Shown: positions 1 to 64,000 of the stretch, piece after piece | Position numbering within the stretch: position 1 is the first letter of the stretch | Layout of the letters: every line of letters starts with the position of its first letter | NCBI GenBank assembly: GCA_903843285.1 | Contig: CAIMPC010000039.1 | Span: 44,886 to 108,885 of the forward strand | Source: Candidatus Omnitrophota bacterium | GTDB lineage: Bacteria > Omnitrophota > Gorgyraeia > 2-01-FULL-45-10 | Reading direction: 5' to 3' | DNA: 64,000 bases | Made by a program: the position numbers and the translations under genes | The notes under the pieces: generated by a model | The model's input: only the letters and a program-made list of their open reading frames with translations | Database searches by the model: none | Told to the model about the DNA's origin: nothing

Positions 1-1
1 A

Positions 2-268
2 GAGACCGATACGGTAAAATATACAGATGATACGTTATTTATTAGTAAAACGTTGGATCGTAACCATGTATTCCGCGCCGAAACGCCGCAAGTCTTTAAG
101 TATGAAGTTATAAAGAGGGCGTATTCTGTGAAAAGTAAAAACAATATAACCGATGATGCGTCTTTAGTGGAGCGTCTGGGATTGCCGGTGAAGATTCTTA
201 TCGGTAAAAATTGCAACATGAAGATAACGACCAAAGACGATATTAGGATTGCGGAAGCGCTTTTGTAA
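2..268 (+). CDS. ispD: 2-C-methyl-D-erythritol 4-phosphate cytidylyltransferase, C-terminal part (gene starts upstream of the window)
   Basis: In-frame translation from the window edge reads ...LDRNHVFRAETPQVFK...VKILIGKNCNMKITTKDD, the conserved IspD C-terminal motifs. It lies directly upstream of ispF, as in the canonical ispDF pair. Confidence 0.7.
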   Translation, partial: ETDTVKYTDDTLFISKTLDRNHVFRAETPQVFKYEVIKRAYSVKSKNNITDDASLVERLGLPVKILIGKNCNMKITTKDDIRIAEALL

Positions 269-322
269 ATGAAGGGAAAATAGCCAGCCATGAATTACGA
301 ACCATTGGCGATTAACTAAGTT

Positions 323-808
323 ATGCGCGCCGGTATAGGTTACGATATACATAGGTTAACCGATGGTAGAAAGCTCTTTTTAGGAGGAGTTGAGATACCG
401 CATTCCAAGGGACTCTTAGGGCATTCCGACGGAGACGCATTGATACATGCGATATCCGACGCTATGCTGGGAGCATTATCGCTCGGCGATATAGGAGAGC
501 ATTTTCCAAATACCGATCCTAAATATAAGGGAATATCGAGCATGGAGCTCCTTAAGAAGGTGTCGGTATTGGTTAGGGGCAAAGGATTTGTTGTAAATAA
601 CATTGATACGATGATAATAGCTGAGGAACCGAGAATCTTTCCGTTCAGGGATAGTATGATTAAAGCGCTGTCGGGTGCGCTCGGAGTCGAGGTAAACAAG
701 GTTAGCATTAAGGCAACGACCGCCGAGGGAATCGGTTCCATAGGTAAGGGCGAAGCGATAGCGGCTTACGCTATAGTTACTCTCGCAAAAGATGAAGTGA
801 ATATATGA
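323..808 (+). CDS. ispF: 2-C-methyl-D-erythritol 2,4-cyclodiphosphate synthase
   Basis: 161 aa. N-terminus [12 protein letters not shown] and [19 protein letters not shown] are signature IspF motifs. Confidence 0.9.
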
Positions 809-1485
809 CGATATGTGCCCATGTCGCATTGAATATATTGTTGGCGTTGGCAGCGTTCTGGACTATCATAGCGATAGTTTTTAATAAAGAGATAAAGGTT
901 GTCTTCGATCGCGATCCGGCCGCAGTTAATTTTCTGGAAGTACTACTGACGTATTCGGGGCTGCACGCTATAATCATATACAGAATAACCCATCTTCTTA
1001 ATCGGGCCCATATTCCATTCTTCCCGAGATGGTTTTCGCAGATCGGAAAATTTCTTACCGGCATAGAGATTCATCCGGGCGCCCGAATCGGAAAAAGGTT
1101 TTTTATCGATCATGGTATGGGAGTGGTTATAGGAGAGACTACCATAGTGGGTGATGATGTCCTTCTGTATCAGGGCGTCACGCTAGGCGGAACGGGTCTG
1201 GAGAAAGGCAAAAGGCATCCGAGTATCGGCAACAATGTTGTCGTAGGAGCTGGCGCAAAGGTGCTCGGAAATATAATGATTGGTGATAACTCGTATATAG
1301 GCGCGAATGCGGTTGTTATAAAGGACGTTCCGCCAAACTCGACCGTGGTCGGCGTGCCGGGTCGTGTAACTAAACAGGATGGCAAAAAACTGGACGTTAA
1401 CCTCGATCACATACATGTATTGGATCCGATACTGCAGGAGATCGACGAGCTGAAGAGGAAGATAGATAGTCTGGAAAAGAAATAG
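805..1485 (+). CDS. cysE: serine O-acetyltransferase
   Basis: Left-handed beta-helix hexapeptide repeats: [44 protein letters not shown]. Overlaps the ispF stop by 4 nt. Confidence 0.85.
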
Positions 1486-1491
1486 ATAGCA

Positions 1492-2943
1492 ATGAAGATA
1501 TATAATTCACTCACAAGAAAAAAGGAAGATCTTGTGCCGATCGAAGCGAAAAAGATCGGCATTTACGTCTGCGGGCCCACCGTGTACGATGAACCGCATA
1601 TCGGACATGCGCGCAGTGCCTATATATTTGATGTGATACGACGCTACCTAGTTTATAAAGGTAATGATGTAAAATTTGTCCGAAACGTTACCGATGTTGA
1701 TGACAAGATCATAAATAGGGCTAAGGATTTATCGAAAGACGGCCCGAATCTGATCGAGGCAACAAAGCAGATATCGAAGAAGTACCTCGATTCCTATCAC
1801 CGCGATATGGAGCTCCTGGGCATCGGTCACCCGGACAGAGAGCCTAAGGCCACAGAATATATCCCTAAGATGATCAAGTTTATAGAGATCCTCATAGATA
1901 AGGGGTCGGCATACGCGGTAGACGGAGGCGTATATTTCGATGTAAAGAAGGCCAGGGACTACGGTAAGCTTTCCAACCAGAATATTGAAAAGATGGAGGC
2001 TGGTGCCAGGGTCTCTCTGGGTGAGAAAAAGAAGGACGGATTGGATTTCGCATTGTGGAAATCCGCGAAAGAAGGTGAGCCTTCGTGGGACAGCCCGTGG
2101 GGAAAGGGGCGCCCCGGGTGGCACATCGAGTGCTCGGTGATGAGTTCCGATATTCTCGGAGATGAATTTGATATTCACGGCGGCGGTATAGACTTGATAT
2201 TTCCGCATCATGAGAACGAGGTAGCCCAATCCGAAGGCGCCGGCAAGAAATTCGCTCATTATTGGATACATAACGGCCTGCTTACCATAGACGGCGAAAA
2301 GATGGCGAAGTCTCTCGGTAATTTTATATCAATACAAGATTTCATAAAGAAGTATAGGGACGCGGATTACCTAAAGCTGTTATTTCTCAATACGCATTAC
2401 CGCCACCCGGTCGACTATAGCGAAGAGAAGATAGGTGAAATGAAGATTCAGAAGGAAAGGTTCATGATACTTTTCGATAAGATAGACAGAATCGCCAAGG
2501 CTTCCGGTTCCGGGCTTTCAGCCGCGTCCGAGACGACCGGAAATATTGAAGCCGGGGATCTGTCCAGGGCAAAATTTGATGATGCCATGGATGACGATTT
2601 CAATACTCCCCTTGCGCTTGCGTCGCTATTTGATGAAGTCACATATGCAAACAAACTGATGCAGGGCAAAGATGACTTCACACGTTTTGAAGCAGAGAAT
2701 CTATTGGCGATAAAGAAGCAGATTGTCGAACTTGGCCGCATACTTGCCCTCGACATAGAGAAGGACTTAACTAAGACGGATGTGAATGAGACCGAGGTGC
2801 TTAGGTTGATCGGAGAAAGAAACGGAGCTCGAGCCAAAGGTGATTTTAAGGCCGCAGATGAGATACGGAAGAAGCTCTCAGGGGAGCTCGGCATAATACT
2901 TGAGGATACAAAAGAAGGAACCTCATGGCGAAAACGATCTTAA
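1492..2943 (+). CDS. cysS: cysteine--tRNA ligase
   Basis: 483 aa. HIGH-type motif (PHIGHARSA) and KMSKS-type motif (KMAKSLGN). The N-terminus MKIYNSLTRKKE is typical CysRS. Confidence 0.95.
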   Translation: MKIYNSLTRKKEDLVPIEAKKIGIYVCGPTVYDEPHIGHARSAYIFDVIRRYLVYKGNDVKFVRNVTDVDDKIINRAKDLSKDGPNLIEATKQISKKYLDSYHRDMELLGIGHPDREPKATEYIPKMIKFIEILIDKGSAYAVDGGVYFDVKKARDYGKLSNQNIEKMEAGARVSLGEKKKDGLDFALWKSAKEGEPSWDSPWGKGRPGWHIECSVMSSDILGDEFDIHGGGIDLIFPHHENEVAQSEGAGKKFAHYWIHNGLLTIDGEKMAKSLGNFISIQDFIKKYRDADYLKLLFLNTHYRHPVDYSEEKIGEMKIQKERFMILFDKIDRIAKASGSGLSAASETTGNIEAGDLSRAKFDDAMDDDFNTPLALASLFDEVTYANKLMQGKDDFTRFEAENLLAIKKQIVELGRILALDIEKDLTKTDVNETEVLRLIGERNGARAKGDFKAADEIRKKLSGELGIILEDTKEGTSWRKRS

Positions 2944-3593
2944 AGACTACGCGGCACTGCGCCGGATCTAAGGCAAAGCGAGGCTTATTTATAACGTTCG
3001 AAGGCATAGAAGGTTGCGGCAAGACTACTCAGTCGAAGCTATTATACGATACCTTAAAGAAGCAGAATCTTGACTGCATGCTTACTCGTGAACCGGGAGG
3101 GACGTCTCTGGGCGAAAAGATAAGGGGATTGCTTTTACACTCGGACGGTATAAAGATATCCGATAGGTCGGAATTATTCCTATTTGAGGCTTCACGCAGT
3201 CAGATCGTGAAAGAGGTGATAACCCCGGCCCTTAAGTCCGGTAAGATAGTTATATGTGACAGGTTCAGCGATGCTACTTTTAGTTATCAGGGTTATGGCG
3301 GTAAAATTCCGATCGAGATCATTAGAACCCTCGATCATGCCGCTACCGGAGGCCTTAAGCCGGATCTTACCATACTTCTGGACATCGATACGATTACCGG
3401 ACTTAAGCGCGCAAGGCAGAAAGGTATCGATAGGATGGAAGGAAAAGATATAGCGTATCATAAGAGAGTTCGTGCGGGGTATTTAGACCTTGCATTGCGA
3501 TACCCCAATAGGATTAAAGTTATAAAGGTTGCCGATTCGATCGGCAAGACATATAGAGCGGTGGAGCGAGAGGTGGCGCGTGTCATCGTTTAA
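2925..3593 (+). CDS. tmk: thymidylate kinase (start codon uncertain; overlaps cysS)
   Basis: P-loop FITFEGIEGCGKTTQ, DRF motif and the overall Tmk fold pattern. The ORF-track start at 2925 gives an unusually long leader before the P-loop, so the real start may be a few codons downstream. Confidence 0.85.
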   Translation: MAKTILKTTRHCAGSKAKRGLFITFEGIEGCGKTTQSKLLYDTLKKQNLDCMLTREPGGTSLGEKIRGLLLHSDGIKISDRSELFLFEASRSQIVKEVITPALKSGKIVICDRFSDATFSYQGYGGKIPIEIIRTLDHAATGGLKPDLTILLDIDTITGLKRARQKGIDRMEGKDIAYHKRVRAGYLDLALRYPNRIKVIKVADSIGKTYRAVEREVARVIV

Positions 3594-4746
3594 AGATATA
3601 TTGGCTCAGGATAGCGCAGTATCATTTCTAAGAAGCGCTATTAATAGCGAAAGGATAGCTAACGCTTATCTGTTTCATGGCCCAAGCGGTGTGGGTAAGA
3701 AGATGACGGCCATTAGCTTTGCGAAAGCGATCAATTGCATTTGTCCGCATGGGGGTACTGTTGCGAAATACAACTCCCGTCATTCTGAGGGAGGCCAACG
3801 GCCGACCGAAGAATCTAAAAGCGAGATCCTTCCTCGCTTCGCTCGTCAGGATGACAGACGCTCTTTACTTCGCACTTTGGTCCCTTCGCTTCAGAATGAC
3901 GTGGAATTTGACATTTCGCAACAGTCTCATAGCGATGTTAACCATGGACTACCCTCGGGCGATTCGATAGATGGGTGCGGCAGCTGCTCATCGTGCAAAA
4001 AGATAAATTCACTGAACCATCCGGATGTGCGTTTAATAGAAGCCGATAACTATGGCTCGTCGGTGAAGATAGAGGATGTCAGGGCCGTGATAGAGGATGT
4101 GGGGATGAAGCCGTATGAGGCGAAGAAGAAGGTCTATATAGTAGACGGTGCCGATAACCTGACGGAAGAGGCGGCCAACGCTCTTCTTAAGACCCTCGAG
4201 GAGCCTTCTTCTGAATCTATGCTTATACTGATCTCGGAGAACTCGAGACGACTGCTTTCAACCATAAGGTCGCGTTGTCAGGCGGTGAAATTTTTTCCGC
4301 TCGGCGTGAATACCGTAGCGAAGATTCTCACCGATAGACATGGCATAAATGGTGACACCGCGCATATCCTGGCGGGACTATCGTGTGGGTCGCTCGGCGA
4401 GGCATTGAGGCTTAACGAGGATGATTTCTTTGCCAGGAGAGACCGGATAATAAAGGCGCTTTCGACCGGAACATTGGCAGAGCTCGAGTTTGATAAAACT
4501 ACCAGGCCCGAACTGCGGACGGCATTAAACATAATGCTGATGTGGTATCGCGATATCCTTGTGGCCAAGGCAGGTAATTCGAACGTAATAAATATCGATA
4601 AAGAAGCTCTGATCTATTCAGAAGCAAAAAAGACGGGTTTTGATAGATTGAATAATACTATAACACGCATTATCTCGATCCAGGGATATCTGGAGCAGAA
4701 TGCTAATCCCAAGCTTGCCATGGCAGCGTTGGGATCCTCAATATAG
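3580..4746 (+). CDS. holB: DNA polymerase III delta-prime subunit carrying a 56-codon in-frame repeat-element insertion in the zinc-module loop
   Basis: AYLFHGPSGVGKK Walker A, a Cys cluster (NCICPHGG ... DGCGSCSSC), NALLKTLEEP and SRCQ sensor motifs. The GTG start at 3580 gives MSSFKDILAQD. Nucleotides 3757-3924 belong to the dispersed family A repeat (see findings). Confidence 0.85.
   Translation: MSSFKDILAQDSAVSFLRSAINSERIANAYLFHGPSGVGKKMTAISFAKAINCICPHGGTVAKYNSRHSEGGQRPTEESKSEILPRFARQDDRRSLLRTLVPSLQNDVEFDISQQSHSDVNHGLPSGDSIDGCGSCSSCKKINSLNHPDVRLIEADNYGSSVKIEDVRAVIEDVGMKPYEAKKKVYIVDGADNLTEEAANALLKTLEEPSSESMLILISENSRRLLSTIRSRCQAVKFFPLGVNTVAKILTDRHGINGDTAHILAGLSCGSLGEALRLNEDDFFARRDRIIKALSTGTLAELEFDKTTRPELRTALNIMLMWYRDILVAKAGNSNVINIDKEALIYSEAKKTGFDRLNNTITRIISIQGYLEQNANPKLAMAALGSSI
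3757..3924 (+). mobile_element. MITE-like repeat family A, copy 1 (168 bp), inserted in-frame inside holB
   Basis: ACTGTTGCGAAATACAAC..GTCATTCTGAGGGAGGCCAACGGCCGACCGAAGAATCT....CAGAATGACGTGGAATTTGACATTTCGCAACAGT. It has the same terminal inverted repeats and core as copies at 7299, 51306, 52513 and 62917. Length is exactly 56 codons with no stop in the holB frame. Confidence 0.8.
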
Positions 4747-4755
4747 GCGGTATAT

Positions 4756-5541
4756 ATGAACGAAGCCGTACAGATTAAATTAAGAGAGTCGGGCAAAATT
4801 ACCCACTTCTCAACGAGTGGGATGAGGTTTAAGGCGGGTGATTACGTTATTATAGAGGCGGATAGAGGCCTGGACTACGGTCAAATCTTATCCGATCCCG
4901 AAGCGATTCTGGAATCGGATCTCGAGGAGCCTCTGCGAAAGATAATACGTAAGGCAAACCCGTGGGATATGCATCAGATCGATAAGAATAAGAATAAGAT
5001 AAAAGAGGTTATGGACTCCTGCTCAAAAAAGATAAAAGAGCGCCATCTTGCAATGAAGCTTATAGATGCCGAATATTCTTTCGATCGCTCAAAGATAGTA
5101 TTTTATTTTACAGCTGAAGGAAGAGTCGACTTCAGAGACCTGGTTAAAGATCTGGCGAGTGCGTTTAAGACCAGGATAGAGCTTAAGCAGATAGGCGTCA
5201 GGGATGAAGCTAAGATGTTAGGGGGCCTTGGGCCCTGCGGGAGGGCGCTATGCTGTGCGACACATCTGAAAGATTTCGAGCCGGTTACTATAAAGATGGC
5301 CAAAGAGCAGAACTTACCGCTTAATCCGACTAAGATCTCGGGCCTCTGCGGACGGCTTATGTGCTGTTTGGGATATGAATATAGTACTTATAAAGATCTT
5401 ATGAAAGGCATGCCGCGCGAAGGAGAGATAATAAAGACAGCGAAAGGAAATGCTAAGGTCTTAGGTATAAATGCGTTAAAGCGCTCCGCTACCGTAGAAC
5501 TCGAGGACGGAAGCCAGATGGAAGTACCATACAATAAATAA
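4756..5541 (+). CDS. ricT: PSP1 C-terminal domain protein (RicT/YaaT-like)
   Basis: 261 aa. Conserved tmk-holB-yaaT synteny as in Bacillus. Cys-rich C-terminus (GPCGRALCCATHL...LCGRLMCCLGYE) is typical of PSP1/YaaT. Confidence 0.7.
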   Translation: MNEAVQIKLRESGKITHFSTSGMRFKAGDYVIIEADRGLDYGQILSDPEAILESDLEEPLRKIIRKANPWDMHQIDKNKNKIKEVMDSCSKKIKERHLAMKLIDAEYSFDRSKIVFYFTAEGRVDFRDLVKDLASAFKTRIELKQIGVRDEAKMLGGLGPCGRALCCATHLKDFEPVTIKMAKEQNLPLNPTKISGLCGRLMCCLGYEYSTYKDLMKGMPREGEIIKTAKGNAKVLGINALKRSATVELEDGSQMEVPYNK

Positions 5542-5542
5542 T

Positions 5543-7108
5543 ATGAAGAAAAAATATTATATAACGACTCCGGTATATTACGTAAATTCCAAACCGCACA
5601 TAGGCCATTCCTATACTCAGATCGCCTGCGATACGCTTGCCCGTTTTATTAAGCAATTGGGCCGGGACGAAGTCTTTTTCATGACCGGTACTGATGAGCA
5701 CGGAGAGAAGATAGAAAAGGCCGCCGTAGAATCAGGGCTTAAGGAAGGCCAGGAACAGAAGTTTGTGGACGGAATAGTGCCTGTATTTAAAGACCTCTGG
5801 ACTAAGCTCAACATAAAATACGATTACTTCATACGAACCACCGATGATTATCATATAAAAACCGTACAGAATTTCCTCGATAGGCTTTACCGGCAGGGGA
5901 AGATATATAAGAAACTTTATAAGGGATGGTTCTGCACGCCATGCGAGACGTTCTGGACATCTACACAGAGCCCGGACGGGATATGCCCCGACTGTAAGCG
6001 CCCGCTGGAAAAACTCGATGAGTCAAATTATTTTCTTAAGACATCCGAACACCAAAAGTGGCTGATCGATTATATCGACAAAAACCCGGACTTCATACAA
6101 CCTGATTTCAGGAAAAACGAGATATTGGGATTTCTGAAGAATGAAGAGCTTATGGATCTGTGCATAACAAGGCCGAAGAGCAGGATGAGCTGGGGCATTG
6201 AGGTGCCATTCGATAAGGATTACGTAACATACGTCTGGTTCGACGCACTGATTAACTACGTCTCGGGAGCCGGTTATCCGCACGACATGGAGAGGTTTTC
6301 AAAGACCTGGCCGGCTGAAGTGCACGTGATAGGCAAGGACATTATCAGGCATCATGCGGTATTCTGGCCGATAATGCTGCGTTCACTAGAGATAGAGCTG
6401 CCGAAGTCTATATATGCGCATGGGTGGTGGGTTATTAAAGGCGAGAAGATGTCAAAATCGAAAGGTAATGTCATCGATCCCATCGATATAATTTCGCGTT
6501 TTGGGGTCGATCCCTTCAGGTATTTTCTATTGAGAGAAGTGCAATTCGGATCGGACGGAGCCTTTAGCGAAGAGGCGCTTGTGGCCAGGTATAACAGTGA
6601 CCTCGCCAACGATATTGGAAATCTGCTAAGCAGGTCGCTTACTATGGCGGAGAAGTATTTTGATGGTCATGTGCCCGATGTATCAAATATTAATATAGTT
6701 AATACCAGAGCGGAAGAGATAAAGGCCAGGGCCATTCGATCTGTAAGTGAGATGGAAAAGCTGATACCGAAGTTAGATTTTACGACCGCGCTTGCAAATA
6801 TATGGGAAGTTATCGCTCTTGCCAATAAGTTCATCGAGGATTCGAAACCATGGGTAATGGCCAAAGAGGGAAGAAGGGACGAGCTGGCATTGGTTATCTA
6901 CACTCTTCTCGAGGCATTAAGAATAGTATCGATCGAAGTATATTCTATCATGCCCGAGACATCCGAAAAGATGCTGGCTCAGCTGGGTATGGACAAAGCG
7001 GATGGTCTTAATTTAGCAAATGCTAAAATATGGGGATCGCTCCCCAAAGGTATGAAGGTCAATAAATCACAGTCCTTATTTCCACGCATTTTAGTTAAGC
7101 CACAATAG
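5543..7108 (+). CDS. metG: methionine--tRNA ligase (short form without C-terminal tRNA-binding domain)
   Basis: HIGH motif (PHIGHSYT), KMSKS motif (KMSKSKGN) and a zinc knuckle (CTPCETFW...CPDCKRP). 521 aa. Confidence 0.95.
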   Translation: MKKKYYITTPVYYVNSKPHIGHSYTQIACDTLARFIKQLGRDEVFFMTGTDEHGEKIEKAAVESGLKEGQEQKFVDGIVPVFKDLWTKLNIKYDYFIRTTDDYHIKTVQNFLDRLYRQGKIYKKLYKGWFCTPCETFWTSTQSPDGICPDCKRPLEKLDESNYFLKTSEHQKWLIDYIDKNPDFIQPDFRKNEILGFLKNEELMDLCITRPKSRMSWGIEVPFDKDYVTYVWFDALINYVSGAGYPHDMERFSKTWPAEVHVIGKDIIRHHAVFWPIMLRSLEIELPKSIYAHGWWVIKGEKMSKSKGNVIDPIDIISRFGVDPFRYFLLREVQFGSDGAFSEEALVARYNSDLANDIGNLLSRSLTMAEKYFDGHVPDVSNINIVNTRAEEIKARAIRSVSEMEKLIPKLDFTTALANIWEVIALANKFIEDSKPWVMAKEGRRDELALVIYTLLEALRIVSIEVYSIMPETSEKMLAQLGMDKADGLNLANAKIWGSLPKGMKVNKSQSLFPRILVKPQ

Positions 7109-7231
7109 TTACCCACTGCTATTGACTTTACGTAATTCTGTGATATGCTTGAGATAGAACAAAGTTTGTTTTTAGCTAATAAAATCCTTCCTTTCAATTT
7201 GAATCCGATACAAATAAGTTAAATGGCTTAA

Positions 7232-7296
7232 TATAGCTATAATAACTCTTAACATGCTTAGCGGATGAGCATGTTAAGTAACATTATAGTTATATC
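7232..7296. repeat. long imperfect palindrome; core perfect 11-bp stem CTTAACATGCT/AGCATGTTAAG with 9-nt loop at 7248-7278
   Basis: Seen directly in the sequence downstream of metG. There is no T-tract after it, so it is not a classic intrinsic terminator. Confidence 0.5.
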
Positions 7297-7298
7297 AA

Positions 7299-7471
7299 GG
7301 GGCTGTTGCGAAATACAACTTCTGTCATTCTGAGGAAGGCCATCGGCCGACCGAAGCCTGCCTACCTGCAGGTGTTCGACAGTAGGTAGGCAGGCTTCCT
7401 CGCTTCGCTCGTCAGGATGACAGACGCCCTTCGGCTTCTCTCAGAATTATAAAATTTGAATTTCCTGCCCC
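7299..7471 (+). mobile_element. MITE-like repeat family A, copy 2 (intergenic, metG-tatD)
   Basis: GGGGCTGTTGCGAAATACAACTTCTGTCATTCTGAGGAAGGCCATCGGCCGACCGAAG...CTCGTCAGGATGACAGACG...TCTCAGAATTATAAAATTTGAATTTCCTGCCCC. It carries an extra internal palindrome GCCTGCCTACCTGC/GCAGGTAGGCAGGC. Confidence 0.75.
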
Positions 7472-7539
7472 AGTCACATTTACCGACGCATTACTTCATT
7501 ATTGCAATCTGTGTCGTATTATCATATAATCATGATATT

Positions 7540-8904
7540 ATGTTAATAGATACGCACTGTCATCTTGATTTTAAGGACTTTGACCACGACCGCGATGAGG
7601 TAATAAGCAGAGCATCAAATGCCGGAGTTGGGCGAATAATAAACGTAGCCAGCTCTGTGGAGGGATCCCGCCGGTCTGTAGAGCTTGCGGGTAAGTATGA
7701 GCACATATATTCTACCATAGGAATCCATCCTCATGATGCGGCGTCCGTAAATGATGGTGTTATGTCTGAGCTTAAAGCGCTTGCTACAGGAAAGAAGGTT
7801 GTCGCGATAGGCGAAGTAGGACTCGATTATTACCGCAATCTCTCTTCCAGGGAGGATCAGATATCTGCCTTTAATAAATTCATCGATCTTGCGCTGGAGC
7901 TCGACCTGCCGATGATATTACATGTCAGGGAAGCTGATCGCGATGCATTAGATATACTTAAGGCCCGAAACAGATCCCTTCGCGGTGTAATACACTGTTT
8001 TTCAGGAAGCTCTGATTTTATGAAGGAATGCCTCGATTTTGGATTATTCGTATCATTTACCGCAAACATTACTTTTAAAAAAGCAGATCCGCTCAGAATG
8101 GTAGCGCGCGACGTTTGTACGGAAAGATTACTGCTGGAGACGGATGCGCCGTTCCTGGCTCCTCAGGCCTTGCGAGGCCAACGCAATGAACCGGCATACC
8201 TCACCCACCTGGCGGGAGAATGGTCGCGCCTCCTGGACCTGTCAAAAGACGATATCGCCAGAATCACGACTCATAACGCCAATACCCTTTTTAGATTAGA
8301 TGTAGAAGAGTCATCCAGGATTGCATACGAGATAAGGGATTCCCTCTATCTGAATATAACCAATAGATGCACCAACTCATGCTATTTCTGCATAAGGAAC
8401 CAGACTTCCTTCGTAAAAGGGCATAACCTTAAGATCGATAAAGAGCCGTCGGTAGATGAAATAATGGATGCAGTGAAGGGTTCGAAAAAATATAATGAGA
8501 TAGTATTTTGTGGTTATGGTGAACCTACGCTTAGGCTGGATGTGATTAAAGATGTGGCCGCCAGGGTGAAGGATTCCGGGGTTAAAGTTAGAGTGGTTAC
8601 CAATGGTCATGGCGACCTGATAAATTCCAGAAAAATAGCCAAAGAGCTGTCCGGGATAGTCGATAAAGTATCCGTAAGCCTTAATACGAATACCAAAGAA
8701 TTGTACAATAAATACTGTAAGCCTCAGTTCGGCCCGGATACTTATGGCGACGTGATAAGCTTTATTAAGGATTGCGTTGCAAATAAAATAGAAGTGGAAG
8801 TGACGTGCCTTGATCTTCCCGACGTGGATCTTAAAGAGTGCGAAGCTATCATTAAAGAGCTTGGGGGTATATTCAGGCCTCGATCTCTCGGAGTGGTCGG
8901 ATGA
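7540..8904 (+). CDS. fusion protein: TatD-family metal-dependent hydrolase (N-terminal) + radical SAM domain (C-terminal, TatD-associated radical SAM type)
   Basis: N-terminal MLIDTHCHLDFKDFDHDRDEV, GIHPHDA and EVGLDYY are TatD motifs. The C-terminal part has the CTNSCYFC CxxxCxxC radical-SAM cluster motif plus the GYGEPTL glycine-rich SAM motif. Start chosen at the ATG just before the TatD HxH motif. Confidence 0.75.
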   Translation: MLIDTHCHLDFKDFDHDRDEVISRASNAGVGRIINVASSVEGSRRSVELAGKYEHIYSTIGIHPHDAASVNDGVMSELKALATGKKVVAIGEVGLDYYRNLSSREDQISAFNKFIDLALELDLPMILHVREADRDALDILKARNRSLRGVIHCFSGSSDFMKECLDFGLFVSFTANITFKKADPLRMVARDVCTERLLLETDAPFLAPQALRGQRNEPAYLTHLAGEWSRLLDLSKDDIARITTHNANTLFRLDVEESSRIAYEIRDSLYLNITNRCTNSCYFCIRNQTSFVKGHNLKIDKEPSVDEIMDAVKGSKKYNEIVFCGYGEPTLRLDVIKDVAARVKDSGVKVRVVTNGHGDLINSRKIAKELSGIVDKVSVSLNTNTKELYNKYCKPQFGPDTYGDVISFIKDCVANKIEVEVTCLDLPDVDLKECEAIIKELGGIFRPRSLGVVG

Positions 8905-9959
8905 GAGGATTCGCCGGGTTTTTAAAAAGAGAACGCCTATACATACTTATCCTTATACTTGTAACGATAGTAAGTATATTAGTAGTATTAGGACCCCCCG
9001 ATAGAACGAAACATGAAGGTCATAGCGCAGTAAAAGACGCGTCGGCTTCATTAGAAGAAAGATCTTTGAATGATCGTCCGGCAGTAGAGAAGGCTTTGGC
9101 AGGGAATAAGTATCTTGCATTAATGTTCATGATAGTGTCACTACTTACCGCCGTCATATTTATTCTGGGCATTGTTATCGATCTGTCTATTCTATGGTTG
9201 AGGCGTGCAGGTAAGCCTCTGGAGATGGCCACCCGCACTCATGACAAGATAAGCTGGACATTATGGGACGTGACAAAGGTTGTAGCTCTGTATCTATTCT
9301 TCGCATATATTATACTTATCGCAGAGGCCTCCCTTGGCAATATATTTCCCGCGATAAAGGGTAATAATTTCAGGATGATATTCAACTCGTCGATAATGGA
9401 TATATTGGTCGTTGTATTTATATTATATTTTACCGTTTCACAGTACAAAGTAAGTTTTGAGTCGCTGGGCTTGACGACGAAGAATTTTTTTAGGAATATA
9501 TATTATGGTATAGTAGCTTACATAGCTTTTATGCCTTTAATGGTAGCCATAGTGGCCGTGACTGCCATTATAATAAATTTGACCAAATTTGTACCGCATG
9601 TGCAACCCGTGGTCGGGCTCTTTCTCGAAGAAAAGAATATGCAGCTTCTGATGTATACGAGCATATTTGCGGCGATAGCCGGACCCGTAATCGAGGAATT
9701 ATTCTTCAGAGGGTTTATGTACAATGCTATGAAGAAGTATGCAGGGGTATTCTGGGCCATGACTATTACGGCTTCTCTATTTGCCGGGCTTCATGCGCAT
9801 ATGGTCGGGTTCATGCCGATATTGGCCCTCGGAATATTATTGGCGTATTTATACGAGAAGACCGGCAGTCTCGTCTCTTCCGTTACAGTCCATGTGATAC
9901 ATAACGTAAGTATGGTCACGCTGGTATTCCTTGTAAAGCAATTGGGAGTATATAAATAA
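8901..9959 (+). CDS. CPBP-family (CAAX/Abi) intramembrane metalloprotease
   Basis: Multi-pass membrane protein with the three CPBP motifs: EELFFRGF, LFAGLHAH and HVIHN. Overlaps the upstream stop by 4 nt, so likely an operon. Confidence 0.75.
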   Translation: MRGFAGFLKRERLYILILILVTIVSILVVLGPPDRTKHEGHSAVKDASASLEERSLNDRPAVEKALAGNKYLALMFMIVSLLTAVIFILGIVIDLSILWLRRAGKPLEMATRTHDKISWTLWDVTKVVALYLFFAYIILIAEASLGNIFPAIKGNNFRMIFNSSIMDILVVVFILYFTVSQYKVSFESLGLTTKNFFRNIYYGIVAYIAFMPLMVAIVAVTAIIINLTKFVPHVQPVVGLFLEEKNMQLLMYTSIFAAIAGPVIEELFFRGFMYNAMKKYAGVFWAMTITASLFAGLHAHMVGFMPILALGILLAYLYEKTGSLVSSVTVHVIHNVSMVTLVFLVKQLGVYK

Positions 9960-11063
9960 ATGTCAAAGGTTGCGCTTAGGCGTTGCGAGGATTATGATTT
10001 TGATAAGGTGTATAAAGCAGTAAAGAGTTCAGTAGATCTCCTGGGCGGCATGGAGAGATTTGTCAAGCCCGGCATGAAGGTACTGCTGAAGCCTAATTTA
10101 TTGACTGCGGCTTTGCCTGATGAGGCAGTTACTACTCACCCTGAAGTGGTAAGGGCGGTAGGACGCCTGGTGCGCGAGGCCGGCGGAACCGTCAGGATAG
10201 GGGATGCACCGGGTGGATACGGTAAAAATATAGACGAGATATTGGATAAGTCCGGATTACGGCGTATTGCGGAGGAGGAATGGTTCGAGTTGGTCAAATT
10301 CAACACCGCGAGCTTTAAAGACGGAATCCCGATAGCCAAACATGTCCTTGAGGCGGATCTGATGATCTCGATACCAAAGATTAAGACGCATTGCATTACC
10401 GTTATGACCGGAGCGATAAAAAATATGTTTGGTACGGTTACCGGATTGCATAAGGCCGAATGCCATTCTAAGGCGCCCAGAGAAGGAGATCTGGCCAGGA
10501 TACTGGTGAAAGTATATTCTATGACTAAGCCGGGGCTTACCGTAGTAGATGGTATAGTCGGGATGGAAGGCGATGGGCCCTCGGCCGGTAAGCCTAGAGC
10601 CTTAAATGTAGTGATGGCGGGCATCGATGCAGTGGCGATAGATGCCTGCATGGCTAAGATCATAGGACTCAATCCTCTCGACGTGGTGGTGACGAATATG
10701 GCGTGTGAAGCCGGTCTTGGTGTAGCCGATATGTCCAAAATAGAGGTGCTCGGCGATAGGCTTGACAGCTTCATCGTAAAAGATTTTAAGCTTCCCCGGA
10801 CGATGCCCTTAAGGATTTTACCCCGACCGATATTGAAGTGGTTCCTGGGATTAATGAGCTTTAAGCCGGATATCGATTATGATATTTGCGTGAAGTGCGG
10901 GCTTTGCAAGGCGGCATGTCCGGTAAATTGCATATCCATCCGAGAGACGTTCTGTAGTATCGATTATTCGGCCTGCGTTAGATGCCTTTGTTGTCACGAG
11001 GTCTGCCCGCATAAGGCGATCTCGATCAAACGTAATCTGTTGACGAAGATGATATGGGGGTGA
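9960..11063 (+). CDS. DUF362 domain protein with C-terminal 2x[4Fe-4S] ferredoxin domain
   Basis: N-terminus MSKVALRRCEDYDFDKVYKAV...VKPGMKVLLKPNLL is typical DUF362. C-terminus has CVKCGLCKAACPVNC and CVRCLCCHEVCPHKA 4Fe-4S motifs. Starts 1 nt after the CPBP stop. Confidence 0.7.
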   Translation: MSKVALRRCEDYDFDKVYKAVKSSVDLLGGMERFVKPGMKVLLKPNLLTAALPDEAVTTHPEVVRAVGRLVREAGGTVRIGDAPGGYGKNIDEILDKSGLRRIAEEEWFELVKFNTASFKDGIPIAKHVLEADLMISIPKIKTHCITVMTGAIKNMFGTVTGLHKAECHSKAPREGDLARILVKVYSMTKPGLTVVDGIVGMEGDGPSAGKPRALNVVMAGIDAVAIDACMAKIIGLNPLDVVVTNMACEAGLGVADMSKIEVLGDRLDSFIVKDFKLPRTMPLRILPRPILKWFLGLMSFKPDIDYDICVKCGLCKAACPVNCISIRETFCSIDYSACVRCLCCHEVCPHKAISIKRNLLTKMIWG

Positions 11064-11157
11064 GGATTTTTTCGCACGCACCATAGTTAGGCATTTACTT
11101 TTGGGTGGTGCCTTCGCTTATCGCAAATTTGATTAGTCATACAAATTTGCCGTTGTG
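11064..11157 (+). repeat. repeat family B, copy 1 (short; immediately after stop codon)
   Basis: GATTTTTTCGCACGC...TTTACTTTTGGGTGGTGCCTTCGCTTATCGCAAATTTG...CAAATTTGCCGTTGT. Shares 30-40 nt blocks with the copies at 22741 and 28278. Confidence 0.65.
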
Positions 11158-11178
11158 ATCTACGAGAGGAGAGTCGAG

Positions 11179-11595
11179 ATGAAAAAGGTTGTCGCAATGT
11201 TTGCGTTATGTCTGGTGATGAGTGGCTGTGCGACGTCGGGAAATATATGGAAGGAGATCGCGGGCACTTCTACGCAAGAGATCGAAGAGACCAGGGTGGA
11301 TGCGGTCTCTAAGGTATTCGAATACGATTATAAGACCTGTTATTTTAATGTGGAGAAACTCTTAAATAAGATGCCAAAGATCTCCATCTATTCTAAAGAC
11401 AATAGCACGATAGCCGTCTATTTTATAAATCCGGACACCACGCCTGTGGGGCTTTTTTTTAAGGAGATAGATTCGACTCATACGCAAGTGGAGATATCAT
11501 CACCGAGTACCCCCGCAAAGGAATGGGTTGCTAAGAACATATTCACTGAGACGGTTCAGGAACCCCAGAAACTTATAACAAAGGGCGGTATTTAA
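11179..11595 (+). CDS. hypothetical lipoprotein
   Basis: MKKVVAMFALCLVMSGCATSG lipobox (LVMSGC). RBS GAGAGGAGAG upstream of the ATG at 11179. No recognisable domain. Confidence 0.6.
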   Translation: MKKVVAMFALCLVMSGCATSGNIWKEIAGTSTQEIEETRVDAVSKVFEYDYKTCYFNVEKLLNKMPKISIYSKDNSTIAVYFINPDTTPVGLFFKEIDSTHTQVEISSPSTPAKEWVAKNIFTETVQEPQKLITKGGI

Positions 11596-11599
11596 ATCT

Positions 11600-12637
11600 A
11601 TGCCGGTGGATACGATAAATTGGAAGAGCGGTAAGGTAAGATTCATAGACCAGACGCTGTTGCCCGGCCGCGTGAAGTTCGTTAGCTGTGATAACGTTCC
11701 GCGTTTGTGGAGGGCAATAAAGAGGCTTGAGATAAGAGGCGCCCCCGCCATAGGCATTGCAGGGGCTTTTGGGGTGGTGCTTAGCGCCAATAACTCAAGG
11801 GCAAAAAGTGCCGAGAGATTTCTGAGGGACCTCCGCAAGGATATTAAATATCTCGCTTCATCGAGGCCTACGGCCGTAAATCTATTCTGGGCGCTGGAGA
11901 GGATGGAAAAGATAGCTAATACCAATTTGCATAATGGCATAGGTAAGACAAAGAATCTTCTTCTTAAAGAGGCGTTGGCAGTATTAAGAGATGACAGAAA
12001 ACACTGCAGGGCGATGGCGCGTTACGGTGCAAGGCTGGTGCGTCACGGAGATACGATTTTGACTCACTGTAACGCCGGAGGCCTTGCTACCGCTGACTAC
12101 GGCACGGCCCTCGGAGTCTTATTTGAGTCTAATAGGCTTAACAAACATATAAAAGTCTACGTGGATGAGACCAGGCCTCTCCTTCAGGGTTCGCGCTTGA
12201 CAGCGTGGGAACTGCTCCACGAAGGTATGGATGCCACTCTTATATGCGATAATATGGCCGCGAGCCTCATGGCGAAGGGTAAGATAGATAAGATCTTCGT
12301 CGGAGCTGACCGTATAGCTTCTAATGGTGATACGGCAAATAAGATCGGCACGTATTCCCTGGCGGTTCTGGCAAAATATCATAAGGTGCCATTCTATGTA
12401 GTGGCGCCGGCCTCAACATTTGATCTTAATATAAAAACAGGCAGGGATATACCGATAGAAGAACGTGATGCAAGCGAAGTGCGTACCGTTATGGGTAGAG
12501 AGATCGCGCCAAGAAATATTAAGGTATATAATCCGGCGTTCGATGTAACCCCTGAAAAGCTCATAACCGCTATAATTACGGAACGAGGAATATTTAAAAG
12601 GCCTTACAGGAAGGCCTTAGAAATATTAAGAGGATAA
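11600..12637 (+). CDS. mtnA: S-methyl-5-thioribose-1-phosphate isomerase
   Basis: 345 aa in the eIF-2B alpha/beta/delta-like family: RGAPAIGIAGA and GADRIASNGDTANKIGTY. Confidence 0.8.
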   Translation: MPVDTINWKSGKVRFIDQTLLPGRVKFVSCDNVPRLWRAIKRLEIRGAPAIGIAGAFGVVLSANNSRAKSAERFLRDLRKDIKYLASSRPTAVNLFWALERMEKIANTNLHNGIGKTKNLLLKEALAVLRDDRKHCRAMARYGARLVRHGDTILTHCNAGGLATADYGTALGVLFESNRLNKHIKVYVDETRPLLQGSRLTAWELLHEGMDATLICDNMAASLMAKGKIDKIFVGADRIASNGDTANKIGTYSLAVLAKYHKVPFYVVAPASTFDLNIKTGRDIPIEERDASEVRTVMGREIAPRNIKVYNPAFDVTPEKLITAIITERGIFKRPYRKALEILRG

Positions 12638-12655
12638 GGCGCGGGAAGAAGCGGT

Positions 12656-13567
12656 ATGAAGATAAAAGATATCGGTGAGATAGGATTAATCGAGCGTATT
12701 TCCAGAGGAATTAAGCTCGATAAGTCCGTCATAAAAGGCATAGGCGACGACACGGCGGTTATCGCTTGGACGCCCGGGAAATATTTGTTATACACATGCG
12801 ATATGCTCGTCGAGGATGTTCATTTCAGGGCTGGGCCGGCTGTGCCGTTTCAGATCGGATGGAAGGCTATGGCACGGAACCTGAGCGATATAGCGGCGAT
12901 GGGAGGTATAGGCCGATATGCGGTAGTCTCGATCGCCTTAGACCCGGAAAAAAGCATATCATTTATCGATGAGATATACAGAGGGCTGAGGGCCGCCTGT
13001 AAACAATTTAAGGTAAATCTCGTAGGCGGAGATATATCGAAATCGAAGAAGACGGTTATCGACGTCTCCCTCATAGGCGAAGTGGAGAAGCGGAATCTCG
13101 TTACGCGCGCCGGGGCTAAAACAGGCGATGTCGTTCTTACGACAGGGTCATTTGGCGGATCTATAAAAAAGAAGCACTTGAATTTTACTCCGAGAGTTAA
13201 TGAAGCGCGGTTTCTCGTAAATGGTTATAAGATAAACTCGATGATAGATGTGACGGATGGCCTAATCATAGACCTAAATAGAATACTCAAATCAAGCAAT
13301 GTCGGAGCCAGGATATATAAAGGCTCTATCCCTGTTTCTGCCGACGCCGTTTCATTTAAACGGGCCGTTACCGACGGAGAGGACTTCGAACTCTTATTTA
13401 CAATGAGTCCGGACGAAGCCCGGCGGTTAATGAATTCTCGATCGACAAAGATGAAGGTTCCAATATCTGTAATAGGTGAGATTGCAGACAGAAGAGAAGG
13501 ATTTAAACTGATAACGAATAAGCTCGAGCACAGGATCTTAAATCCGAAAGGGTATTTACATTTTTAG
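12656..13567 (+). CDS. thiL: thiamine-monophosphate kinase
   Basis: AIR synthase-related fold: IGEIGLIERI, GIGDDTAV, DMLVEDVHF. Confidence 0.85.
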   Translation: MKIKDIGEIGLIERISRGIKLDKSVIKGIGDDTAVIAWTPGKYLLYTCDMLVEDVHFRAGPAVPFQIGWKAMARNLSDIAAMGGIGRYAVVSIALDPEKSISFIDEIYRGLRAACKQFKVNLVGGDISKSKKTVIDVSLIGEVEKRNLVTRAGAKTGDVVLTTGSFGGSIKKKHLNFTPRVNEARFLVNGYKINSMIDVTDGLIIDLNRILKSSNVGARIYKGSIPVSADAVSFKRAVTDGEDFELLFTMSPDEARRLMNSRSTKMKVPISVIGEIADRREGFKLITNKLEHRILNPKGYLHF

Positions 13568-13990
13568 ATGGTCAGGATATCGAGAAGCATAGAAGATACT
13601 ATCGGCATTGGAGAAGGGATTGCGAAGGCCCTGAAAGCCGGTGATGTAGTCGCGCTTATCGGCAATCTCGGATCCGGTAAAACTGTGCTTACGAAAGGAA
13701 TCGCTAAGGGGCTCGGTGTAAAGAATATCAACTATGTAAATAGCCCGACGTTCGTCATAATAAAAGAGTATATTGCCAGAGTGCCGCTTTATCACCTTGA
13801 TGTATACAGATTAAATGAACTCGCGACCCTTGATGCCGAGACTTATGAGGAATATTTTTATGGCGATGGAGTTACCGTTATAGAATGGGCCGATAAAATT
13901 CGTAAGATATTACCGAAGAAATATATTGAAATCAGATTGTCCGTGATCGGTGAGTGCGAAAGAAAAATAGAAATAAAAAAGAATAAATGA
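13568..13990 (+). CDS. tsaE: tRNA threonylcarbamoyladenosine biosynthesis protein TsaE
   Basis: P-loop LIGNLGSGKTVLTKGIAKGLG, SPTF and LYHLDVYRL motifs. Confidence 0.9.
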   Translation: MVRISRSIEDTIGIGEGIAKALKAGDVVALIGNLGSGKTVLTKGIAKGLGVKNINYVNSPTFVIIKEYIARVPLYHLDVYRLNELATLDAETYEEYFYGDGVTVIEWADKIRKILPKKYIEIRLSVIGECERKIEIKKNK

Positions 13991-14655
13991 AATTATTAGC
14001 GATAGATACATCGACCGACTTTTTAAGCCTCGCCGTTATGGATGGCAATGATGTGCTCGCACGAATACATAGAAGCGAGCCGAGAAGCCATTCCAGCCTT
14101 CTCGTTCCGATGATAGATGAAGTCCTGAAGATGTCAGGGGTAGAGCTTAAGGCCCTCGATGGATTCTGTCTCAGCATAGGACCGGGATCATTTACGGGAC
14201 TGCGTATCGGCGTGACGACTATAAAAGGCCTTGGGGTTATTACAAAAAAGCCAATCGTTGTCGTGCCCACGTTAGATGTGATCGCCCAGAACGCAAAACG
14301 ATTTCATGGTATAATATGTACGGTTCTGGATGCCAGGAAGGCCAAGGCGTACGCTTGCATTTATAGGTCCGATGGTAAGGGCTTGAAAAAATTGTCCAAG
14401 GTTCTGCTGGCTCCTGTGGCCGGCATAGTTAAGATATTAAGTTGTTATGATGAAGTGCTGTTTCTGGGAGATTTTGCCGATAAGATTGCGCCACAGCTGT
14501 CCGGCGCCAGGGTCATGGAGGGCGCGTGGCAGCCGAGGCCCGAAGTTGTGGGAATCCTCGGTCTCGAGTATTTTAAAAAGAAGAGATTTGTTAAGGCCGA
14601 AGATCTGGAGCCTTCATACATTTATTCAAAAGAATGTGACGTTACGGGAAGATGA
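13987..14655 (+). CDS. tsaB: tRNA threonylcarbamoyladenosine biosynthesis protein TsaB
   Basis: MKLLAIDTSTDFLSLAV...GPGSFTGLRIG, inactive Kae1/YeaZ homolog. Sits in a tsaE-tsaB pair. Confidence 0.9.
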   Translation: MKLLAIDTSTDFLSLAVMDGNDVLARIHRSEPRSHSSLLVPMIDEVLKMSGVELKALDGFCLSIGPGSFTGLRIGVTTIKGLGVITKKPIVVVPTLDVIAQNAKRFHGIICTVLDARKAKAYACIYRSDGKGLKKLSKVLLAPVAGIVKILSCYDEVLFLGDFADKIAPQLSGARVMEGAWQPRPEVVGILGLEYFKKKRFVKAEDLEPSYIYSKECDVTGR

Positions 14656-15806
14656 ACGAGCTATCAGTTGATACGAAGAATGACGCCACTCATACCCATC
14701 ACCGCCCAACCTGGGCAGATATAGACCTAAGGGCCATAGAGTATAACTTCAAGCAGGTCCGAAAGCTCATCGGTAAAGACGTTCATATTATGACTGTGGT
14801 GAAAGCCAATGCCTATGGCCATGGTACCATCGAGGTCTCCGAAGTCCTTGAGCGCTCGGGCGTTGACTATCTCGGCGTCGCTACCACCGATGAGGCGGTG
14901 CGAATTAGAGATCATAATATTAAGACTCCGATACTCGTCCTGGGTTCAGTGCTTCCGTCTGAGGTTGCGGTAGCCGTGGAGAGAGATATTACCCTCACCA
15001 TCTGTGACGATGAGCTTCTCGATGCCATCAGAAGCCGGACCGCGCACGGCGGAAGATTAAAGGCACATATTAAGATAGATACCGGCATGGGCCGCGTCGG
15101 GATATGGCACGAAGATGCCCTCGGTATTATTAAGAGGATATCGTCGGAAAAAGGTATTTTACTGGAAGGTATATATACGCATTTCTCGAGCGCCGGACGC
15201 GACGATTTCTTCACCGCTTATCAAATAGAGGCGTTCGAAAAGCTGTTATCGTCGATAGAAAAGAATTGGATAAAAATACCTCTTAAGCATGCCGCAAATT
15301 CCATCGCCACGGTAGACTTCCGCAGGTCCCATCTGAATCTGGTCCGCCCGGGCCTGATAATATATGGCATGTATCCTAAGCACACATTTCCTAAACTTAT
15401 TAAGCTTAAACCCGCCCTGGAATTGAAGACAAAAATAGTTTTTATAAAAGATACTCCTCCGGGGCGCTCGATAAGCTATGGCCGCACATTCATCACCCAA
15501 AAACACACTAAGATCGCGACTTTGCCAATAGGTTATGCCGATGGTTTCGGGAGAAAGCTCTCGAATAAGGCCGAGGTCCTGATAAGAGGCCAGCGCGCCA
15601 GAGTGGTGGGGAAGGTTACTATGGATCAGACAATGATAGATGTCGGCCATATTAAAGGCGTAAAGGTCAGCGACGAGGTAGTGCTGATAGGCAGACAGGG
15701 CAAAGAAGAGATCAGGACCGAAAACCTTGCCCGCATGGCAGATTCCATAGCCTACGAAGTCATCTGTGGTATATCAAACCGAGTTCCCCGAATTTATAAG
15801 AGATAA
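14652..15806 (+). CDS. alr: alanine racemase
   Basis: PLP site VVKANAYGHG; 384 aa; C-terminal beta domain. Confidence 0.9.
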   Translation: MNELSVDTKNDATHTHHRPTWADIDLRAIEYNFKQVRKLIGKDVHIMTVVKANAYGHGTIEVSEVLERSGVDYLGVATTDEAVRIRDHNIKTPILVLGSVLPSEVAVAVERDITLTICDDELLDAIRSRTAHGGRLKAHIKIDTGMGRVGIWHEDALGIIKRISSEKGILLEGIYTHFSSAGRDDFFTAYQIEAFEKLLSSIEKNWIKIPLKHAANSIATVDFRRSHLNLVRPGLIIYGMYPKHTFPKLIKLKPALELKTKIVFIKDTPPGRSISYGRTFITQKHTKIATLPIGYADGFGRKLSNKAEVLIRGQRARVVGKVTMDQTMIDVGHIKGVKVSDEVVLIGRQGKEEIRTENLARMADSIAYEVICGISNRVPRIYKR

Positions 15807-15858
15807 TCTTCGCTACAAACAGATAGTTCCGCAATTAGTCAACATGGAGGATGATACA

Positions 15859-17766
15859 GTGAAAAAATATAGTGCATTAATTTCGACGTTAGCCCTAATA
15901 TTTTTTTCCTTTAATGTGGTAGTGATTGACTTTGCGTTTGCGCTTGCCCCCAGAATTGCCTCACAGGATCCCGATGAGATAGAGCGTATATATGCCGGAG
16001 GCCAAAAACTTTTTGCCGCGATGAGAGGGCCCGGAAGCGAGTTACCCCTTAGGGCGTATAAGCCGGGCTGGCAACGTCCGGCGAAAGTTGAAGGTGGAGA
16101 GCCAGTGGTTCGCGGGCTCGATTTTGACGGAATCGATTATGCTTCCATTCCCGAAGGTTGGTACAAAAATCTGATACTTTCAAAGACTACAGATCTCGTG
16201 AGAGCATTTAAAATCTTTAAGGAAGATGAAGCGCGGCTTTCATATAATTATGGTGTGACGGAGGGCTACTGGGAATTAAAGAAAGGCGGCGATGGAGAGA
16301 TCCCTATATGTCGATGGGAGCGCCATAATGTTACCGGGCAATGGACGCTCGTGATTCATCCGGATTTTATCAGAATGTGGAAAGACATACGAGAGAATGA
16401 CGTTTGGTTTGAATATACTTTTCCGGATGGCAAGACGAGGACCGTTAGCCTGGCATGGGCAATATTCTATCGTGTGGCGAAGCACGAAATGACGGACTTG
16501 GATATGAGGCTACGTACAGCAAAAGGGAGCGGTTTGGGGCATATTACTAGCGGTGATGTATCCAGTGGACATGTATTTGTTAGTCAAGACGAAGAATCCG
16601 CTAACAGAATCGGTGGTAGATATGCACTGGTGAACGATGCGATATGGATGTGGTTTCTGGGCTCATACTGCTTTCCGGGGTACAGCGCTAAGTATAATTC
16701 CAATGTAGCAAGGGCCAGATATTTATGGTTTCTTGGAAGCTATAAAGGATATAACTCGAAGAATCTTAATGCCAAAGCAGTTGAGCTCGGGTTTAATAAG
16801 GAATTTCCAGATCTGATCAGTGATTCTGACGCGAGAGATAGAGCGATCGACATAGCCGTTGCGGTCAATCACAGGTTTTACAGCAAATATATCAGGACGG
16901 AAGCTACAGATAGAGAGAAGAAGATGCGTAATGAGCATGTCAAAAGCCATGGAAAATTTAGACATAGCGTCGGTGATACCATTTACGCGGCAGGAATGGG
17001 GTTTTCCACCGCAGAAGAAGGGATACTCGCAAGGATCGATACAAATATGGATGCGAGCTCTATCGGTGACTGCCCGGGAGTTACTGATTCCGAACCGTCA
17101 GTTATGGACAGGGTGCTATTCTATCCATTCTTTAAAGAGCTTAACACTCAAAATGTTGAAATATACATTCCGCAGGGTCTATTATTGACGCCTTCGGTGG
17201 AGAGCGCAGTAAAAAGCCTAAACGAACGCATTCGCCAAAGGCGTGATGGAGATGGTCTCCCCGAATGCGCCGGCGTTAAACCCATTGAGATTAAGAAGTA
17301 TAATGCCATGAATTTAGATAAGATGTTGGCTCGGAAAGATAGTGGTTCAAGAAGGATATTTGTTGCCGACCAATCGACTGTAGGAGATTTTAGAATGCTA
17401 CTGGATAGTGGCAGGCAGGATTTATTTAGGGGAAATCGATTGTTGACAGCCGATACGCCGCAAGTAAATGATGATACAGAAAATTCCGTGCATCAGGCGT
17501 GGCTGATTAAGGTTGCCATGCTATCATGCCTCCTAACTGAAGATAACTATATGACGGTTGGTACAGCCCTGGAACAAGAGATAAATGGTAAGATAGAGGA
17601 TAATGCTGAAGAATATATTTCAAGATTAGCTCAGGTTAGCAAGGAAAACTTGGATAATAGGGACGTTTCAAGCCGTGTGAACTATTTTCTCGGTAAAGTT
17701 GTGAGGCTAAGCCAATTGGTGGCTGAACAGCTTAAGATCCTTAAGGCGTTCTGGACCGCGGCGTAG
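15859..17766 (+). CDS. hypothetical secreted protein, no recognisable domain, internal WFLGSY repeats
   Basis: Long ORF with RBS GGAGGA 7 nt upstream of the GTG at 15859. N-terminus KKYSALISTLALIFFSFNVVVIDFAFALA-P looks like a signal peptide with an AxA site. I recognise no catalytic motif. Confidence 0.5.
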   Translation: MKKYSALISTLALIFFSFNVVVIDFAFALAPRIASQDPDEIERIYAGGQKLFAAMRGPGSELPLRAYKPGWQRPAKVEGGEPVVRGLDFDGIDYASIPEGWYKNLILSKTTDLVRAFKIFKEDEARLSYNYGVTEGYWELKKGGDGEIPICRWERHNVTGQWTLVIHPDFIRMWKDIRENDVWFEYTFPDGKTRTVSLAWAIFYRVAKHEMTDLDMRLRTAKGSGLGHITSGDVSSGHVFVSQDEESANRIGGRYALVNDAIWMWFLGSYCFPGYSAKYNSNVARARYLWFLGSYKGYNSKNLNAKAVELGFNKEFPDLISDSDARDRAIDIAVAVNHRFYSKYIRTEATDREKKMRNEHVKSHGKFRHSVGDTIYAAGMGFSTAEEGILARIDTNMDASSIGDCPGVTDSEPSVMDRVLFYPFFKELNTQNVEIYIPQGLLLTPSVESAVKSLNERIRQRRDGDGLPECAGVKPIEIKKYNAMNLDKMLARKDSGSRRIFVADQSTVGDFRMLLDSGRQDLFRGNRLLTADTPQVNDDTENSVHQAWLIKVAMLSCLLTEDNYMTVGTALEQEINGKIEDNAEEYISRLAQVSKENLDNRDVSSRVNYFLGKVVRLSQLVAEQLKILKAFWTAA

Positions 17767-17790
17767 CTGAATTACAGGTCAAATTTAGTA

Positions 17791-17827
17791 AAAATAGTCC
17801 CGAAAGTGCTCCCGGGGCTATTTTGTT
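17791..17827 (+). terminator. rho-independent terminator hairpin followed by a T-run
   Basis: AAAATAGTCCCG-aaagtgctc-CCGGGGCTATTTTGTT immediately after the orphan ORF. Confidence 0.55.
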
Positions 17828-17855
17828 GACAAAATATACGCTATTATAATATAAT
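17826..17855 (+). promoter_or_regulatory. sigma70-like promoter for ilvD-ilvBNC
   Basis: TTGACA (17826-31), 18-nt spacer, TATAAT (17850-55). GGAG RBS at 17880-83 before the ilvD ATG at 17890. Confidence 0.5.
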
Positions 17856-17889
17856 CAATCTCTTAATTACTATTAGAATGGAGAAATAT

Positions 17890-19545
17890 ATGCGCAGTGA
17901 TAAGATAAAAAAAGGTATTGAAAGAGCGGGTGCCAGGAGCCTATTATATGCTACAGGCATATCGAAAGAGGATATGGCCAAGCCGTTTATAGGTGTGGTG
18001 ACTTCGAGGACTGACCTTATTCCGGGCCATATTCATATGCCCAGATTAGAACGTTTCATAGAACGCGGGATTGCCTCCGGTGGCGGGGTGCCGTTCTTCT
18101 TCGGTGTTCCGGGTATTTGTGATGGTATCGCTATGGGACATACAGGGATGCGATATTCGCTCGCCTCACGTGAACTGATAGCCGATATGATAGAGTGCGT
18201 TATGAAGGCTCATTGTCTGGACGGACTGGTCTGCCTTACAAACTGCGATAAGATTACCCCCGGTATGTTAATGGCGGTAGGCCGATTGAATGTACCATCA
18301 ATAGTAGTGACTGCAGGGCCTATGATGAGCGGAAACTTAAAAGGCAGAAGACTATCGCTGGTTAAGGACACGTTCGAGGCTGTCGGAAGATGTAAAAAGG
18401 GCGAGATATCGCAGGATGAGCTGGCCGCTTTAGAGATGTGTGCATGCCCCGGCGCCGGAGCCTGTCAGGGGCTCTATACCGCGAACTCTATGGCTTGCGT
18501 CACCGAGGCCCTTGGGATGAGTGTTCCTGGATGCGCGACGGCACTTGCCGTCTCGGCGAAGAAAGATAGGATAGCTCAAGAGTCGGGTGAGAAGATCGTG
18601 GGTCTGGTGAGGCGCAATGTACTGCCGAGGACCATCTGTCGTCGTGAGGCTTTTGAGAATTCGATCAAGGTCGATATGGCGCTCGGCGGGTCCACGAACA
18701 CGGTTTTACATATAATTGCAGTGGCGAAGGAGTTTGGTATAGATATTCCTCTAGATGTATTTGATAAGATATCCAAGTCGACGCCGCACATTTCCAATAT
18801 ATTGCCCGGCGGTCAGCATTTTATGGAGGATCTGGAGTCGGCAGGTGGAATACCGGCTATAATAAAGCGCATGAAGAACCAATTAAATGATGTGATGACC
18901 GCCAGCGGGAAGTTGATAAGCCAGATAGCAAACGAGGCCCAGATACTTGACGACGATGTTATTCGCGATTATAAGGGCGCTTACCATAAAGAAGGCGGAA
19001 TAGCAGTATTGAAGGGTAATCTCGCTCCGGAAGGCGCTGTCATAAAACAGACGGCCGTTTCGGAAGCAATGATGAAGTTTAAAGGAAAGGCTCGCGTCTT
19101 CGATTCGGAAGAATTGGCGATGCAGGCCATAATGGCAGTAAAGATAAAAAAGGGTGATTGCGTGGTTATCCGCTATGAAGGACCGAAGGGTGGGCCGGGT
19201 ATGAGAGAGATGTTGTCTCCGACGGCGGCTATAGTCGGAATGGGTTTGGCTGACGATGTTGCGCTTATCACCGATGGAAGGTTTTCAGGCGGCACGCAGG
19301 GACCTTGTATAGGTCATATTTCACCCGAGGCCCAGGAGGGCGGGCCAATAGCGATAATCCAGGAAGGCGATGAGATAATCATCGATATCCCTGCGAGGAA
19401 GATAGAATTGAACGTTGCGGAATCGGAAATAAAGGCGCGTCTTGCGAAATGGAGAGCTCCGGAGCCCAAAGAGAAGGAAGGGTATCTGGCGCGTTATGCG
19501 AAGGCTGTTACTTCCGCATCCGAAGGAGCAGTGTTAAAGGCATGA
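17890..19545 (+). CDS. ilvD: dihydroxy-acid dehydratase
   Basis: [24 protein letters not shown]-terminus, [11 protein letters not shown], and the Fe-S cysteines. Confidence 0.95.
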
Positions 19546-21218
19546 AGATGACGGGGGCTGAGATACTGATAGAGTGCTTAAAACGCGAGAAAGTCGAAGT
19601 ATTGTTCGGCTATCCCGGAGGGCAGGTATTGCCTATATTTGACAAACTCTATGACGCGCCGATTAAGTTTATCCTCGTCCGACATGAACAGGCTGCTGCG
19701 CATGCGGCGGATGGTTATGCCCGCGCTACAGGCAAGACCGGGGTTTGCCTCGCAACCTCCGGACCGGGTGCAACTAACCTGGTTACGGGCATCGCTACGG
19801 CATATATGGATTCCATTCCGATGGTCGCGATAACCGGCCAGGTGAAATCATTCCTGATCGGTAATGATGCATTCCAGGAGGCAGATATAACAGGCATAAC
19901 CAGGCCGATTACCAAACATAATTATCTGGTCGAGGATATTAAAGATTTGGCGCGTATAATGAAAGAGGCGTTCCATATAGCCTCGACTGGACGCCCCGGG
20001 CCGGTACTGGTGGACATACCATCAGATATTCAGATGCAGCAATGCGAATTCGAGTATCCGGATAAAGTTTCGATACGCGGATATAATCCGACATATATCG
20101 GGCATGTAGGTCAGATAAAGCGAGCCGCTAAGGCCATATCTGAAGCGAAGAAGCCTATATTATATGTGGGCGGTGGCGCCATCATATCGAACGCCTCGGA
20201 AGAGGTGACAGAGCTGGCCATAAACAACGAGATACCGGTTACGATGACGCTTTTAGGACTAGGCGCATTTCCTTCCACCCACGAGCTATCACTGGGAATG
20301 CTCGGGATGCACGGAACAGCTTATGCGAATCACTCGATAATGGATTCGGATCTTATTATCTCTGTGGGCGCCAGATTCGATGACAGGGTTACGGGAAAAG
20401 TAGATGCATTTGCGCCGCATGCCAAGGTCATTCATATCGATATAGATCCCGCCAGCGTCTCTAAGAATGTCGAGGTTGATATACCGATAGTCGGTGACGC
20501 TAAACTTGTTTTAAAAGAACTGAACAAATTCGTGAAGAAACCTGATACAAAGGATTGGATTAAGACTGTAGCGGAGTGGAAAAACAAATACTCATTAAAA
20601 TATAAAGACGATAACACTCTTAGGCCCCAGTATATATTGGAGCAGATATATGAGGCGACCAAAGGTGATGCCATAATCTGTACCGAGGTAGGTCAAAATC
20701 AGATGTGGGCCGCTCAATTCTTCAAATTCACTAAACCCAGGACCATGCTATCGTCGGGTGGACTCGGGACTATGGGCTATGGTTTTCCCGCCGCGATAGG
20801 CGCTCAGCTGGGTAAGCCCGATGCGCACGTATTTGACATCGCAGGTGACGGATCTATTCAGATGAATATACAGGAATTGGCGACGTCTGTGGCAAATAAA
20901 CTGCCGATTAAGATCGTCATACTGAATAATTGCTATCTTGGCATGGTCAGACAGTGGCAGGAGCTATTTTATAATCACAGATATTCCTACACATGTTTAA
21001 ATGGCACCGAGCCGGACTTTGTTAAGCTTGCGGATGCTTACGGGGCGGTTGGTATGCTTATTACGAAGAAGGAAGATGTTCGTTCGGCAATAGATAAGGC
21101 CCTGGCGATAAATAATACGGTTATCATGGACTTCCGCATTGAGCGCGAGGAGAATGTCTATCCGATGGTGCCGGCAGGCGAGGCTATCAATAAGATGATC
21201 GGCGGAGGGCTAGCGTGA
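19542..21218 (+). CDS. ilvB: acetolactate synthase large subunit
   Basis: [13 protein letters not shown]..., TPP-binding [15 protein letters not shown] domain. ATGA overlap with the ilvD stop. Confidence 0.9.
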
Positions 21219-21730
21219 AGCACACGATATCTGTGTTGGTCGAGAACAAGTTTGGAGTGCTAGCCCGCATATCGGGACTATTCAGCGCACGAGGTTTCAA
21301 CATATCGAGCCTGGCTGTAGGAGAGACCGAGGATCCCACAGTTTCGCGTATGACGATAGTTGTTGAAGGCGACGATAAGACGCTGGAACAGATAAAGAAG
21401 CAGTCCAATAAACTCATAGACGTTATTAAGGTTATAGATTATAGAGAGGGAGAATTTATTGACAGAGAGCTTATTTTGATAAAGATCTCCTTCACCTCTA
21501 AGAATAAGAAAGATCTCCTCGCAGCGGTCGATGCCGCGGGCGGTAAAGTGGAATCATCCGGTGACAGATCGATCTGTGTGGAAGCCTCGGGGGATAGGGC
21601 AAAGATAAAGACGATATTGGAATTATTAAAACCTTTCGGTATCCTGGAAGTCGTTAGGACCGGCAGGATAGCGATAGATACGACTGATAAAGGATTAAAG
21701 GCTGACGGAAAACCTGAAGTTAACGAGTAG
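21215..21730 (+). CDS. ilvN: acetolactate synthase small (regulatory) subunit
   Basis: ACT domain ISVLVENKFGVLARISGLFSARGFNISSL. Confidence 0.9.
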   Translation: MKHTISVLVENKFGVLARISGLFSARGFNISSLAVGETEDPTVSRMTIVVEGDDKTLEQIKKQSNKLIDVIKVIDYREGEFIDRELILIKISFTSKNKKDLLAAVDAAGGKVESSGDRSICVEASGDRAKIKTILELLKPFGILEVVRTGRIAIDTTDKGLKADGKPEVNE

Positions 21731-21748
21731 AAAGGGGAGTAGAGAAAG

Positions 21749-22738
21749 ATGGCAAAGATTTACTATGATAAGGACGCGGATTTAGATATTTTAAAGGGTA
21801 AAAAGATTGCTGTTATAGGTTATGGCATACAGGGAAGAGGCCAAAGCTTAAATCTCAAAGAATCCGGGCTCGATGTTATAGTTAGCGAACTTCCCGGCAC
21901 AAAGAATTTTGAACAGGCGAAGATTGATGGATTCAACCCGATTCCTGCGGACGAAGCATCGAAGCAGGCAGACCTGGTCCAGATACTGACGGAAGACCAT
22001 GTGCAGGCGAAGGTTTATCAAGATCTCATCGCAAAGAATATGACGAAGGGAAAGACGCTCCTATTCTCCCATGGATTTAATATACGCTTTAAACAAATAA
22101 AGCCGAACAAGAAGATTGATGTCATCATGGTTGCTCCAAAGGGCCCAGGGGCATTATGCAGAAGGATGTACGAAGAGGGTAAGGGCGTACCTTGCCTTAT
22201 CGCGATATACCAGGATGCGACCGGCAATGCTAAGAAGACTGCGCTTGCGTATGCGAAAGGTATTGGCGGCACCAGAGCAGGAGTTATCGAGACGACATTT
22301 CAGGAGGAGACTGAGACCGACTTATTCGGCGAACAGGCTGTCCTGTGCGGCGGGACTAGCGAATTGATCTTAGCAGGGTTCGATACACTGATCGAGGCAG
22401 GGTATCAGCCGGAGATCGCGTATTTCGAAGTACTGCATGAGCTTAAGCTGATTACGGATCTGATTCAGGAGTACGGGATAAGCGGAATGAGACGTAGGGT
22501 ATCAAATACAGCGTGCTACGGTGATGTATCACGCGGCAAGCGCATCATTACCGAGAGAACGCGCAAAGAGATGAAGAAGATGTTGAGGGAGATAGTTTCC
22601 GGCAAATTTGCCCGAGAGTGGATAAAAGAGAACGAGCTGGGCAGGCCGAATTTTAACAAGATGCTGAAGGATGGAGATGCGCATCCCATAGAGAAAGTCG
22701 GACAGGATCTGCGTAAGATGATGCCCTGGATGGGGTAG
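21749..22738 (+). CDS. ilvC: ketol-acid reductoisomerase
   Basis: [17 protein letters not shown] Rossmann motif; class I KARI of 329 aa. Confidence 0.95.
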
Positions 22739-22740
22739 AG

Positions 22741-22950
22741 ATTTTTCGGCCGCTTAGCGGCTGGGTGGACACTCGGCGGCCACCTTCCGCTTGTCGCAAA
22801 TTTGCATCAGGCGTGCAAATTTGCTGTTGTAAAAATGCGATGGCCAATGAACCTGACCGGAGATATAGTTACAGAGCAGTTTCATTGTCCTGGTGTACCG
22901 CCAAATAGGTATCGCATTTTTACGAAAGTCGCTCCAGGTGGACCGTCAAG
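22741..22950 (+). repeat. repeat family B, copy 2 (starts 3 nt after the ilvC stop; ends just before the leuA RBS)
   Basis: ATTTTTCGGCCGC...CCTTCCGCTTGTCGCAAATTTGCATCAGGCGTGCAAATTTGCTGTTGTAAAAATGCGAT[loop]ATCGCATTTTTACGAAAGTCGCTCC. Has the same modules as 28278-28450. Confidence 0.65.
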
Positions 22951-23017
22951 TATCCCCGAATGGTACAATTTACAAGGTCAGGCGGGGACCCGAAGGATAT
23001 TTTTGCAGGAGAGAGTG

Positions 23018-24535
23018 ATGAATAACGAGAACAAGATAATAATATTCGACACAACGCTGAGGGATGGGGAACAGTGTCCCGGCGCCAGCCTGAATATTAA
23101 GGAGAAGCTCGAGATAGCTAAACAATTAGCCATTCTCGGTGTTGATATAATTGAGGCAGGTTTTCCGGTATCAAGCCCCGGTGATTTCGAATCCGTTAAG
23201 ACGGTTGCCAGGAACGTTAAAGGGCCCATAATATGCGGATTGGCCCGGGCGCTGGAGAAGGATATAGACGCATCTTATGGAGCTGTAAAATTCAGCGACA
23301 GGCCCAGGATACACATATTCTTAGCCACTTCGAAGATACATATGAAGTACAAGCTGAAGAAAGCGGAGGACGAAATCCTGAGACTGGCCGTTGCCGCTGT
23401 AAAATATGCAAAGTCTAAGGTATCGGATGTGGAGTTCTCTCCTGAAGATGCTTCCCGCACCGAGCCGGCGTTTCTCCATAAGGTTGTAGAGGCTGTTATA
23501 GCCGCCGGGGCAAGCACTGTAAATATACCGGATACCGTAGGCTACAGCACGCCTTTCGAGTTTGCAGACATCATCAGCGGTATTAAAAAGAATGTACCAA
23601 ATATCGACAAGTGCGTCATAAGCGTACATTGCCATAACGATCTGGGGCTTGGTGTATCTAATTCGCTGGCGGCCATACTGAATGGCGCGCGTCAGGTAGA
23701 ATGCACGATGAATGGTCTGGGCGAGAGGGCCGGGAATGCATCGCTGGAAGAGATAGTCATGGCTATAAAGACGAGAAATGACATCTTCAAAGGTATGTGT
23801 ACCGGAGTTAATACCAAAGAGATATATAAAAGTTCCAGGCTGGTTTCTAAATTGACCGGAATGCCGGTCCAACCTAATAAGGCCATAATAGGCGCGAATG
23901 CCTTTGCGCATGAATCCGGAATTCATCAGGATGGCGTGTTGAAGAAGCGTATAACCTATGAAATTATGAGGCCTGAGGACGTCGGCTTCGAGGAGTCAAA
24001 GATAGTATTAGGCAAGCATTCCGGAAGGCATGCTTTTGACTCCAGGCTGAAAAATTTAGGCCTTCACCTTAAGCAGTCGGACCTTAATAAAGCGTTTGAG
24101 AAATTCAAAGTGCTGGCCGATAAGAAGAAAGAGATCTTCGATGAAGACCTGGAAGCGATCATCGATGAAGAGATATCAAAGGTGCCCGAGAAGGTGCATC
24201 TGATCCATTTCCACACAGCATCCGGCGATCGAGTAAAGCCAACAGCGGTTCTCACAATTCGTTATAACGGCAAAGTATTGGATGCGAGCTCTACCGGTGA
24301 CGGCCCGGTCGATGCCTGTTATAAGGCTATCGACAAGATAACGGGTATTTCCGGTAAGCTTATGGACTACCAGATACGCTCTGTGACCAGAGGCAAAGAC
24401 GCTCTCGGCGAGGTATCGGTGAAGGTTGAGTCTAAGGGTAAGATTTTTTCAGGCAGAGGCGCGAGCACAGACATAATCGAGGCAAGCATAAAGGCGTATG
24501 TCAATGCTATCAATAAGCGCGCTATAGCCGGTTAA
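23018..24535 (+). CDS. leuA: 2-isopropylmalate synthase
   Basis: [27 protein letters not shown], LeuA dimerisation domain. RBS AGGAGAGAG. The longer ORF starting at 22802 is rejected because it reads through repeat B. Confidence 0.9.
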
Positions 24536-24635
24536 AATTTCTTAGTCTGAAAATTTAACTGTCCGCTCCGGTCGCATCCCGACGCCGTATATGGCGCGAA
24601 GATAGATCAGGCGGAATTTTTTTTGAAAGCATATT

Positions 24636-25505
24636 ATGACTAAGCAGATATATGGAATAGTCGGGCATCCTGTAAAGCACTCGTTATCACCGGCAATGCA
24701 GAATGCCGCTTTTAACCATCTTGAGATTAGTGCTGAATATAGATTATTTGAGGTATCAGATGCCGATTTCGATAAATTTCTCGACAAAATACGGGAAGAG
24801 AGGGATGTCGCAGGGCTTAACATTACGATCCCGCATAAGATAAGAGCTAAGGAATACCTGGAGCGTGTAGGTTCGCTCGACGAAAATGCCGCGAAGCTCG
24901 GAGCGGTAAATACGATAAAGATTGCGGTCGATGGACAGATGAAGGGATTTAATACGGATGGCCCGGGATTCTATAGGTCGCTTGTTCAGGATTTGAAGTT
25001 TGAGCCTGAGGGCAAGAATATATTCGTATTGGGTTCGGGCGGCGCCGCGAAGGCAGTAGCGATGTTTCTTGGCAGTAAGGCTGGCACGATATTCGTCTTT
25101 GATACGGATAGAGATAAGATGAGCGCGCTCAGAAACCATTATGCGAAATATTTCGATGTTATGAAGCTGAATCTGGTTTCAGGCGCCGGTCGCATAAAAG
25201 AGTCTTTGGATAATTGTGATCTGCTTATTAATGCGACTCCGGTGGGCATGAAGGATTCGGACGTATCGCCGATAGCTAAAAAATTTCTAAGGCCGGATCT
25301 GTGCGTCTACGATCTGGTCTACAACAGGCCCTCTACACAGCTGATAAGAGATGCTCGTGAGGCTGGAGCTTGCGCTTTAACAGGAGTAGGTATGTTGTTA
25401 TATCAAGGCGCTCTGGCATTCGAAATCTGGACCGGCAAGAGCGCGCCGATAGATATTATGAGACGAGCCCTCGAGGGATCCATTAAGGATAACTATGGTT
25501 TATAG
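24636..25505 (+). CDS. aroE: shikimate dehydrogenase
   Basis: IYGIVGHPVKHSLSPAMQNAAF, GSGGAAKA. Confidence 0.9.
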   Translation: MTKQIYGIVGHPVKHSLSPAMQNAAFNHLEISAEYRLFEVSDADFDKFLDKIREERDVAGLNITIPHKIRAKEYLERVGSLDENAAKLGAVNTIKIAVDGQMKGFNTDGPGFYRSLVQDLKFEPEGKNIFVLGSGGAAKAVAMFLGSKAGTIFVFDTDRDKMSALRNHYAKYFDVMKLNLVSGAGRIKESLDNCDLLINATPVGMKDSDVSPIAKKFLRPDLCVYDLVYNRPSTQLIRDAREAGACALTGVGMLLYQGALAFEIWTGKSAPIDIMRRALEGSIKDNYGL

Positions 25506-26283
25506 CTTGCACTATGGCATGGATAAATTACTGGTATTTATTATAGGAGCTATGATAGGTAGTTTTCTGAATGTATGCATATACAGGATACCGAACGCAG
25601 AATCAATAATATTTCCACCGTCTCATTGTCCTAAGTGCAGTAAGAGAATTAAGTGGTACGATAATATTCCGATATTGAGTTATATAGTGCTAATGGGACG
25701 TTGTGGGCACTGCCGGAGAAGAATACCTATCCGCTATCTGATAGTTGAGGTGCTTACGGCTGTGCTGATACTGCTACTATATAGGACCTTCGGGATCAGC
25801 ACTAAATTTTTTACATATTCTGCCTTTACGAGCGTGCTTATTGTGGTAACTTTCATAGATATTGCAACGATGGAGATACCGGATTCGCTGTCTCTCGGAG
25901 GCCTTGTGATGGGAGTGGTATTGTCGGCGATATTTCCGGTGCTATTCAATAGCGCGTCGAGGATGGAGAGTCTTCTGGGATCCGTTATTGGGGCATTAGT
26001 CGGGGGGATGATAATCTATATTATGGGAGTCATCGGTAAACTGATATTTAAGAAAGAGGCTATGGGCGGGGGAGATGTAAAATTGATGGCGATGATAGGC
26101 TCTTTTCTGGGCTGGAAGCTTGCGCTATTCACGTTCTTCATCGCGCCGATATTCGGCGCGGTCTTCGGGTTAGTTATGAAGATGAGGGATGGGCGGGATA
26201 CGATTGCCTATGGGCCCTATCTATCTCTTGCGGCTGTGATCACTATATTTTTTTCTAAGTTTCTACTTGGGCTTTTAGCTTAG
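25495..26283 (+). CDS. pilD: prepilin peptidase (A24 family type IV leader peptidase/N-methyltransferase)
   Basis: CPKCSKRIKWYDNIP...CGHC zinc motif; multi-pass membrane protein; conserved Asp residues. Confidence 0.85.
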   Translation: MVYSLHYGMDKLLVFIIGAMIGSFLNVCIYRIPNAESIIFPPSHCPKCSKRIKWYDNIPILSYIVLMGRCGHCRRRIPIRYLIVEVLTAVLILLLYRTFGISTKFFTYSAFTSVLIVVTFIDIATMEIPDSLSLGGLVMGVVLSAIFPVLFNSASRMESLLGSVIGALVGGMIIYIMGVIGKLIFKKEAMGGGDVKLMAMIGSFLGWKLALFTFFIAPIFGAVFGLVMKMRDGRDTIAYGPYLSLAAVITIFFSKFLLGLLA

Positions 26284-26313
26284 ACGAATGCGACAAAATC
26301 AGAAAGGGATAAT

Positions 26314-27438
26314 ATGATCAGATATTTAACCGGCGGTGAATCTCATGGCAGGACGATGACGGCCATACTTGATGGCATGCCTTCGGGCCTTAGCATAAAA
26401 GAATCGACTATTAATAATGATCTTTATCGTCGTATGCTTGGTTACGGCAGAGGGAAGCGCATGAAGATCGAGGCCGATAAGGTGCAGATCATTTCGGGAC
26501 TCAGAAGATCGGTTACGATGGGTAGTCCCATAACGTTAGCCATTAACAATGTCGACCATTCGATTGATAGACTACCCGTGGTGCTTAACGCGCGCCCGGG
26601 ACATGCCGACCTGTCAGGTGTTATGAAGTATGATCTGAAAGACATCAGGAGCGTCTTGGAGAGGGCTAGCGCCCGGGAGACTGTGTCCAGGGTTTCGGTC
26701 GGCGCTGTCTGTAAGGCGCTATTGGCAGAGTTTGGAATTGAGATCGCGAGCCATGTTGTCGCAATAGGCGGTGTGGAGGCCCAGACGAAAGACCTAGGAT
26801 TTGATCGCCTTGTGTCGAAGGCTGAGAGGTCGCCTGTGAGATGCGCTGACTCCGATGCCTCAGGGTTAATGTGCGCTGAGATAGATGATGCAACGGAGGA
26901 AGGCGATACCTTGGGCGGTGTATTTGAGCTTATTGCCAGAGGCGTGCCCGTAGGACTCGGTAGCTACACTCAATGGGATAGGCGCATAGAAGCGCGATTA
27001 TCATATGCGGTGATGTCGATACAGGCTGTAAGAGGCGTGAGCTTCGGTGCCGGATTTGAAATGGCTGGCATGAGAGGTTCGATGGTTCATGACGAGATAT
27101 TCCATGATAAGAAGAGGGGTTTTTACAGGACAACCAATAATGCCGGCGGCATCGAAGGTGGAATGACCACAGGCGAAGCTATAGTAATACAGGCCGTTAT
27201 GAAGCCGATAGCCACGCTTATGTCCCCGCTATCCAGTGTAAATATAAGAACTAAGGCGAAGGCGTTGGCAAACGTGGAGCGGTCAGATGTCTGTGCGGTC
27301 CCGGCAGCCGGGGTTGTAGGTGAGGCGGTTATGGCAATAGAGCTTGCCAATGCGATGATAGAGAAATTCGGAGGTGATTCATTGCGGGAGATGAAGCGTA
27401 ATTATGGCGGATACCTGGATCAGATAAAGAAGATATGA
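26314..27438 (+). CDS. aroC: chorismate synthase
   Basis: MIRYLTGGESHG; 374 aa. Confidence 0.95.
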   Translation: MIRYLTGGESHGRTMTAILDGMPSGLSIKESTINNDLYRRMLGYGRGKRMKIEADKVQIISGLRRSVTMGSPITLAINNVDHSIDRLPVVLNARPGHADLSGVMKYDLKDIRSVLERASARETVSRVSVGAVCKALLAEFGIEIASHVVAIGGVEAQTKDLGFDRLVSKAERSPVRCADSDASGLMCAEIDDATEEGDTLGGVFELIARGVPVGLGSYTQWDRRIEARLSYAVMSIQAVRGVSFGAGFEMAGMRGSMVHDEIFHDKKRGFYRTTNNAGGIEGGMTTGEAIVIQAVMKPIATLMSPLSSVNIRTKAKALANVERSDVCAVPAAGVVGEAVMAIELANAMIEKFGGDSLREMKRNYGGYLDQIKKI

Positions 27439-27956
27439 TGAAGAATATAGTACTGGTCGGATTTATGGGTACCGGTAAGACGACGATAGCGACCGGACTG
27501 TCGCATAGGCTCGGTATGCGGTATGTTTCAACCGATAGCTTGATCGAAAAACGCGAGAATCGCACGATCAATGAGATATTTACTGATAGCGGAGAAGAAT
27601 ATTTTCGGGGAATCGAAAGTTCAATAATAAGAGACGTCTCCTGCATGGACGGCCTTGTGATCGATACGGGAGGCGGAGCGATGATACGCGATGAGAATGT
27701 TGCGTATATGAAGTCGAACGGTATCATCGTATGCCTCACAGCCCGGGAAGATGTGATAATGGAGCGGACGAAGAAATATAAACACCGCCCACTGCTGAAT
27801 GTCGAAGATCCTAAGAGAAAGATCAGGGATCTTATTGCAAAACGTGCGCCGTACTATGCTAAGGCGGATTATACGATCGATACGGGTGAATTAACGGCAA
27901 GGCAGGTAATTGAAAAGATAGCTGAGATAGCGGAATTGGGATCGAAGACGAAATAG
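27435..27956 (+). CDS. aroK: shikimate kinase
   Basis: IVLVGFMGTGKTT P-loop; 173 aa. Confidence 0.9.
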   Translation: MMKNIVLVGFMGTGKTTIATGLSHRLGMRYVSTDSLIEKRENRTINEIFTDSGEEYFRGIESSIIRDVSCMDGLVIDTGGGAMIRDENVAYMKSNGIIVCLTAREDVIMERTKKYKHRPLLNVEDPKRKIRDLIAKRAPYYAKADYTIDTGELTARQVIEKIAEIAELGSKTK

Positions 27957-27966
27957 GAAGCGCTGT

Positions 27967-28278
27967 ATGAAGCGAAATGCCAGATTATGGATCGGAGTGA
28001 CGGTTCTTACCATCATACTGGTAAACTATATTCTTATAGGTGTGCCGCTTCTGTCGAAATCGAGATCGATCCAGGGTAGGGCAAAGACAATTCTAATGAA
28101 GCAGATTAAGTCAGGCAGTATATTCAGCACTTCGGACGATGAGTATATGCTCGAGATATTCCGCAAAGAGAAGGCGACGATTGATACGAAGGTTATGGTA
28201 TTGAACGGGATAGCGGTAACGCTGGCGTTTATCGCAGGCAGCTGGACAATATTTGGTTTGATATTTAAGGGGAAATGA
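27967..28278 (+). CDS. hypothetical small membrane protein (2 TM helices)
   Basis: ORF with two hydrophobic helices. No homology recognised. Confidence 0.4.
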   Translation: MKRNARLWIGVTVLTIILVNYILIGVPLLSKSRSIQGRAKTILMKQIKSGSIFSTSDDEYMLEIFRKEKATIDTKVMVLNGIAVTLAFIAGSWTIFGLIFKGK

Positions 28279-28450
28279 TTTTTCGGCAACAACGGACAGG
28301 CGTTTACTTTTGGGTGGTACCTTCGCTTGTCGTTCGCTCGGATTAGCCATCCTCGCTCACTGTTGATAAAATTTCGATGGTGAAGCCTGTATCGGCATAA
28401 GGTATCGAAATTTTATAAAGTCGCTACGGCACGCACCCAAAAGTTCCGCC
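28278..28450 (+). repeat. repeat family B, copy 3 (immediately after stop); inner element bounded by 11-bp terminal inverted repeat ACTTTTGGGTG/CACCCAAAAGT (28305-28444)
   Basis: ATTTTTCGGCAAC...GTTTACTTTTGGGTGGTACCTTCGCTTGTCGTTCGCTCGG...TGTTGATAAAATTTCGAT[25-nt loop]ATCGAAATTTTATAAAGTCGCTACGGCACGCACCCAAAAGTTCCGCC. Confidence 0.7.
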
Positions 28451-28596
28451 ATCTGACATATGTACGAAAAATCTCTAGGGTGGAGAGTAGCAGAGACTTA
28501 TATTGCTGATCTGTGCCGCAATCATGGCTTTATGAAGCGGCGAAATAAATTCATCGCCGCGAATAAAGGCATGAGTGCGATGATGCAAAGGTTATT

Positions 28597-29508
28597 ATGG
28601 CAATACGAAAGATAACATTAGACGATCCGGAATATCCGAAGAACCTGCGGAACATACACAGGCCTCCGAAGCAGCTCTATGTCAATGGCACGCTACTCGA
28701 GACCGACGAAGTCGCGGTGGCTCTCGTAGGATCGCGTAGGGCGTCACTCTACGGCATGGAGACCAGCGAGAAACTCGGATACGAGCTTGCCTTACGAGGC
28801 GTAACTGTAGTTAGCGGTATGGCGCGCGGAATAGATACTTCTGCTCATAGAGGCGCGCTGAAGGCCAAAGGAAGGACGATCGCGGTTATGGGCAGCGGAC
28901 ATGGCCATATATATCCTTCCGAGAATATTAAGCTTTACGACGAGATTATTAAGTGTGGAGCGGTCGTCACAGAATTTGAGAATGACATGGAACCTATAGC
29001 GTATAACTTCCCGCAGCGGAATCGCATAATAAGCGGTTTATCGCTCGGAGTGGTAGTAGTCGAGGCAGCTAAGGATTCAGGCGCTTTAATAACGGCAACT
29101 ATGGCGGCCGAACAAGGCAGAGAGGTATTTGCGCTGCCCGGCAGGATATCGTCTACGACCAGCTCCGGCACGAACTCACTTATTAAGGATGGGGCTAAGC
29201 TGGTGCAATCTATAGACGATATACTGGAAGAGCTGCACTTGCACCAGGTTAAATCCACCGACGCCGACGGAAGTAATAGTTCCCATAGCGGCAAAATAGC
29301 CAGAATGACAAAGGCGTATATTTACAATTCACTTACAGATATTGAGCGAAAAGTATATGAAGCAATATCGGATGAGCCGACGTATATAGACAACATTTTA
29401 GATAAGGCAGGCCTGGATGCATCGAAAGGGTCTAAAGCATTACTTAGTTTGCAGTTGAAGAAGCTCGTTATGGAAGTTCCGGGAAAGCAATATCTGCGTA
29501 AGGAATAG
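28597..29508 (+). CDS. dprA: DNA processing protein A (Smf)
   Basis: DPEYPKNL...PPKQLYVNG...VALVGSRRAS Rossmann-like DprA core, plus a C-terminal winged-helix-like tail. Confidence 0.85.
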   Translation: MAIRKITLDDPEYPKNLRNIHRPPKQLYVNGTLLETDEVAVALVGSRRASLYGMETSEKLGYELALRGVTVVSGMARGIDTSAHRGALKAKGRTIAVMGSGHGHIYPSENIKLYDEIIKCGAVVTEFENDMEPIAYNFPQRNRIISGLSLGVVVVEAAKDSGALITATMAAEQGREVFALPGRISSTTSSGTNSLIKDGAKLVQSIDDILEELHLHQVKSTDADGSNSSHSGKIARMTKAYIYNSLTDIERKVYEAISDEPTYIDNILDKAGLDASKGSKALLSLQLKKLVMEVPGKQYLRKE

Positions 29509-29558
29509 CAGCCGTTTATAGCCTTAGCTTTCTCAAATAGATAAGATCGGAGAGCATA

Positions 29559-31574
29559 ATGTCAAAAGCGCTTGTGATAGTGGAATCCCCGGCGAAAGCC
29601 AAGACGATCAATAAGTTCCTCGGTAATAAGTTTATTGTTACAGCAAGTATGGGACATATCATAGATCTTCCGAAATCTAAGCTCGGCGTCGACGTAGATA
29701 ACGATTTTAAGCCCCAATACATAGTGATGAAGGACAGGAAGAAGAACCTGACGGCGCTTAAGAAAGACGCGAAGGGAACATCGGCTGTATATCTGGCCGC
29801 CGATCCGGACAGGGAGGGAGAGGCTATAAGCTGGCATCTGCAGGGCGCTCTCGCTGAGAAGGATAGGAAATTCTACAGGGTCGAGTTTGATGAAATAACC
29901 AAGGAAGCCGTCACGAACGCATTTAAGCACCCCAGAGAAATTAACATGAACCTTGTCAATGCCCAGCAGGCCCGGCGTATTCTGGACAGGATCGTCGGCT
30001 ACACGCTGAGCCCTCTATTATGGAAGAAGGTATCGAGGGGGTTGTCCGCAGGCAGGGTGCAGTCCGTAGCTGTCCGCCTTATAGTGGAGCGTGAGGACGA
30101 GATAAAGAGGTTTAATCCCAGGGAATATTGGGATATCATTGCCGAGCTTAAGCGTAAGGGCGATGAGCCCGGCAGTAAATTTACTGCCAAACTCGACAAA
30201 TATAACGATAAGAAAGTCGACGTTACGACTAAATTTGATGCCGAGAAGATAACGGCAGATCTGAGCCATTCCGCTTTTACCGTAAGCGACATAAAAGAGT
30301 CAAAGAAACGCAAGAATCCATACCCGCCATTCACCACATCTAAATTACAACAGGAGGCGTTCAATAAGCTAAGGTTTGCCGGGGCAAGAACGATGCACAT
30401 AGCCCAGGGTCTGTATGAAGGTGTTGATATAGGCGATGAAGGTAGTGTAGGTTTGATCACTTATATGAGGACTGATTCGGTAAAGATATCGAAGGAAGCT
30501 TCTGTCGAAGCTAAGCAGTATATACTCGATAAGTTCGGAAGAGAATACTATCCTGAGGTCCCTAACACATACAAATCCAGGAAGTCTGCCCAGGAGGCGC
30601 ATGAATCTATAAGGCCCACATTACCGCTTAGGGAGCCGGGTGTGGTAAAGCAATATCTTAATCCGGATCAATTGAAATTATATACGCTCATCTGGAATCG
30701 GTTCATTGCAAGCCAGATGGCTCAGGCTGTATACTCGCAAACTTCAGTTGATATTAAGGCAGGAGATTATATCTTTAAGGCTTCGTCAACCAGAGTAGTT
30801 TTTGATGGCTACACTATCGTATACGAGCTGGGCAAGGATAAGGATGAATCGAGCGAGGAATCCGGAGCCAGACTTCCGGAGCTATCGCAAAATGAGGCGC
30901 TCGATCTATTGGGGCTTGTTCCGAGTCAGCACTTTACTAAGCCGCCCCCGAGATATTCGGATGCATCGCTCATAAAGGCGCTCGAAGAACTCGGGATAGG
31001 TCGGCCGTCTACATATGCCCCGACGATACATACTATAACCACGCGCGATTATGTCACCAGAGATGCCGGTTATTTCCGTCCCACGGAACTGGGCGCGATC
31101 GTCACGAAGCTCCTCATGAAACATTTTCCGAAGGTATTAGATGTGGAATTCACGGCCAAATTGGAAGATGAGCTTGATGGCATTGAAGAAGGTAAAGTCG
31201 ATTGGGTGATGGTGCTTAAAGGGTTCTATTCGCCTTTCATCCAATCAGTAGAGCAGGCTAAAATCGAGATGGAAGATGTTAAGAAGGAGCTTATTGAGAC
31301 GGATGACATCTGTGAAAAGTGCGGGAAACCTATGGTTATTAAATGGGGGCGTAATGGAAAGTTCTTGAGTTGTTCGGACTATCCGACCTGTAAGAACGCA
31401 AAGTCTATAACGACAGGTGTCAAGTGCCCCACAGGATGCGGCGGCGAGTTAGTTGCCCGTAAATCCAGGCGCGGTAATTTCTACGGCTGTTCCAGTTATC
31501 CAAAGTGCAACTACATCTCTAAAAAATTGCCTAACGAAGCCGAGGAGAAGGCCGAAGACAAGGTTCTGGAATAG
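29559..31574 (+). CDS. topA: DNA topoisomerase I (short form with two C-terminal zinc ribbons)
   Basis: MSKALVIVESPAKAKTINKFLG TOPRIM, active-site Tyr region, and C4 zinc ribbons CEKCGKP...CSDYPTC and CPTGCGG...CSSYPKC. Confidence 0.95.
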   Translation: MSKALVIVESPAKAKTINKFLGNKFIVTASMGHIIDLPKSKLGVDVDNDFKPQYIVMKDRKKNLTALKKDAKGTSAVYLAADPDREGEAISWHLQGALAEKDRKFYRVEFDEITKEAVTNAFKHPREINMNLVNAQQARRILDRIVGYTLSPLLWKKVSRGLSAGRVQSVAVRLIVEREDEIKRFNPREYWDIIAELKRKGDEPGSKFTAKLDKYNDKKVDVTTKFDAEKITADLSHSAFTVSDIKESKKRKNPYPPFTTSKLQQEAFNKLRFAGARTMHIAQGLYEGVDIGDEGSVGLITYMRTDSVKISKEASVEAKQYILDKFGREYYPEVPNTYKSRKSAQEAHESIRPTLPLREPGVVKQYLNPDQLKLYTLIWNRFIASQMAQAVYSQTSVDIKAGDYIFKASSTRVVFDGYTIVYELGKDKDESSEESGARLPELSQNEALDLLGLVPSQHFTKPPPRYSDASLIKALEELGIGRPSTYAPTIHTITTRDYVTRDAGYFRPTELGAIVTKLLMKHFPKVLDVEFTAKLEDELDGIEEGKVDWVMVLKGFYSPFIQSVEQAKIEMEDVKKELIETDDICEKCGKPMVIKWGRNGKFLSCSDYPTCKNAKSITTGVKCPTGCGGELVARKSRRGNFYGCSSYPKCNYISKKLPNEAEEKAEDKVLE

Positions 31575-32447
31575 ATGCAGCGGTACATAGATAAGTTCAT
31601 CAACTATATGAAGGTTGAGAGGAATGCATCGGTCCATACCGTTACGAATTACCTGAAAGATCTCAGCGTATTTAAGGAATTTCTAGGCGATAAAGAGATC
31701 GAATCCATAGACCATCTTGCCCTGCGTCGTTTCCTGGCCGAGCTTCGCGCGAAGAATTACGCGAAGAGGACTGTCGCGCGGAAGCTCGCCTCTTTAAGAA
31801 GCTTCTTCAGGTTCATGTTTCGCGAAGGGCATATAAAGAAGAACCCGATAACTGCGGTCCTTACGCCCAAGCTCGATAAAAAGTTGCCGGTATTCTTAGA
31901 TATAGCTAAGATTAATAGGTTGCTCTCGGTGCCTTCGGATAAAGATTCCGCAGGATTGAGGGACAGGGCGCTATTGGAGACATTATATTCCACGGGTATC
32001 CGCGTAAGTGAGCTTGTGGGTCTGGATATGGATGATATAGATTTCATCAGCGGCGTTGTGAAGGTATTGGGTAAGGGTTCCAAGGAGAGAATTGTACCCA
32101 TAGGCGAGCCGGCTCTATCGGCCATAAGGAAGTCTATCGATGCCAGATGTGCGGATAAGGTTAAGGATAAAGATGCGGTATTCCTAAATAAATCGGGGGG
32201 CCGCCTTACCGATAGGAGCGTCAGGCGGGTCCTCGATAAACACATTAAGACGTGCTGTATAGCGGAAAAGATATCACCGCATAGCCTACGGCATTCGTTC
32301 GCGACGCATCTACTGGACCGCGGAGCGGATTTAAGGAGCGTACAGGAGCTTCTCGGCCATATGAACCTGTCGACTACACAGATATACACCCATGTCACGA
32401 TGGACAGGCTCAAGACGGTCTATGATAAGGCTCACCCGCGGGCGTAA
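31575..32447 (+). CDS. xerC: tyrosine recombinase XerC/XerD family
   Basis: SAM-like N domain and catalytic R..HSLRHSFATHLL..LGHMNLSTTQIYTHV. Confidence 0.85.
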   Translation: MQRYIDKFINYMKVERNASVHTVTNYLKDLSVFKEFLGDKEIESIDHLALRRFLAELRAKNYAKRTVARKLASLRSFFRFMFREGHIKKNPITAVLTPKLDKKLPVFLDIAKINRLLSVPSDKDSAGLRDRALLETLYSTGIRVSELVGLDMDDIDFISGVVKVLGKGSKERIVPIGEPALSAIRKSIDARCADKVKDKDAVFLNKSGGRLTDRSVRRVLDKHIKTCCIAEKISPHSLRHSFATHLLDRGADLRSVQELLGHMNLSTTQIYTHVTMDRLKTVYDKAHPRA

Positions 32448-32493
32448 ACGTGGGGAGATTTTCCGGCTATGCGAGTGCGATAGAAGTGCATGC

Positions 32494-32578
32494 GTCATTC
32501 TGAGGAGGGCTTTAGCCCGACGAAGAATCTAAAAGCAAGATCCTTCGCTTCGCCCTATCGGGCTTCGCTCAGGATGAC
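32494..32578 (+). repeat. repeat family A, 85-bp core-only copy (GTCATTCTGAGG...CTCAGGATGAC)
   Basis: GTCATTCTGAGGAGGGCTTTAGCCCGACGAAGAATCTAAAAGCAAGATCCTTCGCTTCGCCCTATCGGGCTTCGCTCAGGATGAC. Same length and terminal inverted repeats as the divergent copy at 45398-45482. Confidence 0.7.
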
Positions 32579-32619
32579 GATAGGTATCTAATCTGGTTAG
32601 ATACTATGCGAAGGGAAAG

Positions 32620-33912
32620 ATGTTATACGATATAGCGTTTCTGTTGTTTTCGATATTCTACATACCGACCCTGGTATTTAGGGGAAAACTGCACAAAGAT
32701 TTCGCGGAGCGGTTCGGTATATATGGCGATGCTAAAGAAGATGCTCTTTGGAAGGCGCGTGATGTGATATGGATACAAGCTGTGAGCGTGGGAGAGGTTG
32801 CACTATGCAAAAGCCTTATTCCGGAGCTCAGAAGAGAGTATCCGGATCGCTCGATAGTGTTATCGACCATAACACGCACCGGAAATGATCTGGCTAAAAG
32901 GTTATTTTCAAGCGATGCGATCGTGATATATTTTCCGCTCGATTTCTCAGGCCTCGTAAAGCAAGCGATCGATAAAATAAGGCCCAAATTATACGTTATG
33001 ATCGAGACCGAGATATGGCCGAATGTATTGAAAGAGTTGGGTAGAAAACGCGTCCCTGCGATATTGATAAACGGGAGGATCTCGGATCGTTCGTTCGGGA
33101 AGTATAAGGCCGTAAAGAGGTTTTTGGCCAAGACGCTCGATAAGGTAGCGCTATTTTGCATGCAATCGGATGCCGATGCCGAGCGGATAAAAGAGCTTGG
33201 CGCGAAGGGCGATCGGGTAATCGTAACCGGTAATATGAAATTTGATGTTGATATAATTTTGAATAATAAAGCCGCGGGAACTACGGGCCTATTTGGTCTG
33301 GATGGAAGCGATCATATATTTGTTGCAGGTTCGACACATGGCGGTGAAGAAGAGATCGTGGTGTCGGTATATAAGGATCTTTTAAACGAATTTCCGGATC
33401 TTAAGCTGATAATAGCCCCGCGCCACGTCGAGAGGGCATCGGATGTGGAGACTGTAGTGAAGCGTTTTGGTTTTGATGCGGTAAAGATGAGCCGTCCGCA
33501 GGATGGCCCTTCGCCATCGCCAAGAGGTAGTTATCCGGCAAATCACCAAATCTACATTATCGATAAAATCGGGTACCTTAATGACGCTTATTCGATAGCC
33601 GAAGTAGTTTTTGTCGGAGGAAGTTTAATTCCTCATGGAGGGCAGAATCCGATAGAGCCCGCCGTATTTGAAAAGCCGGTACTCTTCGGTCCATATATGT
33701 TTAATTTTAAAGCCGTCGCCGCTTCGCTTATTGAGAATAATGGCGCGCTTCAGGTTAGGGATAAGAAAGAGCTATTGATGAAACTGAGCTATTTGTTAAA
33801 GAACAGAGACTCCAGAATCTCTCTGGGCCTGAATGCCAAGGCCGTAATATTAAAGAGCCGCGGCGCAAGCCGGCGAAATCTTACAGCTATTAAAGAGTTG
33901 ACGCATGATTAA
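32620..33912 (+). CDS. waaA: 3-deoxy-D-manno-octulosonic acid (Kdo) transferase
   Basis: WIQAVSVGEV signature; GT30 family; 430 aa. Confidence 0.85.
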   Translation: MLYDIAFLLFSIFYIPTLVFRGKLHKDFAERFGIYGDAKEDALWKARDVIWIQAVSVGEVALCKSLIPELRREYPDRSIVLSTITRTGNDLAKRLFSSDAIVIYFPLDFSGLVKQAIDKIRPKLYVMIETEIWPNVLKELGRKRVPAILINGRISDRSFGKYKAVKRFLAKTLDKVALFCMQSDADAERIKELGAKGDRVIVTGNMKFDVDIILNNKAAGTTGLFGLDGSDHIFVAGSTHGGEEEIVVSVYKDLLNEFPDLKLIIAPRHVERASDVETVVKRFGFDAVKMSRPQDGPSPSPRGSYPANHQIYIIDKIGYLNDAYSIAEVVFVGGSLIPHGGQNPIEPAVFEKPVLFGPYMFNFKAVAASLIENNGALQVRDKKELLMKLSYLLKNRDSRISLGLNAKAVILKSRGASRRNLTAIKELTHD

Positions 33913-34942
33913 TTTCATATATTCATTGATGACGGATAAGAGAAACGGCGTTATGTGGCTGCCCATTAAGGGACTGCTCTATATATTGTCCCTGGTATAT
34001 GGCCTGGCGATATTCATCAGGGGAATACTATATGCGCTTAGGATATTCAGATCACATAGGGTGAGCCTTAAAGTGATATCGATCGGTAATCTGACGCTCG
34101 GTGGGACAGGTAAGACGCCTTTTTCGATAGCGTTGGCAAATATATTGGAAAGCGAGCTTAAGGTCCCGACGGCGCTACTTATCAGAGGTTACGGCTGGGA
34201 TGAACAGGCTCTTCTTAAAAAGAGATTGCCGGATATTCCGATATTAGTGGGAGAGGATAGGGTTAAATCTGCGCATAAAGCGATCAGGCTGTATGGCAGC
34301 CAATTTGCCATACTCGACGATGGTTTTCAACACTGGGAGCTCGACCGGGATATAGACATAGTGCTGATCGATTCCGGTAGGTCGTTCGGAAACGGGCAGT
34401 TGTTTCCCCGTGGAGTTTTGAGGGAGCCGAAGAGCGCTTTAAAGCGGGCCGATGTGGTCGTATTTACTAAGACAAACAAGAAAGCAACCGATTTAAGCAC
34501 TACAAAAGATATGATATCCGGGATAAACAAAGATGTCGTATTTCTGGAGGCGGTTCATAAACCTTTGCATATACATGATCCTAAGGCGAGAAAGGATCGG
34601 GAGCTATCTTATTTATCCGGAAAAAAAGTAGTGCTCGTATCGAGCATAGGCGATCCTGATTATTTCAATCAGACCGTCAGGGATCTGGGCGCAACGATCC
34701 TGGATCACATGGTGTTCAGTGATCACTATAATTTTAAGTTAAGAGATGTCGAACGTATTATAAAGAACTGTGGCGCGAAGACGCCCGATCTTATTGTAAC
34801 GACCGAAAAAGATGCCGTGAAGTTTGCGCGTATGAGCTTTTCGTTCGGAAACCAAACTATTATGACGCTCGTTATCAATATGGAGATAACCGGCGGCAAG
34901 GAGAAATTAATTGATAGACTTCGTCGCGTACGTATTAGTTAG
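33905..34942 (+). CDS. lpxK: tetraacyldisaccharide 4'-kinase
   Basis: ISIGNLTLGGTGKTPF P-loop, the LpxK signature. Confidence 0.85.
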   Translation: MINFIYSLMTDKRNGVMWLPIKGLLYILSLVYGLAIFIRGILYALRIFRSHRVSLKVISIGNLTLGGTGKTPFSIALANILESELKVPTALLIRGYGWDEQALLKKRLPDIPILVGEDRVKSAHKAIRLYGSQFAILDDGFQHWELDRDIDIVLIDSGRSFGNGQLFPRGVLREPKSALKRADVVVFTKTNKKATDLSTTKDMISGINKDVVFLEAVHKPLHIHDPKARKDRELSYLSGKKVVLVSSIGDPDYFNQTVRDLGATILDHMVFSDHYNFKLRDVERIIKNCGAKTPDLIVTTEKDAVKFARMSFSFGNQTIMTLVINMEITGGKEKLIDRLRRVRIS

Positions 34943-36851
34943 AGTTTTAAATATTATTTTCAGCGTATTGCCTGTAAGCTTTACCCTGTGGCTTGGCCGC
35001 CGCTTGGGAGTCGTCGCGTTTTGGGTGAATAAGAAGAGGCGGTTGATAGCCTACGCGAACCTGAAGGCCGCGTTTGCAAATGAGAAATCTCCCAAAGAGC
35101 TTCGAGCGATAACCAGGCGTGTGTATCAGAATATGGTCCAGACTTTTATGGAGGTGTTGAATCTCACCAAAGTGAACAGGAAGTATGTCGATAAATATGT
35201 GGATATCGTAAATATGGAGCGGATCGAGAATGCCGCTAAGTCCGGCAGGGGCACAGTGCTTTTGACGGCGCATTTTGGGGATTGGGAGCTGTCGAGCCTG
35301 GTAAGCGCCGCGGTGGGGTTTCCTATAACGGTTCTTGTGCGCGAACAAAAGATGAAGCGATTAAATGAAGTGCTGAACAGGCTTAGGGAATCGAATGGCT
35401 GTAAAGTCATCAGTAAGGGCATGGATGTAAAAAACCTTATAAGAACCCTTCGGGATAAAGAGATTGTGGGTATACTTGCCGACCAGGATGCGGGTAAGAG
35501 TGGAATGCTCGTTAATTTTTTCGGCCGCCCCACATCATCTCACTACGGATCCCTGGAAATAGCGAAGCGCACGGACTCCATAATACTTCCCACATTTATA
35601 ATGCGGACTCACGGACCCTACCACAAACTATTTCTCGAGGAGTATATAGATTTCAGAAATATGCAGTCTGAAGATTCTGTAAGGGATAACCTTCAGAAGT
35701 ATATGAGCCTTTTGGAGAAGTACGTCAGGCAGTATCCCGACCAGTGGTTGTGGTTGCATAAGAGGTGGAAATCGACCCCCGTCAGAACTGTTCTCGTCCT
35801 AAGCGATGGCAAGGCCGGACACATGAACCAGTCTCTTGCGATTGCTCATCAGATTCAGAAGGTGAGAATTACGCAGGGTTACAAGGATACGGATACTAAG
35901 ATAGTAGTGATCGATGTTAAGTATAAGAGTAAGTTTGCAAAGACCGCATTAACAATAGCCGCAAACTTTGCATCATGGCGGTGTCATGGCCGTATGGGTA
36001 TCATGAAAGCGTGCCTCGAAAAGGATTCGTATGAAGCGTTGATGAGGACTTATTCGGAATATGTAGTATCTTGCGGTTCCGGTTCGGCGTGCGCGAACGT
36101 CTTTATGGCCAGGGAAAACAATGCGAAGAACATTATAATAATGAAGCCGGGCATGATCGGCCTGTCCCATTTTTCGCTCGCGATCATTCCGAAACATGAT
36201 AAGCCGCCTTCGAGGAAAAACGTTGTAACCACGACTCTCGCTCCGAACCTTATAGATCGCGATAGCATGCATAATTATGGTGAAAAACTTCGGGATCAAT
36301 TAAACATAGAGAAAAATATAGTGCTTGGCGCGATGATAGGCGGCAATAATCCAGACTTTACGATGACTAAAGATATGGTAAATAAGGCAATCTCAGGCCT
36401 GATAGAATTCTGTAAGGCTTATGATGCCGACCTACTACTAACAACATCGCGTCGTACTCCGAAAGAGATAGAGGAGCTTATAAAGGAGCGTCTCGGTAAG
36501 CATAGGTTCTGTAAGATGCTGGTTATCGCCAACCAGAAGAATGCGGAAGGCACAGTCGCCGGAATACTCGATATATGTGATATAGTGGCGGTCTCCGGCG
36601 AATCGGTCTCTATGGTGTCCGAGGCGATACATTCAGGTAAGAAAGTCGTCGTCTTTGGCCTCGAAAAGAGGAAAGAAGGTTTTACAAAATACGAACGTGT
36701 CCTGGATCTTTTAGAGCGGGAGGGATACGTTAATTGCGTTCATCCGTCAGATTTGGGAACGAGACTAGATAAGGTATGGAGAACTGTGCGCGCTATAAAA
36801 AAAGTCGACGATCGCGATAGAACCTTAGAGGCGGTAAAGAGATTATTGTAG
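34911..36851 (+). CDS. lpxL: fusion: lipid A (Kdo2-lipid IVA) late acyltransferase LpxL/HtrB family (N-terminal) + ELM1/DUF1022-like domain (C-terminal)
   Basis: The N-terminal ~290 aa has the LPLAT/HtrB pattern (LTAHFGDWE, TM anchor). The C-terminal ~350 aa (VLVLSDGKAGHMNQSLAIAHQI...) resembles the ELM1/GtrOC1-like putative glycosyltransferase fold. Confidence 0.6.
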   Translation: MIDFVAYVLVRVLNIIFSVLPVSFTLWLGRRLGVVAFWVNKKRRLIAYANLKAAFANEKSPKELRAITRRVYQNMVQTFMEVLNLTKVNRKYVDKYVDIVNMERIENAAKSGRGTVLLTAHFGDWELSSLVSAAVGFPITVLVREQKMKRLNEVLNRLRESNGCKVISKGMDVKNLIRTLRDKEIVGILADQDAGKSGMLVNFFGRPTSSHYGSLEIAKRTDSIILPTFIMRTHGPYHKLFLEEYIDFRNMQSEDSVRDNLQKYMSLLEKYVRQYPDQWLWLHKRWKSTPVRTVLVLSDGKAGHMNQSLAIAHQIQKVRITQGYKDTDTKIVVIDVKYKSKFAKTALTIAANFASWRCHGRMGIMKACLEKDSYEALMRTYSEYVVSCGSGSACANVFMARENNAKNIIIMKPGMIGLSHFSLAIIPKHDKPPSRKNVVTTTLAPNLIDRDSMHNYGEKLRDQLNIEKNIVLGAMIGGNNPDFTMTKDMVNKAISGLIEFCKAYDADLLLTTSRRTPKEIEELIKERLGKHRFCKMLVIANQKNAEGTVAGILDICDIVAVSGESVSMVSEAIHSGKKVVVFGLEKRKEGFTKYERVLDLLEREGYVNCVHPSDLGTRLDKVWRTVRAIKKVDDRDRTLEAVKRLL

Positions 36852-36852
36852 A

Positions 36853-36901
36853 GATGGAGATTTTTCGCCCATAGCGTAAGGGGCTATCTGTCGAGCATCG
36901 A
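36853..36901. repeat. hairpin GATTTTTCG-[31 nt]-CGAAAAATC right after the stop codon
   Basis: Shares the post-stop GATTTTTCG motif that opens repeat B copies at 11064, 22741 and 28278. Confidence 0.45.
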
Positions 36902-36928
36902 AAAATCTACTAGGGCTATGAGGATAAA

Positions 36929-39064
36929 ATGAATATTTTGCAGATACTACCGGCATTGGAAGTTGGAGGGGTTGAGACGGGAACGATTGACCTTGCCCGG
37001 TATCTTGTGAAGAACGGTCATAAAGCGATTGTAGTATCCGGTGGAGGGGCGCTCGTTAAGGAACTTGAGGCGATTGGCTCTCGCCATTATTGTCTCGCCG
37101 TGGGGAAGAAGTCGCTCATAAGTGTTATAAAGATGACCAGAGAGCTTATAGGCATCATACGTCGTGAAAACATAGATATCGTGCATGCGCGCTCGAGGGT
37201 TCCGGCGCTTATTGCGTATTTGGCGTGCAAGAGCACGAGCCGTATTCTAATAACTACAGCGCACGGATATTATAAGAAGCATTTGATGAGTGAGTCGATG
37301 AGTTGGGGAAAGTTCGTAATAGTCGCTTCCAATATAATGGTAAAACATATGGCAGGCTCATTTAACGTGCCGTTCGATCGGATAAGGATGATTCCGAGGG
37401 GAGTAGATCTAAACAGGTTTAATTTAAGGACCGGTAAGACCGGACGCCCGAAAGAGTATGTAATAGGAATGGTATCACGAATAACTCCGCTTAAAGCTCA
37501 TGCAGATTTTATAAGGGCGATAGCGCGAATAAGAGGGCAAATACCGAACCTTAAAGTTGTTGTGGTCGGATCGGCCCCAAAAGATAAATATAGAGAAGAT
37601 GTGGAGCTACTTATAAAACAGCTCGGCCTTTCAGGCACTATAGAGCTTATCGGTGCGCGTCAGGATGTGGCCGGGATAATGGGCGAAATGGATATGTTGG
37701 TTTCAGCGACGATGACGCCGGAAGCATTCGGACGCGTAATAATTGAAGCGCAGGCAATCGGCGTTCCTGTGGTGGCTACGAGAGTAGGTGGTGTAGTGGA
37801 TATTGTAGAGGATAACAAAACCGGACTTTTATGCGAACCTCGCAATCCTGATGATATGGCAGAAAAGATATTAAAATTATACAGAGAGAACGGGCTCGCC
37901 GATAGTATTGTCCTGGCTGCCAGAAAACGTGTTGAGGATGAATTTAATTCGGAAAAGATGATGAAAAGGACGCTCGCAGTATACGAGGAAGCGCTGAAGG
38001 TGCAGAATATACTCGTTATAAAAATGAGCGCCATAGGAGATGTTATATTAAGCATCCCCTCACTGCGGGCCATTCGCGCTAAATACCCGAACGCAAAGAT
38101 TAAAGTATTGACTTCGCTTACTTCGCGAGAGGTGCTGAGCGGATGCCCTTATATAAGCGGCTGTATAATATGCGATTTTAAGGGAAAGCACAAAGGCATT
38201 AAAGGGCTATGGGCGCTTGCTAAGGAATTACGCCGTGAATCTTTTGAGATAGTGATCGATCTTCAGAACAACAGGAAGAGCCACATATTGGCGTGCCTCT
38301 GCCTCGCAGGTCTAAGGTATGGTTATGATAACGGTAAGTTATCGCTTCTTCTGAATCGCAGGATAAAGAACGATGCGCCGTATCTCGATCCGATAGAACA
38401 TCAGTTTAGAGTGCTGAAGATGGCGGGAATGAAACCATCAGATAAGGCCTTGGAATTATGGCCATCGACCCACGATGAGACGGAGATAAATAAATTCTTA
38501 TCGGAAAATTGGGTTAAGCCGGGACAGGGCCTGATTGGCATCAATGTCAGGGCCTCCGCGCGCTGGACGAGTAAGAATTGGCCGGCCGTGCTTATAGCCG
38601 AAACATGCGATCGGCTTGCAAAAGAGTATAACGTCCGTGTCATCCTTACGGGAACTGCGGATGATGCCGCATTTGCCGGCGCTATTGCCGGTTCGGCGAA
38701 TTCAAAACCTATCGTGGCCGCGGGTAAGACCACGGTTATGGAGCTCGCGGCGCTTATAAAACGGTTTAAGGTTTTCCTGACTCCGGATTCTGCGCCTATG
38801 CACGTTGCCATAGCGGTCGGGACGCCCTGCGTGGCGTTGTTTGGCCCCACAGATCCTGCGCGGCACGTAGCGCCGTCTAAGGACTGTGTAATATTGAATA
38901 AGGGTAAGGAGCTAAGGTGTAGTCCTTGCTACAAGAGCGAATGTTCGATGAAGATAACCTGTATGAAGCTGATAACGGTCGATGATGTTATCGGGGCTAT
39001 AAAGGTTTTCATGGCGCGCAAGGACGATGTGCCATGTGAAAATCAAGGGCTTCGGTGTCAATGA
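36929..39064 (+). CDS. fusion glycosyltransferase: GT4 (WaaG-like, N-terminal) + GT9 ADP-heptose:LPS heptosyltransferase (C-terminal)
   Basis: N-terminus MNILQILPALEVGGVETGTIDLARYL and the E-x7-E region are GT4. The C-terminal half (ILVIKMSAIGDVILSIPSLRAIRAKYP ... FGPTDPAR) is GT9. Confidence 0.7.
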   Translation: MNILQILPALEVGGVETGTIDLARYLVKNGHKAIVVSGGGALVKELEAIGSRHYCLAVGKKSLISVIKMTRELIGIIRRENIDIVHARSRVPALIAYLACKSTSRILITTAHGYYKKHLMSESMSWGKFVIVASNIMVKHMAGSFNVPFDRIRMIPRGVDLNRFNLRTGKTGRPKEYVIGMVSRITPLKAHADFIRAIARIRGQIPNLKVVVVGSAPKDKYREDVELLIKQLGLSGTIELIGARQDVAGIMGEMDMLVSATMTPEAFGRVIIEAQAIGVPVVATRVGGVVDIVEDNKTGLLCEPRNPDDMAEKILKLYRENGLADSIVLAARKRVEDEFNSEKMMKRTLAVYEEALKVQNILVIKMSAIGDVILSIPSLRAIRAKYPNAKIKVLTSLTSREVLSGCPYISGCIICDFKGKHKGIKGLWALAKELRRESFEIVIDLQNNRKSHILACLCLAGLRYGYDNGKLSLLLNRRIKNDAPYLDPIEHQFRVLKMAGMKPSDKALELWPSTHDETEINKFLSENWVKPGQGLIGINVRASARWTSKNWPAVLIAETCDRLAKEYNVRVILTGTADDAAFAGAIAGSANSKPIVAAGKTTVMELAALIKRFKVFLTPDSAPMHVAIAVGTPCVALFGPTDPARHVAPSKDCVILNKGKELRCSPCYKSECSMKITCMKLITVDDVIGAIKVFMARKDDVPCENQGLRCQ

Positions 39065-39089
39065 TGAAGATGGCAGAGATTAGTATATA

Positions 39090-40187
39090 ATGAAAGTATT
39101 ACACGTCACAACTCACTTTAATGTGGGCGGCATAACCAAGTATATATTGAATTTGGCCAAGGCCGTACAAACCGAAGGCGTAGAGGTAATCGTTGCTTCA
39201 TCCGGAGGAGATTTGGAACCCGGGCTTAAGAAGTGCGGTATCAGGCATCTACAGCTTAATATCAAAACGAAATTTGAATTTGGGCCTAAAGCCATAATCT
39301 CCGGTTTTAAAATAGCAGGCATAATAAAGAATGAGAAGATAGATCTTTTGCACGCGCACACACGAGTTTCACAGGTCGCCTCGGCCATAGCATCGGCGAT
39401 TACCGGCGTGCCGGTCGTGACCACGTGCCACGGTTATTTTAAGAAGAGATCGAGAGCCCTGGTGGATACGTGGGGTGTCAAGGTTATAGCAATAAGCGAT
39501 GCGGTGCGTATGCATTTAAGAGATGATCTTGGCGTGTCTGAGCCCAGAATAAAACTGATTTATAGCGGGGTCGACGCCGATAGGTTCTCGCGCGTATATT
39601 CCCGCGAAGAGATGCTTGCTCTTAAGAGGTCTATCGGCTTAAGGGATGGGCCGGTTATAGGAACGATCGGAAGGTTGTCGTCGATAAAAGGACAGAAATA
39701 TCTTATAATGGCGTTCAGGGAAGTTATGGCCGAAAGAGGTGATACCCAGTGCGTAATCGTGGGTAGCGGCCCGGAAGAGTCTGCGCTAAAAGATTTGGCC
39801 GGATCTATGGGCGTATACGACTCGGTAAAATTTATAGAATCATGCGATGATACACATAGGTATCTATCAATGATGGACGTCTTTGTATTTCCCTCGATAA
39901 AAGAGGGGCTGGGCATAGCGCTTTTAGAGGCGCTTGCCTCGGGCAGGGCTTGCGTTGCCTCACGTATAGGCGGCATCGAAGACATAATAACCGATGGCCG
40001 AAATGGTATACTGATAGATGTGGAAAATTCCCACGGCATAGCCGATGCAATTCTTCGGCTATTGGATGACGACGTGCTGCGCAAGAAGATTGGTGAAGAG
40101 GGCCGCGCCATGGTAAGGAGTAGATTTACATTAAATACAATGGCCGATAATATTACAAAATTGTATAGGGAGACAGCCGGGGAATGA
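39090..40187 (+). CDS. glycosyltransferase family 4
   Basis: MKVLHVTTHFNVGGITKYILNLAKA; GT-B fold with C-terminal EGLGIALLEALASG. Confidence 0.8.
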   Translation: MKVLHVTTHFNVGGITKYILNLAKAVQTEGVEVIVASSGGDLEPGLKKCGIRHLQLNIKTKFEFGPKAIISGFKIAGIIKNEKIDLLHAHTRVSQVASAIASAITGVPVVTTCHGYFKKRSRALVDTWGVKVIAISDAVRMHLRDDLGVSEPRIKLIYSGVDADRFSRVYSREEMLALKRSIGLRDGPVIGTIGRLSSIKGQKYLIMAFREVMAERGDTQCVIVGSGPEESALKDLAGSMGVYDSVKFIESCDDTHRYLSMMDVFVFPSIKEGLGIALLEALASGRACVASRIGGIEDIITDGRNGILIDVENSHGIADAILRLLDDDVLRKKIGEEGRAMVRSRFTLNTMADNITKLYRETAGE

Positions 40188-40975
40188 AGAGATCGCGCAT
40201 AATATCGATCGCATCTATAGCCGTAATAGGCATAGTCGCGTTCGTATTTTTAAAAACAGCTTATGTAGCGCCTATATTGATGTACCATTCGGTGGATTAT
40301 AACGATAAGATCACAAAGCTTTCGATTAATCCTAAGGATTTTGCCTCGCAGATGGATTTTCTGCATAAGAATAAATATAACGTGGTGACCCTGGAAAATC
40401 TCGTCACCTACATTAAGGATAAGAAGGACATTCCTCCTAAGACGATCGCTATAACTTTCGATGACGGTTATTATAATAATTATGAATATGCTTACCCGAT
40501 CTTAAAAAAATATAATCTGCCGGCAACCATCTACATTATTGTTAGCAAAATAGGGGCCCCGGGCTATATGGGCTGGAAAGAGATAAAAGAGATCTCTGAC
40601 TCAGGCTTGATCACGATCGGAAGCCATACGATATCGCATAAGTGGCTGCCGGCTATGGGGACTATAAATCTTAAATCAGAGTTGGCGGATTCAAAGGCTA
40701 TCATAGAAAAGCAAATAGGCAAGCCGGTCAATACCCTGTGTTATCCCATCGGTGCTCATGATGACAGGGTTGAGCTCGCGGTGAAGTCAGCCGGGTATAC
40801 ATGCGCTGTCGCAACAAATCCAGGCAGATTTTCACCTATAGATGATCTGTATGCAATAAAACGCATAAAGATATCGCGTACGTCCAACAATCTATTCGTA
40901 TTCTGGTTTGAGATCAGCGGATATTATACTTTTATAAAGGAATGGAAGGGCCGCCATATCATGGAGATTGAGTAG
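40184..40975 (+). CDS. polysaccharide deacetylase (CE4) family protein, membrane-anchored
   Basis: TFDDGYYNNYEYAYPILKKYNLPATIYI NodB motif; N-terminal TM helix. Confidence 0.8.
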   Translation: MKRSRIISIASIAVIGIVAFVFLKTAYVAPILMYHSVDYNDKITKLSINPKDFASQMDFLHKNKYNVVTLENLVTYIKDKKDIPPKTIAITFDDGYYNNYEYAYPILKKYNLPATIYIIVSKIGAPGYMGWKEIKEISDSGLITIGSHTISHKWLPAMGTINLKSELADSKAIIEKQIGKPVNTLCYPIGAHDDRVELAVKSAGYTCAVATNPGRFSPIDDLYAIKRIKISRTSNNLFVFWFEISGYYTFIKEWKGRHIMEIE

Positions 40976-41003
40976 CCTGATAATGGCATAACAGGTAGGG
41001 CAT

Positions 41004-42032
41004 ATGAATAAACGTATACTGATCGTGAATGTCAATTGGATAGGAGATGTTTTATTCTCGACGCCGTTCTTGCGGACTGTCAGGGAAGCGAATCCAAATG
41101 CATATATTGCATGCCTTTTACATCCGCGATGCAAAGAGATGTTAGAGGCCAATACCAGAATAGACGAGATAATATTATATGACGAAGAACTCGCGCATAA
41201 GAGCATCTTCGGAAAATGGAGGCTCATAAAAGAGCTGAAGCGTAAAAAATTTGATACAGCATATCTTCTTCACCGTTCATTTACGAAAGCCCTGATCGCG
41301 TGTTTGGCCGGCATAAAAGAGAGAGTGGGTTACCCGACGAAGAACAGGGCAGGCATATTAACTAAGGTGGTTGATGAGCCTTCGGAAGAACTGCACAAGG
41401 TAGAGTATTTTCTTAATATTGCCAGGGCTTGCGGCATGGAACCTAAGAGTGTCTCGTACGAATTCTTCGTCCGGGAAGAGGACAGAAAATTTATTACAAA
41501 GCTATTGCAGAAGGAAAGTATATCTGAAAAAGATACTGTGGTTGTGTTGTGTCCGGCCGGAAATTGGCCCCCCAAGAGATGGCCGGCAGAGAACTTCGCC
41601 AGGCTTGGTGATGAACTCGCGGAAAATTGCGGAGCGAAAATCGTGATCTCCGCAGCTGGAAATGATTTGAAGCTTGCTCAAGACATAAAGAGCGTTATGG
41701 CCTCAGTACCTGTGATCGCCGCGGGCAAGACTAATCTGAATCAATTGGGCGCTCTTCTGGAACGAGCGAACCTCGTAGTAGCCAATGATACGGGCCCCAT
41801 GCATGTGTCGGTAGCCGTGGGCGCCAGGACGATCGCACTGTTTGGGCCAACGTCCGCTCGTCTCACAGGCCCATACGGTGAAGGTGATTATAAAGTTATG
41901 TCGGGGAATGTATCGTGTGAAGTCCCGTGCTATGATATTACCTGTGCAGATAATTCATGCATGTCGGCGATAAGAGTTAAGGAAGTGATTAGGGAAGCGT
42001 TAAACATATTGGCAAAACATGATGATCGATAA
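41004..42032 (+). CDS. GT9 heptosyltransferase paralog 1
   Basis: ILIVNVNWIGDVLFSTPFL, GNDTGPMHVS, FGPT motifs. Confidence 0.75.
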   Translation: MNKRILIVNVNWIGDVLFSTPFLRTVREANPNAYIACLLHPRCKEMLEANTRIDEIILYDEELAHKSIFGKWRLIKELKRKKFDTAYLLHRSFTKALIACLAGIKERVGYPTKNRAGILTKVVDEPSEELHKVEYFLNIARACGMEPKSVSYEFFVREEDRKFITKLLQKESISEKDTVVVLCPAGNWPPKRWPAENFARLGDELAENCGAKIVISAAGNDLKLAQDIKSVMASVPVIAAGKTNLNQLGALLERANLVVANDTGPMHVSVAVGARTIALFGPTSARLTGPYGEGDYKVMSGNVSCEVPCYDITCADNSCMSAIRVKEVIREALNILAKHDDR

Positions 42033-42996
42033 TAGCGCGATAAAGCGCATGCTCGTGATAACTCTAAGTAACCTGGGTGACATCATACTCACTACCCCGG
42101 TAATCGCTACGCTAAAGCGAGAGTTTCCGATGGCAAGGATAGACGTCCTGGTTGGGCCTGCGGGCAGAGAAGTGTTCGAAAAAGACCATAATATATTTAA
42201 AATTATCATCTACGATAAACATATGCCGATCGCCGGCAAGCGTCGTCTGCAATTGAAGTTAAAAAAGCTCAAATATGATTTGGTCGTAGATCTTAAGAAT
42301 ACGCTATTCGGTCTATTAATAGGACCAAAATATAGGACCTCAACGATACAAAGCTTTCCGGTGGATGTTATTCACAGTATCGATAGACACCTTCACAGGT
42401 TGAAATCTCTCGGTATAATGAACGTTGAGAGGCAGTCATATATACATATAACTCCCGAAGACGAGGCGCAGATAGCGCACCTTCTAAAGATGCATGGGGT
42501 ACGCGATAGGTTTATAGTTATAAATGCCGGGGCCAAGAGCCATCTGAAACGCTGGACACCCGAAGGATTTGCGGCTGTAGCCGACAGACTTGCCGGTGAA
42601 TGCAAGGCAGATATAGTCTTCATTGGCGCCAAAGAGGACGAACCCATAGTTTCCGAAGTAATAAGGAAGATGAAGCATACGCCGCATAATTTCACAAATA
42701 AAACAAATGTTAGGCAGCTCGGCAACCTATTAAAACGAGCAAAGCTTCTTATAACAAATGACAGTGCTCCTCTGCATCTCGGCTGCGCTGTAGGCGCTAA
42801 AGTGCTCGCAATATTCGGTCCGACGAATCCTAAAAAATACGGCCCTATAGGTGAATTCGATCTGGTTGTTAATAAGAGATTATCCTGTTCGCCGTGCGAG
42901 ACAGCTGTCTGTAGATTTAACTACGAATGCATGTCACTGATCACGGCAGATGATGTCTTTGAATCAGCCAAGATAATGGTAGAGGGATATGAGTAA
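42019..42996 (+). CDS. GT9 heptosyltransferase paralog 2
   Basis: MLVITLSNLGDIILTTPVI, TNDSAPLHLG, FGPTNP. Confidence 0.75.
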   Translation: MMIDNSAIKRMLVITLSNLGDIILTTPVIATLKREFPMARIDVLVGPAGREVFEKDHNIFKIIIYDKHMPIAGKRRLQLKLKKLKYDLVVDLKNTLFGLLIGPKYRTSTIQSFPVDVIHSIDRHLHRLKSLGIMNVERQSYIHITPEDEAQIAHLLKMHGVRDRFIVINAGAKSHLKRWTPEGFAAVADRLAGECKADIVFIGAKEDEPIVSEVIRKMKHTPHNFTNKTNVRQLGNLLKRAKLLITNDSAPLHLGCAVGAKVLAIFGPTNPKKYGPIGEFDLVVNKRLSCSPCETAVCRFNYECMSLITADDVFESAKIMVEGYE

Positions 42997-44017
42997 AAAA
43001 ATTCTTATAGTAAGATTGGACAGGATGGGGGATGTGGTGCTCTCGACGCCGGTCATAAAGGCCATTAGGGGCGCCTATCCCGAAAGTCATATAGCCATGA
43101 TGGTTCGTACGTATTCGCGCGACATTGTTGAAGGCAATCCGTACCTGAGCGAAGTGATAATATACGATAAGAATGGCACTCACAAAGGCCTGATAGGAAA
43201 TTTAAGATTTATTCGGGAATTGAGAAATAAAAAGTTCGATACCGTGGTAGTGCTCCATCCGACTAACCGAACTCACTTAATACTTAGGCTCTCAGGGATT
43301 CCCGATAGGATTGGTTATGATAAGAAGCTAGGATTTCTATTGACCAAAAAGATACCGCATACAAAGCAGTTCGGAATGAAACACGAGATCGCTTACAACC
43401 TGGACGTTTTAAAATATATAGGCATTGAGCCTAAAGATAGTAAGTTATATATGCCGGTCAACAGTATCTCGGAACGCAAGATAACGAAATTATTAACGGC
43501 GAACGGTGTGAATAATTCAGATCTTCTCGTAGCTATAAATCCCGGAGCAAGCTGTGCATCTAAACGGTGGGGTATAGAAAAATTTGCGAAAGCAGCGAAT
43601 GGTCTGGTCGAGAAATACGGCGCTAAAATAATTATCATATCCGGAGATGTCGATAAGCATTTCGGTGACGGTCTGGCTTTATTGATTAAAAATAATTGCA
43701 TTAACCTGTCGGGAAAGACCAGCATAGCTGATACTGCTAGCGTGCTGAGACGTGTTAAACTGTTTATATCAAACGACTCAGGACCTGTTCATGTAAGCTG
43801 TGCTATAGGCACGCCGGTAATAGCGATATTTGGGCGTGGCGATCGGGGGTTATCGCCTAAGAGGTGGGGTCCCAGCGGGAGGAGCGATATCGTATTGCAT
43901 AAGGATGCCGGATGCGATATATGCTATGCGCATAACTGCCGAACCGGATTCAAATGTCTCGATTCTATCACGCCGCAGGAAGTCCTGGATGCAGCGGATC
44001 AGATATTGGGTAAGTAG
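42989..44017 (+). CDS. GT9 heptosyltransferase paralog 3
   Basis: ILIVRLDRMGDVVLSTPVI, SNDSGPVHVS, FGRGD. Confidence 0.75.
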   Translation: MSKKILIVRLDRMGDVVLSTPVIKAIRGAYPESHIAMMVRTYSRDIVEGNPYLSEVIIYDKNGTHKGLIGNLRFIRELRNKKFDTVVVLHPTNRTHLILRLSGIPDRIGYDKKLGFLLTKKIPHTKQFGMKHEIAYNLDVLKYIGIEPKDSKLYMPVNSISERKITKLLTANGVNNSDLLVAINPGASCASKRWGIEKFAKAANGLVEKYGAKIIIISGDVDKHFGDGLALLIKNNCINLSGKTSIADTASVLRRVKLFISNDSGPVHVSCAIGTPVIAIFGRGDRGLSPKRWGPSGRSDIVLHKDAGCDICYAHNCRTGFKCLDSITPQEVLDAADQILGK

Positions 44018-44046
44018 ATATTGAGACGGCAGTGAACGCCCATCAG

Positions 44047-44200
44047 GCGACGGAACTTCCTATGCCGCCTGAAACGACTGTCATAAAATTTCGATACCTA
44101 TTGGCGGTGCAGGTTTTACCATCGAAAGTTTATCACAGCGAGCGAGGAAGCCGATTCCGAGCGAGCGACAAGTGGAAGGCGGCATAGGAAGTTCCGTCGC
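44047..44200 (-). mobile_element. repeat family B, copy 4 in inverted orientation; 154 bp bounded by perfect 23-bp terminal inverted repeats GCGACGGAACTTCCTATGCCGCC / GGCGGCATAGGAAGTTCCGTCGC
   Basis: The reverse complement aligns with copy 3: CCTTCCACTTGTCGCTCGCTCGGAATCGGCTTCCTCGCTCGCTGTGATAAACTTTCGAT vs CCTTCGCTTGTCGTTCGCTCGGATTAGCCATCCTCGCTCACTGTTGATAAAATTTCGAT. The hairpin ATAAAATTTCGAT is also shared. Confidence 0.75.
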
Positions 44201-44268
44201 TATAGACCAGTATGAAAAATGACGGTGTCGTGTTAGCGTATAATAGTTTAAAGAGATGAGGTGAGCGA

Positions 44269-45342
44269 GTGAAGATAGGAATGATAGGGCTACCGCAGGT
44301 GGGCAAGAAGACATTATTTGAGCTAATAACGCGACATAAGCCTACTGAAGCTGAAGTAGCATCGGGGCGTCCGATAAAGGGCGTAGCCGATATTCTGGAC
44401 GGGCGTTTCGATAAGCTCATCTCGATATATAAGCCGCAGAAGAATGTGCGCGCAAGAATAGATATCGAGTTAATACCCAAGCTCGAAAAAGATTCGATCG
44501 CCAAAGGAGATATATTTAAGGATATTAATGAGCTCGATGCCATATGCCATGTCGTAAGAGCCTTTAGCGATGAATCCGTGTATCATGTCGACGGTTCGAT
44601 TGACCCGAAGCGCGATATAGGTTTCGTTAATTCGGAGCTCATACTGCACGACCTTATCTTTATTGAGAAGAGGGTGGAGAGGTTAGATAAAACGATAAAG
44701 CAGACTAAGGAAGAAGCGGCGGTCAAAGAGAGGGAGGTCCTCGGAAAATTGAAGAGTCATCTCGAAAAGGATCTGCCGCTTCGTACTTTAGATCTGACGA
44801 GCGATGATAAAAAGCTTATATCGAGTTACCCGTTCATATCGCGTAAGGATATGTTCATAGTTCTGAATGTCTCTGAATCTGCGCTGAAAGATACGAAATT
44901 ACAGGTCGAGCTTACCAGTGAGCTTAAACCGATTAAGATAGATGTAATGCAGGTCTCGGCTAAAGTAGAGGAAGAGATAACAGCGCTCGATTCCGAGGCG
45001 GAGAGATTAGAGTTTATGCAGTCTCTGGGCATAAACGAGCCTGCCATCAACCTTATGACACAGTTGTGCTTAAGAACGCTGAATCTCATCTCATTCTTTA
45101 CCGTAGGCCCCGACGAGGTCCGGCAATGGAATACCAAGAAAAGTTCCACGGCACCTGAAGCGGCAGGGGCTATTCACACAGATCTTCAGAGGGGATTTAT
45201 AAGGGCCGAGGTGATGAAGTATGATGATCTCATAAACCTGGGATCCGAGGAACAGGTCAAATCCTCCGGTAAATATTATCTTAAGGGCAAGGATTATACG
45301 GTCGAAGACGGCGATATACTGACCATCAGATTTAATGTGTAA
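44269..45342 (+). CDS. ychF: ribosome-binding ATPase YchF (Obg-like, with TGS domain)
   Basis: GTG start; MKIGMIGLPQVGKKTLFELIT G1 motif; C-terminal TGS (DYTVEDGDILTIRFNV). Confidence 0.9.
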   Translation: MKIGMIGLPQVGKKTLFELITRHKPTEAEVASGRPIKGVADILDGRFDKLISIYKPQKNVRARIDIELIPKLEKDSIAKGDIFKDINELDAICHVVRAFSDESVYHVDGSIDPKRDIGFVNSELILHDLIFIEKRVERLDKTIKQTKEEAAVKEREVLGKLKSHLEKDLPLRTLDLTSDDKKLISSYPFISRKDMFIVLNVSESALKDTKLQVELTSELKPIKIDVMQVSAKVEEEITALDSEAERLEFMQSLGINEPAINLMTQLCLRTLNLISFFTVGPDEVRQWNTKKSSTAPEAAGAIHTDLQRGFIRAEVMKYDDLINLGSEEQVKSSGKYYLKGKDYTVEDGDILTIRFNV

Positions 45343-45397
45343 TGGTACATATATAACCTGGTTAGATATGTCAATACCGCGCTCATGTCTCCATGCT

Positions 45398-45482
45398 GTC
45401 ATGCTGAGCGAAGCGAAGCATCTGCTTTTATTTATTGCCGTCGTAACCAGATCCTTCGGCCATTTCATGGTCTCAGGATGAC
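45398..45482 (+). repeat. repeat family A, divergent 85-bp core copy (GTCATGCTGAG...CTCAGGATGAC)
   Basis: GTCATGCTGAGCGAAGCGAAGCATCTGC...CATGGTCTCAGGATGAC. Terminal inverted repeats match family A core ends. Confidence 0.55.
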
Positions 45483-45516
45483 GCTACTTTTATCGGACAG
45501 GCATGGCATCTAACGA

Positions 45517-45546
45517 TTGACCTTATAATCATTTATGTGATAAAAT
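45517..45546 (+). promoter_or_regulatory. candidate sigma70 promoter upstream of the DHS-like/hldE/kds operon
   Basis: TTGACC, 18-nt spacer, TAAAAT; about 25 nt upstream of the RBS AAGGAAGAG and the ATG at 45570. Confidence 0.4.
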
Positions 45547-45569
45547 AGCGCGAGTTCGAAAGGAAGAGT

Positions 45570-46517
45570 ATGTCAGACAATCCACGACCGAAGATAGACC
45601 TTAGTAAGATCAAAACCATTCCCCTTAATGTCCGTAAATGTAAGGTCTCCATAAGCGATTTCGCAAAGACTGCCAAAAAAGGCGAAAGCTTTAAGACATT
45701 CTACGATTCGCTTCCTCGGATACTTGTTGCCCAAAATCTTAAGGCACTAGTAAGAGATGTAGCCGCCGCCTATAAAAAAAATAAGATGATCATAATAATG
45801 ATGGGTGCACACGTGATAAAGTGCGGCGTTTCACCGCTTATTATTGATCTGATGAAGCGGGGTGTCGTAAAGGCTGTTGCGCTTAACGGCGCGGGAGTTA
45901 TACACGATACCGAAATAGCTATGATAGGGCGCACCAGCGAGGATGTTGGTGAAGGCATCCTCGATGGGTCATTTGGTATGGCTAAGGAGACGGCGAGCTT
46001 TATTAATCAGGCCATAAACTCTGGATTCAATGAAGGTATCGGTATTGGTGAGGCCGTCGGCGCAAACATAGTTAAGTCGAAGCTTCCACACAGAAATCTT
46101 AGTATACTCGCGAATGCGTACGAACTAAACCTATCCGTTACCGCGCACGTGGCAATAGGAACCGATATTATACATCAGCATCCGTCGGCCAGCGGTGTCG
46201 CTATAGGGGAGGGCTCGCTTATAGATTTCAGAAATTTCATATACAGCGTTTCGCAGCTGGAGGCCGGGGTTCTGATAAACCTGGGGTCGGCCGTAATACT
46301 TCCCGAGGTATTCCTGAAGGCTATTACAGTGGCGCGTAATCTGGGCAACAAAGTAGATACTCTTACGACCGCCAATTTTGACATGATAAGCCAGTACAGG
46401 CCATATCAAAATATATTATGCCGTCCGACTTCTAAGGGCGGCAAGGGTTACAATATAATAGGTCATCACGAGATCATGATACCATTATTGTACCGATCGA
46501 TAATAGAGAGTATATGA
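45570..46517 (+). CDS. deoxyhypusine synthase-like family protein (tentative)
   Basis: Block pattern resembles DHS: IIMMGAHVIKCGVSPLIIDLMKRGVVKAVALNGAGVIHDTEIAMIG resembles NIISSGLRGIIAELVRRNIVDVVVTTAGTLDHDIARAFG, and GVLINLGSAVILPE resembles GMIILGGGVVKHH. Alignment is from memory only. Confidence 0.4.
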   Translation: MSDNPRPKIDLSKIKTIPLNVRKCKVSISDFAKTAKKGESFKTFYDSLPRILVAQNLKALVRDVAAAYKKNKMIIIMMGAHVIKCGVSPLIIDLMKRGVVKAVALNGAGVIHDTEIAMIGRTSEDVGEGILDGSFGMAKETASFINQAINSGFNEGIGIGEAVGANIVKSKLPHRNLSILANAYELNLSVTAHVAIGTDIIHQHPSASGVAIGEGSLIDFRNFIYSVSQLEAGVLINLGSAVILPEVFLKAITVARNLGNKVDTLTTANFDMISQYRPYQNILCRPTSKGGKGYNIIGHHEIMIPLLYRSIIESI

Positions 46518-46518
46518 G

Positions 46519-47514
46519 ATGAAGGTAAAAAATTTTAGCTATTATAGGAATACCATCACGAATTTTAAGAAGGCCAAAGTGCTCGTGATTGGAGATCTGA
46601 TGCTCGATGAATTCATATGGGGAGAGGTCACCAGAATATCTCCGGAAGCGCCTGTGCCGGTAGTATGGGTGAAGAAAGAGAGTTTTATGCCGGGAGGTGC
46701 CTCGAACGTTGCCAATAATCTGAGGAGCCTGGGAGCCGACGTGCATCTGGTCGGAGTGATTGGTAAAGATGAGCACGGGGCGATCTTAAAAGGCGAACTC
46801 GAACAGAAGGGGATCCGGACGGCAGGTATAATAACGGATGAATCCAGGCCCACAATATTAAAGACCCGAGTGGTAGCACACCATCAGCAGGTTGTAAGGA
46901 TAGATAAAGAAAAAAAAGATCCGCTCAAAGACGTGATCTTAGAGCGTATGATTGCCTACATAGAAAGCATAATAAAGGGCATGGACGCTGTCATAATAGA
47001 GGATTATGCAAAAGGCGTGATAACGCCGATGCTGCTTAAAAAGGTAGTGCCGATGGCCAAGCGTAATAATAAGATAATATCCGTCGATCCTAAGGAAGAG
47101 CATTTCGCATACTATAAAGGTATCACCGTGATAACTCCGAATAATCATGAAGCTGCCAGAGCGGTAGGGTTTGAAATAAATGATGATGTGACCTTAAGAA
47201 AAGCCGGTGAAAAATTGCTTTCGAAGCTTAATTGTAAAATAGGACTCATAACGCTCGGTGAAAACGGTATGGCAGTATTTCAAAAGAATAAGCCTATGGA
47301 ACAAATACCTACCGTGGCTCAGGAGGTGTTTGATGTATCCGGTGCCGGAGATACGGTGATAGCGAGCTACACCCTGTCGCTTGCATCCGGAGCAGACCCT
47401 ATAACTTCAGCGCATATATCTAACTGCGCGGCCGGCATAGTGGTGGGAAAGGTCGGGATAGCGGTCGTTTCGCCCGATGAACTGCTTGCAAGGATCAAGA
47501 AGGAATTATTTTAA
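46519..47514 (+). CDS. hldE: D-glycero-beta-D-manno-heptose-7-phosphate kinase (HldE/RfaE domain I only, PfkB family)
   Basis: KVLVIGDLMLDEFIWGEVTRISPEAPVPVV; C-terminal GAGDT motif (SGAGDTVIAS). Confidence 0.85.
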   Translation: MKVKNFSYYRNTITNFKKAKVLVIGDLMLDEFIWGEVTRISPEAPVPVVWVKKESFMPGGASNVANNLRSLGADVHLVGVIGKDEHGAILKGELEQKGIRTAGIITDESRPTILKTRVVAHHQQVVRIDKEKKDPLKDVILERMIAYIESIIKGMDAVIIEDYAKGVITPMLLKKVVPMAKRNNKIISVDPKEEHFAYYKGITVITPNNHEAARAVGFEINDDVTLRKAGEKLLSKLNCKIGLITLGENGMAVFQKNKPMEQIPTVAQEVFDVSGAGDTVIASYTLSLASGADPITSAHISNCAAGIVVGKVGIAVVSPDELLARIKKELF

Positions 47515-47561
47515 TCAGATACGTTGGCATATTAAAGTAAAATTTGAGGGGGTATTATTAA

Positions 47562-48323
47562 GTGAAGGCTATAGGAGTTATACCGGCGCGTTGGGGCGCA
47601 ACTAGGTTCGAGGGTAAGGTACTTGCTAATTTGTTAGGCAAGCCCGTTATTCAGCATGTATGGGAGAATGCTAAGAAGGCCAAGACATTGGATGACCTGG
47701 TGGTTGCATGCGATGACGAAAGGATACTTAAGGCCGTTGAGCGCTTTGGAGGAAAAGCGGTATACACTTCCCCAAACCAGCCTTCGGGTACGGACAGGCT
47801 CGCAGAGGTCGTCAATGCTATGAATATAGACATAGCCGTAAATATCCAGGGTGATGAGCCTCTGATGAAGCCGATAATGATAGACAATCTCGTTATGGCG
47901 CTCCAGGAAGAGAAGGTCGCCGGGATGGCGACGATCGTAAAGAAGATCGAGGATGATTCCGAGCTCACTAACTCAAACGTCGTTAAAGTCATAATCGATA
48001 AGAACGGATATGCGATATACTTTTCGCGATATGCGATACCTTATAACAGGACGAACGGGACGGACTCAAAGAAGAGGCCGACGTACTATAAGCATATAGG
48101 TCTTTATGCGTTTACTAAGGATTTTCTGTTCACGTTTAAGAAACTCCCTAATTCATCATTGGAGAATGCCGAGAAGTTGGAGCAATTAAGGGCTATTGAA
48201 TATGGCTATAAAATCAAAGTCGTTGAGACGAAGTTCGATACCGTGGGAGTCGATAGGCCCGAAGACCTAAAGAAAGCCGAAGCTCTGCTTCTGCGTGAAC
48301 AGGAAAACCAATCCAGTGACTAA
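47562..48323 (+). CDS. kdsB: 3-deoxy-manno-octulosonate cytidylyltransferase (CMP-Kdo synthetase)
   Basis: MKAIGVIPARWGATRFEGKVLANLLGKPVIQHV. Confidence 0.9.
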   Translation: MKAIGVIPARWGATRFEGKVLANLLGKPVIQHVWENAKKAKTLDDLVVACDDERILKAVERFGGKAVYTSPNQPSGTDRLAEVVNAMNIDIAVNIQGDEPLMKPIMIDNLVMALQEEKVAGMATIVKKIEDDSELTNSNVVKVIIDKNGYAIYFSRYAIPYNRTNGTDSKKRPTYYKHIGLYAFTKDFLFTFKKLPNSSLENAEKLEQLRAIEYGYKIKVVETKFDTVGVDRPEDLKKAEALLLREQENQSSD

Positions 48324-49134
48324 GGAAGTCGTTGCGGGAGGAGTGAAGATAGGCGGGGCCAACCCTCTGGTCCTGATAGCCGGGCCATGTGTGATAGAGT
48401 CCGAGTCGAGCGCCATGCGCCATGCCAGGGCTTTAAAGTCCATAGCCGTAAGAGCCAACATTCCATTCATTTATAAGGCAAGCTACGATAAAGCCAACCG
48501 CACTTCCGGATCATCCTACAGGGGTCCCGGAATAAAGAAGGGCCTGAAGATACTCAAAAAGATTAAAGAAGATTTCGGAATACCCGTACTCTCGGACGTG
48601 CACTCCGTCGAGGAAGTGAAAGAGTCCGCTAAGGTCCTCGATATCATTCAGATACCCGCATTCCTATGCAGGCAGACAGACCTTATACTGGAGGCGGCCG
48701 GGACCGGCAGGGTGGTAAATGTGAAGAAGGGGCAGTTCCTGGCGCCTTGGGATATGAAGAACGTGGTGAAGAAGATAGAGTCTACCGGAAATAGGAAAAT
48801 ATTACTGACCGAGCGCGGCGCAAGCTTCGGCTACAACACTTTGGTGAGCGACTTCAGGTCGCTTTTGATAATGAAGGACCTCGGATATCCGGTGGTATAT
48901 GATGCCACTCATTCTGTGCAGTCCCCGGGCGGCATGGGTGAGAAGTCCGGCGGAGATCGGAAGTATATTCCGTATCTTGCGATGGCCTCGGTCGTGTGCG
49001 GTGCCAACGCCATATTTATGGAAGTCCATGAGGATCCTGACAGCGCATTAAGCGACGGTCCGAATATGATTAAACTCGACTCGCTCGAAGGACTGCTTAC
49101 TAAGCTTATTAAAATAGAAAAGGCGGCCGGATAA
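48295..49134 (+). CDS. kdsA: 2-dehydro-3-deoxyphosphooctonate aldolase (Kdo-8-P synthase); start uncertain (GTG 48295 or 48316)
   Basis: LVLIAGPCVIESE, FIYKASYDKANRTS, and overall KdsA length. Confidence 0.85.
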   Translation: MNRKTNPVTKEVVAGGVKIGGANPLVLIAGPCVIESESSAMRHARALKSIAVRANIPFIYKASYDKANRTSGSSYRGPGIKKGLKILKKIKEDFGIPVLSDVHSVEEVKESAKVLDIIQIPAFLCRQTDLILEAAGTGRVVNVKKGQFLAPWDMKNVVKKIESTGNRKILLTERGASFGYNTLVSDFRSLLIMKDLGYPVVYDATHSVQSPGGMGEKSGGDRKYIPYLAMASVVCGANAIFMEVHEDPDSALSDGPNMIKLDSLEGLLTKLIKIEKAAG

Positions 49135-50093
49135 TGTCTATAGCGATGGCTAAAAAAGTCCTTAAGATCGAGCGTGACGCGATATCAAGCCTTATACCGA
49201 GGATAGATGCTAATTTTAAGAAGATCGTTGACCTTATGTATAAGGTGAAGGGACGCGTTATAGTGACCGGTATGGGAAAACCCGGATTTATTGCTCAGAA
49301 GATATCTGCGACGTTGTCCTCGACCGGTACTCCGTCTTTATATCTGCATCCGGCTGAAGCCCTCCACGGGGATCTTGGACGCGTTACGAGAGACGATCTG
49401 ATCCTTGCCCTTTCTAATAGCGGCGAGACCGAGGAGATAATAAAATTTCTGCCTATAGTTAAGAAGATCGGCGCGAAACTTGTATCGATGACCGGCAATC
49501 TTTCATCTACGCTGGCCAAATTTTCGGATTATGTTATCGATACGCATGTTTTGAGGGAGGCATGCCCGCTCGGGCTTGCTCCGACCACATCCACGACAGT
49601 TATGCTTGCACTCGGAGATGCCGTAGCGGTAGCGCTTTTGGATAAGAAGGGATTTAAGGAAAAGGATTTTGCCTTCTATCATCCGGGTGGTATCCTCGGT
49701 AAAAGGCTTTTATTAACGGTGGATGATATTATGAGGAAGGGGCATGCGAGTCCTGTTGTAGGGGAAAAGATGAAGGTTAAGCAGGTGCTTCTGGCTATAA
49801 CCAAATCTAGAGCAGGATGCGCCTGCGTCGTAGATGCCAGGGGAAAGTTGGCCGGAATATTTACGGACGGAGATTTGCGCAGGCAGTTGGAGATAAAGCC
49901 GGGGCTGATCGAGTGCGAAGTAAAATACGTAATGACCAAAAATCCCACGGTTATAACTAAGGAAAGACTGGCCGCTGAAGCCTTTGACATATTGAGATCT
50001 AAGAGGATTGACGAGCTTCCTGTGGTCGACAGTAAGAGACGGCCTATTGGCCTACTTGACGTGCAGGACATATTAAAGGCGGGGCTTGTATGA
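49134..50093 (+). CDS. kdsD: arabinose-5-phosphate isomerase (SIS + tandem CBS)
   Basis: SIS domain VIVTGMGKPGFIAQKISATLSSTG; C-terminal CBS pair. Confidence 0.9.
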   Translation: MSIAMAKKVLKIERDAISSLIPRIDANFKKIVDLMYKVKGRVIVTGMGKPGFIAQKISATLSSTGTPSLYLHPAEALHGDLGRVTRDDLILALSNSGETEEIIKFLPIVKKIGAKLVSMTGNLSSTLAKFSDYVIDTHVLREACPLGLAPTTSTTVMLALGDAVAVALLDKKGFKEKDFAFYHPGGILGKRLLLTVDDIMRKGHASPVVGEKMKVKQVLLAITKSRAGCACVVDARGKLAGIFTDGDLRRQLEIKPGLIECEVKYVMTKNPTVITKERLAAEAFDILRSKRIDELPVVDSKRRPIGLLDVQDILKAGLV

Positions 50094-50620
50094 TCGCCCC
50101 GGACATCATCGATAAGATAAAGAAGATAAGACTCCTTATCCTGGATATAGATGGTGTTATGACAGACGGCCATATCATCTATTCGATTTACGGTGATGAG
50201 CTTAAGTTTTTCGATGTGCAGGACGGTTTCGGAATAACGCTTCTTAATAAAGCCGGGATAAAAAGCGTCATTATTACAGCAAAGAAATCAAGGATTGTAA
50301 AACTAAGAGCGCGTGACATGAAGATAGCAAAGGCATATCAGGGTTATTATGATAAATTGAAGGCCTTTAATCACGCTATAAGGAAATTTAAAGTTAAACC
50401 CGAAGAGGTCTGTTTCATCGGCGATGATCTGATAGACCTGCCGGTATTAAGACGCGTTGGGCTGGCAGTGGCCGTGCCCAACGCTGTGGAAGAGGTCAGA
50501 CAGCATGCTCATTTGGTGACATCGAAGGCAGGCGGCCATGGCGGCGTGCGCGAGCTCTGCGACCTTATTCTAAAGTCCCAGGGCAAGTGGGATCTGGCCA
50601 CAGAGAAGTACTTCAAATAA
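50090..50620 (+). CDS. kdsC: Kdo-8-phosphate phosphatase (HAD-IIIA)
   Basis: LILDIDGVMTDGHIIYS HAD motif I; 176 aa. Confidence 0.85.
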   Translation: MIAPDIIDKIKKIRLLILDIDGVMTDGHIIYSIYGDELKFFDVQDGFGITLLNKAGIKSVIITAKKSRIVKLRARDMKIAKAYQGYYDKLKAFNHAIRKFKVKPEEVCFIGDDLIDLPVLRRVGLAVAVPNAVEEVRQHAHLVTSKAGGHGGVRELCDLILKSQGKWDLATEKYFK

Positions 50621-50635
50621 AGTAATAAACCAATT

Positions 50636-51304
50636 ATGCATATTCCAGATGGTTATCTAGGGCCCGCGACCTGCGGGTTTTTTTATGCAGTGATGATTCC
50701 TGTATGGACGTTTGCCTCGAGGATAGTTAAGAGGACCCTCTCGACGAAGCAGGTTCCGCTCCTCGCCATAGGCGCCGCATTCAGCTTCGTTATAATGATG
50801 TTCAACCTGCCTATACCCGGAGGAACTACCGGCCATGCGGTCGGTGGCGTTCTGGTGGCGATACTCTTAGGGCCGTGGGCGGCATGTCTGGCGATTACGG
50901 TCGCATTGGTGGTTCAGGCCCTTCTTTTCGGAGACGGTGGAGTCACTGCCATCGGCGCAAATTGTTTCAATATGGCTTTTGTACTGCCATTTGCAGGATA
51001 TTATACATACAGATTAATAAGCTATGGCGCGCCTATTGTTTCAAATAGAAGAATCATTGCGGCAGGGATAGCGGGATATATAGGCCTTAATGCCGCCGCA
51101 TTATTGACCGGCATAGAATTTGGTATACAGCCTCTGATTCATCGTACAGCAAACGGCCAGGCGCTGTATTGTCCATACGGGATCAACGTAGCGGTTCCTG
51201 TAATGGCCGGAGAGCATCTTTTGATATTCGGATGGATAGAAGCGATAGTAACCGCGCTCGTTGTTAAATATCTTCAGAAGCAGGACGTAGGCCTGCTTAA
51301 ATAA
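50636..51304 (+). CDS. cbiM: CbiM/NikM-family ECF transporter substrate-capture component (Co/Ni)
   Basis: MHIPDGYL N-terminus, the hallmark of CbiM/NikM; multi-pass membrane protein. Confidence 0.7.
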   Translation: MHIPDGYLGPATCGFFYAVMIPVWTFASRIVKRTLSTKQVPLLAIGAAFSFVIMMFNLPIPGGTTGHAVGGVLVAILLGPWAACLAITVALVVQALLFGDGGVTAIGANCFNMAFVLPFAGYYTYRLISYGAPIVSNRRIIAAGIAGYIGLNAAALLTGIEFGIQPLIHRTANGQALYCPYGINVAVPVMAGEHLLIFGWIEAIVTALVVKYLQKQDVGLLK

Positions 51305-51305
51305 G

Positions 51306-51420
51306 GGGACTGTTGCGAAATGCAACTTCCGTCATTCTGAGGGAGGCCATCGGCCGACCGAAGAATCTATTTACCGTCGAGATTCTTCACTGCGCCCTTC
51401 GGGCTTCGTTCAGAATGACG
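51306..51420 (+). repeat. repeat family A, copy lacking right outer terminal inverted repeat
   Basis: GGGACTGTTGCGAAATGCAACTTCCGTCATTCTGAGGGAGGCCATCGGCCGACCGAAGAATCTATTTACCGTCGAGATTCTTCACTGCGCCCTTCGGGCTTCGTTCAGAATGAC. Confidence 0.75.
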
Positions 51421-51510
51421 CATGCCATTATATGACTGAGCTGTTACACGGTTTCCTCGCAATGGCAAAGGTTGTTATATTACTGAGCTGTTACAAATAA
51501 AGGCGGATGC

Positions 51511-51840
51511 ATGAAGACTATTACGAAACTTTGGATTGGGCTTGCTATATTGATCGTGGTCTCACCGATTGGCTTGATACTTCCGGAACATTTTAAAGCA
51601 GGTTCTGCATGGGGCGAGTGGGGAGCTGAAGAAATACACAAACTGGTCGGCTACATACCTAAGGGCTTTGAAAAGATAGGAAGTCTATGGAATGCGCCCA
51701 TACAGGACTATGCGTTTAAGCTCTGGGGCGGTAAAGGGCCTTTTCATATCGGCGCTACATACATCTTATCCGCTACGCTTGGCATAGCAATAACAGTCTC
51801 TATAGTACTATTTCTCGGCCGATTCCTTTCGAAGAAGTAA
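51511..51840 (+). CDS. small membrane protein adjacent to cbiM (possible CbiN/PDGLE-like partner)
   Basis: TM helix at each end. It sits next to cbiM but is separated from it by a family A repeat. Confidence 0.35.
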   Translation: MKTITKLWIGLAILIVVSPIGLILPEHFKAGSAWGEWGAEEIHKLVGYIPKGFEKIGSLWNAPIQDYAFKLWGGKGPFHIGATYILSATLGIAITVSIVLFLGRFLSKK

Positions 51841-52051
51841 ATGAGGCAATAAAAACATCTTTACGATTATATGACTATTGACTTAGACATATTTTATGAT
51901 ACTATTAGTGTAAGTAAAGGGGGTGGTGCGATACCAGTCAAATGAGTTTGACGAGTTATCCGGATTATTATGGGTGCAATAACCATGGTCCGGAAAGAAT
52001 CGGGGCGTAGTTTTTACAGAAGGCTACAACCAAAGAAATGGAGGCTCGCGC

Positions 52052-52486
52052 ATGAAGAGAATATGGGGTTGTCTTAGTTGCAGTAAGGGCTTTACGTTAA
52101 TCGAATTAATAATAGTCGTTATAATAGTAGGTGTTCTTGCCGCAATAGCGATACCGCAATATGCCGGGTTTGTAGAGAGGGCTAGAACCACCGAAGCCGT
52201 GGGTGCCATCGGCGCTATTAAAGTAGCGGAGGAAGCACGGAGAATAGAAACCGGCTCCTATTTAAGTTGCGCTGACGCCGCGGCGATAACCGCAGGTTTA
52301 GGTGTGACCGTTGATGTCACTAATTGGACATACGCGGCTGCCGGAACTGCCGGAACCTCGGTTGTTATAACGGCGACGAGGACCGCCGCAAACGGAGGTA
52401 CCGTGGGACAAACAATTGTTCTTACATGGACCGCCGCTACACAGACAGGCGTGTGGAGCGGGACTCACCCGAACAGGCCTAAATAA
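52052..52486 (+). CDS. pilA: type IV major pilin (prepilin with N-terminal methylation motif)
   Basis: Leader ...SKG|FTLIELIIVVIIVGVLAAIAIPQY with the classic class III signal, Glu+5 present. Ala/Thr/Gly-rich C-terminal head. Confidence 0.85.
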   Translation: MKRIWGCLSCSKGFTLIELIIVVIIVGVLAAIAIPQYAGFVERARTTEAVGAIGAIKVAEEARRIETGSYLSCADAAAITAGLGVTVDVTNWTYAAAGTAGTSVVITATRTAANGGTVGQTIVLTWTAATQTGVWSGTHPNRPK

Positions 52487-52512
52487 CTTTTAAGTTTGAA
52501 CGGTTATTGTGT

Positions 52513-52654
52513 GGGACTGTTGTAAAATACAACTTCCGTCATTCTGAGGGAGGCCATCGGCCGACCGAAGAATCTATTTACCGTCGAGATTCTTCACTTC
52601 GCCCTTTGGGCTTCGTTCAGAATGACGGGAAAATTGACATTTCGCAACAGTCCC
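52513..52654 (+). mobile_element. MITE-like repeat family A, full 142-bp copy with ~35-bp terminal inverted repeats
   Basis: Left GGGACTGTTGTAAAATACAACTTCCGTCATTCTGA; right TCAGAATGACGGGAAAATTGACATTTCGCAACAGTCCC, its reverse complement with a few mismatches. Also has an internal palindrome GAAGAATCT..AGATTCTTC. Confidence 0.8.
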
Positions 52655-52692
52655 ACGTCCCGCTAATATGTTAAAGTAGGAGTAATTATTCC

Positions 52693-53121
52693 TTGTTGAC
52701 TGTAAAGAAACAGGGTGGTTTTACACTTATTGAAATAATAGTAAGCATAACAGTTATTCCTCTATTATGGTTTGCTGTATACATTTCCTTGTCTGTAAAT
52801 ACGATGCTGATCTCCCAGGCCAAACATAGAGCGCAAGCTGTTTTTATAGCTCAGCGATTCATAGATGTTATGCGCGCCGGTGAATATCAAAACCTATCCA
52901 ATATTGCCGGAGGAAGTGTAGCGATTGATACTCGCGGCACTGCAGATACAGCAGATGATCTGCTTGGGACTATGTCCATTACTTTAGGCCCGCCCGATGG
53001 CGGCGGACACTATAGGCCGGTTAACGTTACGATATCCTGGAACGAAAGGGCGCTTGGTGATTCCGACAGGGTACTGACGGAAAGCCTGACAACGATTATT
53101 TCTGACGATACGGCGGGGTAG
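52693..53121 (+). CDS. type IV pilus minor pilin (GspH/FimT/PilV-like), TTG start
   Basis: KQGG|FTLIEIIVSITV prepilin cleavage/methylation motif. Confidence 0.6.
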   Translation: MLTVKKQGGFTLIEIIVSITVIPLLWFAVYISLSVNTMLISQAKHRAQAVFIAQRFIDVMRAGEYQNLSNIAGGSVAIDTRGTADTADDLLGTMSITLGPPDGGGHYRPVNVTISWNERALGDSDRVLTESLTTIISDDTAG

Positions 53122-53126
53122 GTGAA

Positions 53127-53651
53127 ATGAAGAGCGCAAAAAATAATCCGGGTTTTACGCTGATAGAGTTGGTGGTATCTGTAATGATCTCCACAGTAGT
53201 TTTTTTTGCAATTTCAAGCATTATAGTCTTTACCGCACAAACACTCTCAGCCTCGGGCGTAGAGCTGGGCCTTCAAACGGATATGAATAATCTCGTTCGG
53301 CAGATTACGGTGGGAGTTTATGATTCCGGAGGTATTGATTGTGGTTTGCGCGGCTCCGCCTCATACGAAGTGATAAGCTCTCAGCAGATTGACTTTTATG
53401 ATATTATCGGAACGAAGCGGAGTTTTATTGTGTCAGGTAATAGCCTAATTTATAGCAGTCCCACACAGGATCCCACTCAAAGCGTAATCTATACGGCCCC
53501 TACCGGATCGACGTTTAATGTTGTATTCGAATCCCTACAGACTAATCTTGTAAATATAGCTATGTCAGTTACGCAAACGGTTAACGGGAAGACTTTGACG
53601 GGATCCGTGGTAACTTCTGTGTACTTGAGAAATATCAGGGACAAGGGTTAA
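53127..53651 (+). CDS. type IV pilus minor pilin (PilW-like)
   Basis: NNPG|FTLIELVVSVMI prepilin motif. Confidence 0.6.
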   Translation: MKSAKNNPGFTLIELVVSVMISTVVFFAISSIIVFTAQTLSASGVELGLQTDMNNLVRQITVGVYDSGGIDCGLRGSASYEVISSQQIDFYDIIGTKRSFIVSGNSLIYSSPTQDPTQSVIYTAPTGSTFNVVFESLQTNLVNIAMSVTQTVNGKTLTGSVVTSVYLRNIRDKG

Positions 53652-53654
53652 AGA

Positions 53655-54956
53655 ATGAAGAGCACTAAGGGGTTCACGTCGATTTTTTTGATTGTAACGA
53701 CTTTGTTTGTATTCATTCTTGTTGGAACAATTTTTGCCGTACTGAATAGTCATATCAATCTCCTCGCCAGGGAACTCGATAAGATAAAGGCATACAATAT
53801 GGCGGAGGCAGGACTTGCCAGAGGAATTATCCAGCTCAGGACAGGGATCCTGGATCCTATTAATGACTCTCTGGATAATGGCACCTATAGCGTATCTATC
53901 GTTCAGTCTCTTCCTGTTCCGGTGGGACGTCTTCCCGGTTTTGTAGTAACCTCAACCGGATCATGGGGAACCACCAGCCGAACACTGAGTTTGGAAGTAT
54001 TTCAAAAAAGTTTTGCCCAGTGGCAATATTTCACCGATAACGAAATATTCCCTAGTAATCCTGGACTATTCGGAATGTTCACCTCTGCCGATCGCATAGA
54101 CGGACCGGTACATACTAACGGTCAGCTTGGTATTGGTGGTAGTCCTACGTTTGAAGGACATGTCAGTGCTGTAAACCCAGCGATACGGGGGTCGCAAACC
54201 GCAAGCTTTAATAGCGGTATCACTATCCCGGCGTCGAGCATTCAAATCCCGTCCGCACCTAAAGTTATGACACCCATTATGAACGCTGCGTTGTTGCCGG
54301 GAGGACTGTCGCTATACGGTGATACGACTATAGAATTTACAGACTCCGGACCGGTGTGGGTCACTAATGCAGGAGTGGCGAACGGAGTAAGAACACTTAA
54401 GACATTACCACCGAATGGCGCGATATATATATATGGAGGCGACTTGAAAATTTCCGGAACCCTAAATGGGAAAGTAACGATAGGTGTCGATGTGGTTTGG
54501 ACGATGACACCCGATTTAAAGGTCAGCGCTGTTGGAGGTAACATAACTATTGTGGATGCCCTAAAATATGCAGGTCCTCGGGATGTTAATAATTTGCCAA
54601 CGTCCCCTGATAATATGCTGGGGCTGATGGCGGCTAAAGACGTTACTTCCAAAACCACGTGTGGCTACCAGGAGATTGATGCTTACATAGTTGCGCTGGA
54701 TGGATCATTTAGAGATGCAAATTCGTCACAGTCTTCGGGTTTTACTGTTCCTCCTCCGTTCGGTTGGCCGCTAACTGTATACGGAGGTATAATGCAGAAG
54801 AATAGAGGCGACCTGCTTTATGATAACACTGGTGGTCCTGCAAGATTTTATCATTACGACAAACGGATGAAATACGATGCGCCTTTATTTTCTCCTCAGT
54901 TGACAGATTCCTTAGGGGTCGTCTACGCCAAGAGGATTTGGAAGGACATAACATAA
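53655..54956 (+). CDS. pilX: PilX-like type IV pilus minor pilin / tip-associated protein
   Basis: STKG|FTSIFLIV..., then the PilX_N-like helix with AYNMAEAGLARGI; large beta-rich C-terminus. Confidence 0.55.
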   Translation: MKSTKGFTSIFLIVTTLFVFILVGTIFAVLNSHINLLARELDKIKAYNMAEAGLARGIIQLRTGILDPINDSLDNGTYSVSIVQSLPVPVGRLPGFVVTSTGSWGTTSRTLSLEVFQKSFAQWQYFTDNEIFPSNPGLFGMFTSADRIDGPVHTNGQLGIGGSPTFEGHVSAVNPAIRGSQTASFNSGITIPASSIQIPSAPKVMTPIMNAALLPGGLSLYGDTTIEFTDSGPVWVTNAGVANGVRTLKTLPPNGAIYIYGGDLKISGTLNGKVTIGVDVVWTMTPDLKVSAVGGNITIVDALKYAGPRDVNNLPTSPDNMLGLMAAKDVTSKTTCGYQEIDAYIVALDGSFRDANSSQSSGFTVPPPFGWPLTVYGGIMQKNRGDLLYDNTGGPARFYHYDKRMKYDAPLFSPQLTDSLGVVYAKRIWKDIT

Positions 54957-54971
54957 AGGGTACGGACTAAA

Positions 54972-55664
54972 ATGAAAAATTTAATATGGAATATTATCAG
55001 TATTATAGTGGTTCTGTCTTTATCGATCATTGCATGGAGTCTTTACGGGACTAATAAGGCAAATTTTGATAAAACACTTCTATTAACAGAGCATAATGTG
55101 GCTCTCGAAGCAAGTATTGAAAAAATTACAGAACAGAAAAAATCCGTAGAAGATAAGTTAGCCGGCCTGATGGCCGAAAACGATACGTCCCTGGCTAAAA
55201 TAAGCGAGTACAGCGCCAGAATAGAAGCTATGACTTCCGAACACAAAATAAACGAGGAAAGTCTTCTCACCGAACGGAATAAATTAACGTCGGCCATAGC
55301 CATGTTAAATCAGGAAGTATCCGGTAAAAATTCTGAGATCCTGTTTCTGAAAAAGATTTTAAAGAAAAATAACAAAAAGCCGATGGAAAAAAGCCGTACC
55401 ATAAACCTTAAACCCATTGTCGTAACAGGAGCTAAATATGTGTCCGGCAAGATTTTAGAGGTTAACAAGGCTTATGAATTCGTTATAGTAAATCTCGGAT
55501 CGAACGATGGAATAACTACGGACGATACGCTCTTCGTCTTCAGGCGAAAAGCCATGATAGGTAAAGTCGTAGTCAGGGAGATAGCCCCGGAATATAGCGC
55601 GGCCAAGATATTATATAAATCGCTTAGCGATATGGTGAGAAAGGGAGACATAGTTACCAATTAA
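54972..55664 (+). CDS. hypothetical membrane-anchored coiled-coil protein with C-terminal small beta domain
   Basis: N-terminal TM, ~100-aa coiled coil, C-terminal VVTGAKYVSGKILEVN..FVIVNLGSNDGI..GKVVVREI. Could be a PilZ/PRC-barrel-like fold. Inside the pilus operon. Confidence 0.35.
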   Translation: MKNLIWNIISIIVVLSLSIIAWSLYGTNKANFDKTLLLTEHNVALEASIEKITEQKKSVEDKLAGLMAENDTSLAKISEYSARIEAMTSEHKINEESLLTERNKLTSAIAMLNQEVSGKNSEILFLKKILKKNNKKPMEKSRTINLKPIVVTGAKYVSGKILEVNKAYEFVIVNLGSNDGITTDDTLFVFRRKAMIGKVVVREIAPEYSAAKILYKSLSDMVRKGDIVTN

Positions 55665-55665
55665 A

Positions 55666-57165
55666 ATGGCTATAATCCAAGAGATAGAGAAAATTTTTTT
55701 TACCGGGGCGGCGGTATATATAAGCACCGATTTTATGGATATCGCTGAGGCACGTATGTCGCCCGGCGGAGTAGTATTAACCTCGCTTCAGCGTTTCCCT
55801 ATCGGATTCGGATCGGAACGCGGCATAAGCGGTATATTGGACAGGATATTCTCATCCGAATATCAAATACCGTATCGCGTCGCCGTTAATGTCAGAAACG
55901 ACCAGCTGATCCTGAGGTGGTTTAAGATGCCCAATGTGCCCCAGAAAGAGCTCGCGCAGGCGGTAGTATTTGCAGCCCAGCAGCATCTGCCGTGCCCTAT
56001 CGAAACCCTCACCTATGCATTCAAATCATACCGGGGCGTATCGAATTTCCGAGAAATAGTCATTGCCGCTACCGAGACAAAAAATATCAACGAGCTGGTA
56101 GCCTATTTCAGGAGAAAGCATATCCTGCCCGCCGTGATCGAGCCGGTGCCTTTTCTGTTATCAAAGCTCATCGCTTTAAATGGTTCGGCGAGCGAAGAGA
56201 CGTGTCTTCTTATGCATTATGAACCTCACAGTAAAATAATTTTGTGCGGAATATCCCGCAAGCATCCTTACTTTTTCAGGGAGATCACTGCGCCCTTCGA
56301 CATCGGGCCGAGATGGAAGGGCGAAGATAATGTCGCCTATCCGACATTAGGAGCTGTATGGCCGCACGTAGAGGCAGACGTTATAAAAAGTATGAGCTAT
56401 ATGCGTAAAGAGGCGGGCCATGATGTGAAGAAGATATACGTTTCCGGTTTTTCGCCCTCTCATGATGAGGAGCGAATATCGAAAGAGCTGAATGTCCCAG
56501 TGGAGAGGCATCGCTTTGCCTTCTTTACAAAAGACGGCCCTGACAAGGATGATAAGTACCTTCCCGTCCTAATGCTCGTTCTTAACTCTTTAAAAAACCC
56601 GTCCCTGAATATCGCTCCTGCGGAAATAGTTCGTAATGATATGCGGGGGATTAAGGTTGTTTTGTTAAAATTTCTAGCCGGGCTTGGCGTGATCGTTGTA
56701 CTGCATATGGCATTCTTAGGTATAAATGCCAAAATCGGCCTTAAGGCAAAACTCGCGAATAACGTAGAAAATTACGGAGTTATAAATCCATCCAGCCCCA
56801 GAGCAGATGTAGAGCTTTACAAAAAATCCGTTATCGAAAGCGCTTTATTCGTCAGCGACTTTTTATCCAAAAAGCGATTTCTCCCGCAAAAATTAGTATG
56901 CCTGAGTCGGTTGATGCCGCAGATTTCGTGGGTCGAAGAGATCTCTTTTACCGGGAGTATAAAAACTGACCGGTTACCTACCTTAACAATAAAGGGGTCG
57001 ATATTTGATGTCGCCTCGGACTCTACCAGCGCGAATAAGATACTGGAGGTCCTTAAAGCCGATAAAGATATGATGGAAGGATTTAAGGGGGCGAACCTTT
57101 CATATGTCGAGAAAAAGATATCGTCAGGGAGAGAGATCACCGATTTTGAGGTTTCATTCAAATAA
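55666..57165 (+). CDS. pilM: PilM-PilN fusion (actin-like ATPase domain + TM + periplasmic PilN-like domain)
   Basis: N-terminal ~330 aa PilM-like (PQKELAQAVVFAAQQHLP resembles the PilM EAxxYIP motif). TM segment IKVVLLKFLAGLGVIVVLHMAFLGI, then ~150 aa periplasmic. Confidence 0.55.
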   Translation: MAIIQEIEKIFFTGAAVYISTDFMDIAEARMSPGGVVLTSLQRFPIGFGSERGISGILDRIFSSEYQIPYRVAVNVRNDQLILRWFKMPNVPQKELAQAVVFAAQQHLPCPIETLTYAFKSYRGVSNFREIVIAATETKNINELVAYFRRKHILPAVIEPVPFLLSKLIALNGSASEETCLLMHYEPHSKIILCGISRKHPYFFREITAPFDIGPRWKGEDNVAYPTLGAVWPHVEADVIKSMSYMRKEAGHDVKKIYVSGFSPSHDEERISKELNVPVERHRFAFFTKDGPDKDDKYLPVLMLVLNSLKNPSLNIAPAEIVRNDMRGIKVVLLKFLAGLGVIVVLHMAFLGINAKIGLKAKLANNVENYGVINPSSPRADVELYKKSVIESALFVSDFLSKKRFLPQKLVCLSRLMPQISWVEEISFTGSIKTDRLPTLTIKGSIFDVASDSTSANKILEVLKADKDMMEGFKGANLSYVEKKISSGREITDFEVSFK

Positions 57166-57176
57166 GGCTTCATAAT

Positions 57177-57746
57177 ATGATAGATATAAAAAACATTCTA
57201 AATGACAGAAAAAAAACGTGGGGTATCTTATTATTCCTGATATTATGCGCGCTCGCATTTGTTTTGCTATTCAAATATGATTTTGGGAGCTTTCGTAAGA
57301 TACAGTTTACAATCGCTGAAAATAAGCATAATAAGGCTACGCTGGATTCTCTCGGTGAGTACAAAAAATATCTGAAGAAATTTAACGCATGTCTGGTGCC
57401 GGATAATGGCATCGATTGGCTCATGGGGACTCTAACGGTGGTGTCAAAAAATAATGGCGTAACTTTAAGCGCCGTAAAGCCGATCAAAACGGAATATTGT
57501 TCTGGGTATGAGGTAGTGAAGGCATCCATAGAGGGAACGTCTTCATATAAAGAGCTCCTCCGTTTCATTAAGGCCATAGAAGACGGTAAGGAATATATGT
57601 TGATCGAAAGCATCTCCATAAGGTCGATTGAAATCGCCCCGGATGAATTCGCGAAAAATTCACCGGCAGTTCTCACGAGAAACGTATCTCGCGGCAGGTT
57701 GGTAGGTTTTAACGCGATCATAGCTTATGTGGCGCTTAAAATATGA
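57177..57746 (+). CDS. pilO: PilO-like pilus assembly protein
   Basis: Short cytoplasmic N-terminus, a single TM, a periplasmic domain. Position between pilM/N and pilP. Confidence 0.5.
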   Translation: MIDIKNILNDRKKTWGILLFLILCALAFVLLFKYDFGSFRKIQFTIAENKHNKATLDSLGEYKKYLKKFNACLVPDNGIDWLMGTLTVVSKNNGVTLSAVKPIKTEYCSGYEVVKASIEGTSSYKELLRFIKAIEDGKEYMLIESISIRSIEIAPDEFAKNSPAVLTRNVSRGRLVGFNAIIAYVALKI

Positions 57747-58219
57747 TAATGCCTGATAAGAAAAAAGTGATTGAAATCCTGATAATCATCATGGGGGGCA
57801 TTTATTTGCTTTATAGGATATTTATGCCGAAACCGGATATGAAACAGGCGCACGACGCGGCGGGTCATATGCCTATAGGCATAGAGATAGCCGGCTTGAA
57901 GGAGACCGTAAAAAACCCTACCGAGGGCGATCGTAAATTAAAGGATGAGGTAGCCGGCGCACGGGATATATTTCAGAAGCCGGACGAATTTTTTGCGTCC
58001 AGCGCAAAAAACGAGGCAGACGCGGCGTCCAAAACAGGAAATAGCGTGCTTTCGCTCGAAGGCACCATATGGGGGCGCGGTAAGAATATCGCGATATTGT
58101 CCGGCGCAGTGGTTAGTGAAGGCGATATTATACAAAAGGGGAAGATCGTCAGGATTGAATCAGACAGAGTGATTATTTTTAAAGATGGTGTGGAGTCAGA
58201 GATAAAGAGAGGTACATAA
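57743..58219 (+). CDS. pilP: PilP-like pilus assembly protein
   Basis: N-terminal anchor, then C-terminal beta-sandwich EGTIWGRGKNIAILSGAVVSEGDIIQKGKIVRIESDRVIIFKDG, typical of PilP. Confidence 0.5.
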   Translation: MIMPDKKKVIEILIIIMGGIYLLYRIFMPKPDMKQAHDAAGHMPIGIEIAGLKETVKNPTEGDRKLKDEVAGARDIFQKPDEFFASSAKNEADAASKTGNSVLSLEGTIWGRGKNIAILSGAVVSEGDIIQKGKIVRIESDRVIIFKDGVESEIKRGT

Positions 58220-58220
58220 A

Positions 58221-59831
58221 ATGAACTTAAAAAAGATTCGGATAGCCATTGTTCTGTCACTTGTGCTTGCCGGGATCGTTTTGTGCAGAGAGTCCGCGGC
58301 TTCGGAAATTGTAAATGGAGTCCTCCCAAAAACCGATGACAAGGTTTCAATGGATTTTGAAAGCGCCGATCTGAAGAGCGTCCTGAAGGCATTTTCCATG
58401 CAGACGGGAATAAACTTTATCGCAAGCGATGTTATCGAGAACAAAAAAGTAACGGTATTTTTAAGCAGAGTTTCTATCAAATTGGCTTTAGCCTCCATAC
58501 TGGAGGCCAACGGCCTTCTCTACGAGATGCAGGGCGATAACGTGTATCTGATAAAACCGAACGGCCAGGCTCTTACGAAGATGGTAACGAAAATATTTAA
58601 GTTAAATTATCTTCAAGTCTCTTCAATGGCATTAGCTAAAGACCCGATGAGCGGATCCAGTAATGTGACGATCATAGGGTCAGCCTCCGCAGTCGCTGCC
58701 CCGCCAGCTTCCAAGGGCCCGGCAGGAGCAACTAATTCCAATATAGTAAATATTATCCAGAGCCTTATGACATCTTCCGGCAAGATCGTGGCCGACATAC
58801 GTAATAACAGCCTTGTCATAACGGACTCACCCAGTATCTTCCCGACGATAGAAGCGACATTAAAGAAGCTCGACGTCGAGCCTGTACAGATAATGATCAC
58901 CGCGGAGATAATCGAGACATCGACCACGGCCCTTAAAAGGATCGGGCTCGAGTACGGCGGAGAAGACAGCATTATTACCGCCACATATACGGCCGCGACT
59001 TTGCCTACTGGAATTCCTTTCACCGAAAGTTTTATAAAAGATACATATGGTCAAAATTTGCTTAACACAGGCAATCCCGCCAGCATTCCGGCTTTCCAAT
59101 ATGGAACTTTATCGCTGGGAAACACTCAGATAGTGCTGAAGCTGTTGGCTACCGATAGCGATACAAAATACCTGTCCCGGCCCAATATAATGACACTGAA
59201 TAATGAGACGGCGATAATAAAAGTATCGGCCAACACCGCCATAGGTATAAACGAAACCATAGCGACAGCGCCGGCCTTAAATACGCAGACTGCCGAGAGG
59301 GCGGAGACGGGAGTGGTATTAAAAGTAACTCCGCAGGTAAATGATAGCGGAGACATATTTATGTATCTCGAGCCGTCTGTTTCGAGGACCGTGCAGTCAC
59401 TGCTATCGGTTAGATTTCTTGACCCGAGTTATAGAAGCTCCTCCTGCACGCTCATGGTGAGGGACTTGGAAACCGTAGTGGTGTCGGGCCTTATACAGAA
59501 AAATATTACAAAATCGGTAAGGAAAGTGCCGATATTGGGTGATATTCCCGGCGTAGGCGAGGCATTTAAATCAAATTATGACAGAGTAGAAGATACAGAG
59601 ATTATCATATTTATAACGCCGCATATCGTGAAGAGGAGAGACTCGGAATATGTCACTCCGGCGCAGATGACCGAGCGTGAACACGTAATGCAAAAAACGC
59701 TCTCAGAGTATATCCCAAAACCGCAGAAAAAAGAGAAGATTGCTCAGGATGAGGAGAGCGTAAGAGCCCTTACCCTGCGTAAGTACAGCACGAACATCCA
59801 GCCGGCCCGAAAGATAGGATCTGGTAAATGA
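58221..59831 (+). CDS. pilQ: type IV pilus secretin
   Basis: Signal peptide, N-domains, secretin core (VLKVTPQVNDSGDIFMYLEPSVS; ETVVVSGLIQKN...VPILGDIPGVGEAF...IIIFITPHIV). Confidence 0.85.
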   Translation: MNLKKIRIAIVLSLVLAGIVLCRESAASEIVNGVLPKTDDKVSMDFESADLKSVLKAFSMQTGINFIASDVIENKKVTVFLSRVSIKLALASILEANGLLYEMQGDNVYLIKPNGQALTKMVTKIFKLNYLQVSSMALAKDPMSGSSNVTIIGSASAVAAPPASKGPAGATNSNIVNIIQSLMTSSGKIVADIRNNSLVITDSPSIFPTIEATLKKLDVEPVQIMITAEIIETSTTALKRIGLEYGGEDSIITATYTAATLPTGIPFTESFIKDTYGQNLLNTGNPASIPAFQYGTLSLGNTQIVLKLLATDSDTKYLSRPNIMTLNNETAIIKVSANTAIGINETIATAPALNTQTAERAETGVVLKVTPQVNDSGDIFMYLEPSVSRTVQSLLSVRFLDPSYRSSSCTLMVRDLETVVVSGLIQKNITKSVRKVPILGDIPGVGEAFKSNYDRVEDTEIIIFITPHIVKRRDSEYVTPAQMTEREHVMQKTLSEYIPKPQKKEKIAQDEESVRALTLRKYSTNIQPARKIGSGK

Positions 59832-61540
59832 GCGATATGGAGAGAAGGAAGCTGGGGGATATGTTGTTGGACGCGAAGCTTATCACTAAAGAACAGCTTG
59901 AGGAGGGGCTCGCTCTGCGCGGAGAGGGCGAAGGCAATGATCCGATCGGGGAGGTATTGGTCAATATGGGGTATCTTTCCGAGGAGGGGCTCGCGCGCAC
60001 ACTTTCAAAGCAATTAAATACCAAGTATCTGTCTTTTGAAGCCGGAACCCTCGTTATTGAGTTTAATCAGAATTTAAGAAAGATTGTAAGTGAAGAATTT
60101 GCCAGAAAAAACAAGGTGCTTCCTTTGTCAAAGACATCGGATACCATATCCGTAGCTATGTGGAATCCGCTGGATTTTACCATTATAGATAACTTAAGGC
60201 GAATGTTGGGAAAAGACGTAGTGGTATATTGCAGTACAAAAAAAGATATTCTGGAAGGAATCAGGAGGCTTTACGTTATTCAGGGGCCGCCAACCGACGC
60301 GAATTCTTACGTCACATCGTTTCAGTCGGATGAAAAGGCTTCCGCGGCAGGTAGGGGTGAAACGGAAAAGCTCAAGCTAAGGGCTTCAGAACCGCCGGTA
60401 ATAAAGTTAGTCAACTCTATCGTGCATGGAGCTATAGAGGAGCTGGCCAGTGATATACATATAGAGCCGTATGAAGAGGGCTTTGATATACGATACAGAG
60501 TGGACGGCCTGCTATATAAGATAGACGCCCCGCCAAAGGATATGTATGCTCCGGTAGTATCAAGGATAAAGATAATGTCGCGGCTTGACATAGCTGAAAA
60601 TCGTCTGCCGCAGGACGGCGGTTTCATGATCAAGCTGGACAATCGAAGCGTCGATTTCCGAGTCTCGACTATCCCGACGATATACGGTGAAAAGATCGTT
60701 ATAAGGGTACTAGACAAAGAGAGCATGAATTTTAGCCTTTCTTCCATAGGAATGAGCGAAGAGAATTATTTAAAGGTCTCCGATGCTATAAGAAAGTCTT
60801 ACGGGCTCATATTTCTGACAGGGCCTACTGGATCGGGAAAGACGACGACTCTTTATTGTATTCTCAATGAGATCAAATCCCCACAAAAAAATGTCATAAC
60901 CATAGAGGACCCGGTCGAATATAGGATCGCAGGGGCAAATCAGGTGCAGGAGCTTCCGGCCATCGGCCTGACTTTCGCTCGCGGACTGCGTGCTTTCCTC
61001 AGGCAGGATCCCGATATAATAATGGTCGGAGAGGTCAGAGACTTTGAAACCGCTGAGATGTGCGTGCGTTCGGCGCTTATCGGCAGACTTGTGCTGAGCA
61101 CGCTCCATACGAACGACTCGGTCGGAGCTATTACAAGATTGGTCGATTTAGGTGTCGAACCATTTCTTGTCAGCTCTTCATTGGTAATGGTTATAGCGCA
61201 GAGGCTCATACGAAGGCTATGTCCAAATTGCAAAGAGCTCATAACAGTCGATAAAACCATAGTCGAAAAGCATTCTCTTGAAGGAGCTAAGATATATGGT
61301 CCGAAGGGATGTGATCTATGCCGCAACAGAGGTTTTGTCGGCAGGCTGGCTATATTTGAGATATTGATAGCGGACAAGGAGATACGGGATCTCATCGAAA
61401 GTAAGCGCGATATGGCTGTTATAAGAGAAGCTCTCGATAAAAAAGGAATGAAATCGTTAAGATATGATGCCATGGACAAGGTCAGGCAAGGACTGACTTC
61501 GATAGACGAGGCCATCCTCGCCACTGCGGAGGATGCATAG
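59828..61540 (+). CDS. pilB: type IV pilus assembly ATPase (GspE family)
   Basis: GSPII_E N-domain, Walker A GPTGSGKTTTLY, Asp box, His box, tetracysteine CPNC...CDLC. Confidence 0.9.
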   Translation: MSDMERRKLGDMLLDAKLITKEQLEEGLALRGEGEGNDPIGEVLVNMGYLSEEGLARTLSKQLNTKYLSFEAGTLVIEFNQNLRKIVSEEFARKNKVLPLSKTSDTISVAMWNPLDFTIIDNLRRMLGKDVVVYCSTKKDILEGIRRLYVIQGPPTDANSYVTSFQSDEKASAAGRGETEKLKLRASEPPVIKLVNSIVHGAIEELASDIHIEPYEEGFDIRYRVDGLLYKIDAPPKDMYAPVVSRIKIMSRLDIAENRLPQDGGFMIKLDNRSVDFRVSTIPTIYGEKIVIRVLDKESMNFSLSSIGMSEENYLKVSDAIRKSYGLIFLTGPTGSGKTTTLYCILNEIKSPQKNVITIEDPVEYRIAGANQVQELPAIGLTFARGLRAFLRQDPDIIMVGEVRDFETAEMCVRSALIGRLVLSTLHTNDSVGAITRLVDLGVEPFLVSSSLVMVIAQRLIRRLCPNCKELITVDKTIVEKHSLEGAKIYGPKGCDLCRNRGFVGRLAIFEILIADKEIRDLIESKRDMAVIREALDKKGMKSLRYDAMDKVRQGLTSIDEAILATAEDA

Positions 61541-62748
61541 TGCCATATTACACGTATGAAGGCCGCGATACCAAAGGCAAACTTGTACGCAATCAGGCCT
61601 TCGCGGTGACGCAGCAAAACTTAATCAGCAATCTTCAGAGCGCCGGAATCACAATCCTGTCTATTAAAAATGCGTCTGCCATTGGCGAGCAAAAGCAGAA
61701 GATGTATAAGAAGATAAGAAATAAGGACCTTGTACTGCTTGCCAAAGAGCTCGCTGTGCTTATGGAAAATGGCATACCCATGATAGAAGCTTTAGAGGTT
61801 ACTCTAAAGCAAATGACCAGCGAAAAGCTTGCAGGCGCTGTCCTGGCCATAAAAAAAGATCTTGAAAGCGGATTATCTATGCATGGTTCGCTGGCCAAGA
61901 TGCCGCATATATTCGGAGATCTATGGACATATCTCGTGGAAGCGGGCGAGGCGTCCGGTCAGATGCCGTTTGTTCTCAGGCATATCCAATTTTTACTCGA
62001 ATCGCGGGAGGATATACATAAAAAAACGATTAATGCCATGATATATCCCGCCTTACTGCTGGGAGCAACCGTGGTTGCGCTCATCATCTTCGCCTTCAAA
62101 ATAATACCTATGTTCAAAGGGATCTATGCATCGCTTGGGGCGGGTAAAGAACTTCCCATGGTGACCCGGGGCGTCCTTTTTTTTAGCGGATTTATAAAAA
62201 ATGAATTTTTGCTTATTACTTTTGGTATCGTGCTTATTGTTTTTTTCGCCAGACAGATCATGACGACAAGCTCGGGGCGGCGGGCATACGAAAAAATTCT
62301 TTTTTCTTCACCCGTTCTCGGTCAGTTGTGCATAGCGATCGTAGTGGAAAAATTCTCCACCGCCATTCAGGTTCTTTTAAAAAGCGGCATACCCATTATA
62401 AGATCGCTTGAAATGGCCGCTAATACTACCGAAAATCACTTATTCGCTGAAAAGATAGAAGAAGCAAAAGCAAAGGTCATTGCCGGACTGCCTCTGGCCG
62501 ACGCTCTGCAGTATACTGGAATCTTTCCACCTATAGCCATATCATTTATTCGGGTAGCTGAAAAGACCGGTAGTTACTCAGAGATGTTTGAGGAGGTTGC
62601 TAAGTACCACAAAGATATAGTGGAGACCTCCATAGTCAGGGTGATGGCGCTTATGGAACCGGTCATGCTTATCACGATGGGTTTAGTTATCGGCGTCATA
62701 GTAATAGCGATGTTCCTGCCGATATTTAGGCTGGCTAATTTAGGATAG
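61540..62748 (+). CDS. pilC: type IV pilus inner-membrane platform protein (GspF family)
   Basis: Two T2SSF repeats and three TM segments; 402 aa. Confidence 0.85.
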   Translation: MPYYTYEGRDTKGKLVRNQAFAVTQQNLISNLQSAGITILSIKNASAIGEQKQKMYKKIRNKDLVLLAKELAVLMENGIPMIEALEVTLKQMTSEKLAGAVLAIKKDLESGLSMHGSLAKMPHIFGDLWTYLVEAGEASGQMPFVLRHIQFLLESREDIHKKTINAMIYPALLLGATVVALIIFAFKIIPMFKGIYASLGAGKELPMVTRGVLFFSGFIKNEFLLITFGIVLIVFFARQIMTTSSGRRAYEKILFSSPVLGQLCIAIVVEKFSTAIQVLLKSGIPIIRSLEMAANTTENHLFAEKIEEAKAKVIAGLPLADALQYTGIFPPIAISFIRVAEKTGSYSEMFEEVAKYHKDIVETSIVRVMALMEPVMLITMGLVIGVIVIAMFLPIFRLANLG

Positions 62749-62916
62749 ACCTTCGAAAGTGGCGCGGAGTGAGTATTCCTCAGCAGTTCCGCCGTGGCGC
62801 GGATTTAGTAGAAAATAATCCCAAATTTTGATATCATAATATACCTTATGGTCTTCTTCGCTGTAATGGTAAGACCGTGATGAAGCTTCGAAGGACCTAT
62901 TCCTACGAAGAGACAG

Positions 62917-63051
62917 CTGAGAAATAAAACTTTCGTCATTCTGAGGGAGGCCATCGGCCGACCGAAGAATCTATTTACAGTTGAGATTCTTCACTTCGCC
63001 CTTCGGGCTTCGTTCAGAATGACGTGGAATTTGATATTTCGCAACAGTTCC
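62917..63051 (+). repeat. repeat family A copy with degenerate left outer terminal inverted repeat
   Basis: ...GAAATAAAACTTTCGTCATTCTGAGGGAGGCCATCGGCCGACCGAAGAATCTATTTACAGTTGAGATTCTTCACTTCGCCCTTCGGGCTTCGTTCAGAATGACGTGGAATTTGATATTTCGCAACAGTTCC. Confidence 0.75.
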
Positions 63052-63092
63052 GCGAAGGTACAATGTAGTTATATAACAGAAGGCGAAGTAGA

Positions 63093-64000
63093 ATGGATTT
63101 AAAAAAGACTCCTCTTATTAACGAGCATGAACGCCTGGGCGCAAAGCTTGCGCCGTTCGGCGGTTGGTTCATGCCAATACAGTACTCCGGAATCATATCA
63201 GAGCATAACTGGACACGCACAGAAGCCTCGATATTCGATATCTGCCACATGGGCGAGTTTATCATCTGCGCAGATGCCGATAAGAGCGGATTCAATAAGA
63301 TCGTAACATTTGATTTAAATGCTATTAAGCCGTTCGAGTGTCGATACGGTTTTATGCTTAATGATACCGGCGGCATCCTGGATGACATCATTGTATACAG
63401 GATAGCTGACAGGCGGTGGATGGTCGTGGCCAATGCCGCGACTATCGAAAGCGATGAGGCGCATTTCAGAAAGCACCTGGCGCCCGGCACTGATTTTAAG
63501 AATGTGTCGGCAATGTTGGGTAAGATAGATCTGCAAGGGCCAAAATCGTTAGATGTGATAAGGAGACTTGTAGCTCCCGGCGTGGCGGATCTCGGTTATT
63601 ATAAATTTGGCCATTTTGATTTGCTTGGAGAAAAGATTATTATCAGCAGGACGGGCTATACGGGTGAGCTGGGGTTCGAGATATATATATCGAACGATAA
63701 AGTAGCAGAGCTTTGGAATATATTGCTAAAAGATACTACGGTGAAACCTGCCGGCCTTGGCGCCAGAGATACTCTGCGGCTTGAGATGACCTACCCGTTG
63801 TACGGACAGGATATTACCACTGAAACGACGCCGATAGAGGCGGGTAAGGCAAGATTTGTAGATCTTAAGAAAGACTTTATAGGTAGGAGCGCTTTAATGA
63901 AAAATAGCGATCCGTCGAGGAGATTAATAAATTTTATTGCCAAGTCGCGTCGTGCGCCGAGGCATAATTACGGGATATTTTCAGGCGGTAAGCGAGTCGG
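63093..64000 (+). CDS. gcvT: glycine cleavage system T protein (aminomethyltransferase), 5' part; runs off the window
   Basis: MDLKKTPLINEHERLGAKLAPFGGWFMPIQYSGIISEHNWTRTEASIFDICHMGEF is the canonical GcvT N-terminus. No stop before the window end. Confidence 0.85.
   Translation, partial: MDLKKTPLINEHERLGAKLAPFGGWFMPIQYSGIISEHNWTRTEASIFDICHMGEFIICADADKSGFNKIVTFDLNAIKPFECRYGFMLNDTGGILDDIIVYRIADRRWMVVANAATIESDEAHFRKHLAPGTDFKNVSAMLGKIDLQGPKSLDVIRRLVAPGVADLGYYKFGHFDLLGEKIIISRTGYTGELGFEIYISNDKVAELWNILLKDTTVKPAGLGARDTLRLEMTYPLYGQDITTETTPIEAGKARFVDLKKDFIGRSALMKNSDPSRRLINFIAKSRRAPRHNYGIFSGGKRV

Follow-up and report, generated by a model that had tools for sequence, protein, structure and literature searches.

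Rickettsia palindromic elements (Ogata et al., 2000, as summarised in PMC10969869 and PMC3733652) are the closest described counterparts of the repeat analysed here. In these summaries they appear as palindromic repeats of about 100–150 nt dispersed over the genome, a sizeable fraction of which lies in-frame in unrelated housekeeping genes, where each adds a conserved peptide at a position that the protein fold can accommodate; the genes affected include replication genes, such as dnaE in R. conorii. The element described below resembles them in being palindromic and dispersed, with in-frame copies in unrelated genes, one of them a replication gene. It differs in its host, a free-living or host-associated member of the Omnitrophota, whereas Rickettsia is an obligate intracellular alphaproteobacterium, in its clear 25-nt terminal inverted repeats (TIRs) and 5-bp target-site duplication (TSD), and in its host site, the δ′ zinc module. 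Two of the Rickettsia families, RPE-4 and RPE-6, form hairpins that carry a CGTC tag and an ATTC...GAAT stem (Di Nocera et al., 2013, PMC3733652). Peptide searches and the hairpin design reveal no sequence kinship between the Omnitrophota element and the named families (RPE-1 to RPE-10); the CGTC-ATTC...GAATC design is all that they share. The analogy with Rickettsia, drawn in the preliminary description of this DNA, is supported, as an analogy, by in-frame copies in holB, a CHASE2-SpoIIE gene and dprA.

CGTC-tagged REPs have 8–9-bp stems, 4–5-nt loops and no associated transposase, and the Omnitrophota are absent from the phyla listed for them (Di Nocera et al., 2013, PMC3733652). The units found here agree with these REPs in the CGTC (or TGTC) start, a stem beginning with AT, the arrangement in inverted doublets, the lack of a transposase nearby, and a location mostly between co-directional or convergent genes near the upstream stop codon, sometimes intragenic and often in genes of DNA synthesis or repair. 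They differ in their stem, whose 9 bp include two central mismatches and surround an additional hairpin of 15–22 nt, and in that the doublet lies inside TIRs with a TSD, a packaging that PMC3733652 does not describe for CGTC REPs. REPINs (PMC3733652) also consist of inverted short-hairpin pairs making a longer hairpin, but carry a GTAG tag and are associated with a RAYT gene, whereas here the tag is CGTC, a TSD is present and no RAYT gene occurs in the window (the whole 64-kb stretch of DNA analysed). Prokaryotic MITEs with in-frame copies (intragenic ERIC, Anabaena MITEs and QMITE1 of C. burnetii; PMC10969869) share with the element a size below 500 bp, TIRs, flanking direct repeats, stem-loop transcripts and a mainly intergenic location with occasional in-frame fusions to host ORFs. 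In contrast to them, its interior is assembled from REP-like modules and not from remnants of an IS, and no parent IS was found in the window or the scanned loci.

The gene carrying the insert is holB, encoding DNA polymerase III δ′, as the preliminary description had proposed. Its product scores 185.8 bits against the TIGR00678 equivalog model (cutoff 180.6) and contains the Pfam domains DNA_pol3_delta2 (PF13177) and DNApol3-delta_C (PF09115), and the gene order is tmk-holB-PSP1. The reading frame (3529/3580..4746) is uninterrupted through the insert region, and its translation includes TVAKYNSRHSEGGQRPTEESKSEILPRFARQDDRRSLLRTLVPSLQNDVEFDISQQ, the peptide quoted earlier. All 28 positions invariant in an alignment of 91 Omnitrophota HolBs, and most near-invariant ones, are present; S231-R232 of the SRC motif (residues 231–233) occupy invariant columns. 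The same alignment places the insert where it had been located before, between the first cysteine, C53 (NCIC), and the CGSCSSC part of the zinc module (C133-x2-C136-x2-C139), all four cysteines being invariant in the 91 proteins. Residues 55–128 stand in for three residues between Cys64 and Cys73 of E. coli gamma. Thus the equivalog model, the δ′ C-terminal domain, the zinc-module cysteines, the SRC motif and the fold described below all identify the product as HolB.

The preliminary description had left room for a chimeric assembly, in which a repeat copy was misjoined into a holB gene that in truth lacks it. Copies of this family are indeed known to cause misjoins: a JGI contig of 1,178 nt (L059) is misjoined inside the element, combining a left flank identical to that of L019 with the right half of holB, and contigs L009, L010 and L026 end inside element copies. 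In the window, however, the copy has holB sequence on either side, and the two flanks align with adjoining parts of orthologs, so that an artefact would need two exact misjoins. Moreover, three separately assembled contigs (ENA MEGAHIT k141, ENA/NCBI scaffold-type and JGI) are 100% identical over 6–7 kb including holB, and the exact 388-aa protein (P0001) is recorded on 13 contigs, although the identical contigs may derive from related samples of one population; source samples include ERZ27313164, ERZ18626762 and JGI 3300022555. Given the identical separate assemblies and the holB sequence on both sides, the insert is real, and an assembly artefact is exceedingly improbable. A 239-aa protein beginning after the insert (P0121) was considered as a disrupted allele and rejected, its source being a chimeric 1.2-kb contig.

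Table 1. Positions of the holB element, its parts, the surrounding genes and the other copies and units of the repeat family in the window.
Feature	Position	Strand	Remarks
tmk (thymidylate kinase)	2925..3593	+	Pfam PF02223, 163 bits; 3′ end overlaps holB start
holB (DNA polymerase III delta-prime)	3580..4746	+	388 aa including insert; GTG start
Cys53 codon (NC motif, first zinc ligand)	3736..3738	+	invariant in 91 HolBs; aligned with E. coli gamma Cys64
Target-site duplication, left copy	3748..3752	+	CATGG (canonical register: ATGGG 3749–3753)
Element, 175-nt holB-type variant	about 3753..3927	+	order: left TIR, alpha, inverted gamma, inverted degenerate beta, right TIR
Left terminal inverted repeat	3753..3777	+	GGGtACTGTTGCGAAATACAACTCC
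Alpha unit, CGTC-tagged hairpin	3778..3815	+	CGTC ATTCTGAGG GAGGCC-AAC-GGCCGAC CGAAGAAT C
Gamma unit, inverted	3825..3856	-	TGTC ATCCTGACGAGCGAAGCGAGGAAGGAT C
Beta unit, inverted, degenerate tail	3860..3901	-	head CGTCATTCTGAA; by sequence comparison with other beta units
Right terminal inverted repeat	3902..3927	+	...GGAATTTGACATTTCGCAACAGTCT
Target-site duplication, right copy	3928..3932	+	CATAG
Older lineage-specific loop expansion, outside element	3933..3975	+	..DVNHGLPSGDSIDG; aligns with expanded loops of nearest orthologs P0002 and P0003
CGSCSSC, zinc ligands 2–4 (C133, C136, C139)	3976..3996	+	invariant columns; aligned with E. coli gamma C73/C76/C79
PSP1-domain gene	4756..5541	+	downstream of holB; PF04468, 121 bits
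Intergenic copy, metG-tatD spacer	7299..7477	+	extra palindromic module; right end decayed
TIR-less CGTC-unit doublet (alpha-like and inverted gamma-like)	32493..32579	+	between xerC and kdtA
Solitary gamma-type CGTC unit	45450..45483	-	unit search
Intergenic copy, directly after cbiM stop codon	51306..51447	+	right TIR decayed
Canonical 142-nt intergenic copy	52513..52654	+	between two pilin-like genes
Intergenic copy, downstream of gspF-like gene	62910..63051	+	left TIR diverged

The ACTG...CAGT palindrome of the holB copy spans 3757–3925 (169 nt). Conserved 3-nt GGG/CCC-type extensions at both ends bring the element to 175 nt, and with the 5-bp TSD the net gain in holB amounts to 180 nt, or 60 codons. 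The insert had been described as in-frame, which is real, and as 168 bp long, exactly 56 codons, which is a consequence of where its ends were placed. The holB copy is about 93% identical to that in the CHASE2-SpoIIE gene of L020 and folds into a single long nested hairpin (-74.1 kcal/mol, z = -6.3). In the element, TIRs of about 25 nt (GGGACTGTTGCGAAAT...) enclose two or three CGTC-tagged REP-like hairpin units. In both window and metagenome copies the TIRs pair as GGGACTGTTGCGAAATNCAACTTCC with ...ATTTCGCAACAGTCCC, and the alpha, beta and gamma units all begin with CGTC or TGTC. The unit stem (ATTCTGAGG / CCGAAGAAT) comprises nine positions, seven of them paired, with two central G/A mismatches; instead of a loop of 4–5 nt it surrounds 15–22 nt forming a hairpin of their own, e.g., GGCC-AAC-GGCC. 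In related units from GC-rich contigs, the outer stem is retained while the inner hairpin varies. The units are paired as alpha(+)/beta(-) and alpha(+)/gamma(-) doublets, and the extra gamma module is what separates the 175-nt from the 142-nt variant. Over 38 nt (3779–3816), the alpha unit of holB matches copies from another Omnitrophota MAG at 100% identity.

That the repeat belongs to a dispersed family, as first noticed by inspection, is borne out by matches to its left-end 30-mer, which occur at four window sites with three mismatches or fewer (0.00 expected). The fifth window copy (about 62910) was recovered by repeat search and alignment. The four copies outside holB, originally placed at 7299, 51306, 52513 and 62917, all lie between genes, as had been stated. 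About 20 further distinct copies were found in two JGI metagenomes, and two in another Omnitrophota MAG. An orientation rule was rejected: window copies are all co-oriented with genes, but metagenome copies are mixed. A viral link was rejected as well, 20 of the 29 broad-pattern matches being one phage coding sequence without the hairpin. Rfam gave no match over the whole window at gathering thresholds or over 3700–3990 at E ≤ 1, and the 64-kb window contains no tRNA genes. With the element peptide as query, a profile search of 5.8 billion proteins returned only two short ORFs, and an index-free search of 1.84 billion representatives returned two matches at E of about 1e-4. The matches are solely copies of this lineage, and both searches miss hosts whose cluster representative is without the insert.

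Several features point to a transposon. The ACTG..CAGT length is fixed, at 136 nt in eight copies and at 169 nt in those of holB and L020; element sizes are 142, 175 or 178 nt (<500 bp), and the encoded peptide has no Pfam match. Among 10 full-length copies, 37 of 50 flank positions match as a TSD, against 18.0 expected from permuted flanks. In a scan of duplication lengths of 3–9 bp and offsets of 0–4, this 5-bp duplication was register-specific (offset 3), all other registers being at chance; duplications of 7 and 9 bp seen by eye proved to be the same 5-bp register padded with TIR bases. The canonical copy at 52513 has no TSD (0/5), and that of holB is imperfect (CATGG/CATAG, 4/5, or ATGGG/ATAGC, 3/5, one base over). 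In the nearest syntenic relative (L003, HolB 69% identical), both the holB site and the metG-tatD spacer are without the element. A search for a close empty-site holB allele found none, and since the nearest ortholog is only 69% identical, the exact holB junction is reconstructed rather than observed. The empty-site join expected in holB is ...CCGCATGG directly onto CGATGTT.... The TIRs, the 5-bp duplication, the fixed lengths, the dispersed copies and the absence at syntenic sites support the initial assignment to miniature inverted-repeat elements, and a non-autonomous transposable element (MITE) that inserted into holB and is tolerated there is probably the correct explanation.

Pfam searches or precomputed annotation of the genes across 7.5–61 kb revealed no transposase, and none was seen in the 64-kb window or the scanned non-viral loci, together a few hundred kb. 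When the window and every non-viral locus were scanned for the TIRs, miniature copies alone were detected and no autonomous element. An inverted TIR pair in L025, examined as a candidate autonomous element, flanks rpoN, not a transposase.

The inner units match the CGTC-REP design in tag, AT-starting stem and inverted doublets. Units or doublets without outer TIRs exist (L005, L006, L012, L015, L016, L021 and window position 32493), and module content differs between copies and also between strains at one site. These observations would suit a REP/REPIN-type hairpin cluster, spread via single-stranded intermediates and a RAYT/IS200-like tyrosine transposase or by recombination of units, rather than a TIR/TSD transposon. 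Such an origin is unlikely for the full-length copies, which have a constant length, conserved 25-nt TIRs, a register-specific 5-bp duplication and a gain of exactly 60 codons, a combination that is the signature of whole-unit, staggered-cut transposition; a RAYT gene is also missing from the window. Part of the family may nevertheless spread by another route, given the TIR-less CGTC units, and both routes could coexist, the MITE having captured a REP doublet.

The MITE insertion could have proceeded as follows. A transposase acting in trans would have made a staggered 5-bp cut in the loop codons of holB between the first and second zinc-binding cysteines, the 175-nt element would have been joined at the cut, and repair would have duplicated 5 bp, giving the total of +180 nt. 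The downstream holB frame is unchanged because 180 nt equals 60 codons. Once translated, the 60 residues would loop out flexibly from the zinc module without disturbing the clamp-loader fold or the SRC and zinc-Cys motifs. Within the transcript, the element can form a hairpin of about -74 kcal/mol, which translating ribosomes would have to unwind. The stable hairpin and the CAT codons at 3748–3750 and 3928–3930 superficially resemble the take-off/landing pair of ribosomal bypassing (T4 gene 60, mitochondrial 'byps'), by which the insert might be removed before the mature protein is made. Nothing forces such a bypass, since the frame is open throughout, without a stop after the proposed take-off codon, and the CAT...CAT pair is accounted for by the TSD. 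Against removal as a mini-intein, a Cys/Ser/Thr...His-Asn splice-junction pattern is missing, Pfam detects no domain within the insert, and an intein would need more than 60 residues. The chance that the insert is removed by either means is close to nil.

The second host of the 175-nt variant is the CHASE2-SpoIIE phosphatase gene of L020, in which the same hydrophilic frame is used. Its protein has 699 aa compared with 637–641 aa in orthologs, the difference forming one gap block of exactly 60 residues, and all 639-aa orthologs are without the element. This gain of exactly 60 codons equals 175 + 5 nt and thus supports the 5-bp duplication. Another Omnitrophota MAG carries one hairpin unit in-frame in dprA, and in L012 the repeat lies in-frame within an ORF of >2100 codons. 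Two of the six reading frames of the element are open. The frame in use has a GRAVY of about -1.1 and a net charge of 0, while the other has a charge of +8 and is rich in aromatic residues; the former is used by three or four intragenic copies (holB, L020, L011/P0245 and possibly L023). The net insertion lengths (147, 180 and 183 nt) are all multiples of three. holB survived because the gain of 60 codons keeps the frame, because the element entered one of two stop-free frames, the strongly hydrophilic one, and, as the alignment in part indicates, probably because the target loop is length-variable across the Omnitrophota.

The loop from C53 to C133 comprises 79 residues in the window HolB and 8 aa in 60 of the 91 HolBs. 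It exceeds 10 aa in 23 of the 91, taking 11–44 residues in the 22 others. The ortholog comparison suggested in the preliminary description shows the 60-residue insert in one of the 91 proteins and in none of the other 90. The structural modelling proposed there, done with AlphaFold (AF2), predicts a normal δ′ fold (mean pLDDT 84.8; 293 residues at ≥90). The insert appears as a low-confidence excursion from it, which may lie at the protein surface: residues 65–125 are modelled without secondary structure at pLDDT <50, which may stem from the absence of homologs in the alignment and not from true disorder. Foldseek matches the model best to the HolB/δ′ chains 9a80_B, 1jr3_E and 1a5t (TM 0.69–0.77). 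Judged from the aligned sequences, the zinc-module loop of δ′ appears to accept 8 to 79 residues.

With zinc ligand 1 now 79 residues from ligands 2–4 instead of 8, the insertion might have destroyed the zinc module and turned holB into a recent pseudogene, whose role a second copy elsewhere might fill; because all assemblies are identical, there is no polymorphism by which selection on holB could be judged. The δ′ subunit is essential in model bacteria. The intact 388-codon frame, the 28 invariant positions, the model score above the cutoff, the loop expansions in 22 other HolBs and the presence of the same element in the same frame of a second intact gene make inactivation highly unlikely.

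The opposite possibility is co-option, either of the 60-aa loop as a new interaction surface of the clamp loader or of the hairpin as a regulator of holB (an RNase III site or translational brake). The very stable mRNA hairpin and the single hydrophilic frame shared by three or four intragenic copies would fit this proposal, as would the 100% identity of the 38-nt alpha unit between genomes with strongly diverged HolB and TopA and the frequency of intragenic REPs in replication and repair genes (Di Nocera et al., PMC3733652). A specific function is disfavoured, however, by the occurrence of the same peptide in unrelated proteins (δ′ and a CHASE2 sensor domain). Stops in four frames, together with the poorly suited composition of the second open frame, explain why a single frame is used, and the insert is confined to one of the 91 aligned HolBs. 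Co-option is therefore distinctly unlikely, and the MITE insert is regarded as selfish DNA that has passed the filter of selection rather than as adaptive.

The TIR/TSD packaging could, though this is rather unlikely, represent the missing mobilisation route for CGTC REPs. On the same tentative proposal, the family may be adapted to coding-dense genomes as a generator of new protein loops, because its net lengths are multiples of three and one stop-free frame is hydrophilic, and the δ′ zinc-module loop would be a recurrent landing or retention site, with at least three different palindromes across the Omnitrophota. No second copies of the other holB-loop palindromes were found within their 13–21-kb loci.

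The holB case leaves the current understanding of clamp loaders and MITEs unchanged. It extends selfish DNA inside essential genes beyond Rickettsia and the genomes surveyed in 2013 to the Omnitrophota, a large and mostly uncultured phylum, with unusually clear bookkeeping: TIRs, a 5-bp duplication, 60 codons added in each of two unrelated genes and a sole hydrophilic open frame. For genome annotation, a long "lineage-specific loop" in a conserved protein from such a genome can turn out to be an inserted repeat; repeats of this kind also break or misjoin metagenome contigs. The tolerance of the δ′ loop also informs how strictly the zinc module is constrained. Tryptic peptides covering the insert or its junctions in the predicted protein include HSEGGQRPTEESK, SEILPR and the long TLVPSLQNDVEFDISQQSHSDVNHGLPSGDSIDGCGSCSSCK.

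A single open frame spans window positions 3529/3580-4746, and its translation includes the peptide quoted in the preliminary description. The product scores 185.8 bits against the NCBIfam equivalog TIGR00678 (cutoff 180.6), the match being divided in two by the insert, and Pfam detects the δ′ C-terminal domain as well as DNA_pol3_delta2. The neighbours of holB, tmk and a PSP1-domain gene, are arranged as in other bacteria, and named homologs assign the organism to Omnitrophota. Reading frame, family matches, neighbours and repeat matches agree that a repeat copy with an open frame lies inside holB. The finding is real.

Escherichia coli γ 14-65 aligns with HolB residues 3-54, up to the first zinc ligand Cys64, and γ 69 onward, containing Cys73/76/79, aligns with HolB residues 129 onward. 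Since the blocks end at 54 and restart at 129, 74 residues stand in place of three. The gene is intact: C53, C133, C136, C139 and the Ser-Arg of the SRC motif, invariant in the alignment of 91 Omnitrophota HolBs, are all retained. Both alignments place the insert between the first zinc Cys and the later Cys ligands, as originally proposed, and the suggested ortholog comparison shows it to be missing from the nearest relatives, P0002 (69-70% identity, 322 aa) and P0003 (66-67%, 327 aa). In these two proteins the same zinc-module loop shows a modest expansion of older date, which accounts for the residues SHSDVNHGLPSGDSIDG after the element in HolB. The contig encoding P0002 (L003) is fully syntenic (ispD-ispF-...-cysS-tmk-holB-PSP1-metG) and contains neither the holB copy nor the copy in the metG-tatD spacer.

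The insert is no artefact of assembly. HolB is recorded as exactly this 388-aa protein on 13 contigs, and the three of them compared by sequence identity (a 139.7-kb ENA MEGAHIT contig, an ENA/NCBI scaffold and a 60.5-kb JGI contig) agree with the window at 100% identity across 6-7 kb. The window copy is bordered by holB on both sides, so that an artefact would require two exact misjoins. A real misjoin at this repeat is present in a 1.2-kb contig, L059:1-1178 (JGI 3300012411), which begins with 148 nt of left flank from the copy on another contig (L019), joined inside the element to the right half of holB. The resulting 239-aa "member", P0121, is a product of this chimera and was rejected as a disrupted allele. 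Contigs L009, L010 and L026 terminate inside element copies. The repeat family breaks and misjoins metagenome assemblies.

The copies are modular, comprising three kinds of hairpin unit (alpha, beta and gamma; see the table), to which full elements add terminal inverted repeats (TIRs) of about 25 nt. Measured from ACTG to CAGT, eight copies have exactly 136 nt, and the holB copy and that on contig L020 have 169 nt. When the flanks of ten full-length copies were compared in every register with permuted flanks, only a 5-bp direct repeat three bases outside ACTG/CAGT stood out (37 of 50 matches vs 18.0 permuted), the target 5-mers being AT-rich with no consensus. These lengths and the register of this target-site duplication (TSD) define an element of 142 nt (175 nt for the holB type) that is accompanied by a 5-bp duplication. 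The holB copy occupies about 3753-3927, with CATGG and CATAG on either side, and the net insertion is therefore 180 nt, exactly 60 codons. The earlier figure of 168 bp and 56 codons was right as to frame and slightly narrow as to size. Without the insertion, the site as reconstructed (...TGTCCGCATGG|CGATGTT...) would encode a loop of 19 residues, close to the 18 of P0003. The insert RNA has a predicted fold of -74.1 kcal/mol (z = -6.3) and matches no Rfam family.

Hairpin units, host loci of the element and other repeats of the window
Feature	Position	Details
Alpha unit		CGTC ATTCTGAGG [GAGGCC-ATC-GGCCGAC] CGAAGAAT C
Beta unit		inverted, design as alpha
Gamma unit		ATCCTGA...AAGGAT variant
CHASE2-SpoIIE gene with element	L020:1301-3400	element ~1853-2027
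dprA of JAZDEX01	L006:337-1497	core 1253-1290; insert ..HSEGGQRPTEES.. in linker from DprA to winged-helix domain
Long ORF	L012:6776-13102	core 7682-7710, - strand
Truncated copy	L011:11767-12198	N-terminal part of predicted membrane/secreted protein, same frame as holB copy
Hairpin repeat, ~53 nt	window 28364-28416 (+), 44083-44135 (-)	
35-nt direct repeat, twice	window 11089-11123, 28298-28332	AGGCRTTTACTTTTGGGTGGTRCCTTCGCTTRTCG; second copy just upstream of the 28364 hairpin

A 30-mer taken at the insert's left end finds four window sites at up to 3 mismatches and none in shuffled sequence; repeat search and alignment give five copies plus one partial. The other four full copies all lie between genes, as first described. 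The family is narrow. A conserved-core scan of 185,579 species representatives found 2 copies, both in one other Omnitrophota metagenome-assembled genome (MAG), and a scan of metagenomes gave 25 matches, about 20 of them distinct, in 23 stretches that come almost entirely from two JGI metagenomes; peptide matches to the insert are almost absent among 1.84 billion protein representatives. One intergenic copy begins directly after the cbiM stop TAA (window 51304-51306), and at L025:5471-5476 the TAA of a sigma-54 activator-like gene is followed by a deleted copy; such abutment recalls published REPs, which tend to adjoin the 3' ends of ORFs.

Independent confirmation of in-frame insertion comes from a CHASE2-SpoIIE phosphatase gene on L020, where a 175-nt variant about 93% identical to the holB copy lies in the CHASE2 domain in the same frame. 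The protein has 699 aa, its orthologs a tightly conserved 637-641 aa, and in their alignment the difference is one gap of exactly 60 residues (...DTDMYK[GTVAK...SQQSYK]PYLSLL). The gene is identical in several assemblies from the window's own study series. The dprA gene of the Omnitrophota MAG JAZDEX01 contains, in-frame, one alpha unit whose 38 nt match window 3779-3816 at 100% identity; the window organism's own DprA has 303 aa (annotation in L063). A TIR-less inner doublet lies in-frame (..RHSEAKPKDLKEEILRSAAGLPQNDG..) and in opposite orientation in an ORF of >2100 codons on L012, with no Pfam match in its first 1200 aa. The truncated copy on L011 seems to be another same-frame insertion, with a variable inner module. 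At this site the strain variant P0245 carries a different one (PAYLQVFDSRQAG), so module content varies between strains.

Two of the six frames of the element are stop-free. All intragenic copies use the strongly hydrophilic one (GRAVY about -1.1, net charge about 0); the other is basic (+8) and aromatic-rich. AlphaFold2, run with the 91-sequence alignment, predicts a confident δ′ fold (mean pLDDT 84.8, pTM 0.79, 293 residues at or above 90), the best structural matches of which are HolB/δ′ chains. Residues 65-125 have pLDDT below 50 and no secondary structure; the proposed modelling thus yields a low-confidence loop on a predicted normal fold. The insert is probably translated as a disordered, neutral loop.

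Between the first and second Cys, the zinc-module loop has 8 aa in 60 of the 91 HolBs and more than 10 aa in 23. The extra loop DNA of P0047 (L061:10154-10225) is a different 42-nt palindrome, CCTTCGACAAACTCAGG-ATCGCAC-CCTGAGCTTGTCGAAGG, encoding PSTNSGSHPELVEG, and P0061 (L062:2075-2188) has a nested one of about 80 nt (-64.6 kcal/mol). Palindromic insertions appear to have accumulated independently at this one loop, and the AT-rich, consensus-free targets suggest tolerance rather than targeting. Among other HolBs, the zinc loop of P0049 contains a tandem duplication (GYVQLEGTKVFVGNLGSRQ / GYVQPEGTQIFVENLGGFQ), and short inserts occur in domain III of P0095 (GSVLRQNAQDDPGQSREAEDG) and after the zinc module of P0098 (IKTLRQAQSLYPGRSREIK; alignment A2).

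The best-supported explanation is that a non-autonomous TIR element transposes in trans and that selection then acts on its insertions. A transposase supplied in trans would move the element into host genes, and selection would then retain only frame-neutral, stop-free insertions located in loops. No transposase, tRNA or Rfam match was found in the 64-kb window (1-64000), and the loci scanned contain no larger element with the same ends. An inverted pair on L025, considered as an autonomous element, encloses rpoN and not a transposase. Besides transposition there may be a second, REP-like mode of spread, since units and doublets are found also without TIRs. Two large paralogous genes, with 616 and 1498 codons in their open frames and N-termini that are similar and signal-peptide-like, have identical copies of a TIR-less unit pair about 130 nt upstream of their starts (L029:2841-2869 and 7369-7397; also L015:363-391); here the repeat appears to have been duplicated along with the gene 5' region.

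Rickettsia palindromic elements (RPEs) have been described as the extreme case of in-frame MITE insertion, and other intragenic MITEs are listed (PMC10969869). CGTC-tagged REPs, with which RPE-4 and RPE-6 have been equated, have the CGTC tag, an 8-9-bp stem starting with AT and a 4-5-nt loop, are arranged as inverted dimers without a dedicated transposase and, when intragenic, often occur in DNA synthesis/repair genes (Di Nocera et al., 2013, PMC3733652). The units of the holB element share the tag, stem and dimer arrangement but differ in the loop, because they enclose an extra hairpin; unlike the REPs reported there, they are packaged in a TIR/TSD element. The element works like an RPE or intragenic MITE but has no sequence membership in the RPE families. 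With its boundaries corrected, the RPE-like interpretation is supported by the in-frame copies in holB and the CHASE2-SpoIIE gene, the TIRs and the TSD.

The design of the units reaches far beyond this family. Unrelated GC-rich contigs carry related units in which the outer stem is unchanged and the inner hairpin is different but compensating. These contigs (L034, L035, L039, L044, L045, L051, L055 and L057; IMG/VR, labelled viral, from GC-rich organisms, 58-65% GC) have the outer stem GTCATTCTGAGG...CCGAAGAATCT and internally complementary inner hairpins.

All annotated window genes examined are on the + strand. The window also contains a second, unrelated repeat family, made up of the 35-nt direct repeat of the table and the hairpin TGATAAAATTTCGATGG...ATCGAAATTTTAT, which is present twice in opposite orientations.

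Follow-up and report, generated by a model that had tools for sequence, protein, structure and literature searches.

Results

Seven loci in the 64-kb window

The window, by which we mean the whole 64-kb stretch of DNA that was analysed, carries seven loci of a short repeat, family A, all recorded on the + strand. All seven copies listed in the preliminary description were confirmed by reading the sequence, with slight corrections of their coordinates. Within the window, the outer repeat GGGACTGTTGCGAAAT had seven matches with up to three mismatches (0.47 expected), each of them adjoining a core. Similarly, GTCATTCTGAGG had seven matches with at most one mismatch (0.25 expected), and the generic unit pattern GTCATNNTGAG..GAAGNATC was found eight times, for an expectation of 0.00. 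Copies share between 38 and 89% of aligned positions in pairwise comparisons (the denominator being the longer copy), and their flanks are unrelated. Most are intergenic. All seven have the same orientation, and copies lie between co-directional genes.

A full 142-bp miniature inverted-repeat element (MITE) is present at 52513–52654, where the order is terminal inverted repeat (TIR), linker, hairpin unit (with a GGCC-ATC-GGCC tip), spacer, inverted unit, linker and TIR; near-identical copies of it were found in L150, L260 and L263. Another full 142-bp MITE, at 62910–63051, has a degenerate left TIR (GAGACAGCTGAGAAAT). A 175-bp subtype is represented at 3754–3928 by a 175-bp copy with an extra CC-type unit and with TIRs at 3754–3769 and 3913–3928. 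This copy is inserted in frame in holB (3580–4746, + strand), which encodes the delta' subunit of DNA polymerase III (388 aa). The same subtype occurs between metG and tatD, from 7299 to approximately 7476; there the left TIR reads GGGGCTGTTGCGAAAT, the right one is degenerate, and another palindrome, GAAGCCTGCCTACCT..AGGTAGGCAGGCTTC, stands in place of the central hairpin. The copy at 51306–51420 begins 2 nt past the stop codon of a cbiM-like gene, and consists of a left TIR, a linker and the core, without right linker and right TIR.

The last two loci consist of a core only. At 32494–32578, between a xerC-like and a waaA-like gene, a TC-type unit is followed by a CC-type unit in an inverted hairpin pair, the spacer of which, AAAAGCAAG, is common to the 175-bp MITE subtype. 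At 45398–45482, also in an intergenic region, a divergent pair of units reads GTCATGCTGAGCGAAGCGAAGCATC .. GATCCTTCGGCCATTTCATGGTCTCAGGATGAC. As neither pair has a TIR, they are not MITEs by the criterion of TIRs and target duplications. Five of the seven loci are therefore true MITEs, and these two are unit pairs devoid of TIR.

Architecture of the elements

Each MITE end is made of a 16-bp TIR, GGGACTGTTGCGAAAT, a linker of 9–12 nt, and then a hairpin unit, the two units of an element being inverted and headed by GTCAT, with the GTC head facing outwards. The outer repeat, initially described as about 35 bp long, is thus reduced to a conserved TIR of 16 bp, the next 9–12 nt being variable linker. 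This TIR is present at both ends in three window copies and at a single end in two others, and 84 metagenome elements have it as a pair. Element size ranges from 115 to 232 bp. No transposase gene is present; one frame runs without a stop codon but encodes no recognisable protein.

The unit can be written as 5'-GTC, a 5-bp stem AT[N]CT, GA, a short helix with a GNA-type tip, GA, AG[N']AT and C. The N and N' positions covary (T:A 172, C:G 43, A:T 4, G:C 1), which supports the hairpins, and the symmetric fold is kept in 122 of 147 distinct units despite hairpin lengths (stem plus loop) of 20 to 54 nt. The central "core" consists of the two subterminal hairpin units, joined. The proposal that the element is composite or nested was well founded, since the inner core can stand apart as a module and is widespread without the outer TIRs. 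Moreover, units are found nested within other units, and their number and structure vary among otherwise similar MITEs.

An in-frame copy in holB

The copy at 3754–3928 is not intergenic but lies inside holB. It lengthens HolB by about 59 in-frame residues, between the 'AKAINC' and 'CGSCSSC' segments of the zinc module. When aligned, the HolB ortholog P0002 (69% identity) was without the insertion, and query residues 55–128 fell between residues 72 and 76 of the E. coli gamma protein. In the AlphaFold model, residues 58–128 have pLDDT values below 50 and no secondary structure, for values of 80–95 in the remaining fold. The copy is thus predicted to be read through as a disordered addition of some 59 residues, within a longer disordered loop. 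Other in-frame copies were found in an ORF of 2666 codons (L128) and in one of 1090 codons (L130). holB is an essential DNA polymerase gene.

Target duplications and spread

Flanking sequences were compared for 85 unique related elements from other genomes and metagenomes. A perfect 5-bp target duplication was observed for 50 of the 85, and a duplication with one mismatch for 11 more, whereas the shifted control gave 0/85. The duplication is AT-rich, with the consensus A-T-N-A-T. For the window's own copies, duplications are imperfect or lost: four positions out of five are alike around 62910–63051 (ACGAA/GCGAA) and, in one register, around the holB copy (CATGG/CATAG), and none is preserved in the flanks of 52513–52654.

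The composite element was found in about eight Omnitrophota MAGs, in one Planctomycetia MAG and one Elusimicrobia MAG, as well as in more than 116 metagenome stretches. The PLSDB plasmid and INPHARED phage collections gave no match to the element, and the single locus checked did not vary in presence or absence.

Autonomous IS5-family partners

Autonomous partners were found outside the window's genome fragment: five elements from other organisms (L188, L265, L266, L271 and L272) share the TIRs of family A, and each contains a transposase gene of the IS5 family. L188 is 1151 bp long. Its transposase, of 317 aa, combines DDE_Tnp_1 and DUF772 domains, shares 31% identity with InsH of E. coli IS5, and reaches 280.8 bits on the NF033581 IS5-family model, for a cutoff of 140. 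L265 is a complete insertion sequence (IS) of 1297 bp, with ATTAT on both flanks and one hairpin unit inside each end, a layout also seen in L170, L271 and L272. Transposases of the hairpin-bearing L170 and L265 score just under the NCBIfam cutoff of 140 (133.5 and 129.2 bits, respectively). Two related ISs, L267 and L268, share the TIR and have no units, so that the hairpins are not required by this transposase family. A tblastn search of the 64-kb window and of the extra 8.5 kb of L121 revealed no transposase with these TIRs. E. coli IS5 bears GTCAT boxes some 40 nt in from either end.

Taken together, the TIRs, the 5-bp target duplications (50/85 versus 0/85) and the autonomous ISs with identical TIRs bear out the initial view that family A is mobile and MITE-like, with nested inverted repeats.

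Hairpin units outside the TIRs

Both TIR-less pairs and single units abound in environmental contigs. They show no target duplication, and were found in more than 120 IMG/VR stretches. The 16-mer TIR had only six matches in IMG/VR, which is the chance level. None of 31 distinct TIR-less pairs showed a target duplication, and their ends are sharp: a T precedes GTCAT in 25 of the 31, and an A follows ATGAC in 30.

NTS/SRM hairpins are bound and cut as single-stranded DNA by the GIY-YIG nucleases Ssn, for which the GTC head that precedes the palindrome and the C right after it are critical positions, both for cleavage and binding (Chenal et al. 2025, PMC11893778). In every window unit, a GTC head is located upstream of the palindrome and a C immediately downstream. 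The published SRM pattern, HGTCWYN(0-2)YYVSBRHN(0-5)WNVSBRGN(0-2)RNCYNB (PMC11893778), had no match in the window. Among 78 MITEs with this TIR, 19 had units of the SRM pattern (30 matches, versus 0.1 in shuffles), and some of these sibling units reproduce the Neisseria NTS consensus exactly. GA-type units, as in the window, occur in a further 55 of the 78, and no element combines both types. No Ssn-type GIY-YIG gene (cd10448) flanked by units, the typical setting of ssn, was found in the loci examined, 72 kb of the source genome included, nor did any GIY-YIG gene adjoin units in them. The recurrent neighbours of units did not comprise any Y1 transposase.

Discussion

Origin and possible mode of action

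Family A is very probably a non-autonomous DNA transposon of an uncultured Candidatus Omnitrophota bacterium, a MITE derived by internal deletion from an IS of the IS5 family, the ends of which bear hairpin units of a cross-phylum GTCAT class. Internal deletion is the simplest and most likely origin, because IS5-type ISs with the same TIR exist, among which L265 has a unit inside each end. In this scheme, a DDE transposase acting in trans would recognise the ends, insert the MITE at AT-rich, ATNAT-like sites and duplicate 5 bp. The units are part of a far larger, cross-phylum class of GTCAT-headed hairpins, with the loci at 32494 and 45398 as TIR-less examples. By their layout, and by the way units replace one another in the same MITE skeleton, they resemble the NTS/SRM motifs. 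An Ssn-like nuclease may act on them here. With one frame of the element free of stops, insertions into surface loops of proteins would survive.

Other explanations

That the copies are an artefact of assembly or chimerism is barely conceivable. Many metagenome contigs do terminate within copies of the element, a sign that assemblers struggle with it, but the copies differ from each other and each is set in flanking sequence of its own, independently made assemblies, which differ in sample and source, agree fully at the holB and 32494 loci, and the HolB protein with its insert is on record from 13 contigs. The assembly duplications envisaged in the preliminary description can therefore be ruled out. 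A role as structured regulatory RNA, or as its gene, whether an mRNA stabiliser of the REP/ERIC type, a terminator or a small RNA, would account for the long rod into which the 144-nt element folds (z-scores of −8 to −10), and for the common orientation of the seven copies between co-directional genes. We consider it quite unlikely. The fold is as stable on one strand as on the other (−72.6 and −71.9 kcal/mol), and stem mismatches comprise 13 G.T for 11 A.C, without the wobble excess expected of RNA. In other genomes, copies have no constant orientation towards the genes beside them. No Rfam family matched the window at gathering score, the best match below threshold being ilvH (23.6 bits for a gathering score of 55.1). 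Terminator and promoter patterns were absent from the two copies scanned, and an efficient terminator within holB would be lethal. The post-transcriptional role first suggested, by likeness to REP or ERIC, was accordingly not retained. As to the transposon lineage, the Tn3 family typically makes 5-bp AT-rich duplications and has ends that begin with GGG, and family A has both features. A Tn3-derived miniature element (TIME) was nevertheless rejected as very improbable: all autonomous elements found with this TIR are IS5-type, measure 1.15–1.3 kb and encode DDE_Tnp_1 transposases of about 320 aa, not the ~1000-aa Tn3 enzyme, and the TIR resembles that of IS5, GGAAGGTGCGAA.

A more serious alternative, which we regard as possible though doubtful, is that the core units are themselves the functional or mobile entity, REP/REPIN-like or NTS/SRM-like and served by a RAYT-type HUH or a GIY-YIG Ssn enzyme, with the IS5 TIRs as a mere vehicle. 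It would fit the far greater abundance of units and TIR-less pairs relative to the TIR in IMG/VR, the sharp ends of the 31 pairs in the absence of target duplication, the existence of unit-free IS relatives, and the nesting and variability of units between similar MITEs. The agreement of GTC head, palindrome and C with the NTS positions important to Ssn points the same way. In addition, extra inner mismatches are of the G.A/A.G kind in 33 cases versus two C.T/T.C, and the loops are mostly GNA triloops, an indirect sign that one strand folds as DNA. However, in loci that total about 1.7 Mb no RAYT or Ssn gene was found to adjoin units, and the GIY-YIG clade that was followed up resembles a free-standing homing gene, without units. 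REPs are headed by GTAG, not GTCAT, the window units fail the SRM pattern, and the GTCAT boxes within the ends of E. coli IS5 suggest that the head may be an old feature of IS5 ends. The IS5-derived MITE remains our preferred reading. A bolder extension, improbable as it stands, would combine the two: the units might form a GA-mismatch branch of the Ssn-recognised NTS/SRM class, with IS5-family ISs and MITEs as their vehicle across phyla, and TIR-less pairs, sharply ended at their GTCAT heads, might arise where an Ssn-type nuclease cleaves opposite strands within the linkers. If true, it would explain how NTS/dRS3-type repeats are dispersed, a step missing until now, and would tie a DDE transposon to a GIY-YIG single-strand nuclease system, and the boxes of E. 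coli IS5 would hint at a motif class descending from the ends of IS5-type transposons.

Comparison with known systems

Like the IS-derived MITEs of other prokaryotes, family A is short and non-coding, has TIRs and target duplications, and shares its TIRs with autonomous ISs. It differs from the IS5-derived ones by the elaborate hairpin units at its ends and by its hosts, Omnitrophota and neighbouring uncultured phyla. E. coli IS5 has in common with the partners of family A a DDE_Tnp_1/DUF772 transposase (31% identity to InsH), and with its TIR the pattern GG...GCGAA. In the IS5 group, the target duplication is usually of 4 bp, YTAR in IS5 itself. That of family A is of 5 bp, at ATNAT-like sites, and so departs from the 4-bp rule.

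The in-frame copies recall the Rickettsia palindromic elements, which are also palindromes of about 150 bp that leave a frame open, and are inserted in frame in unrelated, even essential, protein genes (reviewed with other intragenic MITEs in PMC10969869). Those elements belong to another host phylum and their sequences look unlike by eye, whereas family A has an identified IS5-type partner and clear TIRs and target duplications, and its window copies are mostly intergenic.

With NTS, dRS3 and SRM repeats, the units share directional hairpins with a (C/T)GTCAT head, a palindrome starting from AT and then a C, and an occurrence as singles, inverted pairs and clusters in many phyla; sibling MITEs even hold SRM-pattern or exact NTS-consensus units in the same slot. 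The window units stand apart by their internal loops of tandem G.A, their GNA tips and their position inside a DDE-transposon skeleton. The likeness to REP, BIME and REPIN sequences lies in imperfect palindromes of 20–40 nt with a conserved 5' head, which occur singly, as inverted pairs or in arrays without target duplication, and the tips of enterobacterial REPs also contain GCGAAGC. In contrast, the head of the units is GTCAT instead of the GTAG/GTGG of REPs, and the composite form of family A has the TIRs and duplications typical of DDE transposition.

Seven copies of family A in the window

Reading of the sequence bore out all seven loci of the preliminary description, with small shifts in coordinates. 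GTCATTCTGAGG, allowing one mismatch at most, matched the window seven times versus 0.25 expected, and the outer repeat GGGACTGTTGCGAAAT, with up to three mismatches, matched seven times versus 0.47 expected, each time adjoining a core. The generic inner-repeat pattern GTCATNNTGAG..GAAGNATC was found eight times (0.00 expected). The copies share between 38 and 89% of aligned positions, the longer copy of each pair being the reference, their flanks are unrelated to one another, and independent assemblies of other samples have the holB and 32494 loci in unaltered form. Duplication during assembly, the objection raised beforehand, is therefore excluded. No presence/absence polymorphism was seen at 32494, where the intergenic spacing was 173 nt in all five assemblies with sequence.

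The names given to HolB homologues assign the window to an uncultured Candidatus Omnitrophota bacterium. Six of the elements are intergenic; the seventh (3754-3928) is within holB, the gene for DNA polymerase III delta'. All seven have the same orientation (two-sided p ~0.016 if orientation is random). The window (1-64000) has its convincing genes all on the + strand, and each 4-kb bin shows a positive GC skew (0.09-0.21). The uniform orientation may reflect the direction of replication or of transcription, which are not separable in the window.

Inspection of the window also revealed features outside the family. Two direct copies of TTATAT(G/T)ACTGAGCTGTTACA (51428-51448 and 51475-51495, 47 nt apart) follow a cbiM-like gene, with the truncated MITE at 51306-51420 on one side and a small ORF at 51511 on the other; they may serve as an operator or be a regulatory repeat of another kind. 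Unrelated to family A is a second repeat family, AGGC(A/G)TTTACTTTTGGGTGGT(G/A)CCTTCGCTT(A/G)TCG, at 11089-11123 and 28298-28332 (91% identical). The latter site has an inverted arm, GCACGCACCCAAAAGT, about 100 nt downstream, near 28420-28440, and this family is probably another small palindromic element. Finally, a single gene at ~7537-8904 (L121:16049-17413) joins TatD DNase and radical-SAM domains, an unusual fusion.

The composite elements are MITEs, probably derived from an IS5-type transposon

The full element at 52513-52654 consists, in order, of a 16-bp terminal inverted repeat (TIR), a linker of 9-12 nt, a GTCAT-headed hairpin unit, a spacer of ~11 nt, the inverted unit, a linker and the second TIR. 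Searching 185,579 species genomes for the TIR together with the unit head gave 13 loci, hosted by about eight Omnitrophota MAGs, one Planctomycetia MAG and one Elusimicrobia MAG, and direct 5-bp repeats were present in their flanks, right outside the TIRs. The metagenome scan gave at least 116 stretches, on contigs many of which stop within an element. Among unique elements with flanks, pooled from the matches listed, 50 of 85 had a perfect 5-bp duplication and 11 one with a single mismatch, whereas a control shifted by 5 bp gave 0 of 85. The consensus of the duplicated site is A-T-N-A-T. Counting copies by database search, as had been proposed, found the composite element in other MAGs and metagenomes. 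A blastn search with the 144-nt element gave no match among PLSDB plasmids and INPHARED phages. The 16-mer TIR had six matches in IMG/VR, which is chance level.

Two of the metagenome matches listed, L188 and L170, are not MITEs and carry transposase genes. L188 is a 1151-bp element with a perfect TIR at each end, and encodes a 317-aa protein scoring 280.8 bits on NCBIfam NF033581 "IS5 family transposase" (cutoff 140), with Pfam DDE_Tnp_1 and DUF772 domains and 31% identity to E. coli IS5 InsH. In L170, a TIR, a linker and a full hairpin unit precede a promoter-like region, a 328-aa transposase gene and an inverted unit, at which the contig ends. The 18 nt upstream of the left TIR (L170:1-18) are identical to L170:704-721 in the element's own transposase gene, reflecting either one copy inserted into another or an assembly artefact.

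More than 1,100 proteins are related to that of L170 (E up to 1e-20), and nearly all of the 120 listed are encoded on contigs of 1-2.5 kb, as is usual for repeats. Among the relatives examined, L265 is a complete IS of 1297 bp with ATTAT on both flanks and a unit inside each end, a layout also found in L271 and L272. Most simply, therefore, the MITE is the joined ends of an L265-like IS. Two more distant ISs with an identical TIR, L267 and L268 (the latter from Ignavibacteria), have no units, so the hairpins are an accessory feature of one IS lineage. At L264:1270-1300 and L266:1-30, the right end of an IS ends at ATTTT and directly abuts a left TIR (ATTTT|GGGACTGTTGCAAAAT). Possible explanations are a dimer in tandem, a circle junction and wrap-around of the repeat during assembly.

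The initial MITE reading was correct, and now has the standard proof: TIR, 5-bp duplication and an autonomous IS5-type partner. The partner that had been called for exists in metagenomes, as IS5-type elements with identical TIRs; the window itself holds no transposase of this kind. A Tn3-derived (TIME) origin, to which the 5-bp duplication and the GGG ends had pointed, is excluded because the partner transposases are of the IS5 type. In E. coli IS5A (L276, NC_000913.3 273955-275149), GTCATCTGGAG is present at 39-49 of one end and GTCATTTC at 43-50 of the other. Since these GTCAT boxes, ~40 nt inside both ends, resemble the unit head GTCATTCTGAG, the GTCAT head may be an old feature of IS5 ends.

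The core is a module of its own

The preliminary description had suspected a composite or nested element. Indeed, the core is a module that also occurs without TIRs: the unit pattern alone was found in more than 120 IMG/VR stretches. Among the matches listed, units were single, in inverted pairs or in arrays, between phage structural genes, and 29 of 35 inverted pairs combined a TC-type with a CC-type unit. The TIR-less pairs have sharp ends, with T before GTCAT in 25 of 31 and A after ATGAC in 30 of 31, and no direct duplication of 2-9 bp flanked any of these 31 distinct pairs. Around the IMG/VR units listed, clustering of ORFs up to 600 nt away, or bracketed by two units, returned phage structural genes only, and no partner gene.

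The loci at 32494 and 45398 belong to this TIR-less class. An 11-mer, CTGGTTAGATA, and an 8-mer, CTATGCGA, near both of them were at chance level. The 32494 core has the spacer common to the 175-bp MITE subtype, hence cores and MITE interiors are linked by exchange or by recent common ancestry.

The units may fold as a single DNA strand

Each unit reads 5'-GTC, a stem AT[N]CT, GA, a short helix with a small loop, GA, AG[N']AT and C. In units from the 120 IMG/VR stretches listed, N and N' covary (T:A 172, C:G 43, A:T 4, G:C 1). A symmetric hairpin fold was found in 122 of 147 distinct units, with hairpins (stem plus loop) of 20-54 nt. The stems have no excess of G.T (13, versus 11 A.C), additional tandem mismatches are G.A and A.G (33 each) rather than C.T and T.C (2 each), and the loops are mostly GNA triloops, of the d(GCGNAGC) mini-hairpin type. 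Together, these three properties point indirectly to folding as one DNA strand rather than as RNA or as a plain duplex palindrome. In MITEs, the hairpin region varies greatly, with additional helical layers, added units and nested units; in a 232-bp MITE (L125:3905-4136), a TG-type unit pair, GTGTTATTGCGAGCCCGCCGAAGGCGGGC..CCGCAATGACAC, is nested within a degraded outer pair.

A post-transcriptional or regulatory RNA role had been proposed for the structured transcript. The whole element does fold into a rod, but equally well on either strand. No Rfam family was matched at gathering or E-value thresholds, which speaks against the repeats being a known structured ncRNA family; no terminator or promoter pattern was present in the copies scanned; and outside the window the orientation of the element relative to genes is mixed. 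An RNA role is therefore unsupported. A hammerhead-like reading of CTGA..GAA was likewise discarded, the core having no CUGAUGA by eye and Rfam no match.

In-frame copies in protein genes

The HolB protein of the window has 388 aa, versus 316-322 aa for most orthologues listed, and its closest homologue (P0002, 69% identity) has no inserted segment. In alignments to solved clamp-loader structures, residues 55-128 are placed between positions 72 and 76 of E. coli gamma, where they separate the first zinc-module cysteine from the CxxCxxC. AlphaFold models residues 58-128 without secondary structure (pLDDT <50), and the remainder confidently. The frame starting at the TIR GGG is stop-free in four of the five MITE copies of the window. 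Further in-frame copies, in both orientations, are present in very long ORFs of L128 and L130; the former, from an Omnitrophota MAG and with 2666 codons or more, carries a MITE in frame (L128:7039-7159) and, upstream, a second unit, of the TG type ("LLRRCAPRNDK").

Inserts encoded by other palindromic repeats (e.g. "LRQAQGRPE..SHPEPVEG") occupy the same HolB loop in other Omnitrophota (P0091, P0095, P0061, P0097, P0040 and P0098 in alignment A1; L275:301-1413), and P0095 has a second insert, "VLRQNAQDDPGQSREAED", farther along. Judged from these sequences, in-frame repeats seem to land in this loop, or to be tolerated there, recurrently, with independent insertions of different palindromic repeats in several Omnitrophota lineages.

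Relation to known systems

Mobile elements of Omnitrophota and the neighbouring uncultured phyla are poorly described. Another MITE family alone would be ordinary; what is new is the combination of an IS5-type skeleton, 5-bp duplications and, at the ends, directional DNA hairpins of the NTS/SRM kind. A transposon system with TIR, 5-bp duplication and IS5-type partner is thereby documented for these phyla, in which the repeats break assemblies.

By their head sequence, the units do not belong to the REP/RAYT family, and no RAYT gene was noticed among the recurrent neighbours of units. Literature searches with unit sequences or unit-encoded peptides gave nothing relevant; the NTS-type string alone led to papers on Neisseria and Ssn. 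The Neisseria NTS is CGTCATTCCCGCGMAVGCGGGAATCYRG, with dRS3 within it, and the "Ssn-related motif" (SRM) is a degenerate pattern (Chenal et al. 2025, PMC11893778). Ssn proteins, small GIY-YIG nucleases (cd10448), bind NTS/SRM hairpins solely as ssDNA and make their cut just upstream. For cleavage, the GTC ahead of the palindrome is important; for binding, the C directly behind it is crucial (PMC11893778). The window units retain exactly these two positions, yet give no match to the published SRM pattern, because of their G.A loops, so that pattern does not capture the GA-mismatch form. Among the matches listed, 19 of 78 unique MITEs with the window TIR contain SRM-matching units (30 hits, versus 0.1 in shuffles), some with exactly the NTS consensus, whereas 55 contain GA-type units and none both. 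The two hairpin types therefore occupy one slot of the MITE skeleton, which suggests a testable route for the spreading of Ssn recognition sites.

A GIY-YIG regex and phmmer over all loci returned only L175, which has two identical 86-aa genes (90-codon stop-free frames, L175:2098-2367 and 2690-2959) within a repeat-rich gene, in a segment that is duplicated. A long palindrome, GGTCCCGCACCTTTCTGCA..TGCAGAAAGGTGCGGGAGGAC, follows each of them, with no GTCAT units, and the arrangement looks homing endonuclease-like. The search of IMG/VR gave no relatives of this protein, and an Omnitrophota relative is tightly inside a pst operon, without units. These searches found no Ssn gene linked to GA-type units, and a functional link between the two is inferred.

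Family A is found in Omnitrophota and neighbouring phyla, where it has repeatedly colonised protein genes in frame. Rickettsia palindromic elements have been described to insert into genes in this way (PMC10969869), and family A is a case of this colonisation of essential genes outside Rickettsia.

Follow-up and report, generated by a model that had tools for sequence, protein, structure and literature searches.

A TatD–radical SAM fusion with neighbouring CPBP and DUF362–ferredoxin genes in a housekeeping gene array of Omnitrophota

Organization of the locus

We will focus here on three tightly packed open reading frames, confirmed on the plus strand at positions 7540-11063 of a 64,000-nucleotide stretch (the window) of a Candidatus Omnitrophota genome. 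The first gene (7540..8904, 454 aa, ATG at 7540) joins a TatD/YcfH-type class II (HxH) binuclear-metal hydrolase domain (residues 1-257, 7540..8310) to a TIGR04038 'TatD-associated' radical SAM domain (residues 258-454, 8311..8904). The second (8901..9959, 352 aa) encodes a CPBP / Rce1-like glutamic intramembrane protease, and the third (9960..11063) a protein made of a DUF362 domain of predicted LarA-like fold (residues 1 to ~295) and a C-terminal 2x[4Fe-4S] ferredoxin. Profile searches identify metG as the upstream flank (5543-7108) and mtnA as the downstream one (11600-12637).

The start of the CPBP gene overlaps the stop codon of the fusion as ATGA (8901-8904), just as the first-pass annotation of this DNA had described, while the 1-nt spacing that it gave for the next junction has to be corrected, the CPBP stop (TAA, 9957-9959) being directly followed by the DUF362 ATG at 9960, with a gap of 0 nt. 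Because these genes overlap or abut, we predict with near certainty that CPBP and DUF362 share a transcript with the first gene and are coupled to it in translation, and no internal terminator-like site with a convincing context was found in the trio. A longer start for the fusion at TTG 7456 lacks support, since an identical protein of 454 aa is on record (P0001) and the homologues measure 454-456 aa. Between DUF362 and mtnA lies a lipoprotein-like ORF of 146 aa (11155..11595, plus strand, N-terminus MKKVVAMFALCLVMSGC), which matches no Pfam family, has an orthologue only in the closest relative (L001) among the fetched loci, and is probably outside the cluster.

The trio had been described as sitting between metG and mtnA, with an upstream intergenic region of its own. 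The flanks and the elements of that 431-nt region (7109..7539, plus strand) stand: a long hairpin, rich in AT, spans 7227-7299, its arms covering 7227-7258 and 7268-7299. At ~7285-7470 there is one copy of a palindromic repeat of the MITE/REP-like kind, which encloses a perfect inverted repeat of 15 nt (7353-7398), and a sigma-70-like site (TTGCAA, 17 nt, TATAAT) is present as a sequence match at 7502-7530. The locus is not an island: the genes sit inside a long housekeeping array, and the spacer is a repeat insertion. Indeed, metG abuts tatD directly in relatives (L003, L114-L117), so the spacer is a local insertion, and the repeat is found in 6 copies in the 64-kb window, against 0.01 expected by chance; the supposedly private leader thus derives from a genome-wide repeat insertion. 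The RNA fold z-score of the region is -9.96. A riboswitch or other known RNA was considered and rejected: an Rfam E-value scan of the 431-nt leader returned chance matches only and no family, and the structure is the hairpin of the repeat element.

The TatD–radical SAM fusion

The gene identities initially proposed (TatD–radical SAM, CPBP, DUF362/4Fe-4S) are upheld by HMM scores and motifs. For the fusion, the TatD domain scores 273 bits with PF01026 (cut-off 27, residues 2-252) and 271 bits with TIGR00010 (cut-off 206), and the radical SAM domain scores 246 bits with TIGR04038 (cut-off 129.7, residues 261-450) and 66 bits with PF04055. All TatD metal-ligand motifs are present: H6xH8 (H6-C-H8), which conforms to the class II HxH definition of TatD proteins (PMC10085689), GEVGLD91, H128 (LHVR127), H152 (HCF152) and ETDAP200. 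The nearest solved structures are of the YcfH type (1j6o at 6e-58, then 2gzx, 6l25 and 1yix), with E. coli TatD behind at 4e-39. In Omnitrophota, the first gene represents the ancient housekeeping TatD hydrolase of the YcfH/YabD type, to which it is orthologous, and it bears the TIGR04038 domain at its C-terminal end, as is the case in many anaerobes. The E. coli enzyme of this type, YcfH, has two-metal 3'-5' exonuclease as well as AP endonuclease activity (PMC10085689).

The radical SAM half is a 197-aa minimal core, with a single CX3CX2C site (C277x3C281x2C284), a G325YGEP motif and no auxiliary-cluster domain. The cluster cysteines, whose absence on closer alignment would have spoken against the original annotation, are intact: C277, C281 and C284, as well as G325, G327 and E328, are invariant across 82 sequences, down to 36% identity. 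Only one extra cysteine of the domain (Cys324) is invariant, along with several tyrosines. When a predicted single-domain model was used for fold comparison, the closest fold was that of the PFL-activating enzyme. Bulk charge gave no clear basic surface, and the family median pI is ~7.1; we consider these measures uninformative as a hint of nucleic-acid binding.

TatD-associated radical SAM proteins are, as had been said, a recognised family to which no function is assigned (TIGR04038 / IPR023821). IPR023821 is mentioned in 10.1101/2024.11.19.624229, and a literature search on TIGR04038 and on TatD with radical SAM recovered no functional study and no substrate assignment. The fused form is labelled 'YchF/TatD family DNA exonuclease' by NCBI.

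These features bear on the proposal of a peptide modification/processing module or a defence function, which would make the locus either a RiPP-like system (a radical SAM maturase with CPBP) or an anti-phage one (a Qat-like TatD or viperin-like radical SAM protein). What speaks for it is a weak, family-level similarity: QatD (NF041926) scores 92 bits against a cut-off of 230 and PADLOC QatD 78 bits, viperin (NF038283) 36 bits against 180 and PADLOC pVip a generic 39 bits, and sactipeptide/ranthipeptide maturases 24-39 bits against cut-offs of 340-625. Every one of these scores is far under its cut-off, the PADLOC and NCBIfam matches being sub-threshold and generic, and neither QatABC nor other defence genes occur nearby, the neighbours being metG, CPBP, DUF362 and mtnA. 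The gene occupies a fixed housekeeping position across phyla rather than an island, and the GC content of the locus is unremarkable. On the peptide side, the domain has no SPASM/twitch extension and only the one extra invariant cysteine, and there is no space for a precursor gene in relatives because metG abuts tatD there and the genes overlap. Taken together, the two proposals are effectively refuted, and we regard them as very improbable.

Distribution of the fusion and the housekeeping gene array

The covalent fusion had been singled out as unusual, and its distribution does not bear this out. It was found in 78 of the 84 fetched loci, from more than 10 phyla, and in 91 of the 150 best family representatives (61%); the groups that carry it include Omnitrophota, Nitrospirota, Desulfuromonadales/Geobacter, Brocadiales, Nitrospinota, Elusimicrobia, Acidobacteriota and Ignavibacteria, among others. 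A protein search gave 7943 proteins at E<=1e-10, the best 120 of which all carry PF01026 and PF04055, and at least 590 relatives were confirmed among the 600 stretches listed from a species-representative genome collection. In one locus (L054) the radical SAM gene is adjacent to TatD rather than fused, and the neighbours of two standalone radical SAM members (L052, L077) are unrelated (ABC transporter, CobW, gatB, disulfide reductase). The fusion is a catalogued and widespread protein of the housekeeping type, and the majority architecture of a recognised family.

It belongs to an array that reads cysS-tmk-holB-ricT-metG-[tatD-rSAM]-...-mtnA-thiL-tsaE-tsaB-alr, and in one Omnitrophota clade CPBP and DUF362 are wedged between tatD-rSAM and mtnA. 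Most Omnitrophota loci have the ricT-metG pair directly before the fusion, as do ~26 of the 69 loci of other phyla, and ksgA/rsmA directly follows it in 5 loci. This context matches the gene orders of E. coli (holB-ycfH) and B. subtilis (metS-yabD-...-ksgA). Clustering of all ORFs in the 5 kb that follow the fusion gene in the fetched loci brought out nothing common across phyla beyond lineage-level synteny.

Such a position invites the reading that the substrate of the fusion is tRNA or aminoacyl-tRNA and not DNA, the task being, for example, to remove or mend faulty 3' ends or mischarged tRNA. The conserved place beside metG, an adjacency kept in several phyla, would thereby be accounted for, and the ksgA/rsmA genes downstream count in the same direction. 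The cyanobacterial D-aminoacyl-tRNA deacylase DTD3, attributed to Wydau et al. in 2009, reportedly belongs to the TatD family as well. E. coli TatD degrades RNA in addition to DNA (PMC10085689). However, metG is missing upstream in many loci (e.g., Thermodesulfovibrionales, Brocadiales and Geobacter), and the fusion has no tRNA-binding domain. The adjacency itself says little because genes for replication and for RNA functions stand side by side in the array (tmk, holB, ricT). We therefore hold this reading to be quite unlikely.

The CPBP and DUF362–ferredoxin proteins

The CPBP protein scores 71 bits with PF02517 (cut-off 22.4), has all three motifs (EELFFR265, FAGLH294 and HVIHN331) and shows ~7 hydrophobic segments by Kyte-Doolittle 19-mers, which is a crude method. 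The protein reaches the cut-off of none of the named NCBIfam CPBP subfamilies.

The DUF362 protein scores 179 bits with PF04015, above the cut-off, and its two CxxCxxCxxxCP motifs lie at residues 310 and 339. It had been cast as a dedicated ferredoxin for the radical SAM enzyme. This is too narrow a description, because the DUF362 domain itself covers ~290 aa, has invariant polar residues of its own and adopts a LarA-like fold according to a fold search with a predicted model (pLDDT 82.5, from a relatively shallow alignment). The model thus presents the protein as a LarA-like enzyme fold and more than a simple ferredoxin, with what would be a full catalytic-type domain. DUF362–Fer4 proteins keep a conserved His/Lys/His set, and a weak Lar_N match falls at residues 110-162. 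DUF362 and the LarA superfamily are both placed in Pfam clan CL0471 (PMC11770544); comparison with the solved LarA proteins gave no sequence-level match, even with a profile, and it is the fold search alone that connects them. A literature search on DUF362 found no functional study.

Conservation of the trio

It was found that the trio is co-localised in 11 of the 12 close Omnitrophota relatives with a fusion identity of at least 62%, including some with different flanks, which answers the concern that the genes might never occur together in related genomes. The trio was recovered equally in searches starting from the fusion or from DUF362, and it stays intact while its neighbours change (L001, L004, L113, L114, L118, L119): the upstream gene may be metG, a HAD protein, a GT2, a giant ORF or a transketolase giant ORF, and the downstream one mtnA or nusB. 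The fusion and DUF362 orthologues have similar identities to the window proteins among the matches listed (62-80% and 60-83%, respectively).

An intact trio across changing flanks, together with overlapping genes, is what a functional operon would show, and with an overlap of 4 nt and a gap of 0 nt their translation may well be coupled. One could thus see here a functional module of Omnitrophota, in which DUF362–Fer4 would serve TatD–rSAM as a dedicated reductase or as a partner enzyme and CPBP would anchor or process a component. Against it, the members are missing independently in deeper Omnitrophota: as scored at this site, from which a gene could have relocated elsewhere in the genome, CPBP is not found in L003 and L005, DUF362 in L006, L008, L020 and L022, and both in L007 and L017. 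Neither gene was found in the loci of other phyla (0/69), profile HMMs included, and none of the other 27 DUF362–Fer4 homologues from metagenomes has a TatD or radical SAM gene in its vicinity. In particular, one locus (L085) has a 255-aa TatD that lacks the radical SAM domain and still has CPBP and DUF362 behind it, so the presence of these two genes does not depend on that domain. The functionally unrelated string mtnA-thiL-tsaE-tsaB-alr is conserved at least as well as the trio, and the catalytic-type domain modelled for DUF362 also counts against the module. The trio does not stand as an obligate unit, and a functional module appears unlikely to us.

On balance, the locus probably consists of a housekeeping YcfH-type fusion with lineage-specific CPBP and DUF362 companions, and not of a dedicated machine. 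CPBP and DUF362 would then be accessory members of the array in this lineage, and the radical SAM enzyme would not need them as obligate partners.

Proposed mechanism and significance

As for the fusion itself, we tentatively suggest, from the nature of its TatD partner only and at less than even likelihood, that it may carry out radical-assisted processing of nucleic-acid ends or lesions in anaerobes. A general ferredoxin or flavodoxin would reduce the single [4Fe-4S] cluster, a step that in this clade may instead fall to the Fer4 tail of the DUF362 protein. The reduced cluster would cleave SAM to give a 5'-deoxyadenosyl radical, which would take a hydrogen from a macromolecule. The likeliest target would be a nucleic-acid residue or 3' end that is damaged or blocked, and the adjacent TatD active site would then excise or trim that residue or end. 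The open, PFL-activase-like minimal barrel would suit a large substrate, and the invariant Cys324 and tyrosines would suit a hydrogen-atom return chemistry.

A bolder version would have the fusion as an unrecognised radical nucleic-acid repair or processing enzyme of anaerobes (acting on DNA lesions or RNA 3' ends) within the tmk-holB-ricT-metG-ycfH array, which in Omnitrophota would form a three-part system peculiar to the lineage, wired to a membrane protease and to a dedicated LarA-fold DUF362–Fer4 redox enzyme with iron-sulfur clusters; we consider this improbable as a whole.

The locus is of little weight by itself, being one more copy of a catalogued fusion in a conserved housekeeping string. 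The family, on the other hand, is a real gap: a radical SAM domain is set on a universal YcfH/YabD hydrolase, and several hundred species-representative genomes from more than 10 phyla encode relatives. Working out its chemistry might show how a class of nucleic-acid damage or processing is dealt with in anaerobes, and it could explain the cellular role of the YcfH-type TatD proteins. The LarA-like fold and the His/Lys/His set of DUF362–Fer4 proteins offer enzymologists a second, smaller lead.

Comparison with known systems

Within the TIGR04038/IPR023821 family, the fusion is an ordinary member: it has the same two-domain architecture, with the CX3CX2C and GYGEP motifs, and nothing substantive differs. 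With E. coli YcfH, B. subtilis YabD and S. aureus SAV0491 it has in common the HxH and all the metal-ligand motifs, as well as the gene position after holB/ricT/metG, and it differs from them by the additional 197-aa radical SAM domain, which these proteins do not have. The likeness of that domain to the PFL-activating enzyme and other minimal radical SAM cores (NifB, BlsE and viperin) does not go beyond the superfamily core (15-18% identity only); no glycyl-radical enzyme partner is present, and the domain passes none of their family-specific HMMs.

The CPBP protein shares the three signature motifs and the multi-pass topology of the CPBP/Rce1-like proteases, such as MroQ, the myxosortases and the Abi-type immunity proteins, from which it is set apart by a long N-terminal extension of ~240 aa. 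Finally, compared with the nickel-pincer-nucleotide racemases and epimerases of the LarA superfamily, the DUF362 protein lacks the LarA C-terminal domain and carries the 2x[4Fe-4S] ferredoxin domain in its stead.

A fused protein that is ordinary in its family

The first gene of the trio (7540-8904, + strand) encodes a 454-aa protein in which a complete TatD hydrolase domain (residues 1-257; PF01026, 273 bits; TIGR00010, 271 bits against a cut-off of 206) is followed by a domain of the 'TatD family nuclease-associated radical SAM' family TIGR04038 (residues 258-454; 246 bits against 129.7; PF04055, 66 bits). All the catalytic motifs are found (H6xH8, GEVGLD, H128, H152, ETDAP, C277x3C281x2C284 and GYGEP), and the fusion unites two intact active sites on a single polypeptide, encoded in a housekeeping position and mostly in anaerobes. 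A longer version starting at TTG 7456 lacks support, since homologues are 454-456 aa long with the N-terminus MLIDTHCH. A protein identical to this fusion is already in the databases; among its named relatives, the nearest come from Omnitrophota MAGs.

This family is widespread. A search through species-representative genomes, one for each species, gave at least 600 candidate stretches, and 590 of the 600 listed, hence at least 590, encode a relative of the radical SAM domain. The best 80 of these belong to Omnitrophota, Nitrospirota/Thermodesulfovibrionales, Desulfuromonadales/Geobacter, Brocadiales, Nitrospinota, Elusimicrobia, Firestonebacteria, Acidobacteriota, Ignavibacteria, Zixibacteria and others. 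In 78 of 84 loci, a single open reading frame contains both the TatD and the radical SAM match; the exceptions include two loci truncated at contig ends and one with adjacent separate genes. Locus L084 is an example of the fusion from Geobacter sp. AOG1. When representatives clustered at 50% identity were searched exhaustively, 228 clusters gave a match at E<=1e-30, and the best 150 of them comprise 91 TatD-radical SAM polypeptides and 59 proteins with the radical SAM domain only. The family is also found in InterPro as IPR023821 (10.1101/2024.11.19.624229), and our literature search found no paper on the function of TIGR04038/IPR023821. Fusion is the normal state of this known family, of which the window protein is an ordinary member; what the first-pass annotation took to be unusual is the gene neighbourhood that one clade has around an ordinary representative of a known but uncharacterised family.

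The genes that follow

The gene calls and identities of that annotation were borne out, and the three genes are indeed tightly packed. The second (8901-9959, + strand), whose start is joined to the stop of the first by an ATGA overlap, encodes an intramembrane protease of the CPBP/Rce1-like type, in which the three signature motifs are all present. The third (9960-11063, + strand) encodes a DUF362 domain and, after it, two cluster motifs of the ferredoxin type, and its first base directly follows the CPBP stop codon; the spacing, given as 1 nt, is 0 nt, which is the sole correction to the observation. In the DUF362 protein, His144, Lys154, Asn46 and three aspartates are invariant down to 28% identity, and His169 and His60 nearly so. 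Because these polar residues are retained, the protein is most likely a redox enzyme that acts on a substrate of its own, and its Fer4 tail could act as an incidental reductant. Between this gene and mtnA lies a 146-aa ORF (11155-11595) with a lipoprotein-type N-terminus (MKKVVAMFALCLVMSGC), which matches no Pfam family and for which the closest relative, L001, gave the only orthologue seen.

Is the trio a unit?

Among the Omnitrophota loci whose fusion is at least 62% identical to ours, the trio is found in 11 of 12, whether the search is based on the fusion or on DUF362, and the exception (L003) is devoid of CPBP. The possibility that relatives never hold the three genes together is thereby dismissed. 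The trio is kept while its upstream neighbour changes (metG, giant ORFs, a HAD protein or a glycosyltransferase), as does the downstream one (mtnA or nusB), and this persistence amid varying flanks makes co-transcription likely. Beyond this close clade, loci carry CPBP without DUF362 (L006, L008, L020, L022), DUF362 without CPBP (L005), or neither (L007, L017). In L085, a standalone 255-aa TatD lacking the radical SAM domain precedes CPBP, DUF362 and mtnA. This Omnitrophota-like metagenome contig (1-6558) reads ricT-metG-NifS-like cysteine desulfurase (385 aa)-TatD-CPBP-DUF362/Fer4-mtnA, a natural version of the locus devoid of the radical SAM domain.

No CPBP-like or DUF362-like ORF was found, even with profile HMMs, in the flanks of the 69 loci from other phyla, nor is any other downstream gene family common to different phyla among the fetched loci; the remaining 27 DUF362-Fer4 homologues from metagenomes lack both TatD and radical SAM genes in their vicinity. 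The string mtnA-thiL-tsaE-tsaB-alr, which is unrelated in function and served as an internal control, is no less conserved than the trio. Our conclusion is that CPBP and DUF362 belong, as lineage-specific members, to a long housekeeping array of co-directional genes; they probably share a transcript with the fusion, without being obligate partners of the radical SAM enzyme.

In some relatives the cluster adjoins giant called genes (L001 1-7949; L113 1-4863; L003 15080-17371), with products of 2762 aa (ARMT1-like and radical SAM), 3216 aa (transketolase, transaldolase and PFK domains) and 4517 aa. They fit the very long multi-enzyme proteins recently reported for Omnitrophota (10.64898/2026.06.07.730766).

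The metG/tatD junction

In relatives, metG adjoins tatD directly; in the window, a 431-nt gap separates them, which is taken up by a hairpin and a single copy of a MITE-like repeat and matches no Rfam family. This gap, described at first as an upstream region belonging to the cluster, is absent where metG abuts tatD and does not count among the cluster's features. The MITE/REP-like repeat, of about 130 nt with terminal inverted repeats (…CTGTTGCGAAATACAACTTCCGTCATTCTGAGG … CTCAGAATGACG…ATTTCGCAACAG), occurs in six copies in the 64-kb window (~3740-3920, 7285-7470, 32455-32640, 51292-51480, 52499-52690 and 62896-63080), where chance would give 0.01 core matches. The 7285-7470 copy has diverged and contains an additional internal perfect palindrome. 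Breakpoints or insertions recur at the metG/tatD junction, which is occupied by the repeat in the window, by nifS in L085 and by unrelated genes in L001, L004, L113, L118 and L119.

A possible mechanism

The radical SAM domain is modelled with very high confidence (structure prediction, pLDDT 95). Across 82 sequences, its only invariant cysteines are the three of the cluster and Cys324 (FCGYGEP), which leaves no auxiliary cluster. Cys324 (8509-8511) lies immediately N-terminal of the SAM-binding GYGEP, and Tyr263, Tyr270 and Tyr389 are likewise invariant; the four residues are candidate hydrogen-atom donors or relays.

We tentatively propose that the fusion couples radical attack on a macromolecular substrate to excision or trimming by TatD. 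The reduced [4Fe-4S] cluster would cleave SAM, the 5'-deoxyadenosyl radical would then attack the substrate, for which a damaged or blocked nucleotide is the most plausible candidate, and the neighbouring TatD site would excise or trim it. Such a scheme is consistent with the small open barrel and with the conserved Cys and Tyr residues, neither of which proves it. The linkage to metG prompted another reading, in which the substrate is tRNA or aminoacyl-tRNA, and which we hold to be improbable. As for the cluster as a whole, readings of it as a defence system or as a RiPP (peptide-modification) cluster both failed in membership tests.

A YcfH/YabD orthologue in a housekeeping array

The nearest solved structures to the TatD domain are of the YcfH type (1j6o, 2gzx, 6l25, 1yix), E. 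coli TatD being less close, and the domain carries the class II HxH motif. YcfH of E. coli is an ssDNA 3'-exonuclease and a dsDNA AP endonuclease (PMC10085689). The fusion is a housekeeping YcfH/YabD orthologue.

Every substantial ORF in the 64-kb window is on the + strand, and positions 1-16000 form a co-directional array, cysS-tmk-holB-ricT-metG-tatD/rSAM-CPBP-DUF362-mtnA-thiL-tsaE-tsaB-alr, conserved across many Omnitrophota. The order cysS-tmk-holB-ricT-metG-tatD is shared by the window and its relatives, ricT-metG is also immediately 5' of tatD in about 26 of the 69 loci of other phyla, and ksgA/rsmA lies directly 3' of the fusion gene in five loci. These orders parallel holB-ycfH in E. 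coli and metS-yabD...ksgA in B. subtilis.

Follow-up and report, generated by a model that had tools for sequence, protein, structure and literature searches.

MITE-like repeats occur in several bacterial groups, e.g., Correia/NEMIS in Neisseria, ERIC/IRU in enterobacteria, and RUP/BOX in pneumococci; Correia duplicates a TA target. IS200/IS605 ends and attC sites constitute structure-specific single-stranded DNA substrates, built as single imperfect hairpins of 20-140 nt; the former adjoin a transposase gene and the latter lie in a cassette array. Bacterial MITEs and transcribed hairpin repeats have been reviewed (PMC3184786). REP and REPIN sequences are mobilised by RAYT transposases (PMC3116915, PMC3337134, PMC3733652), a REP being a 20-40 bp palindrome tagged GTAG or CGTC (PMC3733652) and a REPIN a symmetric doublet.

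Family B, a repeat of the window (the whole 64 kb stretch of DNA analysed here), is probably a non-autonomous mobile DNA element of the MITE/REPIN kind, forming hairpins within operon transcripts and confined, as far as seen, to Candidatus Omnitrophota, with which the ilvC gene of the window groups. Like MITEs and hairpin repeats, it is non-coding and short (100-300 bp), bears terminal inverted repeats, and folds over its whole length as a long hairpin; many copies are dispersed over operon spacers in both orientations, truncated and nested forms included, and are likely to be co-transcribed with their neighbours. Unlike MITEs, family B lacks a target-site duplication and a parent IS with matching ends was not found, while its interior is not mere spacer but a three-way junction whose bases are invariant and whose stems show compensation, with a covarying loop contact in addition, and the family is conserved across the whole candidate phylum. 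With REP and REPIN sequences it shares a non-autonomous, palindromic nature, the absence of target duplication, a location just after genes, long-lived sequence populations, and, presumably, dependence for movement on a single-copy enzyme that acts in trans and recognises a folded single strand; the inverted doublet moving as a unit is paralleled by the L117/L010 composite of family B. However, the core of family B is an asymmetric 160 nt (118 bits on one strand versus 17 on the other), neither its consensus nor its invariant columns (23 copies) show a GTAG/CGTC tag at a stem foot, and no RAYT gene was seen among the 46 ORFs in the immediate flanks of the copies, in the matched families listed. 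As for IS200/IS605 ends and attC sites, there is no target duplication, short internal pairing helps to define the site, and recognition would depend on the fold rather than on stem sequence, so that the stems covary. In contrast to both, the junction is branched, with neither an adjacent enzyme gene nor a cassette array.

Three full copies, one 5' half, and one ends-only copy are present in the window:

Copy 1, 11064..11155, plus strand: truncated 5' half; profile positions 5-91, E 4e-9; 22 bits with the covariance model.
Copy 2, 22739..~23005, plus strand: full length, "long" type; 102 bits (covariance model); P1 22762-22790 / 22931-22957, P2 22796-22824, P3 22829-22923.
Copy 3, 28277..28476, plus strand: full length, "short" type; fold z -3.6; 118 bits (covariance model); outer stem 28277-28285 / 28465-28473, P1 28299-28326 / 28423-28450 (containing ACTTTTGGGTG / CACCCAAAAGT at 28306-16 / 28434-44), P2 28332-28360, P3 28366-28416.
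Proposed loop-loop contact of copy 3, 28346..28396, plus strand: P2 loop GCC (28346-28348) with P3 loop GGC (28394-28396).
Copy 5, 36857..36909, plus strand: ends only, the core wholly missing.
Copy 4, ~44018..44221, minus strand: full length, "short" type; fold z -6.9; 117 bits (covariance model).

The preliminary description had placed a repeat family at these five sites, and all of them exist and are related. The family profile recovered 28276-28479 (E 8e-55), 44221-44037 on the minus strand (1e-42), 22739-22979 (2e-37), and 11067-11155 (4e-9, 5' half only); the covariance model, run on the window with filters off, returned the same four sites and no others. The sequence GATTTTTCG is found five times in the window versus 1.19 expected, in all 5/5 cases within family B spacers, and the family occupies only 5 of ~59 spacers. 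The window copies are old and diverged (57-69% identity among themselves versus 76-85% to copies elsewhere), with no near-identical pair pointing to recent transposition in the genome. No tRNA or tmRNA genes were found near the copies, and the motif TTCGCGGCGATGA, suspected as part of the element, was found at one locus only.

Several boundaries differ from those first proposed. The opener of copy 1 reads GGATTTTTTCG (six T); the copy continues through the P1 5' arm, the junction CCTTCGCTTATCG, and the P2 hairpin GCAAATTTG/CAAATTTGC, and stops at the junction past P2, without P3 and the 3' half. A ribosome-binding site (GAGAGGAGAG) and ATG 11179 follow directly. Copy 2 had been placed at 22741-22950; its 3' end reaches ~23005, and it fills the ilvC-leuA spacer entirely. 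Its P2 stem is palindromic, an extra branch lies within the P3 loop, the outer stem (AUUUUUCGG / CCGAAGGAU) closes only with G-U pairs, and the predicted fold has -98 kcal/mol (z -3.4). Similarly, copy 3, between the gene for a 103-aa protein and dprA, extends past the 28278-28450 assigned to it as far as 28476, and its opener has a pairing partner in the closing arm CGAAAAATC (28465-28473). The short hairpin reported at 36853-36901 is real and sits at 36859-36907, within the 36857-36909 listed above, its opener beginning 8 nt past the stop codon. This copy 5 has the layout AGATTTTTCG ... CTATCTG-N8-CGAAAAATCT, i.e., ~20 nt are left at the 5' end and 28 nt at the 3' end; in MAG L097, the orthologous spacer is occupied by a full, oppositely oriented family B copy together with a second hairpin element. 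Copy 4 is indeed inverted, antisense to both flanking genes (heptosyltransferase and ychF), but the perfect repeat, thought to be terminal and of 23 bp, spans 24 bp and is not terminal, since it constitutes the internal stem P1 (44047-44070 / 44177-44200) and homology extends outwards to 44037-44221. The outer stem of this copy has decayed (GATATTGAGA on the plus strand, right behind TAG 44015-17). The stop codons given for copies 1-3 are correct (TGA 11061-63, TAG 22736-38, and TGA 28276-78, the last overlapping the opener), and Pfam confirms the gene labels DUF362-Fd, ilvC, leuA, and lpxL-ELM1.

The expectation of a conserved intergenic structure holds on folding: all copies share a common fold of an outer stem, a long P1 closing a three-way junction, and the hairpins P2 and P3. 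Each full copy is an imperfect long palindrome, the element measuring ~200-270 bp (92-279 nt across the family). The outer stem, (A)GATTTTTCGG / CCGAAAAATC(T), has a T-run at the 5' and an A-run at the 3' side and comprises 9-12 bp; P1 follows as GGCG..ACTTTTG-variable / variable-CAAAAGT..CGCC. The single-stranded bases of the junction (CCGCTTGYCG, CTGT, and AGTCGCT) are invariant, the P2 loop reads UAGGC, and the P3 stem is UAAAAnnnCGAUG / AGGUAUCGnnnUUUUA. In the alignment of 23 sequences, 94.9% of the cells pair and 28/47 pairs have changed on both sides; none of 500 shuffles matched the observed pairing values, and the covariation score is 0.398 versus at most 0.08 with the partners slid. 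Compensated changes maintain the pairing in the stems, and the junction bases are constant. The 13-bp hairpin noted earlier is genuine, its differences between copies being fully compensated. The alignment columns display paired covariation and no codon periodicity; in three copies, the potential ORFs of the P3 loop, read by eye, stop at different positions, which argues against conserved coding capacity.

The P2 and P3 loops share a proposed three-base contact that covaries in 31 copies without exception. The P2 loop xGGC accompanies the P3 loop CGCC in ~28 copies, and xGCC accompanies CGGC in 3, which belong to two or more lineages; copy 3 (GCC/GGC) represents the rarer of the two states. 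In the 23-sequence alignment, this contact (helix 6) is 100% paired (GC:20, CG:3), and one G-U is present at the contact in L105. Covariation support of this kind is typical of structured RNAs accepted in Rfam; unlike them, family B matches no Rfam 15 model (4227 models) at gathering score over the whole window. A permissive search with copies 2 and 3 yielded nothing above 21 bits versus gathering scores of 40-100, and only chance-level microRNA and snoRNA matches. A hammerhead-type core was rejected: the junction is without CUGANGA/GAAA (by eye), and Rfam agrees.

Searches beyond the window used pattern scans, an nhmmer profile, and a covariance model of the 111-position core. As the preliminary description had anticipated for a dispersed repeat rather than a local duplication, ~35 further copies were found in metagenome contigs and Candidatus Omnitrophota MAGs, adjoining unrelated housekeeping genes. 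Pattern scans gave ~18 true copies in metagenome contigs and ~11 in genome contigs, the latter from Omnitrophota MAGs save two labelled Planctomycetia and one labelled only "bacterium"; the covariance model gave 36 matches, distributed over >25 independent contigs and MAGs. A pattern scan of viral contigs gave 0 matches, and copy 3 had no Blastn match among plasmids and phages. Copies occur in both orientations (~15 sense and 7 antisense to their neighbours) and in truncated, internally deleted (L103), nested (L082), and composite forms, as well as with another repeat inserted at the junction (L098). The composite, 620 nt with two inverted copies, is found in two unrelated contexts (L117/L010). 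The 46 ORFs flanking the copies belong to housekeeping genes; in the 25 listed of 87 matched Pfam families, no recurrent or transposase family was found, those matched twice being generic ones only. In the papers searched, we found nothing on repeats or structured RNAs of Omnitrophota and no account of the repeat content of these bacteria.

The insertions lie between unrelated housekeeping genes, after a stop codon and before the next ribosome-binding site. The consistent post-stop placement first noticed in the window extends to the family: in 10/13 sense copies behind a long ORF, the ORF ends -1 to +2 nt before ATTTTT. Copies come and go at orthologous spacers. The gene order ilvD-ilvB-ilvN-ilvC-leuA-aroE-...-dprA-topA-xerC is conserved as far as the contigs of relatives reach, and copies 2 and 3 sit in this co-directional array, in which the spacers of relatives measure 4-22 nt. 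A family B copy is absent from the ilvC-leuA site in 7/7 relatives with the ilv-leu-aro-dprA order: the spacer has 279 nt in the window versus 0-60 nt in L124-L129, and that of L123 holds an unrelated hairpin element instead. No copy is present within 10 kb of ilvC in L123-L125. Likewise, the dprA site is empty in 4/4 relatives whose contigs reach it, with 318 nt upstream of dprA in the window versus 4-17 nt.

Family B is thus short, non-coding, bounded by terminal inverted repeats, and dispersed, with presence/absence polymorphism (no family B copy at orthologous sites of seven relatives), as found in MITEs; a target-site duplication is lacking. If the element is mobile, its folded junction might serve as the recognition feature for a putative mobilising enzyme acting in trans, potentially on single-stranded DNA by analogy with IS200/IS605 ends, REPs, and attC sites. 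Template switching from one hairpin arm to the other could keep the stems perfect, which would explain both the perfect 24-bp stem in copy 4 and four compensated pairs seen in otherwise near-identical copies. Insertions would persist only in the short gap that separates a stop codon from the ribosome-binding site behind it, and the element would be transcribed within the operon mRNA. The T-run at the 5' and A-run at the 3' end are unchanged by reverse complementing and never form a hairpin-plus-U terminator, so either orientation is probably tolerable; pairing of the ends may bring the following ribosome-binding site back to the stop codon. A target-site preference is inseparable from survival bias, because tight operons tolerate insertion only at that position.

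Several observations count against mobile DNA. Neither a consistent direct repeat (flanks of ~16 copies by eye, filled versus empty sites; TA on both sides is sporadic) nor a conserved 5' target or flanking tetranucleotide (printed flanks, by eye) was found. No autonomous partner or associated protein was found in the immediate flanks (among the 25 listed of 87 matched families), and no pair of half-sites encloses an ORF. The age and divergence of the window copies and the lack of a near-identical pair point the same way, and the copies keep closer to the stop codon (-1 to +2 nt) than one would obviously expect if only survival bias were at work.

An element of mobile origin might nevertheless work as a folded RNA in operon transcripts, selection on the RNA fold conserving it; it could then help to process or stabilise the transcript, bind a protein, or act as a small ribozyme. 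This reading is the less likely one, despite agreeing with an invariant junction amid three stems that vary with compensation, and with a two-state loop contact having a single G-U intermediate and no violation, features that a folded RNA accounts for no less well than a DNA recognition site does. The outer stem of copy 2, closed by G-U pairs only, the location of copies within transcribed gene arrays, and the sense orientation of the majority are also in line with it. On the other hand, about a third of the copies are antisense to their neighbours, half and ends-only copies persist, close relatives lack the element at the same sites, and no Rfam family matches, all known self-cleaving ribozymes included. 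Moreover, DNA-level template switching at hairpins can also yield compensated stems, and there is no overall excess of G-U (7) over A-C mismatches (5) in the stems outside the P3 apex, a tally of the pair table that is uninformative on strand. It is rather improbable, though conceivable, that family B is an undescribed, Omnitrophota-specific mobile structured RNA with a compact tertiary fold and its own activity, the DNA copies being the footprint of RNA activity and not a conventional MITE; it may then self-cleave, processing operon transcripts, or spread through an RNA intermediate.

The remaining readings are far less plausible than the mobile DNA element. Copy 2, which takes up the whole ilvC-leuA spacer, had been suggested as a leader of leuA, and its fold is stable; a cis-regulatory leader or attenuator of this kind is very unlikely, as is an intrinsic terminator or an insulator that separates genes. 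The lack of a family B copy at the orthologous site in seven relatives of the same gene order refutes the leuA leader as far as sequence can show, and the same element also stands behind ribH, a ferritin-like gene, those for DUF362 and a small membrane protein, and further unrelated genes. The proposed terminator is not supported either: no T-run lies behind any stem, a terminator scan of 10500-30000 gave 16 sites versus 15.4 expected, none closing a copy, and the downstream genes of the array would be left without a promoter. It is equally hard to credit that the copies are sites of a site-specific recombinase (integron attC or Xer-type) marking cassette boundaries, even though each is an imperfect palindrome right after a stop codon, conserved at the ends and variable in between, and a tyrosine recombinase gene is located at 31575-32447. 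That gene is the syntenic xerC, found behind topA in all relatives, and the intervening genes are core housekeeping ones in conserved order, not cassettes. The copies are found in both orientations and in only 5 of ~59 spacers, RYYYAAC/GTTRRRY ends are absent, and no array with a co-oriented copy after every gene beside an integron integrase was found in the 36 matches. Chance similarity or local segmental duplication within the contig is refuted, nothing being left in its favour after testing: the E-values, the independent contigs and MAGs carrying the covariance-model matches, and the greater similarity of window copies to foreign copies than to each other all contradict it.

Bacteria of the phylum Omnitrophota occur widely and are often ultra-small; they are uncultured, and nearly all that is known of them comes from MAGs. 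The phylum-wide insertion of family B between stop codon and ribosome-binding site shows in what way mobile DNA can be accommodated in a very compact genome; the repeat may serve as a marker for strain and lineage typing and can account for assembly breaks. Long operon spacers in Omnitrophota genomes should not be read as regulatory leaders. The comparative support for the fold is unusually strong for a repeat, so it becomes testable whether family B is a single-stranded DNA recognised by a transposase or an acting RNA. As to smaller motifs, TGnTAAAAT overlaps the P3 5' arm in most copies (by eye), inseparable from stem conservation, and a scan for internal promoters gave one weak match at 28344-28372.

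Family B is a real, phylum-wide and previously undescribed repeat of about 200 nt. All five sites proposed in the preliminary description exist and are mutually related, as seen in a repeat search and motif counts, with a family profile and a covariance model each recovering four of them:

11064-11155, plus strand: copy 1, the 5' half alone
22739-23005, plus strand: copy 2, between ilvC and leuA
28277-28476, plus strand: copy 3, ahead of dprA
36859-36907, plus strand: copy 5, a mini copy made of the two ends alone
44018-44221, minus strand: copy 4

An unbiased search for repeats across the window links copy 1 with copy 3 (repeat D8, 35 nt, 91% identity), copy 3 with copy 4 (I1, 53 nt, 85%) and copy 2 with copy 4 (I2), and finds a perfect 24-bp inverted repeat within copy 4 (I5, 44047-44070 / 44177-44200). 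The motif GATTTTTCG occurs five times in the window against 1.19 expected, always in family B spacers, and four of these occurrences form two pairs of opener and closer, the T-run and A-run arms of the outer stem (28277/28465 and 36859/36899). The profile search of the window returns exactly four matches: 28276-28479, 44221-44037 (minus strand), 22739-22979 and 11067-11155, the last (copy 1) spanning profile positions 5-91 only. With filters disabled, the core covariance model returns these four sites and no others; its score is 118 bits for the element in its own orientation and 17 for the complementary strand, and the core is therefore asymmetric. The boundaries proposed earlier need revision, as copy 2 reaches about 23005, copy 3 reaches 28476 and the mini copy occupies 36859-36907. 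Copy 1 has an opener of six T and comprises just the 5' half.

Folding of the copies and RNAalifold give one common fold in every full copy, with the following elements:

outer stem: (A)GATTTTTCGG pairs with CCGAAAAATC(T)
P1, a long stem closing the junction: GGCG..ACTTTTG and a variable part, paired with the complement ..CAAAAGT..CGCC
three-way junction: single-stranded CCGCTTGYCG, CTGT and AGTCGCT
P2, a hairpin with loop UAGGC
P3, a hairpin pairing UAAAAnnnCGAUG with AGGUAUCGnnnUUUUA

The inverted repeats of copy 4, formerly taken as terminal, correspond to the internal stem P1. P2 comes in two interchangeable forms, one with a long stem of the GCAAATTTGC type and one with a stem of 4 bp; P3 likewise has either a short loop or an additional branch, and all four combinations are found. 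Across 23 sequences and 47 pairs, 94.9% of cells hold standard pairs and 28 pairs show changes in both partners; in 500 shuffles no observed pairing measure is reached even once, and the covariation score falls from 0.398 to at most 0.08 when partners are slid by 1-3 columns. RNAalifold, run independently, yields 36 pairs, 21 with compensation. The junction bases are invariant. P2 loop xGGC always accompanies P3 loop CGCC (about 28 copies), and xGCC accompanies CGGC in three copies (copy 3, L029 and L100) from at least two lineages; a single copy (L105) has G-T at the contact position, and the copies compared contain no exception to the loop pairing. These sequence patterns suggest a tertiary contact between the P2 and P3 loops.

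The window is part of JGI metagenome contig Ga0212088_10000884. The closest relatives of its ilvC are Candidatus Omnitrophota proteins, and family B itself extends well beyond this contig. A search pattern derived from the P3 3' arm has 94 hits in metagenome contigs, and about 18 of these show the whole architecture. A similar pattern occurs at 26 places in one-genome-per-species contigs; about 11 are true copies, located in Omnitrophota MAGs except for three MAGs, of which two carry the label Planctomycetia and the third simply "bacterium". The covariance model gives 36 matches across the sequences searched, and since some lie outside the search pattern, the conservation is not a mere artefact of how copies were collected. 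Copies in the window share 57-69% identity among themselves and 76-85% with copies on other contigs. This closer match to foreign copies excludes local segmental duplication and indicates old subfamilies common to several lineages, so that the reading as a dispersed repeat holds; chance similarity is likewise excluded. A pattern scan and blastn gave no match in viral contigs, plasmids or phages, Rfam contains no matching family, and a literature search found no description of the repeat.

Several copies are truncated, deleted, nested or composite, which are signs of a mobile, decaying population. The spacer orthologous to the mini copy site in L097 holds a full family B copy in the opposite orientation, together with a second element that shares the outer stem but not the core. 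Elsewhere, a copy has an internal deletion (L103), one is nested (L082) and one carries another repeat inserted at its junction (L098). In two places with unrelated neighbouring genes (L117 3313-3899 and L010 1009-1546) there is a composite of about 620 nt, comprising a short-type copy, about 95 nt and an inverted long-type copy.

Seven relatives (L123-L129) match the window's gene order around ilvC as far as their contigs extend, with ilvC 86-93% identical. The ilvC-leuA spacer measures 279 nt in the window, compared with 22, 19, 60, 31, 42 and 0 nt in L124-L129, and the spacer before dprA 318 nt, where relatives have 4-17 nt. In L123-L125 family B is absent up to 10 kb from ilvC. The native stop codons have kept their places, so the element inserted behind the stop codon and ahead of the following ribosome-binding site. 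Given these empty orthologous sites, neither a leader role of copy 2 for leuA nor a role as terminator holds up; a terminator scan finds terminator-like sites at chance level, none closing a family B copy, and the layout of 5' T-run and 3' A-run is the same after reverse complementing and forms no terminator in either orientation. Other elements have independently hit the position directly behind the ilvC stop codon: the 189-nt spacer of L123 (10991-11179) is occupied by an unrelated hairpin element, AAACTTTTTTT...AAAAAAGTT, and the 60-nt spacer of L126 (1638-1697) has no more than a perfect mini hairpin of 15 bp, AGATTTTTGGGGTGGC / GCCACCCCAAAAAT, opening AGATTTTT. A separate 88-nt hairpin outside family B lies between copy 3 and dprA (28507-28594; -39.5 kcal/mol, z -4.5).

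Genes flanking family B are unrelated housekeeping genes (DUF362-ferredoxin, ilvC/leuA, dprA, lpxL-ELM1, glycosyltransferases, ychF, ribH/nusB, recA, mreB and others), and for 46 flanking ORFs the 25 of 87 matched families listed include no transposase and no recurrent family. Roughly 15 copies are sense and 7 antisense to their neighbours. The flush placement after stop codons is borne out: among 13 sense copies having an opener and a preceding same-strand long ORF, 10 have ATTTTT beginning -1 to +2 nt after the end of that ORF, and in antisense copy 4 it is the opposite end of the element that adjoins the stop codon in this way. Copies 2 and 3 lie within a co-directional array starting at a perfect TTGACA-18-TATAAT promoter (17826-17855). 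This sigma-70 promoter is just upstream of ilvD and is preceded by a terminator-like hairpin (17799-17816), the two together (17799-17855) marking the start of a long ilv-leu-aro-dprA-topA-xerC array.

Family B is dispersed, polymorphic in its insertions and present in both orientations, with decay products and a conserved fold. The best-supported interpretation is a non-autonomous mobile hairpin element like MITEs, ERIC/Correia repeats or REPINs. It fits no named family cleanly: with no target duplication in the flanks compared by eye and no parent IS among the flanking families listed it is not proven to be a MITE, the absence of a GTAG/CGTC tag and a symmetric doublet, and of a RAYT among the flanking ORFs, separates it from REPINs, and attC ends and attC context are lacking. 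The kind is thus ordinary, a small mobile palindromic element; its unusual trait is a branched fold with strong comparative support. A functional folded RNA, favoured by the invariant junction and the loop-loop covariation, is less likely; against it stand the antisense copies, the remnants and the relatives without the element, and compensated stems can also come from DNA-level processes.

In this mobile-element reading, the folded junction would be recognised, probably as single-stranded DNA, by a putative enzyme supplied in trans. Its stems may be kept perfect by template switching between arms, as suggested by the L117 and L010 composites, about 95% identical in DNA yet differing by four fully compensated pairs in P2, and by copy 4, whose 5' arm has been converted to the exact complement of its 3' arm. 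In tight operons, an insertion would survive only where it falls after a stop codon and ahead of the following ribosome-binding site. The mRNA would include the element.

Other hairpin repeats of Omnitrophota have a AATTTTTCG...CGAAAAATT outer stem in common and different cores (L097 3944-4140; flanks of L047, L088, L010 and L052), which suggests, from sequence, a superfamily having common ends; one has a ATGTGATGTGGCGAYGTGGTGAGC core and another opens GATTTTTACGGGTG. Family A, another repeat that forms a long hairpin (ends like ACTGTTGCGAAAT...ATTTCGCAACAGT, core GTCATTCTGAGGGAGGCC...CCGAAGAATCT), fills several other spacers of the window. Its sites are:

3753-3929: GTCATTCTGAGG...TTCAGAATGAC, in frame within holB
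7298-7431
32480-32580
45400-45500: family A-like by sequence, absent from the repeat-search copy list
51305-51450
52512-52657
62909-63054

In holB (DNA polymerase III delta', ORF 3529-4746), an insert of some 72 residues, free of stop codons, interrupts the Pfam DNA_pol3_delta2 match, which resembles the in-frame palindromic elements of Rickettsia. Post-stop openers of the same kind as in family B also occur in a mini hairpin after leuA (TAA-AATTTC..GAAAATTT, 24539-24565) and after xerC, where GAGATTTTCCGGC (32458-32470) lies ahead of a family A-like element.
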